From Geosiphon pyriformis uo1 (taxonomy: Eukaryota; Fungi; Glomeromycota): a stretch of 64,000 nucleotides of DNA. The position numbers and the translations under genes were made by a program. The stretch covers positions 124,001-188,000 of the forward strand of contig JAAOMT010000557.1 of NCBI GenBank assembly GCA_016748015.1, in the 5' to 3' direction. Shown here piece after piece: positions 1 through 64,000 of the stretch. Under the pieces are notes generated by a model. It worked only from the letters and a program-made list of their open reading frames with translations, made no database searches and had not been told where the DNA came from. The first letter of the stretch is position 1. The number at the start of each line of letters is the position of its first letter.

Positions 1-62
1 GACTCAAAATTTTTTTTTTGAAATTTACTATTTTTGGATGGTAAAGCTTTTATTACATTTTT

Positions 63-1143
63 TTACTTCATCAAACCTCGGTAAATCACCATCCCCTCTT
101 TCCAAAATCCATTTTCCCAATCTAATTCATCTCTTGGAACAGTTTTAATATTCCATCCACGATTAGTGAGCTCATCAAACAAAATTCTATCCGACCTTTT
201 AGTACGCGTTTGATGAGCAAGAAGAAGACATGTATGGGCACGAGTGGAAAGAGCTTTTTAAAACAGATTAAAAATAAGTTTTAAATTTTGACAGAAAGTG
301 ATAAAAAAGTTTCGAGTTCAATTTTCTTTTCGTTGAATTATTACCATTAATTGTTTCAATTAATGGTTCAATTAAGTAGTCAACCCAGACTACATCAGCC
401 GCCAAAATGTAATCAAAAGGTCCATTTTTTGGATTAATTATCTGCTTTAGATATTGATCTCTAAATTTTCAAATTTTAGGAAAATTGGTTTATGACGTAA
501 ATACAATTAATGAAGTACTCACCTGTCTTCCCAATCCAATGCATTGACCTGAACATTTTTTTCAAGCTGATTTAGTCTTAAAATCCTTTCTATTGATGGT
601 ACAACACTTGGTGCATCGGTTATCATAACGCTACTGGCTCCAAGAATTGAAGCAGTGATCGATGGAATAGATTTTCCAGCACCCTATTTATTCAAAACAG
701 GTTGGATTGTATAAGATTTAAAAAATTTTTTTTTGTGGAAAGATAATCTTGAGATTATTTTTTACCAATTCAATAATCTTTTTGTTTTTAATAAAACTAT
801 TTTTTTCGAATTGTTTTTCAATATATTTAGCAAGTATCAAACCCTATTTCATTTAATATTATAACCCCAAATTTCAATGAAATTTTTCCTGTACAAATTT
901 AGTGAAAATATAATTTTATACCCCATCCCACAAGCTACCAGCTGTCTGAATGGTATGACTTTCGTTACTAAAATCTTTTATATCATCTAAGATTTCATTC
1001 GAGGACTTTAGATAAATAATTTGATTTTTAATAACAAATCTATTTAATGTTGAAGAAGAGACATTGAAGTCGAAGGCAGGAAATTTAGGTCCTTCGAGTA
1101 ATAAGTTGGCTTTGAAATTTCCAAGATTTAACCGTTCTACCAT
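63..1143 (-). CDS. Protein-lysine methyltransferase, Methyltransf_16 / METTL21-EFM6-like family, 5 exons
   Basis: Manual splice reconstruction (approx. exons 1143-922, 843-766, ~683-523, ~461-345, 253-63; GT-AG introns) gives the family motifs GSLWDGGLILAKYI, KIIELGAG (motif I), VMITD, LDWED and FDYILAADVVW, ending YRGLMK*. Confidence 0.88.
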
Positions 1144-2334
1144 AGTTAAGATGAACTAAATCATTATTACAATATCATAAATTTAACCTTGATATTTCAG
1201 CTGGAACATTATTCTTTTACTTATTGCGTAAGTGACTAAATCATATTTTTACCCTAATGATTACGTAAACTCTTGCGTGTATTAGGTGAATATGAGCATT
1301 TTTGAATCTTGCAATCAATTAAAAAAATTTAATTTATGAAAAAAAGTTGTTTTATTAATACAAAACCTATTGCCAGAGTATGTAGTAAGGGAATTTCTCA
1401 AAAAAAATCCAGCCAATTTATTTTATTCATCTACTTATTTATGTATTAATATTTTCTTTTTTTCTGAATATATTAAAAACTTTTTTATCAATACATTAAT
1501 TTGATTAATACAAAGAAATAACAATACAAACTATTTATTTTTGAGATTAATTTTTTGTTTAATTTTAATTTAAAATGGATTTTTTAATTTTTTATTAATT
1601 GTGTAAAAATAATTTATTTAACAAACATAATATAATATTTGAAAATTTGTAATAAATTATAAAATAAAAAAATTTAATATTAATCTAATATTAATAAATA
1701 ATAATGTAAATTTCATGTTAATACTATTAATATTTTTATTACAATTTTTAAAAGTAATATAAATTTTAAATATTTTTATTAATTATTTATTTGATTTTTA
1801 TTTGATTAAAATACTTTATTTAAATTTTATAATTATATTGTTATTATTTTTTATTAATATATTTAAAAAAATATAAAAAAAATATAAAATAATTTTAAAT
1901 ACTCAATTTTCAAAAAATTAAATATAATAATAATTGTTATAATATAAAAATATCTTATTATATAATTTACACAATAAATTATAAACTAACAGTTTTTATT
2001 TATAATATTAATTATTTAATTTTAACATATTATTATTTTAATATTATATAAATATTATAAGTATTTAATAAAACCAATAAAACATTAAATTTTTTATATT
2101 ATTCAAATTTTATACAAAATGTTAAAATAAATAAATTTTATAATAAAATACAAGTTTTAAAATTATAAAATTATAATACATATAACTTAATTTCATAAAT
2201 ATTATTGTTTTTAACATTAATATTTAATTAAACAATTAAATTATAAGATCTATTGGTAACTATTACCACGTGATATTCATTTTTATTGTTAAGGTCGTGC
2301 CGCGAATCTCTGGTTTTCGAGTTTCTTTGACAAA

Positions 2335-4533
2335 ATGTCTGGAATATCTATTGATTGCATGGATATCGACGACGAGTGGACTTTACAAGATATTACCACT
2401 CAAATTATTCAGTATCGCGAGAATAAAACCTTATTCTCTAACCAGGACGACTTTTTAGAAGTTTGTTTTCTGCTCATGCTTGCTATTCGTGCTTTTTGGT
2501 CTAATCTTTTCTGTCTAGCTCTCAAATAATCTGTATTCCCCTTAGCCAGGTTTTCCCGCCAGCTCTTCCTGAAAAATGCGACAAACCACTTCATCGCGCC
2601 ATTGTCGTGGTCGATACCAACTTTTTAATATCTCATTTATCATTTGTCAAAACCCTCGTTTACGAATACGCGAAAGCCTACCAACTCATAGTAATCGTAC
2701 CATGGATAGTGTTACAAGAATTAGACGGTTTAAAAACCAGCCAACGAAAATCTGACCTGCCTGGAACTGGTCCATTGAACCAATTTCCCCAACAGGTTAA
2801 TTTATCGACTCTGGCAAAAACAGCAATTGCATTTTTGCATAATTGCTTTATGAGTAAACAAGAGGGGGTTCGGGGCCAAAAACTCGATGAGAAATTGGAA
2901 AAGTCTGAAGTAAGCCAAGTATCCGATCACAATGAATTATTTTAATGACGATAAAGAATAAGAAAATATCAACCTGAATTCCCAAATTCTGGATTCGATC
3001 TATTCGAATTCAACAGTGTAATGATGACAAAATCTTAGATTGTTGTAGGTATGGCTATGTTATTATAATATTTAGTAATATTATTTCATTCTAATCGAAT
3101 GAGATATATAAATGGCTTCTTATTTTGTAAAGATATTTCAAGTCGCGAACCAAATGTTCGACAACTTTATTGTCGAATGATAAAAACCTATGTGTTAAGG
3201 CAATGGTGCACGGTAGACAAGCAATTTATATTTAAATTTATGGACTAGTTCATTTTGATTGATAACCTTTTTTCTCTATTAGAAATCCCTACAGCATCCT
3301 ATCAAAATTTAGGTAAAGGGCTAGATGGTATTTTTGAGAGAATTCTCGAGAATGTCCCAAAATCACCTTTGCCATCGATAACCCTACAAGATAGAATTTA
3401 TCACAGTATTGTCGAGAATGATTGCAATTCCGAGGAAACTATTTTTTACACTCTTGTATGTTTCCCAACCATTCGCCTATTGCCCAGCATTTTGTTCTAA
3501 TTTTTATATTTTTATCAATATATTCAAGGATGAAGACACGGTTATGTTAGACTCCGATGAAATTGCGAATTCTATTTTGGAAGAGGATACATCTCAAGGC
3601 TCTGAAAACTTGAGATTTGTTTTGAAGGAAGATAAACCTTTACCCACTTCCAAAAGTGTGATTTGTCCTTTGAAGATGGATAAGACCCTGTACTCCTCCA
3701 TACATGCCCCTCGTGTTCTTAAGGAGAATGACCACATGGCCAAAAATTTTGAAAGCCAGCCTGTAGTAAAACATCATAGGTCTCTTGATTCCACTTTAGG
3801 TGGAGATGAAATCGTGCCCTTTTACTCAAGTTTACATGGAGAGGAAGATAAGTCTCTATACTCATCCATGCACGCACCAATTATTAATAAGCAATCTACG
3901 TTGCCGAAACAGAATCCCAATTCCTTTAGCTACAGTTTCAATTCATCAGAGAATTTGGTTGCTAGCCAAGACATGTCTCACAACTTATGCATAGATATTA
4001 TCCCATCGACGTTGGCCAATAGAAATTTAACAGAAAAGTTATACATGGGACCCGTGTTCACAAATCCACAAATTTCTGAAGAAATATTGGAACAATCGAT
4101 CAATTTGGCTCAAATAGAACTTGTGGACAACGTAATCATTCTTCTCGCATCATGTTTGCCCAATGCGATCAAACACCATTTCAACGAACTTCTCGGGGAT
4201 TGTTGGACTTATGCGATTACCGAACCCGAACCATGGTCATTAGCCAACATGCTCAAATTCATAGATAGATATTGGATCTCTGTTTTTTCAGACGTGTTTG
4301 ATCAATCCTATCAGATCAAGAATATGGCCATTCGACTTCATGCATTTGTAAAGCAGTGGCAACAAAATCAAAGGAGGAATTATAATGTTGGAGGGACCAA
4401 AGTTTTAGATATTGTGACCTTTTTACAAACTGCCGAGGTGATTCTGAGGATGGTTAATCAAAATATCGTTGATGAGGCCGCCCTTGTTCAAATTACTCAC
4501 AATTGGTGGAAAGAATTCCATCATACCCTCTGA
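2335..4533 (+). CDS. SWT1: SWT1-like PIN-domain RNA endonuclease, about 6 exons
   Basis: PIN_4 motifs VVDTNFLISHL, VPWIVLQELDGLK, NDDKILDCC (exon ~3017-3048) and LLSNDKNLCVKAMVH. C-terminal EPWSLANMLKFIDRYWISVF helical region. Donors at 2461, 2909, 3049, ~3213, ~3456. Confidence 0.8.
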
Positions 4534-5075
4534 TTTTTGTTTTTATTTACATATATATTTCTTTTTATAATGCGTATTTGATCCTCATTCATCATATCTT
4601 TTGCCGTCATTTTTAGAGGCTATAGTAACATGTGATTTCTGGTCGGCATGGTTGATGGGTGTTTCCCTTTCGGGAAATGTATAACGAACCTTCCAGAGCC
4701 TCGTTATTCTATTTACAGTATTGAGTATTATATAGAATCTCCGTTTCAGCAATAGTTGTAGAGCATGTATAAACCTCTGAATGAGATGGCAATTTTCCAT
4801 TCATGTATATAGTAATCATTTAAAATAAATATTTCAATATTTGTTTGTAGAAGGCAGCACTTTAAGATAACATTTGTAAAAGTATATTGTAAGTCAATTT
4901 CTAGACTAAATATATCGTAGTACGAGTTGGTCTATTTTGACATTTTCAGGTGCCTTCATCTATTTATTCAATTGATTCAAAAATAATAATTAATTAAACA
5001 TCTTAAACTTAAGGATGTTAAGATGATCCACAAAGGTTTCTTTTTCTTTTTATCCAAAAACTAGCACTTTAATTC

Positions 5076-6566
5076 TTAATTTTCATCCACGCTACTTTCC
5101 TCACTCTCTTCCTCATCCCGATCAGCGTGATTCGGGTTTTTGGCCAAGAACTCGTGCTCGTGTTCATAAAAATTGTCTGTAATATATAATTTATTACCAA
5201 CAATATTAAAATCTTTTCAAAAGTTTTTAATATTAAAGGTGATATATTCAAATACCTTTGCTACGCTTATTTCTATACTCCATTTCAATTTCATTTAACC
5301 ACTCGTTTTGAACTTTGACCACTTCTTGGGAATCTTCGCATGCAGCATATTTATCCAATAAAGTCCTATAAATAGATAAATTTTGAGAAACCGATTTGAA
5401 ATGAAAAATGCAATGATTATTTTAGTGATAGAAAAACTGAAGATTTAAGTGAAACATCTGGCTAACATTCTACCCACTTGTTAACCATAAAAAATGTATT
5501 TCCCCATTTAAATTTGGAAAGCAATTTTTCGGCATAGTTTGGGAACCCTATGATAGGTTATATTTGACCGAGATAATCAATAAAATACAAAAATCATATT
5601 GATAATAAACTGCAAATTTTCTTATATTTACCAGTTATATAAAAACATGCTGCATACGCCTCCACAGAGTTTAGTTTCCAAGGACGACCATAATTTATTG
5701 GGTTTGTAGCCACTAGGTACGGGACTATTTATTCGTAAATAATATTTTTTAAAACTCGGATTTTGGAAAATAATCACTTCAAAATTCCCATATCCATCAT
5801 TACGCAATCTATCATGCGATGTTTTCAGTTTCGTAAACGGTACATCTTCCAATCTCGCCCAAGAGCAATCTATCACTGCTAATCCATGTTCTTCCACTAT
5901 GAAGCGGTCCGCAGGAGAAACAGCTTGTTGCCCTTGTGGACTGTTAGCTTAATATTGTGAATAATGATAGCATCAAAATTACGAATTTCAAATTAGCTTA
6001 ACTAAATATGTATATACCTAAGAGTGATTCCCCGAAACCGATTTGATACCTTGAGTAGTTTCACCAAACCCAAACGTACGAGTTTTTTACCCGAGCACCT
6101 TTTAGGATCACAGTGATCAAAATCCTGGGTTGATTAAGAACTTAAACGTTGGTCAAGTATTTCGATAAGATAGCTAAAAAATATAGCTCGTAATCTAGGT
6201 TTTTGTTCATTCTAACCCAAATTCCCAAAGGCATCGGAAGGATTTCAGAATAATCGTCAGTTTGAATTTCTAAAAGATAATTGTATAGAAGAAATTGAGT
6301 TAATAATCATTTTAGTAGAATACACTAGCCAGAAGACAAACCCGTTTCAATGCCTTGGATATTTTCATCACTAAGAGAAGGCGAGTTGAAAAGGCCGGAT
6401 CATGACAGATTTAAGAAAATATTTTGCAAATCAAGAGTTTGGAAAGGAAGTATAGAACCTGAAAATATTTGAGATACCTTTTAGAAGTTTGTGGATCACT
6501 TATGGACCGTGAACCACTCGAAGCATCCCCTCTACGCTTAAAAGCATTTGATTTTTGCCTAGTCAT
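5076..6566 (-). CDS. TSR3: 18S rRNA aminocarboxypropyltransferase Tsr3 (DUF367), multi-exon
   Basis: Spliced motifs [65 protein letters not shown] and LLDKYAAC, with an acidic C-terminal tail. Confidence 0.95.
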
Positions 6567-7107
6567 TTTTTGAGTAAATTTTTGCAAAGCCAATTGATTT
6601 TAAGGATTGTGTTAATATCTCTTATTATTTATTATTTACAAAATAAATAATTAAAGGTGTAATGTTGTATTTATGATAACAAAATGATTAAAACAATAAA
6701 CATTTAACATAATGTTTTAAAAAATTGTGTATAAATTGTAAACAAAATTGATTTATATTTAACTATAATATAAATTAACCTCGACTATTTTTAATATAAT
6801 ACATAAATAATAAAATAAATATAAATTATATTAATAATATAAAAATTAATTTTTGGTATTTTTGAATAATTTAATATTGTAATATATTTTTGGTATTTGA
6901 AAATTGTTTTTGTAAGTTGTTTTTTTAATAATAAAATAAATTTTTAATAATAATTATTAATTACAATAATAATATTTTTGTAAAAAAATTATTTTTAAGA
7001 AATTTACTGTTTTAAAATTAAGCATTTACAAGTTAAACATTTTAAAGTGCTTGGTTAACTTGTTTACATTTGAGAATATAAATAAATTAATGTTAAAAAC
7101 TTGGCAT

Positions 7108-7173
7108 TACATAATTTTAGCTAAAAATTTTATGTTAAAGAATTGGTTTCAAAAAACTTATAAGATTTTTGAA
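7108..7173 (+). pseudogene. Hypermutated relic of LINE ORF2 C-terminus
   Basis: Translates YIILAKNFMLKNWFQKTYKIF, aligning with YMALCKDFVFNSWFQESLLVF of the LINE at ~13575-13640. Confidence 0.5.
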
Positions 7174-7444
7174 TGTATTAAATTAATTTTAATTAAACAC
7201 AAAAATAAAATGTGAATTTTTACAATTAAAATAGAATTAAATCATAAAAATATATATATATATTTTTTAATAATTAAATAAATATAAAATAATTAAAAAA
7301 AAAAAAAACTTCTTTCTTTCGTTCATCTCAAATTCCCAAAAAGAGTCAAAAAGTTTTTTTGAAAAAAGTTTTTTCAACATTCAGTACGATAAAACCAAAC
7401 CATTTTTTGATTTTAAGACCATTGTTGGCCTTAGTATTGCTATC

Positions 7445-9235
7445 ATGAAGAAGGCTGCTGAAAAATCTGGTGCTGGTGGGAGTTTTAAGCCTGTTTTGCC
7501 AAGAAAGAAGAGGAAAAGTGTTGCTTTGGAGGAGGATATTAGCAGAAAAGGGGTGCCAACTGAAGTGCCAAATGGTCGTTTATGGAGTTTTGAGACTGGT
7601 AACACCACCAAGTCTAAGAACATTGATATAGAAAAAAAATGTCTTGTAGAAGAAACTAGCTTTGACTTTGGTAAAAATGGGACTATGGCTGATATGGATC
7701 ATAATCAGACATCTAAGGGGCCAAGTATGATAACTAAGAAAGCATTGGGCAAACCATTGGGGAAGATAGATTTTTCAGATCATGGTAATAATGATGATAT
7801 TCTTTTTGATGTCCTCTTAGAACTTCCCCTATCCTTGAAGAATTTAGTTTCTATTTCTGTTAGAAAATCTTTTGCTTTAGATATAGGCTTGGATAAAGTG
7901 GTTGGAAAGTCATCTCAAGAAAAGCTAATGGTAGTTAGGAAATTGTTTTCGAGAGTTAATGGTTTTGGAGGGGCCTCTACCTCCTCAAAATTTTCTGAAA
8001 TCATCTGCACTTTCTTTACTTCTGAATCTAGTTTGGCACAAGCCACAAAAAAGGCAAGAGTGGCAAATATTTTGGTAAACATTAATCTTAAGAAATCAAC
8101 TGGTCATTCAGATCAAGCTGTAATAGTTAAGAAAATTCCAGTTGGGACATCAACTGAGACTGTGCATGCTGTACTGTCTATGTTTGGCATAAATGAGTCG
8201 ATCAAAATGCAATTGGTAAGGCTGTGGCAAAAAGCAATAGTTGAATTTGGTGAGATTGACCAGGCTGATTTGGCTGCAGCTCGCTGGTCTATCTTGATTG
8301 AAAAAGATGCTGTTTGTGTGGCCAAGACTAATAATGACAAAGAATCATGGGATGCTAGGAATCATCACAGGGCTCTGCTTTACACTCTGCCAATGGGAAC
8401 AACTGCTCATGACATCTGGAATTTTGTTGGTTCTGTGGGTAGAAAAACCTGTATGATCGATCATCATCCTGTTATGTATGCTTGGGCCAGATGTGCCATT
8501 GTTTGCTTTAATTTAGCTGATTCCTTGGATGCTGTTATGGACACTACTTCAGTGTTAAGAGGTGTGAATCTGTGTTGGTCTTGTCTGAGTCTTTCTAAAT
8601 GTGTTAAGTGTGGGAATTTGGATCACACATCATTGGGCTGTTCTGTAAATAGGAATCTTTTCTCTGGTAGATCATCTCGCAGAATGCTTTCAGATGTAGA
8701 TAAAAGCAGACTGGCTGCCATCTATGCCAAACGTTCAGCTTTAGTCACTCAACCAGTTGCTTTTGGTGGTGCTTTGTGGGCTAGTGTTGTTGGTGGGTCT
8801 TCTTTCCCTCCTCTCTCTGGTCAGAGCATTTCTTCAAAAAATGGCTTCTTTTCAGAGATAAAGCCTACCCCACTGTTGTCTTTGGAAATGAATAATAGGT
8901 TTGCCACTCTTGAGCACAGTCTTGCCAGCCTCGCAGAGCATGTTGATAAGCTGGCTAAGAGGTTAGACACACCTGGGCCAATGGTTTCCCAGTTTAGTCT
9001 TAGATGTCAGCCATTAATAACTCCTTTATCACAGAATTAAGGAGCGGATATAGTAATGAGTGAGAGTTTGGGTGTGGCCACTAGTGGTGAGACTGTAGTA
9101 GGAGTGGTGGTTTTCAATCCCTCAATTGTTTTGAAAATGGAAGAAACATTGAAGAATCTTTTGGTTATAGTTATGAATTTTTCGGCTAAATTGGACAATG
9201 CTGGTCAGGTACCTGTTATTTGTACTTCTCAATGA
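7445..9235 (+). pseudogene. LINE-A ORF1 (RRM-like region, CCHC knuckle, coiled coil)
   Basis: 597 codons with one internal TAA at 9038. Knuckle CVKCGNLDHTSLGC. Ends TCT CAA TGA overlapping the ORF2 ATG. Confidence 0.85.
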
Positions 9236-12200
9236 CAGACCTGGTTTAGAAATTGGCTATGTGTAATGTTCAGGGCATGAACAATCAAGCAAAACAAGAG
9301 GACATTATATATTGACATATGGACATAAACAATTTGGTCTCAATTTTTACAAAAATGAAGTTAAAAAGAAAGATTCAACTATGAATTGCCAATAAATTCA
9401 GTGGCATTCATGTGTTTACTTCTGGTTTGGATTCAGGTTATCTAGGTTTGAGTGTTACAGTAGTCATGAACAATTCTTTAGTTAGGCATGTATATAAGGT
9501 TTTGGAAGTTCCTGGTTGGCTTATCTCTATTAAGTTGCTTTTTAAAAACAAACTTTCAGTTTCAATTTTGGGGCTTTATGCTGGTGCCTCATTGGCTGCT
9601 CAGTTTTCTCAGGCTGATGCCATCAACTCTTTAATTGCAAGGGCAGTTAACAAATCTTTTTTCGTCATTCTCAGTGATGACTTCAATGAAAACAGTTCTC
9701 ACAAATGTGTGAGTTTTAAGAAATGCTTTGATCTTGGTCTGGTTAACTCTCTAGTCGGAAGCCCAGCTGCAAGATTACCCACTTGGTCCAATTCTAGAAG
9801 TGTTATAAGAACAATTGATTACGTGTTTGTTTCTCCAAATTTAGTTAATACAATAGTACATTGCAATGTTTCAGATGCTGGTGAGCATTTTAACATGGAT
9901 CACCAAGCTGTTTCTGTGTCGATGGGTTTGGGTGGACTTCTGGATATATGACTAACTTCCCTTCACAAACAAGCAAACAAAGATCAGTAGAAGTTCGATT
10001 TCAAGAGTGCGGATGCTGATAAATAGAATAATTTTAAAGACACATCATTAGCCAATACAATATTATTCTCGAATAAATTTGTCTCTTCTGTGAAGGCTTC
10101 AGATCTGAATGCACTGTGGAATGTTATTCACAAAGTAATGACTCTTTCAGCTAAAAGAACTTTCAAGAAAAAGTGGTTCAAGAATTATGATGAGATTTTT
10201 ACTAAGAAGTCTTTTAGATTCCACAAGCTTGAACTTTTGGTGTCTAAGATTGTGAAGGTCTTTCGACTGTTTTTGCATGATAAGTTCACTTTTCTTCTTA
10301 ACAAATGGAGTGGTCTTGATGCTGTCAATGCATCTTTGGTAAATTTACTCTTTGTTTTGGATTCCCATTTCAATGTAATTTGATCAGCATTGGCTAAGAT
10401 TAAGAAGACTTACAGAGTCTCTAAACTGATGGAATCTGGTCGTGCTTTGAAATCTTAAATCAGATCAGCAATTGATAAGAGAATAGAAAGTTTTGAATCT
10501 AATAAAGATCATACTATCAGAAGTGTGCTGGAGTATCCTTTTTACAAGGTGGTTTTGGATCATTTGGTTGTTAATAATAAGCTAGTTCTTGAACCCAATT
10601 TGGTCAAGTCCAAGGTGGACATAATTATGGAAGGTTGGACTAGAAAATGTATGGTGGTCGATAACATCCCTAGTGATTAGTCTTATCAATATCTACCCTT
10701 AGAATATGTTTTTAATGAGGCCTTTTCTGGTGTGATGCATCCAATTGAGTTTGAAGAGTTATTGTGTGTGGTTTCAGATTTGCCTGACGGCAAAGCTGTT
10801 GGTCTCTCAGATATCTCCAATGAGCTATGGGGACATTGTGACAGATCAGTTTTGGATATGCTCTTGGTTTTTTTAAATCTTTGTTTATCTTGTGAGTCAG
10901 TGCCCAGTTCATGGAAAGAAGCTTGGGTTTCTATGATCCCCAAACCTTATAAATGAGAGAGAGTTCTTATGAATACTCATCCAATTGCTTTGATTGAAAC
11001 AGCTCGCAAAATTCTTTCCAAGATTCTCTTGAATAGGATTTTGCTGGCTTGTAGCTTTTATGATGTTCTACATGGAGACAATTTCTCAGTTTTGAAAGAT
11101 ACAATGATTCAATTCCCCATTTTTGCAGTTGAATCAGTGGTTGAAGATGCTCTAGAGAAGAACCGGGAACTCTGGCTTGTTCTACAAAACATGCGGAAAG
11201 CTTATGATTCGGTTGGCTGGGAGCATCTCAGAAAATGTTTGGTCAGGATTAAAATGTGTGACAAATTTATTCGGTTTTTTGGTGGCATTCACAATGATCA
11301 TGTCAACAGAGTCATGACTGATTTCGGGTTGACTGCTGGATACCAAATGCATGATAGTTTGGACCAAAGGGAGGTTTTTTCACCTCTTCTTTGGCACATA
11401 TTTTATGATCCTTTATTGTGCAAGGTCAAGAGGCAGAAGAGTGTGTGTGGGTATCAATTGAATTTGCATTTTGTTGTCAGGACTGGTCGCTTGGAATCTT
11501 AAGCTGGTTTGATGTCATTTTTTGCTGCTGGGGCATTTGTAGATGATACAATTTGGATTGGTAGCAGCCAAGCTGCTACTCAGCATATTCTCAACATTGC
11601 CAGTGAGTTTTTTCAGCTTAATGACATTGCAATTAACAATAACAAGACTGTGACTATTCCTGTGAATTGTAGAGTTGAGCATTCTTTTTTGCTGATCAGT
11701 GGTCAGCCTATTTTAATTGCTAAAAAAGGGGAGTCTCATCATTATCTGGGCATTTTCCTATCTACTGAGAGCTTATCAAAACCTAGCTTGGCTAAAGCTC
11801 ATGTGGATGTTTGGCTTTTTGCCAATCTTGTTTTGAGGAAGACTATTTCTGATAAACAGTTCTCTTATTTGGTGTCAGCAGTTCTTTTTCCAATTATTAG
11901 CTACAGAACTCAATTCAGTTTTGTTCCTGTCAGTATATGTAATAAGTAGGACACATTGTTATATAGAGGGTTGAAGTCCAAATCTGGTCTATCACAGGAT
12001 TTTCCCAACAATGCAATTCACCATCCCTCATTGTATAACTTGAAAACTTTTGAATAGGTTCAGGCTGAGAGCAAGTCAGTTTCTGTTGTTTGCTTCTCAA
12101 ATGCTGTTGGTATTTTGGGCCATTTCTTCATGTATCGGTCACATGACTTACAAATTTGTAGCTAGAGTCCTCACTATCCTTTGGTTTTTCCTTCTCATAT

Positions 12201-13937
12201 TAATATCAATCCTTCAAATAACTTTCTGGCTGGTGTGATCCATATTTTTTTGGTGTATGATTTGTTTTTGGAAGGTCTTTCGACCAATGCTTTTCGCTTT
12301 TGGGGTGGTACCCTTCTGTCTCTTGTTCTTGGTGGTCCTATTTATTTCAGGTGTGTTTTTTTACTTCAATGGTATGAGATTGCTTTTGTTGAACAGCTTC
12401 ACAATCAAGTTGGAGCTGTTTTTAATTGGAAAACTTTCAAATGGTGGAAAAGACTGGACCTATGGGGCCTGATTTTTTCTTGGTTTAAGCATTCAGTTGA
12501 TTTTCTTAATGGTGTCCTTTCTGCTTCTGTTTGTTTTTCTCCTCCTCTGGGTGTTAGTTCTTTGGGTGTACTTAAGTCTCAAGAGTTTGGTGTTATTTGT
12601 AACTGTTTGTTGGGTGTTGATATCGACCAGTTTGCTATATACACAGATGGCTCTCTTTGCAATCTAGAAACTTTTAACATGAAGGCTAGTATGACAGTTT
12701 TTTTTGAGAACATTAGTTTGGGTTTGGGTGTTGAGATTTCTGGTTTGGTGTCTTTTACTATGGCTAAGCTATAGGTTGTTGCGCTGGCTCTTGAATGTGT
12801 TTCTTTTTTTAGTTTAGTTAGCATTTTCACGGACAGTTAGTCAGCTCTCAATGCTTGTAAGTTGGAATTGGATTTATTGTATCTTGATTTCCGAAATTAT
12901 TGTTGGATCAAGCAGTGCCATATTGTGGGTGTCATTCATGAGAAAAATTTAAATGTCAGTTGGCACAAGGTGAAGGGTGATTTTGGTGTTTCAGGCAATA
13001 AGCATGCTAATGTTTTCACTAAGGCTGCTTTTTCCTTAGTTTGACATTTCCCCCAGTTCAACATCTCCCCCATTGGGTAAAAAAGTGTTATATTAAGGCT
13101 GGTAGTGGCACTATCTCGGCAAATATTAAACACTTTGTTTGTGATATTTTTCATTCAGTCCACTGCATGTGCTGGGAGGTGGGCTCTGGTTCAAGAGCAG
13201 TGGTATCTAATTTGCAAAATGATATTGATTGGTTTCAATCATCTTTTGTGTGGCATCCTGACTCCCATTTGGTAACTGGTTTCACTAGTAAATCTACTGC
13301 TGGTGCCCATATGTATTTTATAAAGGCGTTACATCATCATCTTCCTGTTGCTATTTACAAGTGCTTGTATAACAGACATTATCCTGGAGTAATATATTTA
13401 TTCTACAGTGATGTCGAGGTCTTTGATCATGTTTTTTGTTGTTTGTTTGATTTTGCTGCTCATGTGCAATTGCTAGATACTTTTGCAGCTGATTGGATAA
13501 AGCTTTCTGGTCTTCTACTTTTGTTTTCTTGTGTGTTGCAGCTGCTGTTGTCATATATATTTAACATAAATATATACATGGCTTTGTGCAAAGATTTTGT
13601 CTTCAATAGTTGGTTTCAAGAGTCTCTGTTAGTTTTCAAGGATTTTAAAATTGTGACTTGAACAATTGTAGATTTTTTGCATGGTTTTTGCCTTGCTTTC
13701 TGGGATAAGATTTGGTTGGCGCACACCAGACACCAGACATTTATGGAGAAAAATGGTCTGATCTCTTTAGATGGGTCTATTCCAGCTTTGATCACTGGGT
13801 TTTCTTTGATGCTTTCTGCTGGTGTGGTTAATTTGATGGGTGTTGTTGATGCTTTAGATGTTGGTTTTGAGTTACATAAACCTTTTGGTTTTTTTTCAGA
13901 TTTGAAAAACATAGTAGTGGTTCATTTAGGTGCTAAG
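9232..13937 (+). pseudogene. LINE-A ORF2: APE endonuclease, RT, RNase H, C-terminal Cys/His motif
   Basis: EN motifs CNVQGMN, DDFN, TIDYVF and MDHQ. RT motifs THPIALIETARK, NMRKAYDSV, QREVFSPLLW, AFVDDT and YLG. RNase H motifs IYTDGS, FTDS and WHKVKG..GVSGNKHA. C-terminal DHVFCC. Confidence 0.9.
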
Positions 13938-14129
13938 TGTTGTCTTGACTGGTCTGAGTGGCTGGTCACATGTAAAAAGTGCATAATTCATGCTTAGTTT
14001 AGATCACTTGTTGATGTATTTTACTAGGTTGTGTTTGGATCTTACTTATTAAATGGAAAAAAAAATAAATAAATATAAATGTAATTTAAAAAATTAATAT
14101 TAAAAAAATTATAATATTAATGATAAATA

Positions 14130-14628
14130 TTTTGTATACTGTTTTTTATAAAAATTTTGTTTTTAAGATATAATTTACTAAATCTATATTAGTTTTTAAA
14201 AATATTAAACTGGTTTGTTTATATTTAAATATTTTTATACAATAATTGATAATAAATTATAAAAAAAAAGTAATTATATAAATTTAAATATAAAACTATA
14301 ATAAAAAAGTGGTTTAATTAATAATAATATGTTTGTTTTTTATAATTTATATGATTTATTTATTAATTTGTCTAATAAAATAGTTTATATGCTTAATATT
14401 ATTAAAGCTTTTATAATTGGTTTTGGTTTATATAATAAATATTTGTTTTTTTTTAATTTAAATAATAAAAATTAATATTTATATAAATATATAATATAGT
14501 TTTAATTAGCTTAAATAGTTGGTTACATATAATAAATATGTGAATTATATTTAATTATAAATATTTAATTTGTTTATATATACTAAATAATAATTAGACT
14601 GTATTTATTAAAACTTTAATAAAAAAAA
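14130..14628 (+). pseudogene. Hypermutated relic of LINE ORF2 end, 3' tail and poly-A
   Basis: Reads LYTVFYKNFVFKI*FTKSILVFKN. 14491-14556 aligns with the 3' tail at 23690-23754 almost entirely through G>A/C>T changes. Confidence 0.75.
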
Positions 14629-15735
14629 CTAAAAACTTTTTTTTTTTTAATTTTAGAATTATAATTAGAACAAAAAATAAAAAAATTGTATTTTTTTTAT
14701 TTTTATTATTATTTAAAACAACTAATAATTTTTTTATTAATAAAACAATTATAAAAACTATTTAAAAATGCTTTATAAAAATGTTTTTTTTTAAATAAAA
14801 TAGTAATTAAATAGTTTTTTGCTAATTTAAAACCACTTTTTTATTTTTGGTTAAAAGTTTTTTTCTTTCTAAAATATTGGTAATTAAATTGTTTTTTTTT
14901 GTTTTTTTATTTATTGTTGTTTAAATAATTAGAAAAACTAAAATAGTCAAAAAACAATTTTTTTAAATTTTTATTATTTATAATAACAATTTTTTTAATA
15001 TACTTAAAAAATAAAATTTTTGTTTTTTTTATTTATTTTGTATTATTAGCACTAATTATAATATTGTTAAGTTTTTTGGTAGTATTCACAATAGCCACAC
15101 AAATAGAGTTATGATGGATTTTGGTTTGTCTAAGGGTTACAAAGTCTACGATAGTCTGGACCAGAAGGAAGTTTTTTCTCCTTTTTTGTGAAGAATTTTT
15201 TATGATCCTCTATTGTGTGAGGTGAAAAAGCATAAGTCATTTTTCAAGTATTGGATTAATTCCAAATTCATAGCCAGAACAGGCAGAATAGAGTCAAATG
15301 CTGATTTAACTTTTTATTTGGCTGCTGGTGCTTTTGTGGATGATACCATTTGAGTTGGCAATTGTTATACAGTGACACAGAATATTTTGAACATTGCTAG
15401 TGAATTCATTGAATTAATAAATATATCAATTAATATGGAAAAGACAGTTGTCATTTCTATTAACCCAAGGATTAGTAATACCTCCTTAGAAGTAAGTGGA
15501 TCTCCAATTTCAATTGCTAAAACTGGTAAGGCTTATCAGTATCTAGGTATTTTTCTGTCAACTAAAGATCTTTCTGGTCTGAATTTAAAGAAGGCAAATT
15601 CAGATGTCAAGTTTTTTTCATCCATGATTTTGCACAAAGTTATTACAGACAAGCAGTTCTCTTATTTGGTATTGACTGTTTTACAGCCCATAGTCGAATA
15701 TAGAACTCAATTTAGCTTCATTAATAGAGGCACGT

Positions 15736-16386
15736 TGTTACGGTTTAAGAATTTAGCAAAAAAAATCATAAAAATAATACAAACTATTCAATCATAATAT
15801 AGCACAGTAATAATCTTAAAAAGGTAATGATTAACATAGTAGCAAACACCATCTCGCGATAGTGGCAAGCACCAGTTTACAATAGCAGCCAACACCAACT
15901 GGTGATAGCAGCAAGCACCAGGTTGAAATATCAAAAAGAAAGTATTTTCTCATAGAACTACAAACATGTATATANNNNNNNNNNNNNNNNNNNNTCAACT
16001 GAATCCCTTGGAAGAATAATCCTTGATCAAGATTATTCACGTTGTTACTAATTGATAAAAGCTTTATTGTGAGAATTAGAAAAGTGCTAAAGACCATTAA
16101 CATTCTGTGTTTCTAGATTAGAGAAACACATCAGGCAATTGCAAGGATAGCCTCAGAGAAGACCCCAGACAGTGGGTAGATTTCAGTTCAGCCTCTGAGA
16201 AGGAGTACATAAATACACACAACAATCAAGAATTAAAGAATAACTTACATCGCAACAGTAAAAAAAAAGCCTTCAGTATAACAGTGACATTATCACACAA
16301 ATAGAACTGAGGAACTCACGAAAAACTGATTGCAATTAAAGCGGAATATCAGCAATTAAATATAACAAGAAAACCATCCTGTAACA
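15736..16386 (+). repeat. E1 5' LTR (contains an N-gap; 4 x 23-bp U3 repeat at 15836-15921; TATA-like at ~15968)
   Basis: Matches 19506-19605 and 21494-21707. Confidence 0.9.
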
Positions 16387-16405
16387 TTTGGTGAGCCCTA
16401 CGAGG
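16387..16405 (+). promoter_or_regulatory. E1 primer-binding site TT-TGGTGAGCCCTACGAGG
   Basis: TGG lies 2 nt after the LTR end and is complementary to a tRNA ...CCA 3' end. tRNA identity not determined. Confidence 0.8.
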
Positions 16406-16468
16406 AAAGAAAATTAAAAAGGAAATAATAATTAGCAATAATTCATTGCTAAAAAGGAAAAGACAAAA

Positions 16469-18742
16469 GTGGCGACAAAAACCCCTAATCTTACTGTTCT
16501 TGAATTCTGCCGTGCTATTTACACACAAAATCAAAGTGATCTTGGATTACCAGAAGGGTGTTGTCCAGCAGAATCTGCCCTCACTTATTATATCAACGCC
16601 AAAATAAATTATCATATAGGAAAGGAAGAAGAACCACACAACGCAAAACTTGGATTGTATAGAGAATTATCACAATACACTACAAAAGAAGTAGCAGTAA
16701 TAGCCGCAACTATTGTCAAAATCCATTGACAAATTGAGCAATACGCCAACGAAAATTTTCCAATATCCACAGGAAACATTAAGGAACGCGCCAACAAAAC
16801 CAAAGAAAATTTAGAAACTAATCAGGAAAGTAACCAGCAAAAACTAGGAACACCAGCTCAAACACCAAAGAAAACTGGCACTCAATCAATAAAGAAACAA
16901 CGTATTTATTCACCAGAAGATAAATCATACCATTTTTCACCAGAAAATAAGATACAAATTCCATTAGGAGCTGCATCATCATCAACATCAACTCCACAAA
17001 CGCCAAGAACTTCTAGTTATATTGATAAAATTAAACAACGTAACTGGGGAGACATACCAATTACAGGAGGATATTCATCACTATTCCAAAACCCTCTTTT
17101 TCAGCCAAAATTTAGAACAGAGTTTGAAAACCGTGAAGAAGAGTCTGAATCGGAATCTGAAAAAGAGACCAGCGAAAAAACAATCACAAGACCAGTCACT
17201 GGAACAAGCAGCCAGTCCAGAAACCAAGAAACTCGTGATCAAGAGAAAGAACCGGATATAAGGGAAGCCACCTTTAGGAACACTCAAGGAAATATCATCC
17301 CACCTTCTCTTAGACCAATAAACCCACCAGCAGAAAATGGCAACGAAATGACCACATCATACATTACAAGACTAACAGATTTCTCAGGAGAGGAAGAAGA
17401 AACGGATGTGCACACATGGCTCAGAGAAGCACAAAAAGCCATCCAGGCAAATAACTGGAATGACCAAAGAGCAATTCAAACATTATCTTTCTTCCTGAAA
17501 GGCACAGCCGACTCGTGGTATCAAAGCCTAGAAACAAAACCCACGAGCTTCGCCGAATTTAAAAATGCACTCCTGGAGTATTTTAGCGACCCAAACGCCG
17601 TAATCCAACTACAGAACAAATTCAATACTATCAAGCAAAATACTGGTAAAACTGTTACCCAATACCTTGCTCGATTCAATCGAATTCGCCATCAGATTGA
17701 AGTGATTGAACAAGGATACTACACTGATCCTCAGGTTTTAAATCAGTTTATTAGAGGATTAAAAAGCAGCATTTTAGGAAGAGTACGCCCTGCCCACCCT
17801 AATTCCTTACCAGAAGCCGTTACACTTGCCAGAGCCCTTGAATTGGCTGAGAAAGAAGTTAACCATAGTCAAATGGTTAACATGGTAATGGAGGAAAATA
17901 AGACAGAAACATTAGAGAAAAGAGTAACGCGATTAGGGGAGGAACTCTCTAAGAAAATAGAAAGTTACCTCATCCTGGATCCGAGAAAAAATACATACCA
18001 ACCACCCCAAAGACGCAGCCAGGAAGTCAGCGACAGTCGAAATAATCACCCGTCATGCCAGGAATTCAAAACAGAAACACGCACCTGCCATTTTTGCAAA
18101 CGCGTAGGACATTTGATTAGTTAATGTCAAATGCAAATGATGCAGGAAGCACACAAAAATAATTACTATGTGCCACCCCAAATGCCCAGAAACCAGTACA
18201 TGCCAATACCATGCCAATATTCCACCACGTATCAAAATCAAGGAGCTTACCAGCAACAGCCCATGATAGCCAACCCAAATTGGCGTCTCGAGGCCTGAAA
18301 TCAGCCCATGTGGAACCAGAATGCGTTGGTCCAGAGGAATCCAAACCGCGCCGGAACCAATCAGCAAACCAATCCAAACTACCAAAATTATCAACAAACT
18401 TACCTTAATATACCGGAAAACCTGATCATTGGAAACAATGACGGTAGAAACATAAACAGAACCAAGAATTCCTCCAAATTGAGCCAGACAATACCACCAG
18501 CAGTTGCCACCGAAGATAGCAGCCTCGCAGCTATTTTTCCTTTTGAATTAGAGGAAAACGAGGCTATGTTCAGTGGAGCAGCATTGGACAAAAAATGCCC
18601 AATCACTGCTATGTATACAGAAGCCACTGTAAACAATACCCCAATCAAACTTATCTTAGACAGCGGATCCGCTGGAAGCATCGTAACGCTTCAACTAGTA
18701 AACCAACTGGGTTTCAAAGTTGATCGTGCTGCGACGTCCCAA
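16469..18742 (+). pseudogene. E1 Gag (N-terminal extension, capsid, CCHC knuckle) and aspartic protease in one frame
   Basis: Capsid DFSGEEE..WL..A..AIQANNW, QFIRGLK; knuckle CHFCKRVGHLIS*C; protease LILDSGS. The ORF pieces at 16469, 17348 and 18308 share one frame. Confidence 0.88.
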
Positions 18743-18762
18743 NNNNNNNNNNNNNNNNNNNN

Positions 18763-19413
18763 CCAGGAATAATGGTTCAAATGGCGTCATGATCAAGCCT
18801 CGCGAAAAAAGGAATAAGCGTTCAAGGAGGAGTAATTGACTCCGGATACACTGGAAATTTGATGGTTTTGCTACAGAACAATTCAGAAAAGCCTTATACC
18901 ATTGAATCTAAGGAAAAGATTGCACAAGCAATTTTCCTACCATTGGTAAAAATTGGGAAATTCGTGCCAGTGGAAAATCGTGAGGAATTGTCACAAACAA
19001 CGAAAGGAACTTTTGGTTTCGGATCAATAGGAAAAGGAATTGAAGCGAATTTTGCTGAAACAATAGAGGAAAAAGGCGAAGTAATTAAAAATGAGCGGTC
19101 CATCACACTCCTACCATATGAAAAATCAGAAATAAGAATAAAAAGGACAATTAAAGAAAAAGACCTAATAATTGAGCCCTATTCAGAAACTTGCCAACAG
19201 TTTCTTATAGGACTTACTAACCTTTTTATTCCAGCTGATAAAGCTCAATGGATAAAAATTCCTATCGCAAACACCACAGAAGAACCCGTCTACATTCTGG
19301 AAGATACCATTATTGGATACCTCGGAACGGAGCTAGAAAACGTGTCAACACCACAAGAAATTCTAAATTTCCCAGAAATCGCCCTCTACTGTGAACTCAC
19401 TTCAACAAATTAA
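18763..19413 (+). pseudogene. E1 dUTPase C-terminal half plus downstream dUTPase-like beta domain
   Basis: dUTPase motifs 2-5 (S*SSLA, GVIDSGYTG, KIAQAIF, KGTFGFGSIG), then KIPIANTTEEPVYILEDTIIGYL. Confidence 0.88.
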
Positions 19414-19490
19414 TAACACAGTATTGAACCACTATAGTAACTTAGAATTTAATGAAGAAATTAATTTCGATTTCAACAGAGCTCAATCTT

Positions 19491-19505
19491 GAAAGGAGGG
19501 GATAA
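19491..19505 (+). promoter_or_regulatory. E1 polypurine tract GAAAGGAGGGGATAA
   Basis: Directly precedes the 3' LTR start TGTTACAG at 19506. Confidence 0.85.
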
Positions 19506-19625
19506 TGTTACAGTTTAAGAATTTAGCAAAAAGAATCATAAAAATAATACAAACTATTCAATCATAATATAGCACAGTAATAATCTTAGAAAGGTAATGA
19601 TTAACNNNNNNNNNNNNNNNNNNNN

Positions 19626-21473
19626 ACAATGACGGTAGAAACATAAACAGAACCAAGAATTCCTCCAAATTGAGCCAGACAATACCACCAGCAGTTGCCA
19701 CCGAAGATAGCAGCCTCGCAGCTATTTTTCCTTTTGAATTAGAGGAAAACGAGGCTATGTTCAGTGGAGCAGCATTGGACAAAAAATGCCCAATCACTGC
19801 TATGTATACAGAAGCCACTGTAAACAATACCCCAATCAAACTTATCTTAGACAGCGGATCCGCTGGAAGCATCGTAACGCTTCAACTAGTAAACCAACTG
19901 GGTTTCAAAGTTGATTGTGCTGCGACGTTCCAAATCATAACAGCCGATGGAAGTACAAAGCTGCCTTATGGCGAAATCGACTCATTCCCTTTCGAAATTA
20001 ACGGCATAGTAATACCTACAAAAGTATTAGTAATGGATGCTACACAATATCAAGCGTTAGTAGGGAATGACTGGCTAACAAAAGCCAACGCCACCCTAGA
20101 CTGGACCACCCAAGAGCTTCTAATTAATTATAATGGCCACCAGGCCAAAATTCCAGCCACTTGTGGCCACTTCCAAAAACCCAGCGCCAACTAAAGACCT
20201 ACCTTCGAATTTGAGAAAAATCCAGCACTACCAGCCATCGAAACCTATCAGCTCTCTTGGGCTGATGACCAAAGAACAGGACTACCAGCCGTACCAACGT
20301 GGACCAGCGAAGAAAGATCTGAATGGAACCAGGTAAGTTCACGAAGAAACCACCAGCGACGCAGACCAAAGCTAGAATGCTCGGTTTGCAAGAAGAAACT
20401 CTCGTCTATGACTGCGTGCAGTGCACCAGACGAAGACCCAAGAAACCCCACCCACTACTATTGTAACCGTTGTAACAAAGAAAAATATGGTTACTCAGAA
20501 AGACATGGAAAATGGGACGAAGAACCGTGCCTCGCTTGTGGAGAACCGTTACCAAGAGGGTGCGACTGGAATGACTTACCAGGTAGAGGAGGAACGTGTG
20601 ACGCAACTTGCCAATACACAATCTTCATCTGTGACTGGGTAAGAGGAGGAACGCCGTTCGAAGCAGCATTCAACAGAGCGTTAAAAAGACTACAGCACTA
20701 CCCACACGATGAGGACGAGTTGTACAACACCGCACAAGCCAAAGTAAGAGGAGGAACCGCCGAAGAAATACGACGTTGGAAAGAGTCAGCCGAAGTAGCC
20801 GACGAAGTTGCCAGCTACAACATGTTCGATCCAGTGGACGAATTCCAGGACTACTACCAATAACTATGCCCCACTCGACAAGAGCAAGAACAATACCTCG
20901 CCCAAATCAACACTTACCTCTGCGAAAACTGTCTCATCCCGTGCCAAAGTCAGTGCTGTGAAGAGTGTCAAGATGAAAGGAACTTAGAAAGAAAAATGGA
21001 AATTGAGAATCAGCAGTCTCAAAATCAATCAATAAATCAACAAGACTCACCTGATGGTCCCGAGTCAGAAAAATTTGTAGCCTATACCGACCTAGAACAG
21101 GTGACCGACATCCGATACTTCGACAACGGGCACTTAGGAATAATACCCGAAAAAGCCCATCCAACCGACACCGGATTCGATCTACGTTATCCGGAAGACC
21201 AATCCACAACATTACCACCCAGAAGCATCACCAAAATCGACCTAAAAATAGCGGTTGAAATTCCGCCAGGAATAATGGTTCAAATGGCGTCATGATCAAG
21301 CCTCGCGAAAAAAGGAATAAGCGTTCAAGGAGGAGTAATTGACTCCGGATACACTGGAAATTTGATGGTTTTGCTACAGAACAATTCAGAAAAGCCTTAT
21401 ACCATTGAATCTAAGGAAAAGATTGCACAAGCAATTTTCCTACCATTGGTAAAAATTGGGAAATTCGTGCCAG
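19626..21473 (+). pseudogene. E1 protease, Cys-rich domain and dUTPase N-terminal part (contig that belongs in the 18743-18762 gap)
   Basis: Its ends duplicate 18435-18742 and 18763-18970. Motifs LDSGS, ALVGNDWL, CSVC/YYCNRC/CLAC/CDATC/CENC..CCEEC and HPTDTGFDL. Confidence 0.85.
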
Positions 21474-24400
21474 NNNNNNNNNNNNNNNNNNNNTGGGTAG
21501 ATTTCAGTTCAGCCTCTGAGAAGGAGTACATAAACACACACAACAATCAAGAATTAAAGAATAACTTACATCGCAACAGTAAAAAGAAAGCCTTCAGTGT
21601 AACAGTGACATTATCACACAAATAGAACTGAGGAACTCACGAAAGACTGATTGCAATTAAAGTGGAATATCAGCAATTAAATATAACAAGAAAACCATCC
21701 CATAACAACGTGTGAAAAATGGGACTATATGATTAGAAAGAGGTTGAAGTCTAAGGCCAGTTTGTCTAGAAACTTTCTTAATGAGGCAGTACACCATCTC
21801 TCTTTATATAATTTAAAGCCTTTTGAACAAGTCCAAACAGAAACAAAAGTCTTGTCAGTTTTACAGTTTACTAATGATAATGGGTTAATGAGTCGACTAT
21901 TTGGACATAAGTTAATAGACTTACAAGTTTTGGGCTGAGTACTTTGGAACCCTTTTCAATTTCTTGTTAAGTTGATGGTCAATTTGATAAACAATTTTCT
22001 GGCTGGTGTTACAAAAATTTTTTTGCATAATGAGATCTTTTTGGTTAATGGCTTGCCCAATGCTTTTCATTTCAAGTATGGTTTTTCTGTTTTAGATATT
22101 TTGGGCCAGGCACTGTATCTCTGGATTTGCAAATTACTAAAACGTTTTGGAATTATTTTTGCAGACCAGTTATTGAACAGTCATGGAAAATGTTTTAATT
22201 GGAAGAATTTTTACCATTAAAAATGATTGGATTCCAAAGGTCCAGTTCTTTTATGATTCATGTTGGTTTCAGATTTTGTCAAGAGTGGTGGTTTGGTTAA
22301 AAGTTTTTCTCCTGCTTTTGGGTCTTCTTTCAAGTTAGATGTTTCTAATATGGACTACTTTGGTTTCATCTATTCTAGTTTGAAGAACGCTTTTTTGCCA
22401 GTAATCTCAGTTTATACTGATGGTTCTGTTAAAGACTTTGATACTTCTGGCACTGTTAGAGGGGCTGCTGCCTATTTTTCTGATCTGAGTTTGCATATAG
22501 GTGTGGAAGTTCATAGTTTGTTATCAACTACCCTAACTAAAATGCAGACTGTTGTACTGGCTCTCAAGTGCATTCTGGCTTCCTCGAATGTTACAGTTTT
22601 TTCTGACAGTCAGGCCTTCTTGGATGTTTGTCAGGTAGAGTTAAGATTGGTGGCTCCCAATTTTCACAACAGGTGCTGGATAAAGTGCCATCATATTAGC
22701 AATTTAGTCAAATATAAAAACATTTCTGTTACTTGAACAAAGATGAAGGGTTACTCTGGTGTATTAGGCAATGAGCATGCTAATTGGTTGGCTGATCTAG
22801 CCATGTCATCAGGGCTTGTTCTTCCAGCAAATATCAGAGAAAAAATTTTGATGGCAGATGATAAGTTGATTTTTGGCAATATACACCACTTTGTTAGAAA
22901 AACAAATAATACTATTAAATGCTTTCAATAGAAATTTGGACCTGGTTCAAGCATTGTAGATTTTTTATGGGTCAGAAACATAAATTGGGTTTGTACTGTC
23001 TTGGTTTGGCACTCTGATTCTCACATGTCTGCGGAATATACAAACAGGGCCACCACTGGTTTGTGCACATATTTGATAAAAGCTTTACATAAGAGACTGC
23101 CTGTGACTGTAAAAAAATGCTTATATAATTATAGTTATCCTAGTGTATTATGTGTATATTGTAGGAAGGTGGATTTTTTAGATCATAGTTTTGTGTGTTG
23201 CTTGGACTTTTTGATGTGTTAGAGCTTGTTAAGTAAGTATTCTTCTCTTTAGAAGTCTTTTACTGAGGCGACCTTGTTGTCGTTTGCAGTTCTGTAGTCT
23301 TTGGCTTCTTCTGTTTCTGATGTTGGTCTCTACACAATTTTGTGTAAGAGTCTTGTGTTTAAAGATTGGTTGGTAGATACTAAAGCATCTTTTGTGAATA
23401 CTAAGCTTGTGATGTCTTATCTAGTTGAATTTGTTTGAGGTATGGCCACTGGTCATAAAGAACAAATCTGGATGCCTAACTCAAAACTTCGAACTAAAAT
23501 AGAGCATCATAGATTACTATGTGTGGATGGGTCTTTTTATGATATTATTTGGGATTTTCTTGCTAAAATTTCAGGTGGTATTGCTCGGTTGTTGGGAATT
23601 AAGAGAAGTTATGCCACCAATTTTGGCCTGAGTATTGGTCATTTGTTTTTTATTGGTGCTGCTAACAGAGTCACAGTAAATATAGTTGCATAGTGTAGTC
23701 TTGATTGGCTGAGTGGCTAGTCACATGTAGCAAAAACATGAATCACATTTAATTTAGAACTTTAGATAGTTGTATTGTATTAGATAGTAATTGGGCTTTA
23801 CTCATTAAACTAATAAAAAAAAAATAATATTCAATTTTATTATAATTATAAATAAAAAAAAATTTTCTGTTTAGGATAATAACAATAAAAATATATAAAT
23901 TAATCTTGATTTAAAATAATTTTTGACTGTGTTTTTAATTATATTAAATTTTTTTTTTATTTGCTTAATGAGTACAGTCCAAAAACAATCTAGTACTATA
24001 CATCAAAAAAACAATCTAAACTAGATGTTAATTATGCATTTTCTACATGTGACTAGTCACTCAAACCAATCAAAAACACACTACACTGAAATAAGAAAAG
24101 GTGGGAATAACCCCAAACCACAAATTTTTTCAATAACACCATTCAGATTTCTAGAATCAAAAATAAACTTACTAAGAAATAATCTAGTAGATTCAACACT
24201 ACTCCTAATCTCAGCACCTGACATCCGTCACAAAGCTATAACATGCTCAACAGTGTCTTTACTCAAGAAAAAAGGTTTGACAGCCTGCATATCATCATAA
24301 CCATGTCACTAAAGTCAACTTTAGATCTAAGACAAGCAATGTTTTTAGACACACCAACCAAAAAATTGGCAAAATTGTTAGAAGCATATTTCATAAAAAG

Positions 24401-25313
24401 AAGATTTTTCTTTAATTGAACAGTCTTAACAGCATTATCATCAAGAAGACGAGATACTAAGACAACCAAAAAGCCAACCAGCTCAACAATAAATTTTACC
24501 AAAGCAGCCAAATCCGAAATTTGCTTTTCCAAAGAGTCCAATCTGGACCCAACAGCAGAATCAACAACAGTCACAGAAGAGGTAGAAGCCACCAAAGAAA
24601 AAAATTCAGATATAACAGGGGAAGCAGATGCCTTAACATAAGACAAAGAACCAACAAAATGTGGTTTGAACATCTTGGAAGCCTTAGAAAAAGGAGATGA
24701 AGCAACTTTACAGTCTACAGCTAAGTGATCTGTTTTTTAACACCAAAAACAATGCTGACAATTAAGAGTCTTCTACCAAATATAACACTTTCTAAGTGTA
24801 CCAATATTGGCAACAGCAAGGTCCAAATCAGCTTGAAATCCAAACGTAACTAGAGCAAAATAGAGACAATAACTAGAATCAGGAAACCGAGGAATGAAAC
24901 AAGACTGGCCACCAACCTGAAAAATCATATCATTGATTTCAAAGGCAGTACAGCCAGAAAGAAAATTGACCAACTTGGTCTTAAACTTATCACAAGACAA
25001 AATAATCTCATTTTGATTCACCAAGAAAAGGATTCTAACACTATCCTTACACACCAATACTGATCAATAATTTAAAGCAGACACAGCAGAGTCCAATTTT
25101 TCAAAATAGACCATCACGTACTGCCAAACACCAGCAGACTTTAGCACTATTAAACACACTGAAAGCTGTCTTAATGTTAACAGCAGACACACCCAAGAGC
25201 ACATCACACAGCACAACAGCAGCAGAAAGGGAACCAGACTTAGAAACTACCAAAAACTTGACAATTTTAAGAGTGGCAAGATGAACAAAGCCTATAAGTT
25301 TAACTAAAAACAC

Positions 25314-26242
25314 TGTTACAGGTGATTCTTTGGGGTGTCTAGTGAATAACAAACCTATAACTTGGTGCGCAAAGCAATTGGTGATGATAATAATCTAAAG
25401 GTATTTTATCTGAAGGTTTTCCAATCGAGTTCTTTGTATAATAGACAGAAATTCAATGGTAACAGTTTATCAGTAGTTTCCTGAAACCGTAGTTTTGTCA
25501 ATTGCTTGCTCAGCTTGATGGTTGATGATTCTCCTGGTATGATATCCTTCGTAAGTATATACTAGTGCTGTTTCCTGACATCAGTTCCTTCATAAGTCCT
25601 CCAAGAATAAGTATTGTTTAAACAAGTTTATTCCTTTGTAAGTTCTCCAAGAGTAAGTATTGTTTAAGTAAGTTTTATTCCTCCATAAGTCCTCCAAGAG
25701 TAAATTCTTTAATCAAGTTAGTAGACAACAAAGAAAATAAAAAAAAGATAAAAGAGAAAATAAAAAATAAGCCAAGACAATTTGCAAGTTAGTATCCCGT
25801 TAATAGCCATGATCAAGAGTTATTGTTCCAATATAGTTAAGTATTAGTTACTATCAACATAAAGTGTTTGATAGTAAAGAATGAATTTGATATAGCAAAT
25901 AATTATTTATTTGAGAATTGTGATAACTAAGCTAAGAATTCTTGGTATCAATTCTGTTTTTTCTGTTTTTACCATTACTGCTATATATACATATTTGAGA
26001 TTCCTCAATTCTTTAATTCTTTGTAACAGAAATTCTGGGATTCCTGGAATCTTGCAATTCCTGATGAAAGAAGTCCTGAAATTCTGGAATCCTGCAATTC
26101 CTTATTGGAGAATCCTGAAGTTCCTGGAATTCTGCAATTTCTTTGAGAGGAATTCTGGAATTCCACATTTACTACGTCTACTTCTGATTGGCTAATCTCT
26201 ACTTGCTAATAATAATATACTTCCTCTATTCTATGAATAACA
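25314..26242 (-). repeat. E2 3' LTR
   Basis: TGTTA..TAACA ends. Contains CCAAT, a GGAATT-rich array, TATA and a 46-47-bp tandem repeat. Paired with 34686-35597. Confidence 0.92.
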
Positions 26243-26256
26243 TTATTCCCTCCTTT

Positions 26257-26886
26257 TTAATATTGAGCTCTGTTGAAATCTAACTCTTTTAATTCCCCCT
26301 CTTGAATTATTTCTTGAACTTCTCTTTCAAGTATTACTTGTGTTATTTGAGTTTGTAGTTTTTCAAATTGGGCATTGGTCATTTTCCCTAATTGATTACT
26401 CATAACTGTATCTATTGCTGTATTGAGTAAGATTTCTGGTCAGTCTTGAAATTTCATATATAGCCAGTAAATGACTTGAGCTTGTGTGATTAGATTGTTC
26501 TTTCCCATAAATTGTTCCAGTTGTCTCAGTATTGTTGTGTCAAATAACTGTTTTGTTTTGTCGGTGTACAAATTCTAGATATTTACATGTTGTCCCAAGT
26601 GAAAATAACAATAGTTTTTTGGAAATTGTTGCATTCATTAAGTCCAAGTTTCTCTGGTAAGTTCTTGGTGTAATCCGACTATTTATTGTTCTTTCATGGC
26701 CAATTTTACCTTGGTCATAATCTTGTTAATAACATTTTCGAGTTTTTTCTGTACTTTGTGTTATGGTATCCTTGCAGTACTTTTGTATCAAATGGTTTGT
26801 TAATTGATTGTAATTTCCATTTTCTGGTGTTGGATTAATTGAAAGATTTGTTGTGCCAATGAATGGATGTTGTTGGTAATTTCCAT
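26257..26886 (-). pseudogene. E2 ORF3: 209-aa protein of unknown function in the env position
   Basis: MEITNNIHSLAQQ...LDFNRAQY*. Same 630-nt length as the E3 copy, with conservative substitutions. Confidence 0.75.
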
Positions 26887-26940
26887 TTTTCTGTATTTTT
26901 CTGTCATGTCAACCATGCCTTTATAAATTCTTTCTGTTAA

Positions 26941-28320
26941 TCAATTGGATGTGTTGTTATCAATGATAATGATTGGTTCCAGATCTCATAGAATCTCATC
27001 TGGTTGGACTAGTATTCTCTGTACTCCCAGTTGTGAAATATTACTGGTGAATGATACTATATGGTGATATGATTTCAGTTGATCTTCATGTGCTGTTTTG
27101 GTCAAGATTTTGTTATTCCATCTTAATTTGTAAGCTCCATTTCCTAGAATTTCTTCTATGTGAAATGGTCCATCCCATTTGGAGTCAAATTTTCCACTCC
27201 ATTGTTTTTCCACTTTGGTATGATGTAGTAGTACTTTGTTTCCAATCTTGAATTCAACTGGTTTATCTGGTAGTTGGTTGTCATGTTTTTTTTTTTGTTT
27301 TTCTTGTGACCTTTGTATGTTATCAGCTGCTCTCCGTCATTTGTTTTCTAATGTTTTTATTAAGTCATATGTTTTTTTCAACAATGTGTTTTTGAAATTC
27401 TCTTCTATTATTGATTCAGTTGGGTATGTGCTAACTTCTATTTCCACTGGTAGTGTTGCTGTTCTGCCATATACTAATTCAAATGGTGTTGCTTGTGTAG
27501 TATCTTGCTTCATTGTCTAATAAGCAAATAGTACTGATAGTATCAACAAATCCCAATTGTTCTGGTTTTTTTGGCTGAGCTTAGTTATTGCTTCACACAA
27601 TGTTCTATTGAATTTTTCGACTAATCCGTTGGTTTGTGAATGATATGGTAATGATAATGGTCTCTTAATTCCGAATCTTTGGCTCAATTCTGTTAATGTT
27701 TTGTTTACAAAATGAGTTCCTTGGTCTGATAATAATTCTTTTAAACATCCATGTTAACAAATCAAATCCTAATAAACAAATTTGGCAATGGATTCTACAT
27801 CCACTCTTTGAATTGCTTTTGCTTCTGGCCATTTGGTAAGATAGTCCATGACTACTGCAATATATCTGTTGCCTCTGCTGGTTATTGTTAATGGTCTGAC
27901 TAAGTCAATTCCAATGCAATCAAATGGTTGTTCCACTTTGATTGGTTTTAATGGTTCACTTGGTCTTATTCCTTTTATTTTCTGACAAGCATCACAATTT
28001 TGAACATATTGAATGATGTCTGAATATATTGATGGCCAATAATATCTTTTTTTGGTTCTTTTCATGGTTGCTTCTTTGTAAAAGTGTTCTGCTGTTGGAT
28101 TTAAGTGTATGTTGAATAATATTGTTTCTTTTTCTGGCTCTGTAATTACTCTGGTTGGTTGATCTAGATCTTTTCTATTTTTCCAATAAAGTATATTTTG
28201 GTGAGTGATAAAATATTTTAATTGTTGTTTGATACTTTTTCATTCTGTTTGAGATAAATTCTCCTTGAACTGTTGAGTGTTTATATAATGTTGAAGTTGT
28301 TGATATTTTTGTATGTTCAT
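26941..28320 (-). pseudogene. E2 integrase (apparently a stand-alone ORF, 460 codons)
   Basis: MNIQKYQQLQHY start, HHCC (HLNPTAEH...CDAC), IGIDLV / LSDQGTHF / GLVEKFN and WDGPF. No chromodomain seen. Confidence 0.88.
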
Positions 28321-28383
28321 CTTTTGTTATATTTTTTGTTGGTATTGTTCTGGTTTTGTTATATTTTTGGGTTTGAGATGTTT

Positions 28384-31300
28384 TTAGATTTGTCTTATTT
28401 GTGACAAATCATCAGCATTTCCATTGTCTTTTCCTTCCTTATAGTGTATAGTATAAGTATATCATAAGAGTGCCATTTTCCATCTGGATTGATGGCCATC
28501 ATTAAATTCTTGCTTTTAAAGTGATGTTAACCCTTTATGATTTGTGTATATATCAAACTTTTGGCTCAAGTATTTGTTCCACTTCATAACTGCCTAATAG
28601 ATTGCTAAATGTTCTAGTTCTGGTGTTCCATAGTTCTTTTTGGCTGGTGTTAGATCTTGGCTGGCATATGCTACTGAATGTTTTCTGCTGTCTGGTCCCT
28701 TCTGAAATAGTACTGCTCCCAATGCTTGGCCTGATGCATCAGTGGTAATGATAAATGATTTGTTGTGATCTGAGTAGATCAGTACTGGAGCTTGAATGAG
28801 CTTTCTTTTCAGAATATCAAAAGCTTCTTGTTGACTTTCTGTTCATTCATATTTGGTATTCTTGGTTTGCAGATTATTGAGTGGTTGAGCTATTTTTGAA
28901 AAGTTTTTTATAAAGTGTTAATAATAGCTTGCAAATCCCAAGAATGATTTCAATTCAGTCATATTGGTTGGTATTAGAAAGTTCTTTACTATCTCTATTT
29001 TCTCTGGATCTATTTTGATGCCATCTTTGCTGACTATGTATCCCAAGAATTTTAGTTCTGTCTTGCCGAAGAAGCACTTTGTTGTATTTAACTTTAGTTC
29101 TGCTCTTCTTAGCTTTTCGAACACTTGTTAAAGATGATGAAAATGATCATCAAATGTTTTTGAGAATACATTGGTGTTGTCCAAGTATACAACTACTGAT
29201 TTCCACAATAAGTCAGTATAAACAATTTCCATTAGCCATTGGAAAGTGGCTGGGGCATTGGTTAAGCCAAAAGGCATCACTTTAAATTCGAAATTCTCTT
29301 CTCTAGTGGTGAATGCCATCTTTTTTTTGTTGGCTGAATTCATGGCTACTTGTCAGTAACTACTGTCCAAGTCTAATGTTGAGAACTATTTGTTTCTGCC
29401 GAAAGCATCGAATAATTCTTGTATTCTTGGGGTTGGATAGCTGTCTTCACGAATTACACCATTGAGTTTCCTGTAGTCCACACAAAATCGGATTTTTTTA
29501 TTCTTCTTCCAAATGAGTACCACTGGTGATAACTATGGGCTCATTGATAGTTGAATTAGCCTGTTGTTAAGTATTCAGTTTATCTCTTGACAAATAATCT
29601 CATGGCTAGCTGGTGGTACTCTGTATGCTCTTTGTTTAATTGGCATTGCATCTCCAGTCTTGATCTGATGCTGGATGATGTCAGTTTGGCCAAACTTGTT
29701 TTTACTGACAAAGATGTCATTGAAATTGTTAAACAACATCTTGAGCTGTATATATTGGAGTAGATCTAAGTTTCTCATGTTCATTTGTTCTAATTGCTCT
29801 GGTTGAAGCAAATAATATTCACTTTGTTCATATATTGTTTGTGATGTGATATCAACATATCCACAAAGCTGTGAAAAGTCCGGAATGGTGCTTGGTGGTT
29901 GATCCTCTATTTCAGTACTTAAGTATCCAATGGTAGTTTTGATTGGTATTACTATGATATTTCCTGTGTTATTGTAGATGGGAATTTTGATGTGGCTGTA
30001 ATCTTTGGCTGGTATATGGAGATTGATAAGTCCAATCTCTCCTAATTTACAAAGGGTTGTTTCTGCTTCAAAAATCTGATTCTGTTCTTTTACTTCTTGC
30101 TTTATTCCTACCATGTACTGATCATATGGTGGAATAGAAATTGCTTGACCCATTGAGATAAATTTTTCTTGGTCAACAATTCCTTCTTCTGCCATATTGA
30201 CTGGTACATCTATTCTACCCGTTGATCCAAATCTCTGTATTTCTCTTGCTGTTATCCCTAATTCCTCTCTATTTCCCACTAATACTAACTGAGCTATTTT
30301 CATCAGAGGCAGGAGTATTGCCTGTGTTATTTTTTTGTTTAGCTCTATGATATAAGCTTTTTCAGAGTCATTTTGTAGCATAGCAATGATATTTTCTACA
30401 TATCCTGCATCAATTATTCCTTTTCTTATATTAATCCTTCTTTTTGCTAAATTATTCCTAAATGCTAATTGAATCATTGTTGTTGCTGGAATTTCCAGTG
30501 CTATTTTCAGATCTATGCAGGTGCGCGAATGTGGTTCCAATTTTATAACATCTTTTCCAGGATATCTCAGATCAAATCCAGTATCAGTATCATGTGCATG
30601 TTCTGGCATGATACTTTTATTATTGTCATTATACCATTTCAACTTCTGTTCTTTAGAGAGGTCTGACAGTGCAATGTATTGTTCATATTTTGGGTTGAAG
30701 TTTGAATTTGAGTTGGAATTGTTGTTATTGTTATTGCCAATTTGAACAGAACTGGAACCAGTGTTTTTATTATTGTCATTGTCAGAGTTTGAATCAGGAT
30801 CGAACAGTGATTCCAATTTGGATGCGCAGCTGCTGATTGGTTCAATTTCTTCTGGGATTGTGTAGATCATGCGTGGTAGTGAATTGTAAATGAGGTTACA
30901 CTCATTACAATATTGGAAGTCATAGGGAATCAAACAGTGGTCACATAATCGGGTGTTTAGTTGTTCTAAACACTGCTTCTGCTCTTCTCTTGTAGGTGCC
31001 AAATTTTGGTAGTATTCATGGAAGTTTTCTGGATCTGTTTCTTTGTCCATAAAAGTGTCTGGGTTAGGAATACGAATGATATCAACTGGTTCTGGGTGAT
31101 TGTTCTTAATTTCCAGTATTTTATTGGGTGTAGCATCTTTTACTTTGGCATTGGCCATTCACCAGATCTCCTCTTCATCGTGGGGGTAACCATCTAAACA
31201 ATCAAGTGCTTGGTGCTATGCTGCTGTAATCGGGGTACCACGACTCACCCAGTCACTAATAACAATCATATATTGGCATGAAGTGTCACATGTTCCTCCT

Positions 31301-34300
31301 CAACCAGGAATGTCATTCCATATTTCTTCATCGAGCAATTGTTCACTGCAAGCGAGACATGATTTATTGTTCCACTTGCCTTGTTGTTTTGGGTAGCCAT
31401 AGCATTCTCTATGGCAAGGTTTGCAATAATAGTGGGTTCGCATCCAGTAGTTCTCATCTGGTACAATCCAGGTTTTCATGAAAAAAAGTTTCTTCTCACA
31501 GTCTTTGCACTTGAGTGGTATGTATGGTGGTTGTGGTAGTGGCTTATAAATGGAATATGAACAAGTCCAGCCACTAGTAATGTCTTTTGTTGATTCGATT
31601 TTCTCCAGTATGTTGTCTTTTTTTTTTTTTCCTTTTCCTTTTTCTTCCCAACTTAGTGTAGATAGCAACTCATTTTGGTTGTCATCAATCCAAGCACCAA
31701 TAGTGGTTTCCCAGATATGTTCTTCTTTTTGCTTTCCTTTTCTATGGTTGTCTTCGTCCCAGGCAAGTATGGGCAGCAGTTCATTGTGATCGACATCAGC
31801 CCACAAAACCTGATATGCTTCTCATGTTGATTTCTTTGTTTTCTTCTTAAATTCGATTAATGGCTGCAAGTTGGTTGGTTTAAAGTGACCACATACTGCT
31901 GATGCCTCAGTATGTTGACCATTTTGGCTCAGTTGGAGCTTTTGCATCATCCAATTGAGTATGGTATTTGTTTTGGATAGCCAATCATTTCCAACAAGAG
32001 CTTGGTACTGAGTGGCTTCTATTACAAGGACTTTGATGGGTATCATGATGCCATTAATTTTGATAGGTAGGTTGTCTATTTCGCCTATTGGGGTTTTGGT
32101 TACTCCATCAGCTGTAATGATTCTTGCACTGGCAGCTCAGTTAATTCAGTGACCTAATTGATCCATGAGTTGCTTTGTTATAATGCTGCCAGCTAATCCA
32201 CTATCTAAGATCAGTTTGATGGCATGGCCATTGATTTTGGTATTTGTATACATGGCGGTGATTGGCTTCTTTTCAAGAACTGCTCTACTAAACAATAGAA
32301 CTTTGATCATTTCTTCCAAGTTGAAGAGAAAGATGGCCATAAGCAATTCATTGTTGGTGACAGTTGTTGATGGAATGTTGTTGGTAAATGCTTGTTGTTG
32401 GTTGGATCCCAAATTGTTGATAATGACGTCTTCTTGGATAACCAGAAGACTTAAATAGTTCTGGAAATTTGGGTTTTGGGTGGCACCAGTACTCGAATTC
32501 CGAGAACATGATCCTGATGGTGAGTTGGAGGAACTGGGGATCAATTGGTAGACAACCATTGCTGATCTCCAGTTTTGTTGTGTTATTCTTGGTCTTTGGA
32601 TTTCGTCTTGAAGTAAGTTTTGGGGTGGTGTTTGAATGGTTTGAGGTTGATAGATTACTTGTGGCTGTGGTTGATATATTGCTGGTGGTTGTGGTTGATA
32701 AACTGGGGTCTGATATACTGGTGCTTAATAAATTGGCTGCTGCATCGTTGACAGATAAGTGTTTGGGTATTGATCTTGATTTTGATATTGATTCTGGGTT
32801 TGGAATTGGGGATTGGGGTTTTGATGTTGATTTCCCAATTGTCAGTTATAAGCATTGCAGTTGGCTTTTATGTGACCTTGTTTACCACAGTTGTGGCAAA
32901 CACACATTTCCTGCTGCCATGGTTGATTAATTGACAATAATGGACGTGCTTGATTTTGGAAACAATTGGTGTTTCTCTGATTACTGCATTTTTGGGGAGA
33001 TTGATAAATGGACTGATGGTTGTTAGTTAAGTATCCCTCAATTTTCTGATTAATGGTATCACTGATTTGTTTCAATTTGGAATCCAAATCAAATGATTCA
33101 TTCATTACTAAATTTACAGCTTGAACATGGTTGGTTTTTAGCTCAGCTGATTCGAAATCTCTGGCATGTGTGACTGTGGCTTAAAGGTTGGCTGGGTGTA
33201 ATGGGCATACGTGTTGCAAAATACTACTGCACAGGCCACGAATAAACTGGTTGAAGATCTGGAGTTCTGTGAAATACACAGTGTTGATGGCTTAGATTTG
33301 GCGTAGAACTCTATAAAAGTGTTCTAGGTATGTTGTGACTGCTTCAGTATTATTCTGTTTGATTGTAGTAAAAGTATTGGTTAGACAATTAATACTGTTA
33401 TTGTTGCTAAAATATTCCAGAAAGGCAGTTTTGAATTGTTGAAATATTTGTGGTCTGGTGGTTAAACTCTGGTACCAAGAATTGGTGGTTTCTTTGAGAA
33501 AGTATGGTATTGCCTATAGGACTCTGGCATCATCCCAATTGTTTACTATGATGGCCTTGAAGATGTCATTGATCCATGCTTAAGCGTTATCTTCTTCACA
33601 GGTAAAGTTTTCTAACTTTGTGATAGGTGTGTAGACCATTTGGTTTACGTTTAGTTATTGTAGTGGCTGTTGAAGTGGTTGTTGTTGCACGGGTTGTTGG
33701 GGTGGTAATTGAAGTGGCTGCTGTATGGGTTTGGCTATTGGATTAATTGGTGGTTGATCGATGACGATTACTGAAGATAAGTTTTGTTGATTTATTAAAT
33801 CGGAATTCTGATTGTTTTGATTTTGCTAAGTTTTAATATTCAGAGTTTCAATTTCCAGATTTTCTATGTTTGGATTTTGTGGAGTTTGAACGTTCGGGGT
33901 TCCGAATTTCGAGTTTTTTGAGATTAGGTTTTGGTAAGTGAATTCTTAATCTTCACTTTCTTCCTCTTCTTTCTTTGATAATTCTCATGGAATAGTGGCT
34001 CCGAAATCTGATTGGGGTAGTGGTGATTGAATTCCTGATGGCATTGGAGATCATGATTTAAATCCTTCAAAATACACGCCATATGGTCCTAGTAAGTTTT
34101 CTTTCCATTGTTTGCTTTGGAACTGAAATCTTCCAAAATTTTGATGTCATATTTGATGTGGACACATTTGCTGATAAAATATTAATGGTGCTTCCAAATG
34201 TGTAGTAATATAATGGAGTGGTTGGTGATTCTACTCTGTGTTTCTTCCAACTAGATAACTGTATTCCTTTTGGTATTGCTGCTGGTGTTTGTATTCTTCC

Positions 34301-34624
34301 TTTACTTTTGTCTGCGTAGGTAATGAAAAATTGTTGTTGCATGTATTTTTCAATAATTTGATTAATTTCCCTGATGATTGGGGCGAAACTGTGATTTCTT
34401 GGTAAGCTAGTGTGTTGAAATAATTCTGTATAGAAATTTTTTCTTGCTGACTTAATATTAACAATTTCTCCTAAACAGTTTGTGATTTTATCATTGACAT
34501 AATAGTTAAAGGCTGATTTGGCTGAGTAGTGATTACTGTTTAATTCTAATTGTTGGCTGTATTGTTGAAACAAAGATTTTGCAAATCCTAAGTGGTTGGC
34601 TCCTATAATTTCTGATTCTACTAC
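28384..34624 (-). pseudogene. E2 Gag-PR-ZnF-dUTPase-pseudo-dUTPase-RT-RNase H polyprotein
   Basis: Motifs CHNCGKQGHIKANC, LDSG, DTGFDL / GIIDAGY / RFGSTG, RFCVDYRKLN, MPFGLTNAPATF, YLDN, TDASGQALGAVL and ELEHLAI. Pieces from 33105 to 28386 share one frame. Confidence 0.9.
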
Positions 34625-34685
34625 ATTTGGATGGTGTTGTTGGTGCTGGTTCTCTGTAGGATTATACTTCATAGAGAGCACCAAA

Positions 34686-35597
34686 TGTTACAGGTGATTT
34701 TTTGGGGTGTCTAGTGAATAACAAACTCATAACTTGGTGCACAAAGCAATTGGTGATGATGATAATCTGAAGGTATTTTATCTGAAGGTTTTTCAATCGA
34801 GTTCTTTGTATAATAGACAGATATTTAATAGTAACAGTTTATTAGTAGTTTCTTAAAACCGTAGTTTTGTTGATTGCTTGCTCAGCTTGATGGTTGATAA
34901 TTCTCCTAGTACGATATCCTCTGTAAGTATATACCAGTGCTGTTTCCTAATGTCAGTTCCTCTGTAAGTTCTCCAAGAGTAAGTATTGTTTAAGCAAGTT
35001 TATTTTCCTGTAAGTTTTCTAAGAATAAGTATTGTTTAAGTAAGTTTTATTTCTCTGTAAGTCCTCCAAGAGTAAATCCTTTAATCAAGTTAGTAGACAA
35101 CAAAGAAAATAAAGAAAAAATAAAATAAAAAATAAAAAATAAGCCAAGGCAATTTGCAAGTTAGTATCTCGTCAATAGCCATAATCAAAAGCTATTGTTC
35201 CAGTATGGTTAAGTATCAGTTACTATCAATATGAAGTGTTTGATAATAAAGAATGAATTTGATATAGCAAATAATTATTTATTTGAGGATTGTGGTAACT
35301 AAGCTAAGGATTCTTGGTGTTGATTCTGTTTTTTCTGCTTCTACTGCTACTGCTATATATACATATTTGAAATTCCTCAATTCTTCAATTCCTTGCAACA
35401 GGAATCTTGTAATTTCTGATAAGAGAAGTCCTGGAATTCTGGAATTCTGCAATTCCTTACTAGAAAATTCTGAAGTTCTTGGAATCCTGCAATTTCTTTG
35501 AGAGAAATCCTGGAATTCCATATTTACTACATTTACTTCTGATTGGCTAATCTCTACTTGCTAATAATAATATACTTCCTCTATTCTATAAGTAACA
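34686..35597 (-). repeat. E2 5' LTR
   Basis: Direct repeat of 25314-26242, followed on the minus strand by PBS TTTGGTGCTCTCTATGAA. Confidence 0.92.
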
Positions 35598-38058
35598 ATG
35601 CAGTATCTAAAGAGGTTTGAGAAGCAAATTCCACACAAAAAAGCTTTATATTGTCTTTTGAAACAAACTTAGCACCCAAGAAACCATGTATTAACTAAAA
35701 AACAGTCTTAACATGAGCCAATTTAATCTTAAAAGTAGCACCAAGCACCAGAATAGAGGCCACCCACCCAGCAAATCTTTGACGACTAGTAATAGTTTCC
35801 CAAGCACCACCAGAAGTAGCACCAAAAACTAAAGGAGAAGATGATTCAGTTTCTATATGATCAGCCCAGTTTTCAAGAACAAGTGACCCAACAGGAGAAA
35901 ATTGCTTTGTTTTTAAAACTAGCAATGATTTGCTAAAAGACACCACATTTGGCAATACAGCCAGTGGTTGATCTTGGCCCATCTTGAACAATGTACTAGA
36001 TAATGCTACAGAGATCTCATCTAAGATCTCATTGGAAACCACAAAGGGGTTCAGTGTAACAATAGCAGAAGCAAGTGACTGCCTCCACTTTTCTGAACTT
36101 TTGGTCTTTTTGACCATTTTTTTTGAAGAGGTAGTGCTAGCAGCACCAAATGTTAAAGCTATAGAAAGGAAGACCAGCTTGTTAACTGGTCTATTATTAA
36201 ACACTTTTGGGCTCTTAGTAGGGGTGAAGACAACACTAAGACTAATCCAAGTGTGTTTCTTTGAAGGAACTTTGACTGGTGAAAAACCAGCCAAAGATGA
36301 GGAAGTTGCTTCAGTGGCTACCAAAGGCAGCTTATCATGATTACTGAGTAAGGAAAAGATTTCTAAAATATTCTGCCTAGTTGTTTCTACAACAGAGAGA
36401 GCTCCTCTGGTTGAAATTTTATTAGATATCTCAAGACAGATATCAGGTGCAGCTTTTTTACTCTTTGTGATCATAAAATTAAGAAAACAAAAAAAATAAT
36501 TATATATTAATTTTTGACTAATCTTTATTAATTTTAAAAACAAAACAAATCATGTTTTTACATATATATTTTTCTTATTAAACCATTAAATTACTTTTAA
36601 TTTTAAAAATTAAATTAATAAAATAAAAACAAAATCAATTTTTTTTGTTTTTTAATACTGTTTTTAATAATATTTAAAAAACAATTATTAATTATTAAAA
36701 TTTTGTTAAATAGATAACTTTTATTCTAATATTTAATATTTTGTTAAAATTAAATTGGTTTTTATTAGGACTGTATTTTAGTTTATAAATAAATTTATTA
36801 GTATTTAAAAATAATATAAAGTTTTTTTGTATAAAATTTGGTTTTTAGACTTTTTTGAATACTGTATTTTAAGTATTTTTAACCATATTTGTAATTAATA
36901 TTAAATCTGTTTTTAGTATATAATAAAATCTTTAAAATTATATTAAAACATTTTAGTATTTAACAATATATTATGATATATTTTAAGTTTTTTAATATAA
37001 TTATAACTGTTTTAATATATTAATTAGTTTTGATAAGCAAAAATAATTATAAAATTTTTTTTGGTAAATTAAAAAATATATATTTTAAATCTAAATTAGT
37101 TAATTTTTTTTGGTTGTATAGCTTTTAAAATTAGCAAACTAGTTTTTTAAGTTAATAATTATACATGTTATAACAGGTGATTTTTTTTTGAATCTTAAGT
37201 CAAATAACAAACCCATAACTTGGTGCTCAATTGATATAGTGTTGTTGGTAATATTTGAAGGTATTGTTATCTGAAGGTTTTTTTTTGTTAGTCTTTTGTA
37301 TAATGGACAGAGATTTGATAGTGTGGCAATTTGTCATTTGTTGTCAATTGTTTCCCAATTTTTTTCTCAGCTTGGTGGCTGAATTTATTCTGACAGTCAT
37401 GTCCTTCTGGTAAGCTAACTGATAATATATATAAATCTACCCTTATTTCTGGGTCTTTTACCAGGCTATCTGTAATGTTAATAACTCAGCGCTTTTAATC
37501 CTCAATCAATTAGTAGGCACAACAGAATTAAAGAAAGAAAGAAATAAAATAAAGAAAATAGCGATGATGAAGATAAGCCAAGGCAATTTAGTAAGTTAAT
37601 ATCTCATCAATAGCCATAATCAAGAGCTATTGTTTCAGTATGGTTAAGTATCAATTACTATTAATATGAAGTGTTGATAGTAGAGAGTAAATTGAGATAT
37701 AAAATAATTATTTATTTGATAATTGGGAATTGGAAGATTGCTTAGATTAAATCTAAACTGAGAGGTCTATCTTTTTAGCTTCTAATCCTGCTGCTATATA
37801 TACATAATTGAGATTTCTCAATTCCTCGATTTTTCATGACAAGAATTCTGGAATTCCTGGAATCTTGCGATTTCTTTGAGAAGAATCCTAGAATTCTGGA
37901 ATCCTGCAATTCTTTGTTAGGGAATCCTGAAATTTCTGGAATCCTGCAATTCTTGAAAGAAATCCTGGAATTCCACATTTACTATGCCCACTTCTGATTG
38001 GCTACTAATCATGCTAATATATTTTCTATATTTCTATGAGTAACATTATTCTCTCCTT

Positions 38059-38688
38059 TTAATATTGAGCTCCATCAAAATCCAACTTGTTTAATTCCCC
38101 CTCTTGAAGTATTTCTTGGATTTTGTTTTTAAGAATTACTTGTGTTATTTGGGTCTGTAATTCTTCAAATTGAGTATTGGTGATTTTTCCCAATTGATTA
38201 CTGGTAACCATATTCATTGCTTTGTTGAGTAATATTTCTGGTCTATCCTGAAATGCTGTGTGTATTCGGTATATGACTCGGGCCTGTGTGAATAAGTTGT
38301 TCTTTTCCACAAAATGTTCTAATTGTTGTAGTATTTTTTTGTCGAATAATTGCTTTGTTTTATTTGTATATAGATTCTGGATATTTATGTGTTGTTCCAA
38401 GTAAAAGTAACAATAGTTTCTTGGAAATTGTTGTATCTACCAATTCCAAGTTTCTTTAGTCAACTCTTGATATAGTGCCTCTTTTGTTGACTCTCTTATT
38501 GCTAATTTTACTTTCATAATGATTTTGTCCACCATATTTTCAGTTTTCTTCTTTGTTCTGAGTTGCAATGTTTTTCTAGTATCTTGATATCAAATGGTTT
38601 GTTGATTGATTGTAATCTTCATTTCTTGGTGTTGGATTAATTGAAAGAGTTGTTGTGCTAGTGAGTGAATGTTGTCTGTAATTTCCAT
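38059..38688 (-). pseudogene. E3 ORF3 (209 aa, unknown function)
   Basis: MEITDNIHSLAQQ...LDFDGAQY*, 630 nt. Confidence 0.75.
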
Positions 38689-38741
38689 TTTCTGATATTT
38701 CCTGTCGTGTTTACCGTGTCTTTATATATTCTTTTGCTGAA

Positions 38742-40123
38742 TCAATTTAACATGTTGTTGTCAATAATAACAATTGGTTCCAGATCTCGTGGAATCTTAT
38801 CTAGTTGAACTAGTATTCTCTGTACTCCTAATTGTGGAATATTACTAATAGATGGTATTGTAATGTTGTGGTATGGTTTCAGTCAATCTCTATGTGCTGC
38901 TTTGGTTAAAATTTTGCTATCCAGTCTTAATTTGTAAGCTCTATTTTCTAGAATTTTTTCTATGTGAAATGGTCTATTCCATTTGGGGTCGAATTTTCCA
39001 CTCCATTGTTTTTTCGCTTTGGTATGATGTAAGAGTATTTTGTCTCCAATCTTGAATTCAACTGGTTTGTTTAGTAGTTGACTATTGTGTCTTTTTTTCT
39101 GTTTCTCTTGTGACTTTTGAATATTATTAGCTGCTCTTCTTTGTTTGTTTTCCAATGTTTCTATTAAGTCATATGTTCTTTTCAGCAATGTTTCTTGAAA
39201 ATTCTCTTCTGTTATTAGTTCAGTTAGATATGTATTAATTTCTCTCTCTACTGGTAATGTTGCTGTTTTACTGTATACTAATTCAAATGGTATTGCTTGT
39301 GTAGTATCTTGCTTTATTGTCCGATAAGCAAATAATATTGATGGTATGAACAAGTCCCATTCGTCCTGGTTTTTTTGGCTGAGTTTGGCAATTGCTTTAC
39401 ACAATGTTCTGTTGAATCTTTTGACTAATCCGTTGGTTTGTGAATAGTATAGTGATGATAATGGTCTCTTAATTCCGAATCTTTGGCTCAATTTTGTTAA
39501 TGTTCTGTTCACAAAATGAGTTCTTTGGTCTGATAATAATTCCTTTGGACATCCATGTTGACAAATTAAATCTTGATGAATGAATTCGGCAATGGATTCT
39601 GCATCTGCTCTTTGAATTGCTTTTACCTCTGGCCATTTAGTAAAATAGTCCATGACTACTGCTATATATCTGTTTCTTTGCTGGTGATTGTTAATGGTCT
39701 GACTAAATCAATTCCAATCTGGTCAAATAGTTGTCCCACTTTGATTGGTCTTAATAGTTTACTGGGTCTTGTTCCTCCTCTTTGCTGACAAGCATCACAA
39801 TTTTGAACATATTGAATGATGTCTGGATACATTAATGGCCAATAGTATTTTTTTCTGGTTTTTTCCATGGTTGCTTCTTTGTAAAAGTGTCTGGCTGTTG
39901 GATTTGAGTGCATGTTGAATAATATTGTCTCTTTTTCTGGCTCTGTAATTACTCTGGCTAGCTGATCTGGATCCCTTCTATTTTTCTAATACTATATATT
40001 TTGGTGAGTGATAAAATATTTTGATTGTTGTTTGATCCTCTTTTGTTCCATTTAAGATAAATTCTCCTTGAACTGTTAAGTGTTTATATAATGTTGGAGT
40101 TGTTGATATTTTTGTATGTTCAT
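38742..40123 (-). pseudogene. E3 integrase (stand-alone ORF; +2 frameshift near 39665)
   Basis: MNIQKYQQ start, HSNPTARH...CDAC, IGIDLV, LSDQRTHF and WNRPF. Confidence 0.88.
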
Positions 40124-40183
40124 CTTTTGTTATTTTTTATTAGTATTGTTCTGGTTTTGTTATATTTTTGGGTTGAAATGTTC

Positions 40184-43100
40184 TTAGATTTGTCTTATTC
40201 ATAACAAACTGTTGGCATTTCCATTGTTTTTTCCTTTCTTATAGTATATAGTATAAGTATATCGTGATAGTGCCATTTTTCATCTGGATTGGTGGCCATT
40301 ATCAAATTCTTGCTTTTGAAGTGATGTTAACTCTTTATGATCTGTGTATATATCAAACTTTTGGCTTAAGTATTTGTTCCACTTCATGACTGCCCAATAG
40401 ATTGCTAAATGTTCTAGTTCTGGTGTTTCATAGTTCTTTTCAGCTGGCATATTGTACTGGATGTTCTCTGCTGTCTGGTTCCTTCTGAGATAGTACTGCT
40501 CCCAATGCTTGGCCTGACATATTAATAGTAATGATGAATGGTTTGTTGTGATCTGGGTAGATCAATACTGGAGCTTGAATGAGCTTTCTTTTTAGAATAT
40601 CAAAAGATTCTTGTTGATTTTCTGTCCATTTATATTTGGTATTCTTGGTTTGCAGATTATTGAGTGGTTGAGCTATCTTTGAAAAGTTCTTTATAAAGCG
40701 TCAATAATAGCTTGCAAATCCCAAGAATGATTTCAATTCAGCCACATTGGTTGGTACTGAAAAGTTTTTTACTATCTTTATTTTCTCTGGATCCATTTTG
40801 ATGCCGTTTTTACTGACTATATGTCCCAAGAATTTTAGTTCTGTTTTGCCAAAGAAGCACTTTGTTGCATTTAACTTTAGTCCTGCTTTTCTTAATTTTT
40901 CGAACATTTGTTGAAGATGATGAAGGTGATCATCAAATGTTTTTGAGAATACATTGGTATTATCCAAATATACAACTACTGATTTCCACAATAAGCCAGT
41001 ATAAACGATTTCTATTAACCATTGAAAAGTGGCTGGGGTGTTGGTTAAGCCAAATGGCATCACTTCAAATTTGAAATTCCCTTCTCTAGTGGTGAATGCT
41101 GTCTTTTCTTTGTCAGCTGGATTCATGGCTACTTGCCAATAACCACTGTCCAAATCTAATGTTGAGAACCATTTGTTCCCACCAAAAGTGTCAAATAATT
41201 CCTGTATTCATGGAGTTGGATAGTTGTCTCCATGAATTACACTGTTGAGTTTCTTGTAGTCCACACAAAATCAGATTTTCCCATTCTTTTTACGAACAAG
41301 TACTACTGGTGACAACCATGGGCTTATTGATAGTTGAATTAGCCCATTGTCAAGTATTCAGTTTATCTCTTGACGAATGATCTTATGGCTGGCTGGCAGC
41401 ACTTTGTATGCTCTTTGTTTAATTGGCATTGCATCTCCAGTCTTGATCTGATGCTGGATGATGTCAGTTCGGCCAAACTTGTTTTCACTGGCAAAGATGT
41501 CTTTGAAATTGTTGAGCAATATCTTGAGCTGCATATGTTGAAGTGGATCTAAGTTTCCTATGTTTATTTGTTCCAATTGTTCTGGTTGGAGTAAATAATA
41601 TTTGTCTTATCCATAGATTGTTTGTGATGTGATGTCAACATATCCACAAAGTTGTGGAAAGTCTGGAATAGGGTTTGGTGGTTGGTTTTCTATTTCTGTG
41701 GTTAAATATCCGATGGTGGTTCCTTCTGGTATGTTGATGATATTGCCAGTGTTGTTGTAGATGGGAATTTCTATGTGGTTATAGCTTTTGGCTAGTATGT
41801 AGAAATTGATTAGTTCAATCTCTCCTGATTCACAAAAGCTTGCTTCAGCTTCAAAAATCTGTTCTTGCTCCTTTTCTTTCTTTTCTATTGCTAGCATGTA
41901 CTGGCTATATGGTGGAATGGAAATAGCTTGACCAGTTGAGATAATTTCTCTTTGGCCAACAATTTTTTCCTCTGCCATATTAACTGGTATATCTATTCTA
42001 CCCATTGATCCGAATCCCTGTATTCCTCTTGCTGTTATTCTTAATTCCTCCCTTTTTCCCACTAATACTAATTGAGCTACTCTAACCAGAGGCAGGAATA
42101 TTGCCTATGCAATTTTTCGTTGGGCTCTATTATATAGGCCTTTTCTGAGTCATTTTGTAGCATAGTGATGATATTTTCTACATATCCCACATCAATTATT
42201 CCTCCTCTTATATTAATTCCTCTTTTTGCTAAACTACTTCTAGATGCTAATTGAACCATTATTGTTGTTGGAATTTTTAGTGCTACTTTCAGATCAATGC
42301 AGATGCATAAATGTGGTTCCAATTGGATGGCCTCTTTTTTTGGATACTTCAGATCAAACCCTGTATTAGTATCATGCACACGTTCTGACATAATACCTTC
42401 CCTATTGTCACTATACCATTTCAACTCTTGTTTTTTGGAGAGATCTGGTAGTGCAATGTATTGTTCATAGTTTAAATCAGAGTTTAAATCTGAGTTTGAA
42501 TTGTCTTTATTGTTATTGCCATTTTGAACAGAGCTGGAACTGGTGTTTTTGTCATTGTCATCAGAGTCTGGATTGTGATTGATCAGCAATTCTGATTTCG
42601 ATGCACAGCTACTGATTGGTTCTTCTTCTTTAGGGATTGTGTAGATCATGCGTGATGGTGGATTGTAAATGAGATCACAATCATCACAATATTCAAAGTC
42701 ACTGAAAATTAAACAATGGTGACACAGTCTTGTATTTAACTGTGCTAGCCATTGTTCTTGCTTTTCTCAAGTAGGTGCTAAGTTTTGGTAGTGTTCATGG
42801 AACTTTTCTGGTTCCAGAAAATTTATGACTGGCTCTGCATCCCAGTCAAGCTTGATGGGTTCTGGTGGATTGTTTTTAATTGTCCTGATTTTTTCTGGCA
42901 ACATGCTTTCAATTTTGGTGATTGCTATCCGCCATAATTTATTGTCGTCATGTGGACAACTGTCCAATTGTTGTACAGCTCTTCTCCAGGTGGCTTCTAT
43001 GGGTGTTTCTTTCTCGACCCAGTTGCTAATGAGAATCATGTATTGGCAGAACACGTCACACGTTGTTACTCATAGAATATAGGAATTAAATATTAGTACA

Positions 43101-46100
43101 TAAATTAGCCAATCAGAATAAATGTAGTAAATGTGGAATTCCAGGATTCCTCTCAAAGGAATTGCAGGATTCCAGGAATTTCAGAATTCTTTTCAAAGGA
43201 ATTGCAGGATTCCAGGAATTCCAAGATTTCTGGTGTGAAAAATTGAGAAATTGAGGAATCTCAATTATGTATATATATAGCAGTAGTATCAGAAGCTAGA
43301 AAATTAGAAAAAATTTAGGCAGTCAATTAGGCTCAAAGTTAAGAAAACTGAGAGTCAGTAGGACTCTCAGAGTCAATTAGACTTGCAGATCATAATTATT
43401 AAATATCCTTCCTTCAAAAAATAGAATACTATAACTTGAAGTGAAATCACTCCCATATTAATATTATTATCCACTACTTAATCTGTTGGCACAATAGCTC
43501 TTGATTATGGCTATTGACAAGACACTTATTTCTTATTTTATTTTCTTTATTTCTTTATTTTCTTTTATTTTTCTTTATTTTATTTTCTTTTGTTGTTTAC
43601 TAATTGATTAAAAGAATTAAGCACTGAGTTATTGACATCAAGGATAGCCTGGTAAAAGACCCAGAAATAAGGGTAGAATTATATATATTAACAGATAGCT
43701 TACCAAAAGGATACGACTGCTAGAATAAATCTGGCTGCTAAGCTGAGAAAAAAATTGGGCATAATTGTGACTCCAGGAAAACTACTACCATCACTACTAA
43801 ATCTCTGTTCATTATACAAAGAACTCCACAACAAAACCTTCAGATCCACCAAACCTTCAAATAAAACAACACCTTTAGAGATACCAACACCAATTATATC
43901 AATTGAACACCAAGTTATGAGTTTGTTATTTGATTTGAGACCCCAAATAATCACCTGTAACAATGTTTCTTCTCTCTCTGGAATGTTGTTCCATATTCCT
44001 TTATCAAGAAGAGTTTCTCCACAGGCTATACATGATGTATTATCCTATTTTCTCACTTGTTTTGGTCTTCCAAAACGTTTGACATGGCATGCGCGGCAAT
44101 AGAACTTAGTTGTCATCTGATATTCTTTATTGTCACCACAGCATGCACCCATTAACAACAATTTTTTGCCACAATCAATACATATTAGTTTGGGTCAGCA
44201 ATAGATCGATGATTGTTGTTAACCGTAGGTGTATAAGATATAAGTGTTGTTGACTTAAGTATTTTCTTCCTTCCTCTCTTTCCCTTTTCCCTTTTTTTCT
44301 TTCCACTCCCAACTCAATGGTTCTTCCTGTTTATTGTCGGTCCAGGTCAAATCATCTGTTTCCCAGATCAGTTCTTCTTTTTGCTTTCCCTTAGGGTTGT
44401 TATTCCATGAGAGTATTGGTGGTAGTTTGTTGTGGTCAGCATTGGCCCAGGAGACTTGGTAAGCTTCCCAGGTAGGTTTCTCTTTCTCCTCCTCCAGTTC
44501 GATCAATAGTTTCTCTCTTGGAGAAGTCTTGAAATGGCTACACGTGGCCAGTACACATATGTGTCAGTCTTGATATGTTAGCTGGAGTTCTTGGGTGTTT
44601 CAGTCTAACGTCGCATTGACTTTAGATAGCCAGTCATTACCAACGAGAGCTTGGTATTGAGTGGCTTCCATCACTAGAACTTTAATGGAAGTCACAATGC
44701 CATTGACTTCAAAAGGGAAGTCATCAATTTTGCCAATTGGAGTTTTGGTCGCTCCATTGGCTGTGATGATTCTGGTGCTGGCAGCTCGATCAACTTGGCA
44801 ACCTAATTGATCCATGAATTGTCGTGTGATGATGCTGCCTGCTGAACTGCTGTCAAGGATCAATTTGATGGATTGTTCCTCAACTTTGGCATCAGTGTAT
44901 ATCGCAGTGATTGATTTGGCTTCAAGAGCGGCTCCACTAAATAATAGCGTTGTAGTTGTTTCCTCAAATTTGAATGGGAATATAGCAGCCAAAGACTTGT
45001 CTTTGGTAATGATAGCAGATGGGATATTGCTGGTGAGTGGTTGTTTTTGGGCAAATGCCAGGTTATTGGTTGAGGCATCTTCTAAGGTGACCAGGAGACT
45101 TAAATAGTTTTGGGAATTCAGGTTCTGGAGTTGACTGGCACCCGAATTCCACTGGCATAATCCAGATGGTTGCTGTGAAGAACTGGAGATTAGTTAATGG
45201 ACTACTATTGCCGATCTCCAGCTCTGTTGAGTCATTCTCAGTCTTTAGATTCCATTTGGTGGTAAGCTTTGGGGTGGTGTTTGGATTTGTTGGAGCTGAT
45301 AGATTATTTGTGGCTGTGGTTGTTAATAAATTACTTGTGGCTGTGGTTGATAGATTGGAGCTTGATACACCAGAGATTAATAGACTGATGACTGCATCAC
45401 TAGTAGGTAAGCGGGTTGGTTTTGATTTGGGTACTGATTTGGAGTTTGGAACTGGTGATCAGAGTTTCAATATTGATTTCCCGATCGTTGGTTATTTAAA
45501 TGCAGATGACAGTCAATTTGGATATGTTCTTGTTTACTACAATAGTGGCAAATACACATTTCCTGTGGCCACTGTTAATTAGTCAATAAAGATGGACATA
45601 GTTGATTTTGGGCATGATTAGAGTTTTCTTGATTATTGTATTGTTGTAGAGACTGATAAATGGCATGATTGTCAGCTAAGTATCCTTCCAATCTTTTATT
45701 AATTGATTCACTGAACTTTTCCAATTTGGAATCCAATTCAGATGATCTATTTATTATTAGATTAACGACTTGGACATGGTTAGCCTCTGACTCAGTGGAT
45801 TCAAAATCTCTGGCATGTGTGACTGTGTCTTGAAGAGTGCCTGGATACAATAGACGTACATGTTGCAAGATGCTGCTGCACAGGCCACGGATAAACTGGT
45901 TGAGTATCTGTGGGGCTGTGAAATAGTTGGCATTAATTGCTTGAATTTAGTGCAGGTTTCGATGGAAGCATCTTAGGTAAGTGGTGACCGCTTCAGTTTC
46001 TCCTTGTTTCATGGTGGTGAATGTATTGACTAGGTGATTGATGCTGTTATTGTTGCTAAAGTATCTTAGGAATTCTGCTTTGAAGGCATTGAAATCTTGT

Positions 46101-47269
46101 GGTTTATTAACCAAGCTCTAATACCATAAATTGGCAGTATTTTTGAGAAAGTAGGGAATGGCTTATATTGCTTGGGCATCATTCCATCCATTGGCTGCGA
46201 TGGCTTTTTCTACATCATTCAGCCATACTTGAGTGTCATCCTCTTTGTCAGTAAAGTTGTCAAGTTTTGCGATTGGTGCATAGGCCATTGGACCTAAGTT
46301 AGGTGGTTGTGGTGGCTGTTGAAGCAGTTGTTGTTGTACTGATTGTTGGGGTGATAGTTGAAGTAGCTGTTGTATGGGTTCGACTATGGGATTAATTGGC
46401 AGTTGATCAATGACAATTACCAGAGGTAAGTTTTGCTGATTAATTAATTTGGGGTTTGAGTTGTTCTGTCTTTGATGATTCAAAGTTTTGATTTCCGAAT
46501 TTTCTAGATTTAGATTTTGCTGAGTTTGAAAATTTGGGGTTTCAACTTCCGGGTTTTCAGTGATTGGGTGCTGGTAAGTGAATTCTTAATTCTTTGATTC
46601 TTCTTCCTCTTTTTCTGATTCTGCTGCTTCCCACAGATCAGAGATTCCGAAATCTGGTAGAGGTGGTAGTGATCGAAGTCCTGATGAGGTTGATAATCGT
46701 GAATTAAATTCTTCAAAGTATTTGCCATATGGTCTTAATAATTCTGTTTTCCTTTGTCTACTTTGGAATGGGAATCGTCCAAATACTGATGTTGCAGTTG
46801 ATGAGAACACATCTGTTGATAATATGTTGATGGTGCTTCCAGGTGTATAGTAGTAGGATGGGTTGCTTGGAAATTCAATTCTGTTTTTTTTCCAAGTAGG
46901 TGGCTGTATTTTTCTGGGTGTTACTGCTGGTGTTTGTAGTTTTCTCTTGCCTTTATTAGCATATGTAATTGGATATCTTTGTTGAGTGTGGTGTTCAATT
47001 TTTTTGTTGATCTCAGTGATGATGGATGTGAAATTATAATTTGTTGGCAGATTGGTGTTTTGAATTAACTCTCTATAGAAAGTTTCTCTTGCTGATTCAG
47101 TATTCACTGGTGTTCCTAATAAAGAAGAAATTTTTTCATTGACATAGAAATTGAAGACTGATTCGATGGATATATGATTGTGGTTTAATCCCAAGTATTG
47201 ACAATAGTGTTGAAATAAGAATTTTGCAAATTCCAAATGGTTTGCTCCTATATTTTCTGATTCTGCCAC
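40184..47269 (-). pseudogene. E3 Gag-PR-ZnF-dUTPase-RT-RNase H polyprotein, interrupted by the solo LTR
   Basis: Motifs RSSLA, GGIIDVGY, RGIQGFGSMG, MPFGLTN and YLDN. Short direct-repeat (GCTGG) deletion in RNase H near 40445. Confidence 0.88.
43064..43962 (+). repeat. Solo LTR (E2/E3-related) nested in the E3 Cys-rich domain
   Basis: TGTTAC...GTAACA ends, TSD ACGT / ATGT. CCAAT at ~43109, 40-bp repeats at 43141-43230, TATA at ~43270. Confidence 0.92.
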
Positions 47270-48391
47270 TTTTGGATGGTGTTTGTTGGTGCTGGTTCTT
47301 TGTAGAATTATACTTTACAGGGAGCACCAAATGTTACAGGTGATTTTTTTTGAATCTCAAGTCAAATAACAAACCCATAACTTGGTGCTCAATTGATATA
47401 ATGTTGTTAGTAATATCTGAAGGTATTGTTATCTGAAGGTTTTTTTTTGTTGAGTTCTTTGTATAATGGACAGAGATTTAATAGTGTGGCGATTCATCAT
47501 TTGTTGTCAATTGTTTCCCAATTTCTTTCTTAGCTTGGTGGCTGAATTTATTCTAGCAGTCATGCCCTTCTGGTAAGCTAACTGATAATATATATATATT
47601 TACTCTTATTTCTGGGTCTTTTACCAGGCTATCTATGACGTCAATAACTCAGCGCTTTTAATTCTTAATCAATTAGTAGGCACAACAGAATCAAAGAAAG
47701 AAAGAAATAAAATAAAGAAAATAGTGATGATGAAGATAAGCCAAGGCAATTTAGTAAGTTAGTATCTTGTCAATAGCCATGATCAAGAGCTATTGTTCCA
47801 GCATGGTTAAGTATCAATTATTATTAACATGAAGTGTTGATAGTGAAGAGTAGATTGAGATATAAAATAATTATTTATTTGATAATTGGGAATTGGAAGG
47901 TTGCTTAGATTAAATTTAAACTGAGAGGTCTATCTTTTCAGCTTCTAATCCTGCTGCTATATATACATAATTGAGATTCCTCAATTCCTTGATTCTTCAC
48001 AACAGAAATCCTGGAATTCTGGAATTCTGCGATTTTTTGTCGGGGAATCCTGAAATTCCTGGAATTTTGCAATTTCTGAGAGAAATCCTGGAATTTCATA
48101 TTTACTATGCCCACTTCTGATTGGCTACTAATCATGCTAATATATTTCCTATATTTCTATGAGTAACAATGTTTATTTTTATTTTTACATAATATTTACA
48201 ATATATTATTATTACTTTTATATTTTAAAAAAATTTAAATATTAATACTGTTAAAATTAGTATTTTAAAAAGTATTATATTTGATAAAAAACTTTTAAAT
48301 ATTAGTATTGTTTTAAGTATTAAAATATAAATTATTTTGTTTTAAATTGTAAAATAATATATTTATTTTTTTATATTATAAAAAAAAAAAA

Positions 48392-51017
48392 CTTCTTTCT
48401 CTCTTTCATCCAAAAATCCCAAAAAAGAGTCTATAGTTTTTTCGAAAGAAGTTTTTTACCATTTAGTACGATAATCAAAACCGTTCTTTGATTACAAGGC
48501 CACTGTTGGCTCTGTTATTGCTGTTATGAAGAAGACCATTAAAGCTTCTGGTTCTGAGGGTGGTTTCAAGGCTGTTGCATCAAGAAAGAAGAGGAAGGGA
48601 GGTGTGTTGGAAGAGAGTATTGATAATAAAAAAGTTGTTGCCAAAGCTCTTGGTGTTCATTCATGGAATTCTGAGACTGGTAACACTATAGAATCTGAAA
48701 GTATTAACATGAAGGAAGAATGCTTGGTTGAAGAAACCAGTGTAGACTATGATGATAATGGTACTTTCACAGAAGGGGATCCTGATCAGACACCAAAGGG
48801 TTTGTATATAAAGACCAAAAAAGTGTTAAAGAAGCCACTGGGTGTGATTGATTATGATATGGTCGATACAGAAAATGATGTGTTGGATGATTCTTTTTTT
48901 TTCCCACCTTCTTTTCCAGTTAAGCTGTCCATTCAAGTGCCTGTTCGCAAATTTTTCACTTTAGATATTGATCTGGTAGTGGTGGCTAAAAAATTCTCTT
49001 AGAAAAAAGTCAATTTTGTCAGAAAAATTTTTTCAGATGTAAATGATTTTGGGGGAGGCCTCTACTCCCTCAAAATTTGGTGGAATCATCTGGACATCTT
49101 TCACTTCTGAAAAGACAATAATAGCAGTTGTACAGTTGGCAAATAATTGTGGTGTTGTGGTAAACACTGATCTTAAGCACCCCATCAACAATCGTATATA
49201 TCGGGTAATTGTGTTAAAAGAAATTCCTGTGAGAACTTCTATTGAGGCAGTCCGTGCAGCCATTTCTGAATTTGGGTTTATTAAGTCGATCAAGATGCAG
49301 TTGGTGGGTTTATGCAAAAGGCAATTATCGAATTGAAGGATCAAATTCAGGCTGATTTCTTAGTGGCTGAGTGGTCTATCCTTATTGGGAAAGATGCAGT
49401 ACATGTGGCCCAGACTGATGTTAACAAACAAACATGGGATGCCAGAGATGAATTTAGGGCTTTGCTTTATACTCTTCCCATGGGCACCAATGCTCATGAT
49501 TTTTGGGACTTCATTGGTTCAGTCAGTGGGAAAACATGTGGTATTGAACACAGTTCTGTCAGTTATGTCTGGGCATGCTGTACCACTGTGTGCTTCAATT
49601 TTGAGAGTAGTCTTATTCAGACAATGGCAAACACTTCTGTTATAAAAGGTGTTGGTTTCCAATGGTCTCGTTTAACCACTGCATTGTGTTCAATTTGCAA
49701 AACTTCCGGTCATACTTCTCTCGCTTGTCATATTGCTGGTGTGTCCTCAAGTTCTAGGAGCAAAAGAGCTCCTCTCTTAGCTCAAGATCAGTTCCGTCTA
49801 GTAAAGATATATGAAAAAAAATCTGCCCCTGTTTCTCGTTCTTTGGCTTTTAGTGGAAAAACTTGGGCCTCCATGGTTGATAAACCACTTCCAATAGTGT
49901 TTTTTGGTGGTTCAGCTCAATTTGGTTCCATATCTTATGGTAAACCTCTCCTAACTGTTAATGGTGAATTGAAAAACCGTTTGAAGAATATTGAAAGCAG
50001 TCTTGTCAGCCTTATAGGACAAATTGGTGAGTTGGCTAAGAGATTGGACTCATTTGTGCCAGCAGTTTCCCAGCCTAACCCTAGATGTCAGCTGCCGATG
50101 ACCTCCCCATCGCAGAATCAAGGAGAGAATATAGTGATAGAAGTGGGTTCAGGTGATGCCATTAGTGACAAAACTGCTGCTGTTTTTGGTTCAACTGCCT
50201 TACCTGAGATTGTGAAATTGGAAAACATGTTGGAAGGTCTCTCAGCTTTGGTCATGAGTTTATCAGCACACTTGGACAGTTTGGCTTTGGCAGGTGGTGC
50301 TTTTTTTCTATCTCTTTCTTAATGAGTGGTCTGGTATGGAAAATTGCTACGTGTAATGTTCGTGGGTTGAACAATCTTGTGAAGCAAAATGATGTCATTT
50401 GTTGGCACAAGGATATAGACAATTTGGTTTCTATTTTCATGAAGTCAAAGCTTAAAGAGAAAGTTTGCTTATGGTTGGCCGACAAATTTGATGGTGTTTG
50501 GGTTTTTACTTCTGGTCTGGATTCTGGTTCTTTGGGTGCTGGAGTGTTAATCATCATGAATTCTTCTTTAGCAAAGCATGTCTGCAAGATTTTTGAGGTG
50601 TCTGGTTGGCTTCTATCCATCAAGTTGCTTTTTAAAAATAAACTTTCAGTGTTTATTTTGGGGCTCTATGCTGGTGCTTCATCAATGGCTCGGTTTTCTC
50701 AGGCTGGTGAGATCAACTTTCTCATTGCTAAAGCTGTTAATAAGTCTTCTTTTGTTATTCTTGGTGGTGATTTTAATGAAAATGGTTCGCACAAATGTGC
50801 CAGTTTCAAAAAATGTTTTGATTTGGGTTTGATTAACTTTCTGAGAGGGAGTTTTTCTGTAAAGTCACTTACTTGGTACAATTCTCGTGGTATCACTAAG
50901 ACAATCGACTACATGTTTGTTTCTTCTAATTTGGTTGGTGCAGTGATAGATTGTGGTGTGGATGACGTTGAGGAATATTTTAATACCAATCACAAGATTT
51001 TTTATGTTTCTGTGAGA
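48392..51017 (+). mobile_element. LINE-C: 5' part (ORF1 48526-50325, endonuclease 50322-~51015), 3' part deleted
   Basis: Same 5' start as LINE-A. Motifs CSICKTSGHTSLAC, TCNVRGLN, GGDFN and TIDYMF. Ends abruptly against E4. Confidence 0.9.
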
Positions 51018-54000
51018 TGTACTGACAAGTCTTGTCATATGTTCCTCCTCTGCTAGACACATCATTCCAAAATCTTTTATTAGGCAGGATCTTACCACAT
51101 GCGAGGCATAGCATGTTGTCTCACTTGTCTTGTCATTTTAGTCATCCAAATCTTTCCAGTACATAAGGTCTGCAGTATTATTTGGTGGCAGTGGGCCATT
51201 CTTTGTTGTCCTTGATACATACACCCATTGTAGATAGCTTCTTTTTACAATCAACACATATTAATTTTAGAGGTTGGTAAAATAAATTTTTTTGGTCTGA
51301 GGTTACGTATCTTAATAATAACAATTGGGGTTCTTTTTCGGCTCTGCTTTTTTCTTTTTTTTCTCAGGTTAGTGGTGGGGATAGTTCAGTTTAATAATTG
51401 TCCACTCATAAAACCTAATAGATCTCAATGGTTGGTGATAGTGGTGTGTCTTCGAATTCAATTAGGGATTTCTTAGTATGTTGGATTTTAAAGTGTCTAC
51501 ATGTAGCTGGAATTTGGACATGCTGTTCATTAAATATAAGTTAAAGTTCTTGGGTGTTTTAGTTGAGCATAGTATTGGCTTTTGAAAACCAATTATTTTC
51601 TACCAGAGCTTGATATTGAGTAGCTTTTATGATAAATAGCTTGGTAGAGATCTGGATTCCATTAATTTTAAAGAGGAAGTTGTCAATTTCTCCTATTGGG
51701 GTTTTTGTGTTTTCATTTACTATAATGATCTGGATGGTAGCAGTACAGTCTACTCAGCAACTTAGTTGGTCCATAAGCTGCTTTTTAATTATGCTACCAG
51801 CTGATCTGCTATCCAGGATTAATTTAATGTCTATTCCTCCAACTTTGGCATTAGTGTATAGGGCCATTATTGGTTTATCCTGATTGATAGTTGTTCCACT
51901 AAAAAGCCTATAAGTGTTCAAATTATTGATGTTAAAAGAAAATATGGTGGCTAGAGTAGTGTCTTTGGTAATAGTGACTGGTGGGATATTGCTTTTTGTT
52001 TGCTTGAAAGGTTGGGAGATTTGTTTTACATCCTTCTCTTCTATAGGTGTAGATTTATCAAAATCCTGGTCTTCCATAAGACTGAAATAGGAAGCTTGAT
52101 TTGGGTATCTGGTTGGTGCTGGTCGAGATTATACAGGACTGTGAGAAATTGGTTGAGATGATCTACTGTTGGTTTGTGCCTAATTGTTGTTGGAATTCTT
52201 TCATCTCTGATTATAGTCTATAGTTCAAGATTTAAGCTAATTATAAGAAGGAGTTTGATAATAAGGGATTGCTTGTGTTATTGATAGTGGTTGATAATAA
52301 TTTTGGGACAGTAATTGAGTGTACAGAATTTGTTGTGCATACTGGGGGGAGTGGATTTTGAGGGATAGAATATTGGAATACCATGTTTTGCTAATATCTT
52401 GGTTGCTAGTATTGGTTTCCTTGATTTTGGTCCATTATTTTTTTTCTGCAGTTATGAGCAATGTGTTCAGATTTCTGGCAGTAGTAACAGTTGTGAAGAT
52501 CAGATCTCCAAGATTGTTGCTATTGCTGACAGTTCTGTTGTTGTGGATATTTGCTGTTGTTGTTATTTTTTTTCCATTGTAGTGATTAGTAAGTTTCTTT
52601 GGTTCCAGCTAAAAATCCCTTAATTTTCTAAGTTAATTTCTTATTTAATTGAGTTATCTTTGTGTCAATGTCAGAGGTTCCATTAATGGCTAAGTTAACA
52701 GCTTGGATATAATTTACTTTTTGTTTTGCGGACTCAAAATCACGAGTAAAAGTGACTGTTTCTTGTAGGTTTGCCGGATGGCAAGATCATACAGATCTTA
52801 AAAGGCTGCTTCTTAGTTCTTTAATGAATTGATTAAGGACTTGTGTGGTGGTATAATAATTCTGCTCAATGGCTAAGATTTGTCAAAAAACCTGATTGAA
52901 TCTTCCAAGATAAGTAGTTACTGCTTTATGGTTATTTTGTTTTATTATACTGAATTGATTTTGCAATTAAATGAGTGTATTAGGATTATAGAAGTATTGC
53001 AAAAAGGCGAGTTTAAACTCTGTAAAGAAGGTAGGCTTTTCTGCAAGACCCTAATACCATGAATTGGCAGTTCTGGTCAGAAAGAATAGCAGTGCCTGAA
53101 TTGTGTAGTCATTATTCCATCCATTAGTAGTAATTGCTTTTTCGGCATCCACAATCCAAGAATATGCATTATCTTTTTCACCAGAGAATTTTTCCAATTT
53201 AGCAATATCTTGGTAGGCCATAATCTGGTTAATGGGTGAGGTGTTACTAGTTACATTTAAGGGGATTGATGTCTGCATATTTGTGTGTTCTTTAGGTGCT
53301 AATGTTGGTTGTTTCTTTTTGTTGCTGGAACCAATAGGTTGTAAGATAGCTGTTCTTTTCATCAGAGGAGATGCTGATTCTGCTGGGTTTTGTGCTGATG
53401 GCTGTTCCCAAGTTGACATGTTTCCTTCTGTTTGACTGGCTGTTGGAATAAGATTTCCAAACAGTGATCCATATTCTCCTAGTGATTTGGTCCAATTGTG
53501 TTGGTTTCAAGAGTGTGAATTTTCAGAAGTTTGTGGTGTTTCTGACTGGGTTTCTAGAGGTAAATTGAATACACTTCTACTTTGGGGTGTCTGATGATAT
53601 GATGGAGTTGTTGGGGAGAGGAACCTTGGTTTTTTGTTGACTGTAAACTTGTCTTGAACAGTTGTAGGATTATTGGATCTGTCCTTGTATTTCTCCAGAT
53701 TGGATTCTACTAGTTGTTATACTTGAGGGAATTATTTTGTTATGTAGTGTTTAATGTCCATATCAACTATGCATAGAATTTTAGTAATTGCTTAAGTAGT
53801 AGTAGTTGTTAAGTACTCTAGTAAGCTTTAATGTATTTGTTCTTCAAGTTTTTCTGTATCAGTTGCACAGCCTAACAAGCAGTTGATTTTTGCATTGATA
53901 TAGTTGCAAAAATTACTTTCTGTAATAGTAGTTTCTGTTGGTATTCCTATATCTTTTCGAAAGTATTAAAATAGTGCTCTTCCATACAAGGAGTAGTCCT

Positions 54001-55113
54001 TTTCTATTGTTTCAATAGTCGTCACTTTTGTGTATCTCTGGGGTGCTCTGTCTCTGTGGATTTATAATTTCACAGAGAGCACCAAATATTACAGGTAAAC
54101 TTAGTGGGGTATGGTAGTAACATTTGGTGTTCTAATTTAGTATTCTATGGTTGTATGTTTTTTACAGAGTTGATGTTTATCAGTCTCTGAAGGTCTTTTC
54201 TGGATGTGAATTTATTCATTGAGTTCTTTGGTTATAAGACACAGAGTTTATCTTTCATCGATTGCAATATTTTCTGCAAATGTGAGTTTTCTTCTTCTCA
54301 CTAATGAGTATAGTTGTTAGGATTCAGCATTGTTTTTTTGTTCTTCTGGTAAGCTACCAAGATAATGTTAATATCCAAAACTTAGAAAGAGCCTCTCTCT
54401 TTTACCAAGCTATCACAAAGTCTATTTCAAGACAGTCAATTTTTTTATGTTGCTGTTTCAAAAAAAAAAAGAAAAAAAAAAGAAGAAAAAAAAAAAATAA
54501 AGAAAAAAAAAAGAAAAAAAAAGAATTAATTCCTGTTAATCACCATGATCAAGAATAATTGGTCCAAATTGTTAAAGATTTAAGGCATTTATGCTAATGG
54601 CATCTGTTCCAGAACAAAAGTAGGAAATACTGATTTTAATTTCAATTAAAATTCATAAGATTGGAGAACATGAATTTGTAAATTGGATTTTATGTTTTTT
54701 TTTTGATAATTATTGTATTTTGGATTATGGATATCTGATAAGTAGAATACAAAGTAAAATTGATTTCTAACTAACTTGTCTTTTTAACTTCTACAACTAC
54801 TTGCTTTTATACATTCTTTTGGTTTTACAGGATTGCTTTTAATTGCTTTACTATTGCTAGCTATTGCTTGTTATTGCTTATGTTTGTTCTATGTTACTTC
54901 GAATTGTATCACATTTTTTTTGTCACGTTTTTTTGTTATGTTTTCTCACAGCTTTTTGGTTTTTCTACTCAGGTAATAATAATTAGTGAGCTATTTTCAA
55001 TAAAATTGCTAAATTTCTTGAATTATTTAAAAATATTATGGTCAAAATATTAGCCAGTTCAAATAATACTGCTTCCTTAATTATTTTTCTCTTTAATATT
55101 ATTCTTAATTACA
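51018..55113 (-). mobile_element. E4: truncated LTR element of a third subfamily (5' LTR ~54087-55113, PBS, Gag, PR, start of Cys-rich domain)
   Basis: PBS TTTGGTGCTCTCTGTGAA (54069-54086); motifs YINAKIN, MAYQDIAKLEKFSG, LILDSRS and CVDC. Outer LTR boundary is uncertain. Confidence 0.82.
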
Positions 55114-55232
55114 TCAAAAACACAGTTGATAATAATAAATTTAGTAAAATATTATAATTTTAATTATATTTATTTAGTTATTTAGTTATATATTTAACAT
55201 ATTTAATATTAAATTTATTATTTATTATAATA

Positions 55233-55880
55233 GTTAGGGCAGTAAAAGAAAAGTTGGTTGAATATTACTCTAATACAAATACAATTATAATGTTCTGTAC
55301 TGTATTAGATTCAAAAAAAAAATTCAATTATTTTACAAAGAAGAAATTTTTAAATAACAATATTAATAAAATAAAAGAATTGTAAGTTATTAATTTATTT
55401 AAACAGTTTTATTTTCCAACTCTTATACAATAAATAAATCTTTAGAATATGTATTCTTTTTGAAACAAAATGCACACTAGATATTATACTAATATTAAAT
55501 AATAGTTTTTTGTTGAATAGCAATTTTAATAATACTATAATATTAATTATATGATCTATATTAAAAACAGACTTTAATAATAATAATAAAAACCTTGACA
55601 AAATTGATTATTATATCTTTAAAAAAATATCTAATAAAGAAATTGATATAATAGCATAATAGAAGATATATTACAAAAAATATTTATCTAAATTAATATT
55701 TTATTAATAATTCAATATTTAGACACATTAAACACAATTTTTTTATCTTATATATATAACTTATAATTATTTGGTAATCTAAGAATTATTTGTTGTTTTT
55801 AAATGCATTTTTTATGCAGATAAAAATATGATTACAGATATAAAGTCTTACTTAGTGCTTAAAATTATAAAAGCAGCACA
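55233..55880 (+). pseudogene. Hypermutated hAT transposase C-terminal relic with probable introns
   Basis: KEKLVEYYSNT..TVLDSKKKFNYF resembles KLxKYY..LDPRxK. DKIDYYI..IDIIA**K resembles ELDxYL..LxWWK. FKCIFYADKNMITDIKSYL..IKAAQCF resembles the SERxFS dimerisation domain. Confidence 0.72.
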
Positions 55881-55959
55881 GTGTTTTTAATTATAAATAC
55901 AGAAACTATTAAAAAAAAAATTAAATAATAATATAATATAATATAATGTTTTTAATAAT

Positions 55960-56150
55960 TAAACTTAAACATATTTATGAACTTCGAATTAAACTTGAAT
56001 CAAACTTGTTGTATATGTTTGGGTTCAGTTTAAGTTCAATAATTTTAAGTCTGGTTCAAGTTCGAATTTTAAATTTTGCCAAATTTTCTGTTCAAGTTTG
56101 GTTTGGTTTAGTAATTTAATTGAATTCGAATCAAATCAAACTGAATATCA
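55960..56150. repeat. Degenerate subterminal repeats (GAAC/TTCGA/GTTC, both orientations), probable right end of the hAT element
   Basis: Clustered AAACTTGAA / TTCAAGTT / TTCGAA motifs immediately downstream of the transposase relic. Confidence 0.5.
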
Positions 56151-57111
56151 AAATTTTATAATAATTACTATATTAAAACTCAAATAATTAAAATTAAAAT
56201 TAAAAGTAAATATTTATATATTATTAAATTTGTTTTTAATTTAAAATTTAATTTTTTAATTTTGTTTTTAATAAAAATAGATATTAAATTATTTATTTTT
56301 TTATGTTATCTAATAATAATATTTTGTTTAATAAAATTGTTTATTTTTTTATAATTTATATAACAATTTTTTATATTAGATTACTTATTAAAAAAAAAGT
56401 ACAAATATTTTATTTTTAAGAAACAATATATTAAGTTTTAGTATTATTATATTAATAGAATCCAAAAGCTTATAAATATTAATCTTAAAATAATTCAATT
56501 ATTTAATAATATAAGTAAATTTATCAAAATTTGTAAATAAAACACCAAGTATTTTAAAAATTTTTTTTAAGATTATATCAAAATTAAAAATTAAATTTAA
56601 AAAAAATATTTTAAGAAAAAATAACAAAAAAAAAAAAATATTTAATTTTTTAGTATTAACAAAACTTGGTTAAAAAAAAGCTTTAACCTTTTTTTTAATT
56701 TGTTTAATTATAAAATTATGAATATAAAAACATTATAAAAAAAAACACTATGTAAAAATAAAATTTGTTTATTATTATTATTAAAAACTATTTAGATTCA
56801 AATTTGTTTTTAAAAGCAATAAAATATAAAATAAGAATACTTTTCTTATTATAAATATAAATTGTTTTTTTAAAAAAATTTATTTAAAAAATTATTAAAA
56901 AAAATAAAAAAATAAAATTTTACAAAATAATTAAATTTTAATATTAATAACAAATATGTGATTAATAATATATGTTTTTTTATCATTTTTTTTTAAAAAA
57001 TTTCCAAAATTATGTATTATTGTGCTTATAAATAAAATAAACAAAATTTTAAAACAATTTTTAAATAATCAGATTATATAATTTGTATTAGTCTTAATTT
57101 TACATATTAAA

Positions 57112-60100
57112 TTTTTTTTTTTATTTGTTTTACAAGTAAGATCCAAACATTACCTAGTGCTATACATCAAAAAAATAATCTAAACTAGGCATGAATTATG
57201 CATTTTCTATACATGACCAGTCACTTAGGCTGATCAAAACAATATTATACAGCTATATAAACTGAAATTGAGTTATTTATGCCTGAAAAAAACAAACAAA
57301 ATTTGCAAAAGCCAAAACAAATACCAAAAGCATCAGCAATGCCAAGCAATTTGACCACTCCAGCCAACAACTCTAAGACCAAACCAGAAACTGAGACGAA
57401 AACTGATCCATCAAGTAGAATTAACTCATTTTTCTCCATTGTTATTCATAGAATATAGGAAGTATATTAGCATATGAATTAGCCAATCAGAAGTAATCAT
57501 AATAAATATGGAATTCCAGAATTCTCATACAAAGAATTGCAGGATTCCAGAAATTCCAGAATTCCTGGTGTAAAGAATTAAGGAATTAAGAAATCTCAAT
57601 TATGTATATATAGCAGTAGTATTAGAAGCAGAAAAGGACAAAATTCTTTTAGTTAGAGACCTCTCAGTTTAGATTTAATCTAAGCAATCTGCCAATTCAC
57701 AAATATCAATAAATAATTATTCTCACAATTCCAAATTTATTCTCTACTATTAACACTTCATGTTAATAGTAATTAATACTTAACCACATTAGAACAATAG
57801 CTTTTGATCATAACTATTGACAGAATACTAACATTTATTGTCTTGGCTTGTTTTTTTTAAATTTCTTTTATTTCTGTTATTTTTTTTGTTTTACTAATTA
57901 CTTGAAGATTAAGCACTGAGTTATTGACATTACAAATAGCCTGGTAAAAAACTCCAAAGGAAGGATATAGGAATTGAGAATTTAAGAATAGTTTACCAGA
58001 AGGACATCTCTGCCAAGATTATCAGCCACCATGCTGAGAAAAAAATTCGACAGAATTGTGATTCCGGGAGACTACTGGAAAGACAACTATTGAATCTCTG
58101 TCTATTATACAAAGAACTTCACAACAAAACTTTCAGATAAACAACATCTTCAAATATTACCAACAACATTATCAATCAAGCACCAAGTTACGGGTTTGTT
58201 ATTTAATTTGAGACTCCAAATAATTATCTGTAACACCATATAAGTATGATGTTTAGCACAAACTGACCAGACATCACTTCTAAAAACAAGACTAAGAGAG
58301 CACACAAATTTGACAATCTTTAAACCAGCAATCTTGGGATCATGAAAGATGGCAATTGCTTTGCGAAACCAACCATTAAAAACAAAATCCTTATAAAGAG
58401 CCATAGACAAAGAGGAGTTAGAAACACAGAATAACAACAGTTGTAATATGTCTAAAAAAGAATGAGCAAGACCAGAAACCCCCTTCTAGAAGTCCACATA
58501 AGATTCCAATAACTAACATCAAACAGAATTATCAATCTTACAAGAGAACACATAATCCAACACCTCTATATTACTACAATATAAGCACAATACACTTGGA
58601 TAGAGTCTATTATAAAGGCACTTCCAAATGGCAACTGGCAGCTGGTGGTATAAAGCTTTCATAAAATAAGTATGTATATTAGCCAAGGGTTTGCTAATGA
58701 AACTGGCAGCCATGTGCAAGTCAAGATGTTATATCAAAGATGAACGGAGCCAATCAACCTCAGAAAACAAACTGCCTGCCAAAAACTTGGAACCAGAACC
58801 AACTTTTTAGTGTGCACAACAAACTGAATAATAAATATCACAGACAAAATGTCTGAAATTGCCAGAAACAACACCACCATCAATTATTATGAAGCATTCA
58901 CCCAAGCAAAGAAGAAGATACCAACTAAAGAGAGAAGTGTCACCAGCAATCACATCAGCATGCTCATTTTTTAAAACACCAGAGTGATCTTTAATCTTAT
59001 GTTAGCTGATCTTCAAATTCTTATTGTGAATAACATTGACAATATGATGACATTTGACCCAACACTGATTATAAAAGTCAGGACACACCAGATTCAATTC
59101 TAATCTACAAGCATCCAGAGCAGATTGACTATCCAAAAACAATTTAATAGAGCTCAGTGAAGGAACACTTTTCAGAGCCAGTGCAATAGCCTGCAATTCT
59201 GCCAAAGTAGATGACATCAAACCTGACACACCAATACCCAAACCCAAATTAATGTCCTCAAAAAAAGTGCCAGTGCCAGCTCTATAGCCAACTGTGCTCA
59301 GATTACTAAGGGACCCATCTATATACACTGACAAACTGTCAGTACCAACTTATAAGAGATGATTATAGACAGAAACAAAATCACAAGATTCAAGAATGTT
59401 CAAAGAACCAATACTATTCAAAACTGAGGGATAAATAAGAGAGAAACTTCTACTATTGAGAAACACAACAGAAAGCTTGAACCACTCAGAAACAGAGCCA
59501 TGAGAGTCTAATTTTTTCTAACACTTAAAAGTGTGCCAATCAAAGACAAAACCATGATGATCATGAAGTTGATCTACAAAGACAATATCATATTATTGGA
59601 AAGAAAGGAAAAACCTAAGAAACTATGACTAGCCCAAAACAGTAGACATAGGGACCTCACCACAAAACCAAAAGGGATTGACCAAAGAGCCACCCAAGGA
59701 CAAATTGCAATCAAGAAGAATACAAACTATGCCCACCAGAAAGTTATCAAAAGCACTGACATGAATATAAACAGGAGAACTTAATAGATAAACAGGATGC
59801 CAGCACAGAACTTGCAAGTCATGAGACCTGTAAGAGAACAAATGACCCAAGATATTACCAGAGTTTGCGAAACTAATAAGAGAGGCCACCTTGCTTTCAG
59901 ACTGAACTTGAAAAAAAGACTTCAAACCATAAAAAGAAGGATGATAAATTGTATTACTAGAAAAATTGAGTAGTAGGCCAAACTTAAGTTTTAAGCCCTT
60001 ATGAATCAAAGTATTCTACTTGTTGCACATATCAACAAGAACAAAGCTGAGCTGTATTTTATAACTAACTATAAAATGAAGAACTGCTGATACCAAATAT

Positions 60101-63100
60101 AAGAGCTGTTTATCAGAGACAGCCTTTCTCAGAACCAGATTGGTAAAAAAACGAATGTCCAAATTTGCTTTTACCAAACTAGACTTTGATAGACCCTCAG
60201 TTGAAAAAAAAATACTCAAATATCGATGAGATTTACCCTTTTTGGAAATAAAGATTGACAAGCCACTAATAGAAAGAAAAAGATTGCTGACTCTGCTATT
60301 GATGGGAATGGCCACCATTTTGTTATTATTGATAGAAATGTCATTTATCTGAAAAAATTCACTAGCAATGTCGAGAATATATTGAGTAGCTGCCTAATTA
60401 CTACCAACCCAAATTGTATTATCAATGAAAGCGCCAGCAGTAAAAAAAGAAGAAAGTTCAGTCTGAGATTTAATGCAACTACTTCTGGAAACAAAATAAG
60501 AATTCAATCTATATCTATACACACTCTCTTGACACTTGATTTTACACAACAGAGAATCATAAAATATACATTACAGAAGGGGTGAAAAAACCTCCCTCTG
60601 GTCCAGACCATCATGCACTTGATAACCATTTGTCAAACCAAAATCTGTCATAATATAATTGGTGTGATTCCTATAAATACTACTGAAAAATTGAATGAAC
60701 TTGCTGTACATCTTAACTCTAACTAAACTCCTCTCAAGATGCTCCCAACTGAATTATATGTTTTCCACATGTCTTGCAAAACCAGCCAAAGCTCCCAGTT
60801 CTTTTTCAAAGCATCCTTAACAACCAAACCAATTACAAAAATAGGAGACTGGATCATTGTACCCTTTAAAACTGAAAAATTGTTTTCACAAAGAACATCA
60901 AAAGTACTGTACGCTAAAGAAATCCTATCAGAGAGAATTTTGGAAAGAATCTTATGAGCTGTTTCAATCAGAACAATAAGTCAAGTATTTGTCAGAACAT
61001 TCTCCCATTCATAAGATTTGAGAATTATCAAGACCCAAGCCTTTTTTTAAGAGCTGGGCACTAATTTTCCAGACAGACAAGCATTCAAAAACACTAAAAA
61101 CATATCTAGAACTGCCTTATCACAATGTTTTCAAAGCTCATTTAATATACCTGAGAGACCAGCAGCTTTGCCATCAGACAGAAAAAAAACCATCCCAAAC
61201 AATTTATTAAACTCAATTGAGCACATAATACTGGAGAAAGCTCCATCAAAAACATACTTCAAAGGTAAATATTGATAACACCAATCACCAAAGACATTAT
61301 CAACCATCCAATGCTTTCTAGTTTAACCCTCCATGATCATATCTACCTTAGATTTAACCAAATTGGGATCCAGAATCAGTTTATTCTCAAAAACCAGGTG
61401 GTTAAACACCACTTTGCAAAATGGACACTTCAATACACTTCTGATTATATGACTCTTATTTACCTTAAAGCTTTCTATCCTTTTATCTATAGCAGTTTTG
61501 ATGTTTATTTTCTTAGCCCTTAGAGATTCAGCAAGTTTGCATGTACAATAATATTTCTTAGCACCAAAAAAAGCAGAACAAACATGATCAGGACTTGTAC
61601 CAGAGTCCACAACATCCTGAATGACTGAGGCCTTAATATTGTCCAAAGAAATTCAGCACTTCATAAGAGAATCAAAATTCACAACACTCTTCTTACGAAA
61701 AGTCTTAACAATCCTAGAAACCAAAAGCTCCAATTTGTAAAACCTTGAAGATTTCTTAGTAAAGATGTTATCAAATTTCTTGAACCACTTTTTCTTGAAC
61801 ACCTTATTAGTCGAGAGAACTATTATCTTGCAAATGATATCCCATAATGCATTCAGATCTAAGAATTTCATGGTAGTAGCAAACTTATCTGAGAACATTG
61901 CCATATTAGCTGATATAGCATTTCCAAAATTGTTCTATTTAGTCTCATTAGCACTCTTAAAATCAAACTTTCACTGATCCCTATTCACTTGCTTTTAAAG
62001 AGAGTTTAACCGCATATCCAAAAGTCCACCCAAACTTACAGACACAGAAACAGCCTAATAATCAGTATCAAAGAATTTCCCAACATTATACACATTGCAA
62101 TCCATCACAGTATTGACCAAGTTCGAAGAAACAAACAGAAAGTTGATTATTTTAGCCATACCATGAGAATTAGCCCAAGTAATTGTCTTTACAAAAGAAC
62201 TTTCACTCAAGGAGTTAATCAAACCAAAATCTAAACATTTTTTGAAACTGGCACACTTATGAGAGCTATTTTTATTGAAATCACCTTTCAGAACAACAAA
62301 AGAGGACTCATTTACAGCTTTAGCAATTATAAAGTTGATTTTATCAGCTTGAAAAAACTGAACTGATGAAGAAGCACCAACATAGAGCCCTAAAATTAAA
62401 ACAGAAAGTTTGTTTTTGAAAAGTAGTCTGACAAAGAGAAGCCAACCAGAAACCTTGGAAATCTTACACACATGATGAGCCAAAAAAATGTCCATAATAA
62501 TGGCAATACCAGAACCCAAGTTACCAGAGTCTATATCAGAAATAAAAACATGGACATCATCAAACCTATTAGCAATCCATGGACAAATTTTACTTCATAA
62601 CTTGGTCTCAGTAACAATTAAAATCAAATTGCCCATATCTTTGTGCCATCGAACAATATCCTCCTGTTTTGCAGAATTGTTCATACCCCAAACATTGCAA
62701 GTAGCAATTTTCCAAATTAAACTGATCATTGAGATAGAAAAAGAGCTAATGAACCCAAACTAGAACACAAAGAGTCCAATCTTGCCAATACTAAACTAAC
62801 TGAAACTTCCAGAGCTATCATTTTTAATTCCAAACTATCCATCTTGGTGGTAAGTACCTTCAAACTACTCAAACTTAGTATGGAAATAGCATTATCGACC
62901 ACTGGAAGAGAAGGAGAAAAGAGTACCACCACACTATTCACAGCCATATCCGAATTCAAAGCTAAGTCCAAAGGAGAAGCAACAAAAGGGGGGGAATACA
63001 AGATGGCAATAACATTGGCACCAATTCCACAAAGCTCAATTTTCTTAAAATTTCTGAAATCTGATCTGACAAAAGCTCCAAAGAGTGTTCCAAAGAAGCC

Positions 63101-63658
63101 ATATAATTGACCAAACCAAAATTATCAAGAAAATTGGAAGCCATTATTAAAGGTTTTGCATTTAAAAGTGAACCAGCACCAGAAGGAACTGATAAAATCA
63201 CACAAGAAGAAGAGCCACTTGCAATTTGAGCCCAAGTTTTTCCACCAAAAAACACTGGACAGACAACTGGAGCCTGCTTTTTTTATAAATATTAGCTAGA
63301 CAAATCTGATCTTAAGAAGATACCACCCACTTATAATGAACTCCAGAATTCCTACCAACTGAACATACATCAGAAATATGATCAAATTGTTTACACTTGG
63401 CACAACAAGCCAGAAAAAGACCAGCCCAGTGCAAATTTACACCCTTATAAACTGAAACAGAACTAATAGCAGCCAATTTGGATGTCTCATTATCAAAACA
63501 GACCATTGTACATTTATCATGCACATATGAACTAGGATTACGGCCAATGAAACAAGTTTTCCCACCATATGAATCCAACAAATCTGATAAATCATGAGCA
63601 GTAGTGCCCATTGGCAAAGTGTATAACAAAGCCTGATGACAATCTCTAATTATCCATA
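57112..63658 (-). mobile_element. LINE-D: degenerate LINE, 5'-truncated within ORF1, interrupted by a solo LTR
   Basis: ORF1 end CAKCKQFDHISDVC..SQ*; ORF2 ATG at 62729. Motifs GDFN, AFIDNT, VYIDGS and CLYCSNIEVLDYVFSC. 3' tail and T-run at 57112-57122. Confidence 0.92.
57440..58235 (+). repeat. Solo LTR (E2/E3-related) nested in LINE-D
   Basis: TGTTAT...GTAACA ends and a perfect TSD CCAT (57436-57439 / 58236-58239). Removal restores HTYMEKNELI. Confidence 0.93.
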
Positions 63659-64000
63659 AGAGTTAACCATTTGAAGGCAAATATTAAATTTTTGTTAATT
63701 AAAATTAATTATTTAAATATTAACAAATTAATTTAGTTTAATTCAATAAATTTACTATAATTTTTTGTTATAATTTAATAAGTTTTAATTAGATTAATAT
63801 TATATAATTGAACTTAAACAAAATTAAAATAAATATTTTTTTGATAATTACAGCTTAATTTAAATAAGCTTTTTGTTTTTTAAGATAAATATTTATTAAA
63901 AAAATTTTTTAACAGCCAAAATTATGATTTTATTTATAAATTTTTAAATTTTAAAAGAATAATTTTTTTAAATTTATTTATTAAAAAAAACAACTTTTAA

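Follow-up and report, generated by a model that had tools for sequence, protein, structure and literature searches.

A conserved GTG ahead of the capsid in Ty3/Gypsy retrotransposons of Geosiphon pyriformis points to probable long and short forms of Gag-Pol

Four copies (E1 to E4) of one LTR retrotransposon group lie in the 64-kb stretch of Geosiphon pyriformis DNA that was analysed (hereinafter, the window), and the coding frame that is under selection in these elements begins well ahead of the capsid, at a valine codon, GTG. In three well-sampled lineages, the first ancestral methionine is the start of the capsid, 244 to 327 codons past this valine. Judging from the sequences, GUG probably serves as a start codon for a minority, long form of Gag-Pol, with leaky scanning to the capsid AUG that would produce the majority, short form. 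An earlier reading of this DNA from its letters (hereinafter, the sequence-only reading) had suggested a minor GUG-initiated long Gag and a major AUG-initiated short Gag; the valine at the site and the purifying selection on the codons that follow support this suggestion, initiation being the step that we infer. The two forms are retained here with the products amended: since gag and pol occupy a single frame in E2, these would be Gag-Pol polyproteins.

The elements and their relatives

The features of the four copies are as follows.

15736..16386, plus strand: 5' LTR of E1 (TGTTAC...TAACA), 97% identical to both pieces of the 3' LTR
15975-15994: 20-N scaffold gap within the 5' LTR of E1
15995..17336, plus strand: ATG-free stretch of E1, comprising the 3' part of the LTR, the spacer with the primer-binding site (PBS) and the N-terminal extension
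16389..16406, plus strand: PBS-like motif of E1, starting with TGG
16463..16474, plus strand: proposed GUG start of E1 (16469-16471) in the context ACAAAA-GTG-GCG, with A at -3, G at +4 and Ala as the second residue
16469..16798, plus strand: N-terminal domain of about 110 aa, a predicted five-helix bundle, broken in E1 by a stop at 16727
16799..17347, plus strand: low-complexity linker, 56-62% S/T/Q/P/E/N, in frame, with no ancestral Met in the E1 lineage
17337..17339, plus strand: sole ATG before the capsid start of E1, not in frame; most family members have ACG instead
17348..17842, plus strand: capsid ATG and Ty3-type capsid domain of E1 (PF19259, E 7e-15; PF03732, E 1e-14)
19506-19605 and 21494-21707: 3' LTR of E1, in two pieces
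33637..34624, minus strand: E2, from a decayed GTA (34624) to the capsid ATG (33639), with one 1-nt insertion and ten ATGs
46286..47269, minus strand: E3, from GTG (47269) to the capsid ATG (46288), 327 codons, with five out-of-frame ATGs
53219..54025, minus strand: E4, from GTG (54025) to the capsid ATG (53221), 268 codons, with nine ATGs; the most decayed copy (CpG o/e 0.08)

The hallmarks of Ty3/Gypsy elements, namely, paired TG...CA LTRs, a PBS after the 5' LTR and a purine tract before the 3' LTR, are present in E1, E2 and E3, and E1 is flanked on both sides by the same four bases, ACGT. Both capsid profile matches in E1 exceed the curated Pfam cut-offs. The distance from the start of the PBS-like motif to the GTG is 80 nt in E1 and 59-60 nt in E2 to E4. 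The domains of E2 follow, in one frame, the order gag, PR, dUTPase, RT, RH, IN, which is the Ty3/Gypsy arrangement; the same order is found in E3, spread across two frames, and E1 as assembled contains gag, PR and dUTPase only, with RT and integrase not seen. The single frame of gag and pol in E2 implies that the Gag:Pol ratio is not set by a frameshift. The Gag-to-integrase region of E2 (26244-34683, minus strand) includes 25 stops in the coding frame compared to 131 and 128 in the other two, as well as a long insert around the dUTPase. E1 is scaffolded with four 20-N gaps between 15975 and 21493 and contains duplicated pieces (18435-18742 again at 19626-19933, 99% identity; 18763-18970 again at 21266-21473, 100%); these gaps and duplications probably reflect out-of-order assembly.

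The comparisons involve three lineages that are represented in the window and a fourth, more distant one from outside it (P0305, P0308-P0426) that was reached via a weak profile match. Family DNA was seen through contigs aligned to E1 and E3, and family proteins through annotated gene models, which describe decayed copies with unreliable exon choices. The N-terminal region of E1 has 69 relatives (up to 93% identity), 120 matches of 163 were listed for that of E3, and 120 of 330 for the fourth lineage, all of these being gene models of G. pyriformis. A profile search yielded 167 matches; all 10 that were identified, weak ones included, are G. pyriformis models, so that none of these 10 comes from outside the species, which is not proof of absence elsewhere. 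A search of metagenome and viral contigs for related loci found none. The fourth lineage shows the same design as the elements in the window, with a Lys|Val-Ala start followed by 244 codons without Met and the first Met at the capsid.

Decay across the family is strongly biased towards C>T and G>A changes, at about 20-34% of CpG sites and 14-26% of the G positions of Met codons; deamination therefore seems not to be confined to CpG. A second repeat family, probably LINE-like, is represented in the window by several copies in a state of decay (7215-13451, 48290-51056 and 58531-62746), one of which has an endonuclease/exonuclease/phosphatase match.

The conserved GTG and the domain that it opens

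The contexts and coordinates of the site that the sequence-only reading gave for E1 to E4 were all correct, with CCAAAA-GTG-GCA in E3, ACAAAA-GTG-ACG in E4 and CCAAAT-GTA-GTA in E2; the capsid ATG follows in frame in E1, E3 and E4, and with a 1-nt shift in E2. That reading took GTG to be ancestral under G>A pressure, and the family bears this out. Among the 208 scorable models (of 307) from the lineages of the window, the residue at the site is Val in 185, Met in 15, Leu in 6 and another residue in 2, and among the 108 scorable models of the fourth lineage (12 of the 120 were unmatched), it is Val in 98, Met in 7, Leu in 2 and Ile in one. The family residue is therefore Val and not the Met that an ancestral ATG would have left (283 of 316 scorable models, four lineages), with the proviso that Val in a gene model is not proof of GTG in each copy. 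The 22:1 ratio of Met to Ile indicates that the underlying codon is GTG and not another Val codon, given that this is the outcome expected of G>A change in GTG. The share of Met at the site, 7%, compares with 7-9% for G>A decay at comparable codon positions (A|G contexts); annotation favours copies that have gained an ATG, so that any bias in this figure is upwards. In a quick tree with most forks open, the Met rows are dispersed, 12 such rows requiring 11 changes, compared to a mean of 11.7 after shuffling. With 6 of 31, the E2 lineage has the largest share of Met. Contigs aligned to E3 show no change at the GTG that reaches 35% of the depth.

The surroundings of the codon are conserved as well. 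The first base of the preceding codon is A in 289 of 299 models; position 2 is conserved as Ala together with its decay products. The work in PMC5487733 identifies A at -3 and G at +4 as the main context determinants of near-cognate starts in fungi, and in the account given in PMC5666671, GUG ranks second to CUG among these starts, well below AUG.

One leader motif is joined to the valine in all three reading frames (groups of 66, 13 and 11 models), and in-frame stops are found 10-22 codons upstream of the GTG; hence nothing upstream of the valine is held in frame. In the alignment of E2 with E3, the 300 nt upstream of the GTG contain 13 gaps and the 330 nt downstream of it none. An upstream in-frame start was considered as a candidate and ruled out by the three frames of the leader.

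Purifying selection between the GTG and the capsid ATG, which the proposal of a long form entails, was found. For E2 and E3, the only pair for which dN/dS is usable, all others being saturated, the ratio is 0.19 in the N-terminal domain, 0.47 and 0.28 in two parts of the linker and 0.17 in the capsid, and the excess of third-position changes is significant in the N-terminal domain (p 0.003) and not significant in the linker. Thus, the N-terminal domain is under purifying selection. The domains of E1, E3 and E4 all begin at the site valine and share 24-29% identity. The AlphaFold2 model of the E3 copy, built from a 48-row alignment, consists of five helices with a mean pLDDT of 85. The domain has no match above the cut-off in Pfam, and no match was found among PDB sequences, with Foldseek (PDB and viral structures), with VIA-align or in two Atlas look-ups; in the comparison with known helical folds, matrix included, the best structural Z score was 7.0, within the range of unrelated helical bundles. 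At the RNA level, no consistent hairpin was detected below the GTG (-2.3 to -11.0 kcal/mol), and the leader and the extension fold like shuffled sequences (z -0.68 for the leader).

The ATG-free stretch and the capsid methionine

In E1, which is less decayed than the other copies, no ATG occurs in any plus-strand frame from 15995 to 17336, as had been noticed in the sequence-only reading together with the remark that many would be expected; dinucleotide shuffles give an expectation of 18.0±3.1, and none of 2000 was as low as the observed zero. The corresponding gap between plus-strand ATGs (15966-17337, 1371 nt) is the longest in the window, the next longest being 421 nt. ATG is the most depleted of the 64 trimers in this stretch; TpG has an o/e of 1.00, and GTG, CTG and TTG are all present, so that the deficit does not stem from a general loss of TG. 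The observed and shuffled counts are 0 vs 6.7 in the LTR part and 1 vs 10.2 in the coding part; past the capsid start, ATG occurs as often as expected (23 vs 23.4). The description of this stretch as a 1.3-kb AUG-free leader holds with respect to AUG but not to the leader, 879 of the 1342 nt being coding and the remainder LTR (about 390 nt) and spacer (80 nt). Position 15995 is the edge of the scaffold gap; loose contig ends from two runs carry an ATG about 15 nt before it, which implies that the start of the ATG-free stretch is roughly natural. The ATG at 17337 had been taken to be out of frame and possibly a decayed ACG; it is out of frame, and C at 17338 (that is, ACG) accounts for 59% of the aligned contig depth in run X1.

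Of the 22 ATA sites between the GTG and the capsid ATG of E1, none corresponds to ATG in the models of the family (at most 1 of 75), and therefore, the ATGs of E1 were not simply lost by G>A change; this check covers the GTG-to-capsid interval, and the LTR part and spacer hold 14 further ATA sites. At the NAY|G junctions of E1, C is found five times and T once, and the single T corresponds to ACG in the family. Under synonymous shuffling, a deficit of out-of-frame ATGs is seen in E1 only (p 0.05), with none found in E3 or E4.

Counted copy by copy against shuffled controls, ATG is clearly depleted in E1 and E3 (5 vs 13.3 in E3), but not in E2 (10 vs 10.9) or E4 (9 vs 10.6), for which rate tests yield p values of 0.07 and 0.36, respectively. 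E2 and E4 are old copies, several ATGs of which derive from codons for Thr, Ala or Arg; in E3, none of the 19 NAC|G junctions survives, which implies that decay can supply ATGs in old copies. Four out-of-frame ATGs are common to E2 and E3, and run X1 contigs aligned to E3 show no reversion of 35% or more at its five ATGs in the 40 of 45 rows shown; at least one ATG of E3 may therefore be ancestral. In a test for the CpG signature, the values for the ATGs of E3 are 21-34%, compared to 14-26% at true Met codons, and the two classes are not separable. Of these five ATGs of E3, four begin frames of 7-25 codons and the fifth a frame of 72. In the E4 lineage, an in-frame Met may be ancestral at codon 222 of E4 (53360-53362, minus strand), 47 codons upstream of the capsid Met; five models of this lineage have Met in three, Ile in two and Thr in none.

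Six related LTRs in the window (25314-26242, 34686-35597, 37173-38045, 47332-48171, 43060-43962 and 57437-58235) form two pairs and two that are apparently solo. They have widely shared ATGs in the 5' half, and in the last 500 or so alignment columns, ATGs mostly alternate with ACG, ACA, ACC or ACT; five of the six contain a TATA-like motif 248-283 nt from the 3' end.

An ATG at the capsid start had been listed for all four copies (17348, 33639, 46288 and 53221), and each of these was confirmed. Among the gene models, the capsid Met is present in 42 of 50, and in all four lineages it lies at the same distance from the capsid motif; around this fixed residue, the preceding amino acid (E/K, P or I) and the length of the linker vary among lineages. 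Above it, no ancestral Met is found in 293 columns of the E1 lineage, 327 of the E3 lineage and 244 of the fourth, with the exception of two columns of the E1 lineage in which Thr and Met are mixed, as fits the decay of ACG (CpG). Below it, 9-10 Met occur in about 739 columns, and the contrast with the Met-free span has a p value of about 0.001. To judge by the alignments, a start codon that is reached by scanning would look like this fixed methionine.

Proposed initiation at GUG, its alternatives and known systems

Under the proposed mechanism, ribosomes would scan from a presumed cap in the LTR across the AUG-free leader, and a fraction of them would be captured by GUG in the AAA-GUG-G context. 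The remaining ribosomes would scan 730-980 nt further and start at the capsid AUG. The long product would then consist of the 110-aa helical domain and a flexible linker ahead of the capsid, and the short product would be an ordinary, capsid-first Gag-Pol. Such an arrangement would probably serve to keep the added domain scarce relative to capsid and in constant proportion to it, perhaps as a minor component of the particle involved in targeting or regulation, although this role is a guess.

Several alternatives can be considered. GUG could be the only functional start, in which case all Gag-Pol would be long and the capsid Met would be an internal residue or a protease site. Such genes exist, DAP5 being a case described in PMC5666671; the GUG context in the Geosiphon elements is near ideal and conserved, and the capsid AUG of the E2/E3 lineage mostly follows a Pro codon (43 of 60), so that its context, with C at -3, is weak. 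However, exclusive use of GUG leaves without explanation both the avoidance of ATG over the 879 nt past the GTG, ending exactly at the capsid Met, and the fixation of that Met in four lineages while its neighbours and the linker length vary, so that we consider this alternative unlikely.

Production of the short form from a second RNA that begins inside the extension, with GUG used on the full-length RNA, seems quite improbable: it would tolerate the out-of-frame ATGs in the N-terminal domain of E2 and E3, but it does not require the avoidance of ATG over the LTR part and the N-terminal domain that is seen in E1. This alternative would mirror the yeast element Ty1, in which full-length Gag starts at AUG. 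The Ty1 precedent for a second RNA is p22, a short Gag translated from internal AUGs on the separate Ty1i RNA (PMC5408680); Ty1 belongs to the Ty1/Copia group, and its use of a separate RNA differs from the single-RNA reading that we favour for the Geosiphon elements.

The sequence-only reading had itself raised a splicing alternative, in which AAAAG|TG is an acceptor: joined to an LTR donor whose last base is A, it would yield an AUG, with the long form encoded by spliced RNA and the short one by unspliced RNA. The AUG of env in Drosophila gypsy is reportedly made by splicing, which a literature search did not confirm. The AG is present at the site in E1, E3 and E4, 6 of 208 gene models (with Leu at the site) appear to be spliced there, and depletion of ATG would be expected under this scheme too. 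Nevertheless, the site is poor in T (3-17% in the 30 nt above it, compared to 27-53% at the ends of seven antisense introns of the same family, which we used as the local standard for intron ends) and has no branch-like motif nearby; eight upstream or LTR stretches contain no A|GTA[AT]G donor and have no weaker donor in common; AAG would have to serve as the acceptor in most lineages despite YAG sites just upstream; and the gene models conflict on both donor and acceptor. With the T-poor site and no strong donor, splicing is disfavoured, and we regard it as hardly probable.

The antisense introns come from two contigs, one each in runs X2 and X3, that align to E1 over 15736-18740 on the minus strand with seven joints, the ends of which are mostly those of GT...AG introns. 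These contigs represent an antisense transcript, spliced several times, that spans gag and the LTR; its source is a copy of the family with less decay. Joined in the letters of E1, the exons contain no long ORF, the longest being 104 codons. In two RNA-like runs, the only long contig is antisense and skips the GTG, and no sense-strand contig over the GTG was found, which has no bearing on expression.

The remaining alternative, chance or decay of an ordinary ATG-started gag that lost its ATGs by G>A change, or an artefact of an assembly gap, draws on the frequency of ATG>ATA change (14-26% of models at true Met codons) and on the gaps and duplicated pieces in E1, but is largely refuted and very improbable, given that decay, which runs towards A and T, offers no route from ATG to a GTG in about 90% of copies of four lineages, that none of the 22 ATA sites of E1 is ATG in the family and that the scaffold gap lies outside the counted stretch.

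The proposed initiation at GUG with leaky scanning to the capsid AUG has parallels of different closeness. The sequence-only reading drew an analogy with the glyco-Gag of MLV, a membrane glycoprotein that reportedly starts at a non-AUG codon (CUG) upstream of gag and in the same frame. The analogy holds for the proposed upstream, non-AUG, in-frame start and fails for the membrane product, the signal-anchor of glyco-Gag being absent from the Geosiphon extensions: in a search for a membrane segment in four of these, no 19-residue hydropathy value exceeded 1.37. The lack of a membrane anchor makes the VP2/VP3 pair of AAV, PEG10 and RTBV closer analogies than glyco-Gag. In AAV, the minor, N-extended VP2 (ACG start) and the major VP3 (next AUG) are produced from one mRNA, as described in PMC11353222; AAV is a DNA virus with no relation in sequence or fold to the Geosiphon extension, for which we infer the two isoforms from sequence. 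PEG10, a mammalian gene derived from a Ty3/Gypsy element, has a Gag-like frame with an upstream non-AUG start and an AUG start that give products of two sizes (PMC2800197). It is a domesticated host gene in which CUG is the major start and the extension is 34 aa long, whereas the Geosiphon family is a multi-copy transposon with GUG and an extension of 244-327 codons that includes a predicted folded domain. In RTBV (rice tungro bacilliform virus, Caulimoviridae), about 10% of ribosomes initiate at the non-AUG start of ORF I, and the rest scan about 900 nt without an internal AUG to the polyprotein of ORF III, which includes the coat protein and RT, according to PMC5902531. RTBV resembles the Geosiphon family in being a reverse-transcribing element and in the leaky scanning that is proposed for the latter; in contrast, its ORF I encodes a separate protein behind a shunt structure, whereas the Geosiphon extension is fused in frame to the capsid and the leader folds like shuffled sequence.

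Viruses and one domesticated Gypsy gene thus already provide examples of non-AUG starts combined with leaky scanning. A literature search that left most subscription journals outside its reach found no non-AUG start of gag in an autonomous LTR retrotransposon, PEG10 being the only close case. The chances are evenly balanced that the Geosiphon elements embody a clade-wide GUG/AUG switch in autonomous LTR retrotransposons, which would place an undescribed helical domain on a fixed minority of Gag-Pol as a minor capsid isoform, akin to VP2 of AAV, would be tunable by the start-codon stringency of the host and would have persisted while at least four lineages diverged. If this is the case, retrotransposons have a new way to set protein ratios that is tied to host start-codon stringency. 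The feature itself, a GTG-opened frame ahead of the capsid, is real and conserved over the four lineages. Hundreds of gene models turn out to carry a 110-aa domain that is predicted to fold and resembles nothing known; these models begin at the wrong place because annotation requires an ATG. LTR elements comprise 41.2% of the G. pyriformis genome, as reported in PMC11952901, and with this share, the proposed mechanism may have served a large expansion.

Follow-up and report, generated by a model that had tools for sequence, protein, structure and literature searches.

In two decayed Ty3/gypsy LTR elements of Geosiphon pyriformis, E2 and E3, integrase (IN) and a third protein (ORF3) are encoded by open reading frames of their own behind Gag-Pol, and it is nearly certain that this three-gene architecture is real. 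For integrase, ribosomes would likely resume translation past the Gag-Pol stop, and ORF3 would likely come from a short transcript of its own, a combined reading that we regard as about evenly balanced. The window, i.e., the whole stretch of DNA analyzed, comprises 64,000 nucleotides; all features lie on its minus strand unless a plus strand is indicated.

Architecture of the Elements E2 and E3

A sequence-only reading of the window had proposed two LTR elements, and both were recovered where it had placed them, on the minus strand (E2, 25314-35597; E3, 37169-48168). The hallmarks of Ty3/gypsy elements were present, i.e., TG...CA LTR ends, target-site duplication, a tract resembling a primer-binding site (PBS), and a polypurine tract (PPT). 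E2 comprises a 5' LTR of 912 bp with TG...CA ends (34686-35597), a PBS-like tract beginning with TGG 2 nt past the LTR (34666-34683), a PPT (26246-26258), and a 3' LTR (25314-26242); relatives likewise carry TGG 2-3 nt beyond the LTR end. The LTRs of E3 lie at 47332-48168 (5') and 37169-38045 (3'). Identity within the LTR pairs was 88%, and the differences were mostly transitions (89/91 and 62/64). Target-site duplications of four bases surround both elements and two solo LTRs; of the four duplications, two are exact and two are altered by CpG-type changes alone. The first solo LTR (43064-43962, plus strand) belongs to a related subfamily and is inserted in opposite orientation inside the Cys-rich domain of E3, and the second (57440-58235, plus strand) belongs to a further subfamily. 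The window holds four LTR types with 69-83% mutual likeness, in agreement with the several subfamilies proposed. Two partial related elements were identified in addition: E1 (16730-21473, plus strand) with capsid (CA), protease (PR), Cys-rich domain, dUTPase, and the next segment, interrupted by four 20-N assembly gaps with duplicated flanks, and E4 (51016-53218) with CA, PR, and the start of the Cys-rich domain.

The proposed layout was likewise found in E2 and E3, namely gag-PR-[Cys-rich domain]-dUTPase-RT-RH-stop, spacer, integrase-stop, spacer, ORF3, PPT, and LTR, with spacers of 63/60 nt between RH and integrase and 54/53 nt between integrase and ORF3 (E2/E3) and an ORF3 of 209 aa. Pfam confirmed the domain order (Retrotrans_gag, aspartyl protease, dUTPase, RVT_1, RT_RNaseH, Integrase_H2C2, and rve), which includes the order PR-RT-RH-IN; the zf-CCHC match was weak (E 0.046), with the C-x2-C-x4-H-x4-C spacing visible. 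The Gag N-terminal domain of E2 (34076-34672, from the first ATG; dN/dS 0.5) gave no Pfam match under E 0.05 and is cut off from the long frame by a frameshift, whereas in E3 the two are read through in a single frame. The Gag-Pol long frame of E2 (28384-34116) closes at the RH stop, contains 27 premature stops, and encodes CA (33636-33127), CCHC (about 32904-32857), PR (32271-31912), RT (29676-29017), and RH (28866-28387). In E3, Gag-Pol extends from the N-terminal domain to the RH stop with several frameshifts (40184-47300), and comprises CA (46285-45776), PR (44917-44561), the Cys-rich insert, dUTPase (42418-41985), RT (41459-40800), and RH (40649-40187).

Between PR and dUTPase, E2 carries a Cys-rich, helical insert with predicted Zn-binding (30847-31536; dN/dS 0.25). 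What had been described as a triple Zn finger is a Cys-pair pattern conserved in four copies, and the insert matched no Pfam family. The dUTPase of E2 (30202-30636; Pfam E 4.8e-9, PDB dUTPases E 2.7e-8) shows homology to trimeric dUTPases across the whole domain. It is followed by a conserved segment of 115 aa (29857-30201; dN/dS 0.34), for which a second, dUTPase-like domain had been suggested; this was unsupported, as no test tied the segment to dUTPase (three sequences only). Nor does the Cys-rich/dUTPase insert mark the lineage, since none of the 22 relatives covering PR to RT carries it. Relatives that bear the RNA motif described below have Pol extended by a Cys/His domain, to which the insert of the window showed no detectable kinship (probability 4.7%).

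A Separate Integrase in Related Elements

In E2, the RH stop (28386-28384) is followed by a spacer of 63 nt (28321-28383; 63% A, no ATG, a second in-frame TAA) and by an integrase frame of 459 aa with its own ATG (26941-28320), which comprises the HHCC, core, and SH3-like end without a chromodomain. The corresponding spacer of E3 (40124-40183) has 60 nt, no ATG, and 93% identity to that of E2, and the E3 integrase, again with its own ATG, contains one frameshift (38742-40123). Seven of the 41 premature stops in E2 are also stops in E3, so the window alone is insufficient to prove that the junction stops are programmed; it is the layout in relatives that shows this. Among related metagenome loci in which RH lies upstream, it was fused to integrase in none of 50 (0/52 junctions counting E2 and E3). 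Junction lengths span -20 to about 1000 nt, and all three frames are used (15/17/19 among 51 junctions). The lack of fusions and the use of all frames mark the split of integrase as ancestral, and the earlier view of three separate frames as a feature of the element is upheld. Furthermore, 34 of 35 aligned standalone integrase relatives have a Met start in the alignment column of the window's start, and relatives with unbroken frames, among them L024 (1621, 426, and 162 codons) and L059 (1849, 447, and 148 codons), share the layout of the window. Our literature searches turned up no account of integrase as a separate frame in these elements, which may already be contained in supplementary TE libraries.

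The placement in a non-chromovirus Ty3/gypsy lineage was corroborated: a chromodomain was detected in 0/36 integrases (E 0.05), whose sequences stop soon past the SH3-like region. Beyond the Geosiphon genome, the lineage extends across Glomeromycotina; no integrase relatives were found in viral contigs. In the integrase tree (unrooted, quick mode), the separate-integrase elements lie on one side of a branch with SH-aLRT 81 (94 without L079). The free RT tree (unrooted, quick mode) placed them in two groups, and one clade was not rejected (p-AU 0.58). By similarity ranking, which is no tree, the nearest solved structure to RT-RH is that of Ty3 (E 5e-77; next E 2e-42 and 2e-24), which places RT-RH nearer to Ty3 than to the enzymes of retroviruses or pararetroviruses.

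Expression of Integrase

Full-length RNA would give rise to a Gag-PR-dUTPase-RT-RH polyprotein, and some of the terminating ribosomes would traverse the spacer, which is short, rich in A, and free of ATGs, and resume translation at the ATG of integrase. Integrase would thus be a free protein made in small amounts, which would need non-covalent binding to get to the particle or cDNA. On the evidence of the junction sequences, we lean slightly toward reinitiation of this kind. It is favored by the scarcity of ATGs in the RH-IN spacers: 29 spacers of ≤250 nt contained 13 ATGs vs. 28.4 expected from dinucleotide shuffles (0/1000 as low), and 24 spacers of ≤120 nt contained four vs. 17.9, with an antisense control (CAT) of 29 vs. 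34.7; as the sample includes related elements, these shuffle tests overstate independence. In ten junctions, the RH stop overlaps the integrase start (-1, -4, -8, -14, or -20), which fits the stop-restart patterns UAAUG, AUGA, and AUGnxUGA given in PMC5972666. A purine occupies position -3 in 66 of 69 integrase starts.

Simple scanning fails to explain six junctions of a sub-branch that lacks ORF3 (L012, L013, L026, L030, L036, and L049), since their spacers measure 159-446 nt and hold 1-10 ATGs; small basic ORFs occur in them as well. Long, ATG-rich spacers would be accounted for if integrase had a subgenomic RNA of its own, arising from a TATA-less internal promoter, by splicing from the 5' leader, or by RNA cleavage, with the ATG-free spacers as its 5' leader. 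A short leader would equally be ATG-poor with a good -3 context, and spliced messages are typical for the ORF3s of LTR elements (PMC5408684). However, no conserved AG acceptor was found ahead of the integrase ATG, TATA showed no excess in the non-coding spacers before integrase (1/36 vs. 0.8 expected), and the stop-restart overlaps of 1-20 nt at ten junctions would be superfluous for a separate RNA. We consider this origin of integrase possible, yet rather unlikely.

Internal ribosome entry at the spacer, independent of upstream translation, could draw on an A-rich tract in Geosiphon and on a structured RNA in one sub-branch. There, a 43-nt structure lies directly before the integrase ATG in 26/80 loci and at no other place in those loci. 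Of its cells, 96.9% pair, 8/13 pairs change on both sides, and 0/500 shuffles scored as high, with the model drawn from the same sequences on which pairing was counted. The structure had no Rfam match, viral and prokaryotic genome contigs contained no exact match to its motif pattern, and this RNA is undescribed so far. Rfam as a whole yielded nothing in the window and one chance-level miRNA match in ten loci. Against internal entry, the structure is missing from the window (best E 0.74) and from 54/80 loci, and where Pol is intact, it lies within about 60-150 nt of the Pol stop and could equally hold terminating ribosomes. We regard internal entry as distinctly unlikely.

Still less probable is a fusion of RH and integrase by readthrough, frameshifting, or a small intron, which would restore an ordinary Pol polyprotein. 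The spacers of E2 and E3 are in frame, and seven relatives have a readthrough-type TGA-CTA stop between PR and RT, from which recoding appears to occur within the lineage. Integrase is also joined to upstream domains in three gene models that NCBI lists for mycorrhizal fungi; in these, the first 22-24 positions of integrase are absent, as is the end of RH in models that contain RH, which resembles an intron invented by the predictor (judged from the protein models only). Fusion is, however, at odds with the range of junction frames and lengths, with two in-frame TAA stops in the window spacers, and with an intron test that left no in-frame GT-AG intron possible. Decay in defunct copies of an ordinary element with one ORF, to which the premature stops of E2 might point, is practically negligible as an explanation given the same layout in relatives with unbroken frames and the lack of any fused locus.

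Expression of ORF3

The spacer between integrase and ORF3 in E2 (26887-26940, 54 nt) contains a relaxed TATA-like box (26925-26919) that falls short of the strict TATAWAWR pattern, and E3 has a TATAWAWR box 40 nt 5' of the ORF3 ATG (38721-38728), a candidate internal promoter. TATAWAWR precedes ORF3 in 17/33 windows vs. 1.4 expected, with 5 of these 17 matches within the integrase coding sequence and eight matches on the antisense strand of the 33 windows. Restricted to non-coding spacers, the count was 10/25 vs. 1.1 expected (0/1000 shuffles). These boxes favor a separate ORF3 transcript, i.e., a 3' subgenomic RNA that would start at a TATA box some 40 nt ahead of ORF3 and terminate in the 3' LTR, and expression from an internal promoter appears reasonably probable. 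The ATGs in the IN-ORF3 spacers were not depleted (32 vs. 33 expected). Polycistronic expression, as proposed for the whole element, therefore fits integrase but probably not ORF3, given the TATA signal and the undepleted ATGs.

The ORF3 Protein

ORF3 of E2 (26257-26886) encodes a soluble, basic protein of 209 aa with eight premature stops; that of E3 lies at 38059-38688. Judged by a dN/dS of 0.22 between the two copies, ORF3 is under purifying selection. At least 120 Geosiphon homologues were among the matches listed. The window ORF3 shares 31% over 201 aa with the frame that follows integrase in L001, which is sister to E2 in the integrase tree. Its profile was linked to a wider family of 616 clusters with E 5e-4 (2.5e-5 with L001 added); the window ORF3 alone scored 6.1 bits against the family HMM, not above shuffles (7.4 bits). 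A family match lies downstream in 31/43 loci, a count that includes the profile-building sequences. We conclude from these profile comparisons that the window ORF3 probably belongs, if distantly, to a family of soluble helical proteins.

Searches of 32 and 79 ORF3 proteins against Pfam returned scattered single matches only and no family. The label retrovirus-like proved misleading, as ORF3 has no membrane segment and hydropathy over 19 residues stays below 1.6 in all 173 family members. ORF3 was rejected as an Env protein, with maximal 19-residue hydropathies of 0.27-0.47 for Geosiphon and window ORF3 (window copies 0.31-0.47). Likeness to DUF3102/YhcG-N found no support either. The AlphaFold model from a Geosiphon-only alignment had a pLDDT of 40.6 and was left unused; a model of the family member L008 was entirely helical with a pLDDT of 96.5. 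For the latter, Foldseek gave no fold match (best E 0.38 in PDB and 0.05 among viral structures) and VIA-align a best Z of 5.2 (rmsd 5.1 over 87 residues), and the missing match does not by itself show a new fold. Atlas returned nothing for Geosiphon ORF3 and, for L008 ORF3, weak phage matches including a RegA-type repressor (0.93, 132 shared features), a lead only. ORF3 may be an accessory protein, soluble, basic, and helical, and its most plausible role would be to regulate the element in association with nucleic acids or ribosomes; we advance the regulatory role tentatively, with slightly more doubt than confidence.

Relation to Known Elements and Expression Systems

With Ty3/gypsy elements (Metaviridae, e.g., yeast Ty3), E2 and E3 have LTRs, a PBS-like tract, a PPT, CA, CCHC, and the order PR-RT-RH-IN in common. 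In standard Ty3/gypsy elements, integrase is a domain of Pol (PMC3248453), unlike the separate frame with its own ATG, plus a third frame, in E2 and E3. Fungal Ty3/gypsy groups include chromoviruses, whose chromodomain the window lineage lacks, and the non-chromoviral Ylt1-like and SN_1006 groups; for none of these does the consulted part of PMC2864245 mention a separate integrase. The same source reports a dUTPase between PR and RT in PosPlaTy3-5 of Postia, and dUTPase in elements of Phanerochaete and Tuber. LTR elements of bdelloid rotifers resemble E2 and E3 in having a third frame after integrase and a dUTPase domain, but their ORF3s are described as Env-like, GDSL, or DEDDy (PMC5408684), whereas the window ORF3 matches no Pfam family.

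Stop-restart translation is known in victoriviruses, hypoviruses, SART1, and LINE-1, in which a long downstream ORF is likewise reached after termination, by overlapping stop and start codons or, in LINE-1, across a 63-nt spacer (PMC5972666). In our elements, unlike these, the putative restart site would lie between RH and integrase within an LTR element. The TAV-driven reinitiation of caulimoviruses tolerates distances from a few to 700 nt (PMC5972666) and resembles our elements in its closely spaced separate ORFs and its extra element-encoded protein. Pfam and fold searches yielded nothing that ties ORF3 to TAV, which by itself is no argument against kinship, and the sub-branch without ORF3, unlike the TAV system, keeps a separate integrase. 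TAV is expressed from its own subgenomic RNA. A far-reaching synthesis would see here an old, pararetrovirus-like Ty3/gypsy lineage of mycorrhizal fungi, in which an ORF3 transactivator of new fold, expressed from its own 3' promoter, enables the restart that yields free integrase, and in which the covarying 43-nt RNA is an undescribed intercistronic translation element; as a whole, this is decidedly doubtful.

In the standard model, integrase gets into the particle as part of Gag-Pol. A large and successful lineage that makes integrase separately would need another route to set its amount and to deliver it. The overlaps, bare spacers, and compact RNA structure of this lineage would also represent naturally occurring variants of how eukaryotic ribosomes reinitiate behind a very long ORF, and the lineage supplies, with ORF3, a protein family without a known fold match. 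In G. pyriformis, LTR sequences account for 41.2% of the genome (PMC11952901), and fragments of the elements studied here appear in host annotation as 'hypothetical proteins', which together bear on gene counts in these fungi.

Two decayed LTR elements in the window

Self-comparison of the window revealed two minus-strand LTR elements, E2 (25314-35597) and E3 (37169-48168), with 88% identity within each LTR pair and internal regions that are 71–83% alike. Four-base target-site duplications flank both elements and two solo LTRs, one inserted into E3 (43064-43962) and one at 57440-58235. LTR differences are nearly all transitions (89/91 and 62/64), and the CpG observed/expected ratio is mostly reduced to 0.1–0.35 over the elements, compared to 0.84–0.96 in the first 6 kb of the window. 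E2 and E3 are dead copies. Both carry YLDN as RT catalytic motif (RT regions 29676-29017 and 41459-40800), probably due to parallel CpG decay. A 46-nt repeat is present in three copies in the E2 LTR, and the LTRs of both elements contain short GGAATTC-type repeats (34957-35075 and 48006-48103); these repeats possibly act as enhancer arrays.

Translated with X in place of stops, E2 shows a single long frame that extends from 34116 to its terminal TAA (28386-28384). It encodes capsid and CCHC knuckle, then protease, a Cys-rich insert, dUTPase and a 115-aa segment, and finally RT with RNase H. A spacer of 63 nt separates this frame from an integrase ORF of 459 aa that has its own ATG; after another spacer, of 54 nt, comes ORF3 (209 aa), ahead of a purine tract and the 3' LTR. 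E3 has the same layout, with spacers of 60 nt (RNase H–integrase) and 53 nt (integrase–ORF3). Because every listed ORF3 match (120 of 125) belongs to Geosiphon pyriformis, the best of those listed with 85% identity over the full length, the window most likely originates from this species or a close relative.

Integrase is encoded by a separate ORF

Seven of the 41 premature stops in E2 are also stops in E3, so the window by itself is no proof of a split between RNase H and integrase. An integrase search limited by protein length yielded 430 proteins, of which the 120 listed are standalone integrases (~390–440 aa, 42–50% identity), several from Rhizophagus irregularis; 34 of 35 aligned sequences have Met in the window's start column. 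Since the length limit favors unfused forms, metagenome DNA was retrieved via integrase-core patterns, and the best 80 of 512 confirmed stretches (loci with L numbers, e.g., L001) were used. Among these, RNase H was fused to integrase in none of the 50 loci that include RNase H. Junctions (n = 51, including E2 and E3; L075, without a start, was dropped) are distributed over the three frames as 15/17/19, and comprise 10 overlaps, 27 spacers of ≤ 120 nt, 6 of 121–250 nt, and 8 longer ones, several of the longest stemming from broken Pol extensions. Complete relatives keep the split layout with unbroken frames. The relatives thus settle the claim of the sequence-only reading that integrase has its own ORF. 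A search for longer proteins returned three close entries in which integrase is fused, each of them a gene model of a mycorrhizal fungus; the other 117 listed matches showed ≤ 37% identity. The three models lack the first 22–24 integrase positions and, where RNase H is present, its end as well, which we tentatively read as predicted introns spanning the junction.

In the integrase-core tree (167 rows, no named reference elements; E3 and one locus excluded because their alignments were short), a branch with SH-aLRT 81 (94 without L079) sets apart the elements with separate integrase, together with R. irregularis proteins and all three fused models; L001 is the sister of E2 (98). The RT tree (73 rows, among them the 42 long proteins of highest similarity, which include two of the fused fungal models; again no named references) places the separate-integrase elements in two groups, and a single group was not rejected (p-AU = 0.58). 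RT and RNase H are closest to Ty3 among solved structures, and none of 36 integrases has a chromodomain, in agreement with the proposed non-chromovirus origin.

Pol modules and captured domains

Sequence matches confirmed the dUTPase, for whose position between protease and RT two reports provide fungal precedent (PMC2864245, PMC6431247). The label of a second, "dUTPase-like" domain for the following 115-aa segment failed five sequence tests; this segment and the Cys-rich insert are conserved and under selection, and had no Pfam match. Insert, dUTPase, and segment were absent from all 22 relatives spanning protease to RT, and were apparently added in the Geosiphon branch. In one relative, the same slot holds a NUDIX hydrolase (L047:134-1009), and another relative has one in the ORF after integrase (L039:1945-2886); such a captured hydrolase possibly parallels the dUTPase in function.

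Between protease and RT, an in-frame TGA with CTA directly after it occurs in seven relatives (L009:2884, L012:872, L013:2500, L044:904, L060:3292, L064:1957, and L076:782), likely a conserved readthrough site parting Gag-protease from RT-RNase H. Pol runs 216–401 aa past RNase H in L017 (3497-4438), L024 (4348-5163), L038, L045, L048, L053, L059, L067, and L078, and this extension contains an acidic region plus a conserved domain with Cys and His residues, which had no Pfam match in the two scanned. Gag restarts ~0.9–2 kb after integrase, downstream of ORF3 or integrase, in L006, L008, L014, L015, L017, L042, L053, and L057, reflecting either tandem copies with a shared LTR or assembly collapse of two LTRs.

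Contrasting signals precede integrase and ORF3

ATGs are depleted in RNase H–integrase spacers (13 versus 28.4 expected in 29 spacers, excluding E3, L056, and two 2-nt spacers), also in the short ones (4 versus 17.9). A purine occupies position −3 in 66 of 69 integrase starts, neither a conserved splice acceptor before the integrase ATG nor an upstream TATA excess was found, and the overlaps in relatives match known stop-restart patterns (PMC5972666). Together, these features favor reinitiation after termination. Alternatively, integrase could be translated from a separate RNA with the spacer as short 5' leader, which would yield equal ATG depletion; six junctions with long, ATG-containing spacers in a sub-branch lacking ORF3 also count against reinitiation. 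The spacers of L012, L013, L030, and L036, from the same sub-branch, contain small Lys/Arg-rich ORFs (48–67 aa) shared pairwise.

The signals are reversed ahead of ORF3: ATG depletion was not found, and 17 of 33 cases have a TATA-like box at a distance of 20–80 nt before the start (10 of 25 versus 1.1 expected for non-coding spacer alone), strict at −40 in E3 and relaxed in E2. This favors an internal promoter for ORF3. The suggested polycistronic expression is compatible with the integrase signals, and probably does not apply to ORF3.

ORF3 family

With a dN/dS of 0.22 between E2 and E3 (RT, 0.24; rough counts), ORF3 is under purifying selection. An ATG-initiated ORF follows integrase within 400 nt in 34 of 47 loci with ≥ 500 nt downstream, and a profile of these ORFs matches 616 clusters; three of ten members looked up are named (R. 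irregularis, Gigaspora margarita, and Glomus cerebriforme). Homology of Geosiphon ORF3 to that of L001 is clear by sequence (E = 9e-19). The tie to the wider family is weaker: Geosiphon ORF3 by itself scored no better than shuffles, and profile–profile alignment recovered the same motifs at E = 5e-4 (2.5e-5 with L001). Family members are soluble and for the most part basic, with a confidently predicted helical domain (pLDDT 96.5) lacking matches in Pfam or by fold. ORF3 is not an Env protein, as it has no membrane segment. In the sub-branch without ORF3, purine tract and LTR directly follow integrase in five loci.

A 43-nt RNA structure and the layout in the literature

In 26 of 80 loci, which all belong to one sub-branch (L010, L015-L017, L020-L022, L024, L028, L029, L033, L038, L040-L043, L047, L048, L050, L057-L059, L066, L067, L073, and L078), a covarying 43-nt RNA structure lies just 5' of the integrase ATG (e.g., L016:1127-1169). 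Covariation is strong (8 of 13 pairs), and the motif occurs at this position only. It had no Rfam match and was not found in the window. Relatives with extended Pol are mostly bearers of this motif.

No account of the three-gene layout was found in the literature searched. Gypsy elements of R. irregularis are expressed, methylated, and small-RNA-targeted, and the accessible part of that report does not describe their ORFs (bioRxiv 10.1101/2021.03.30.436303). The present analysis contributes the link of the three-gene layout to a single ORF3 family, the opposite signal patterns ahead of integrase and ORF3, and the 43-nt RNA structure.

Other features of the window

Four 20-N gaps (15975, 18743, 19606, and 21474) have flanks duplicated at 96–100%, and the partial related element E1 (16730-21473, plus strand) is probably mis-assembled. 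Decayed LINE-like elements with Pfam matches to endonuclease and RNase H lie at 7215-13661, 22257-22736, and 48290-51056 (plus strand), and 58531-63121 (minus strand). A host gene at 2505-4533 (plus strand), in the CpG-rich part, codes for a PIN-domain protein with a weak SWT1 C-terminal match.
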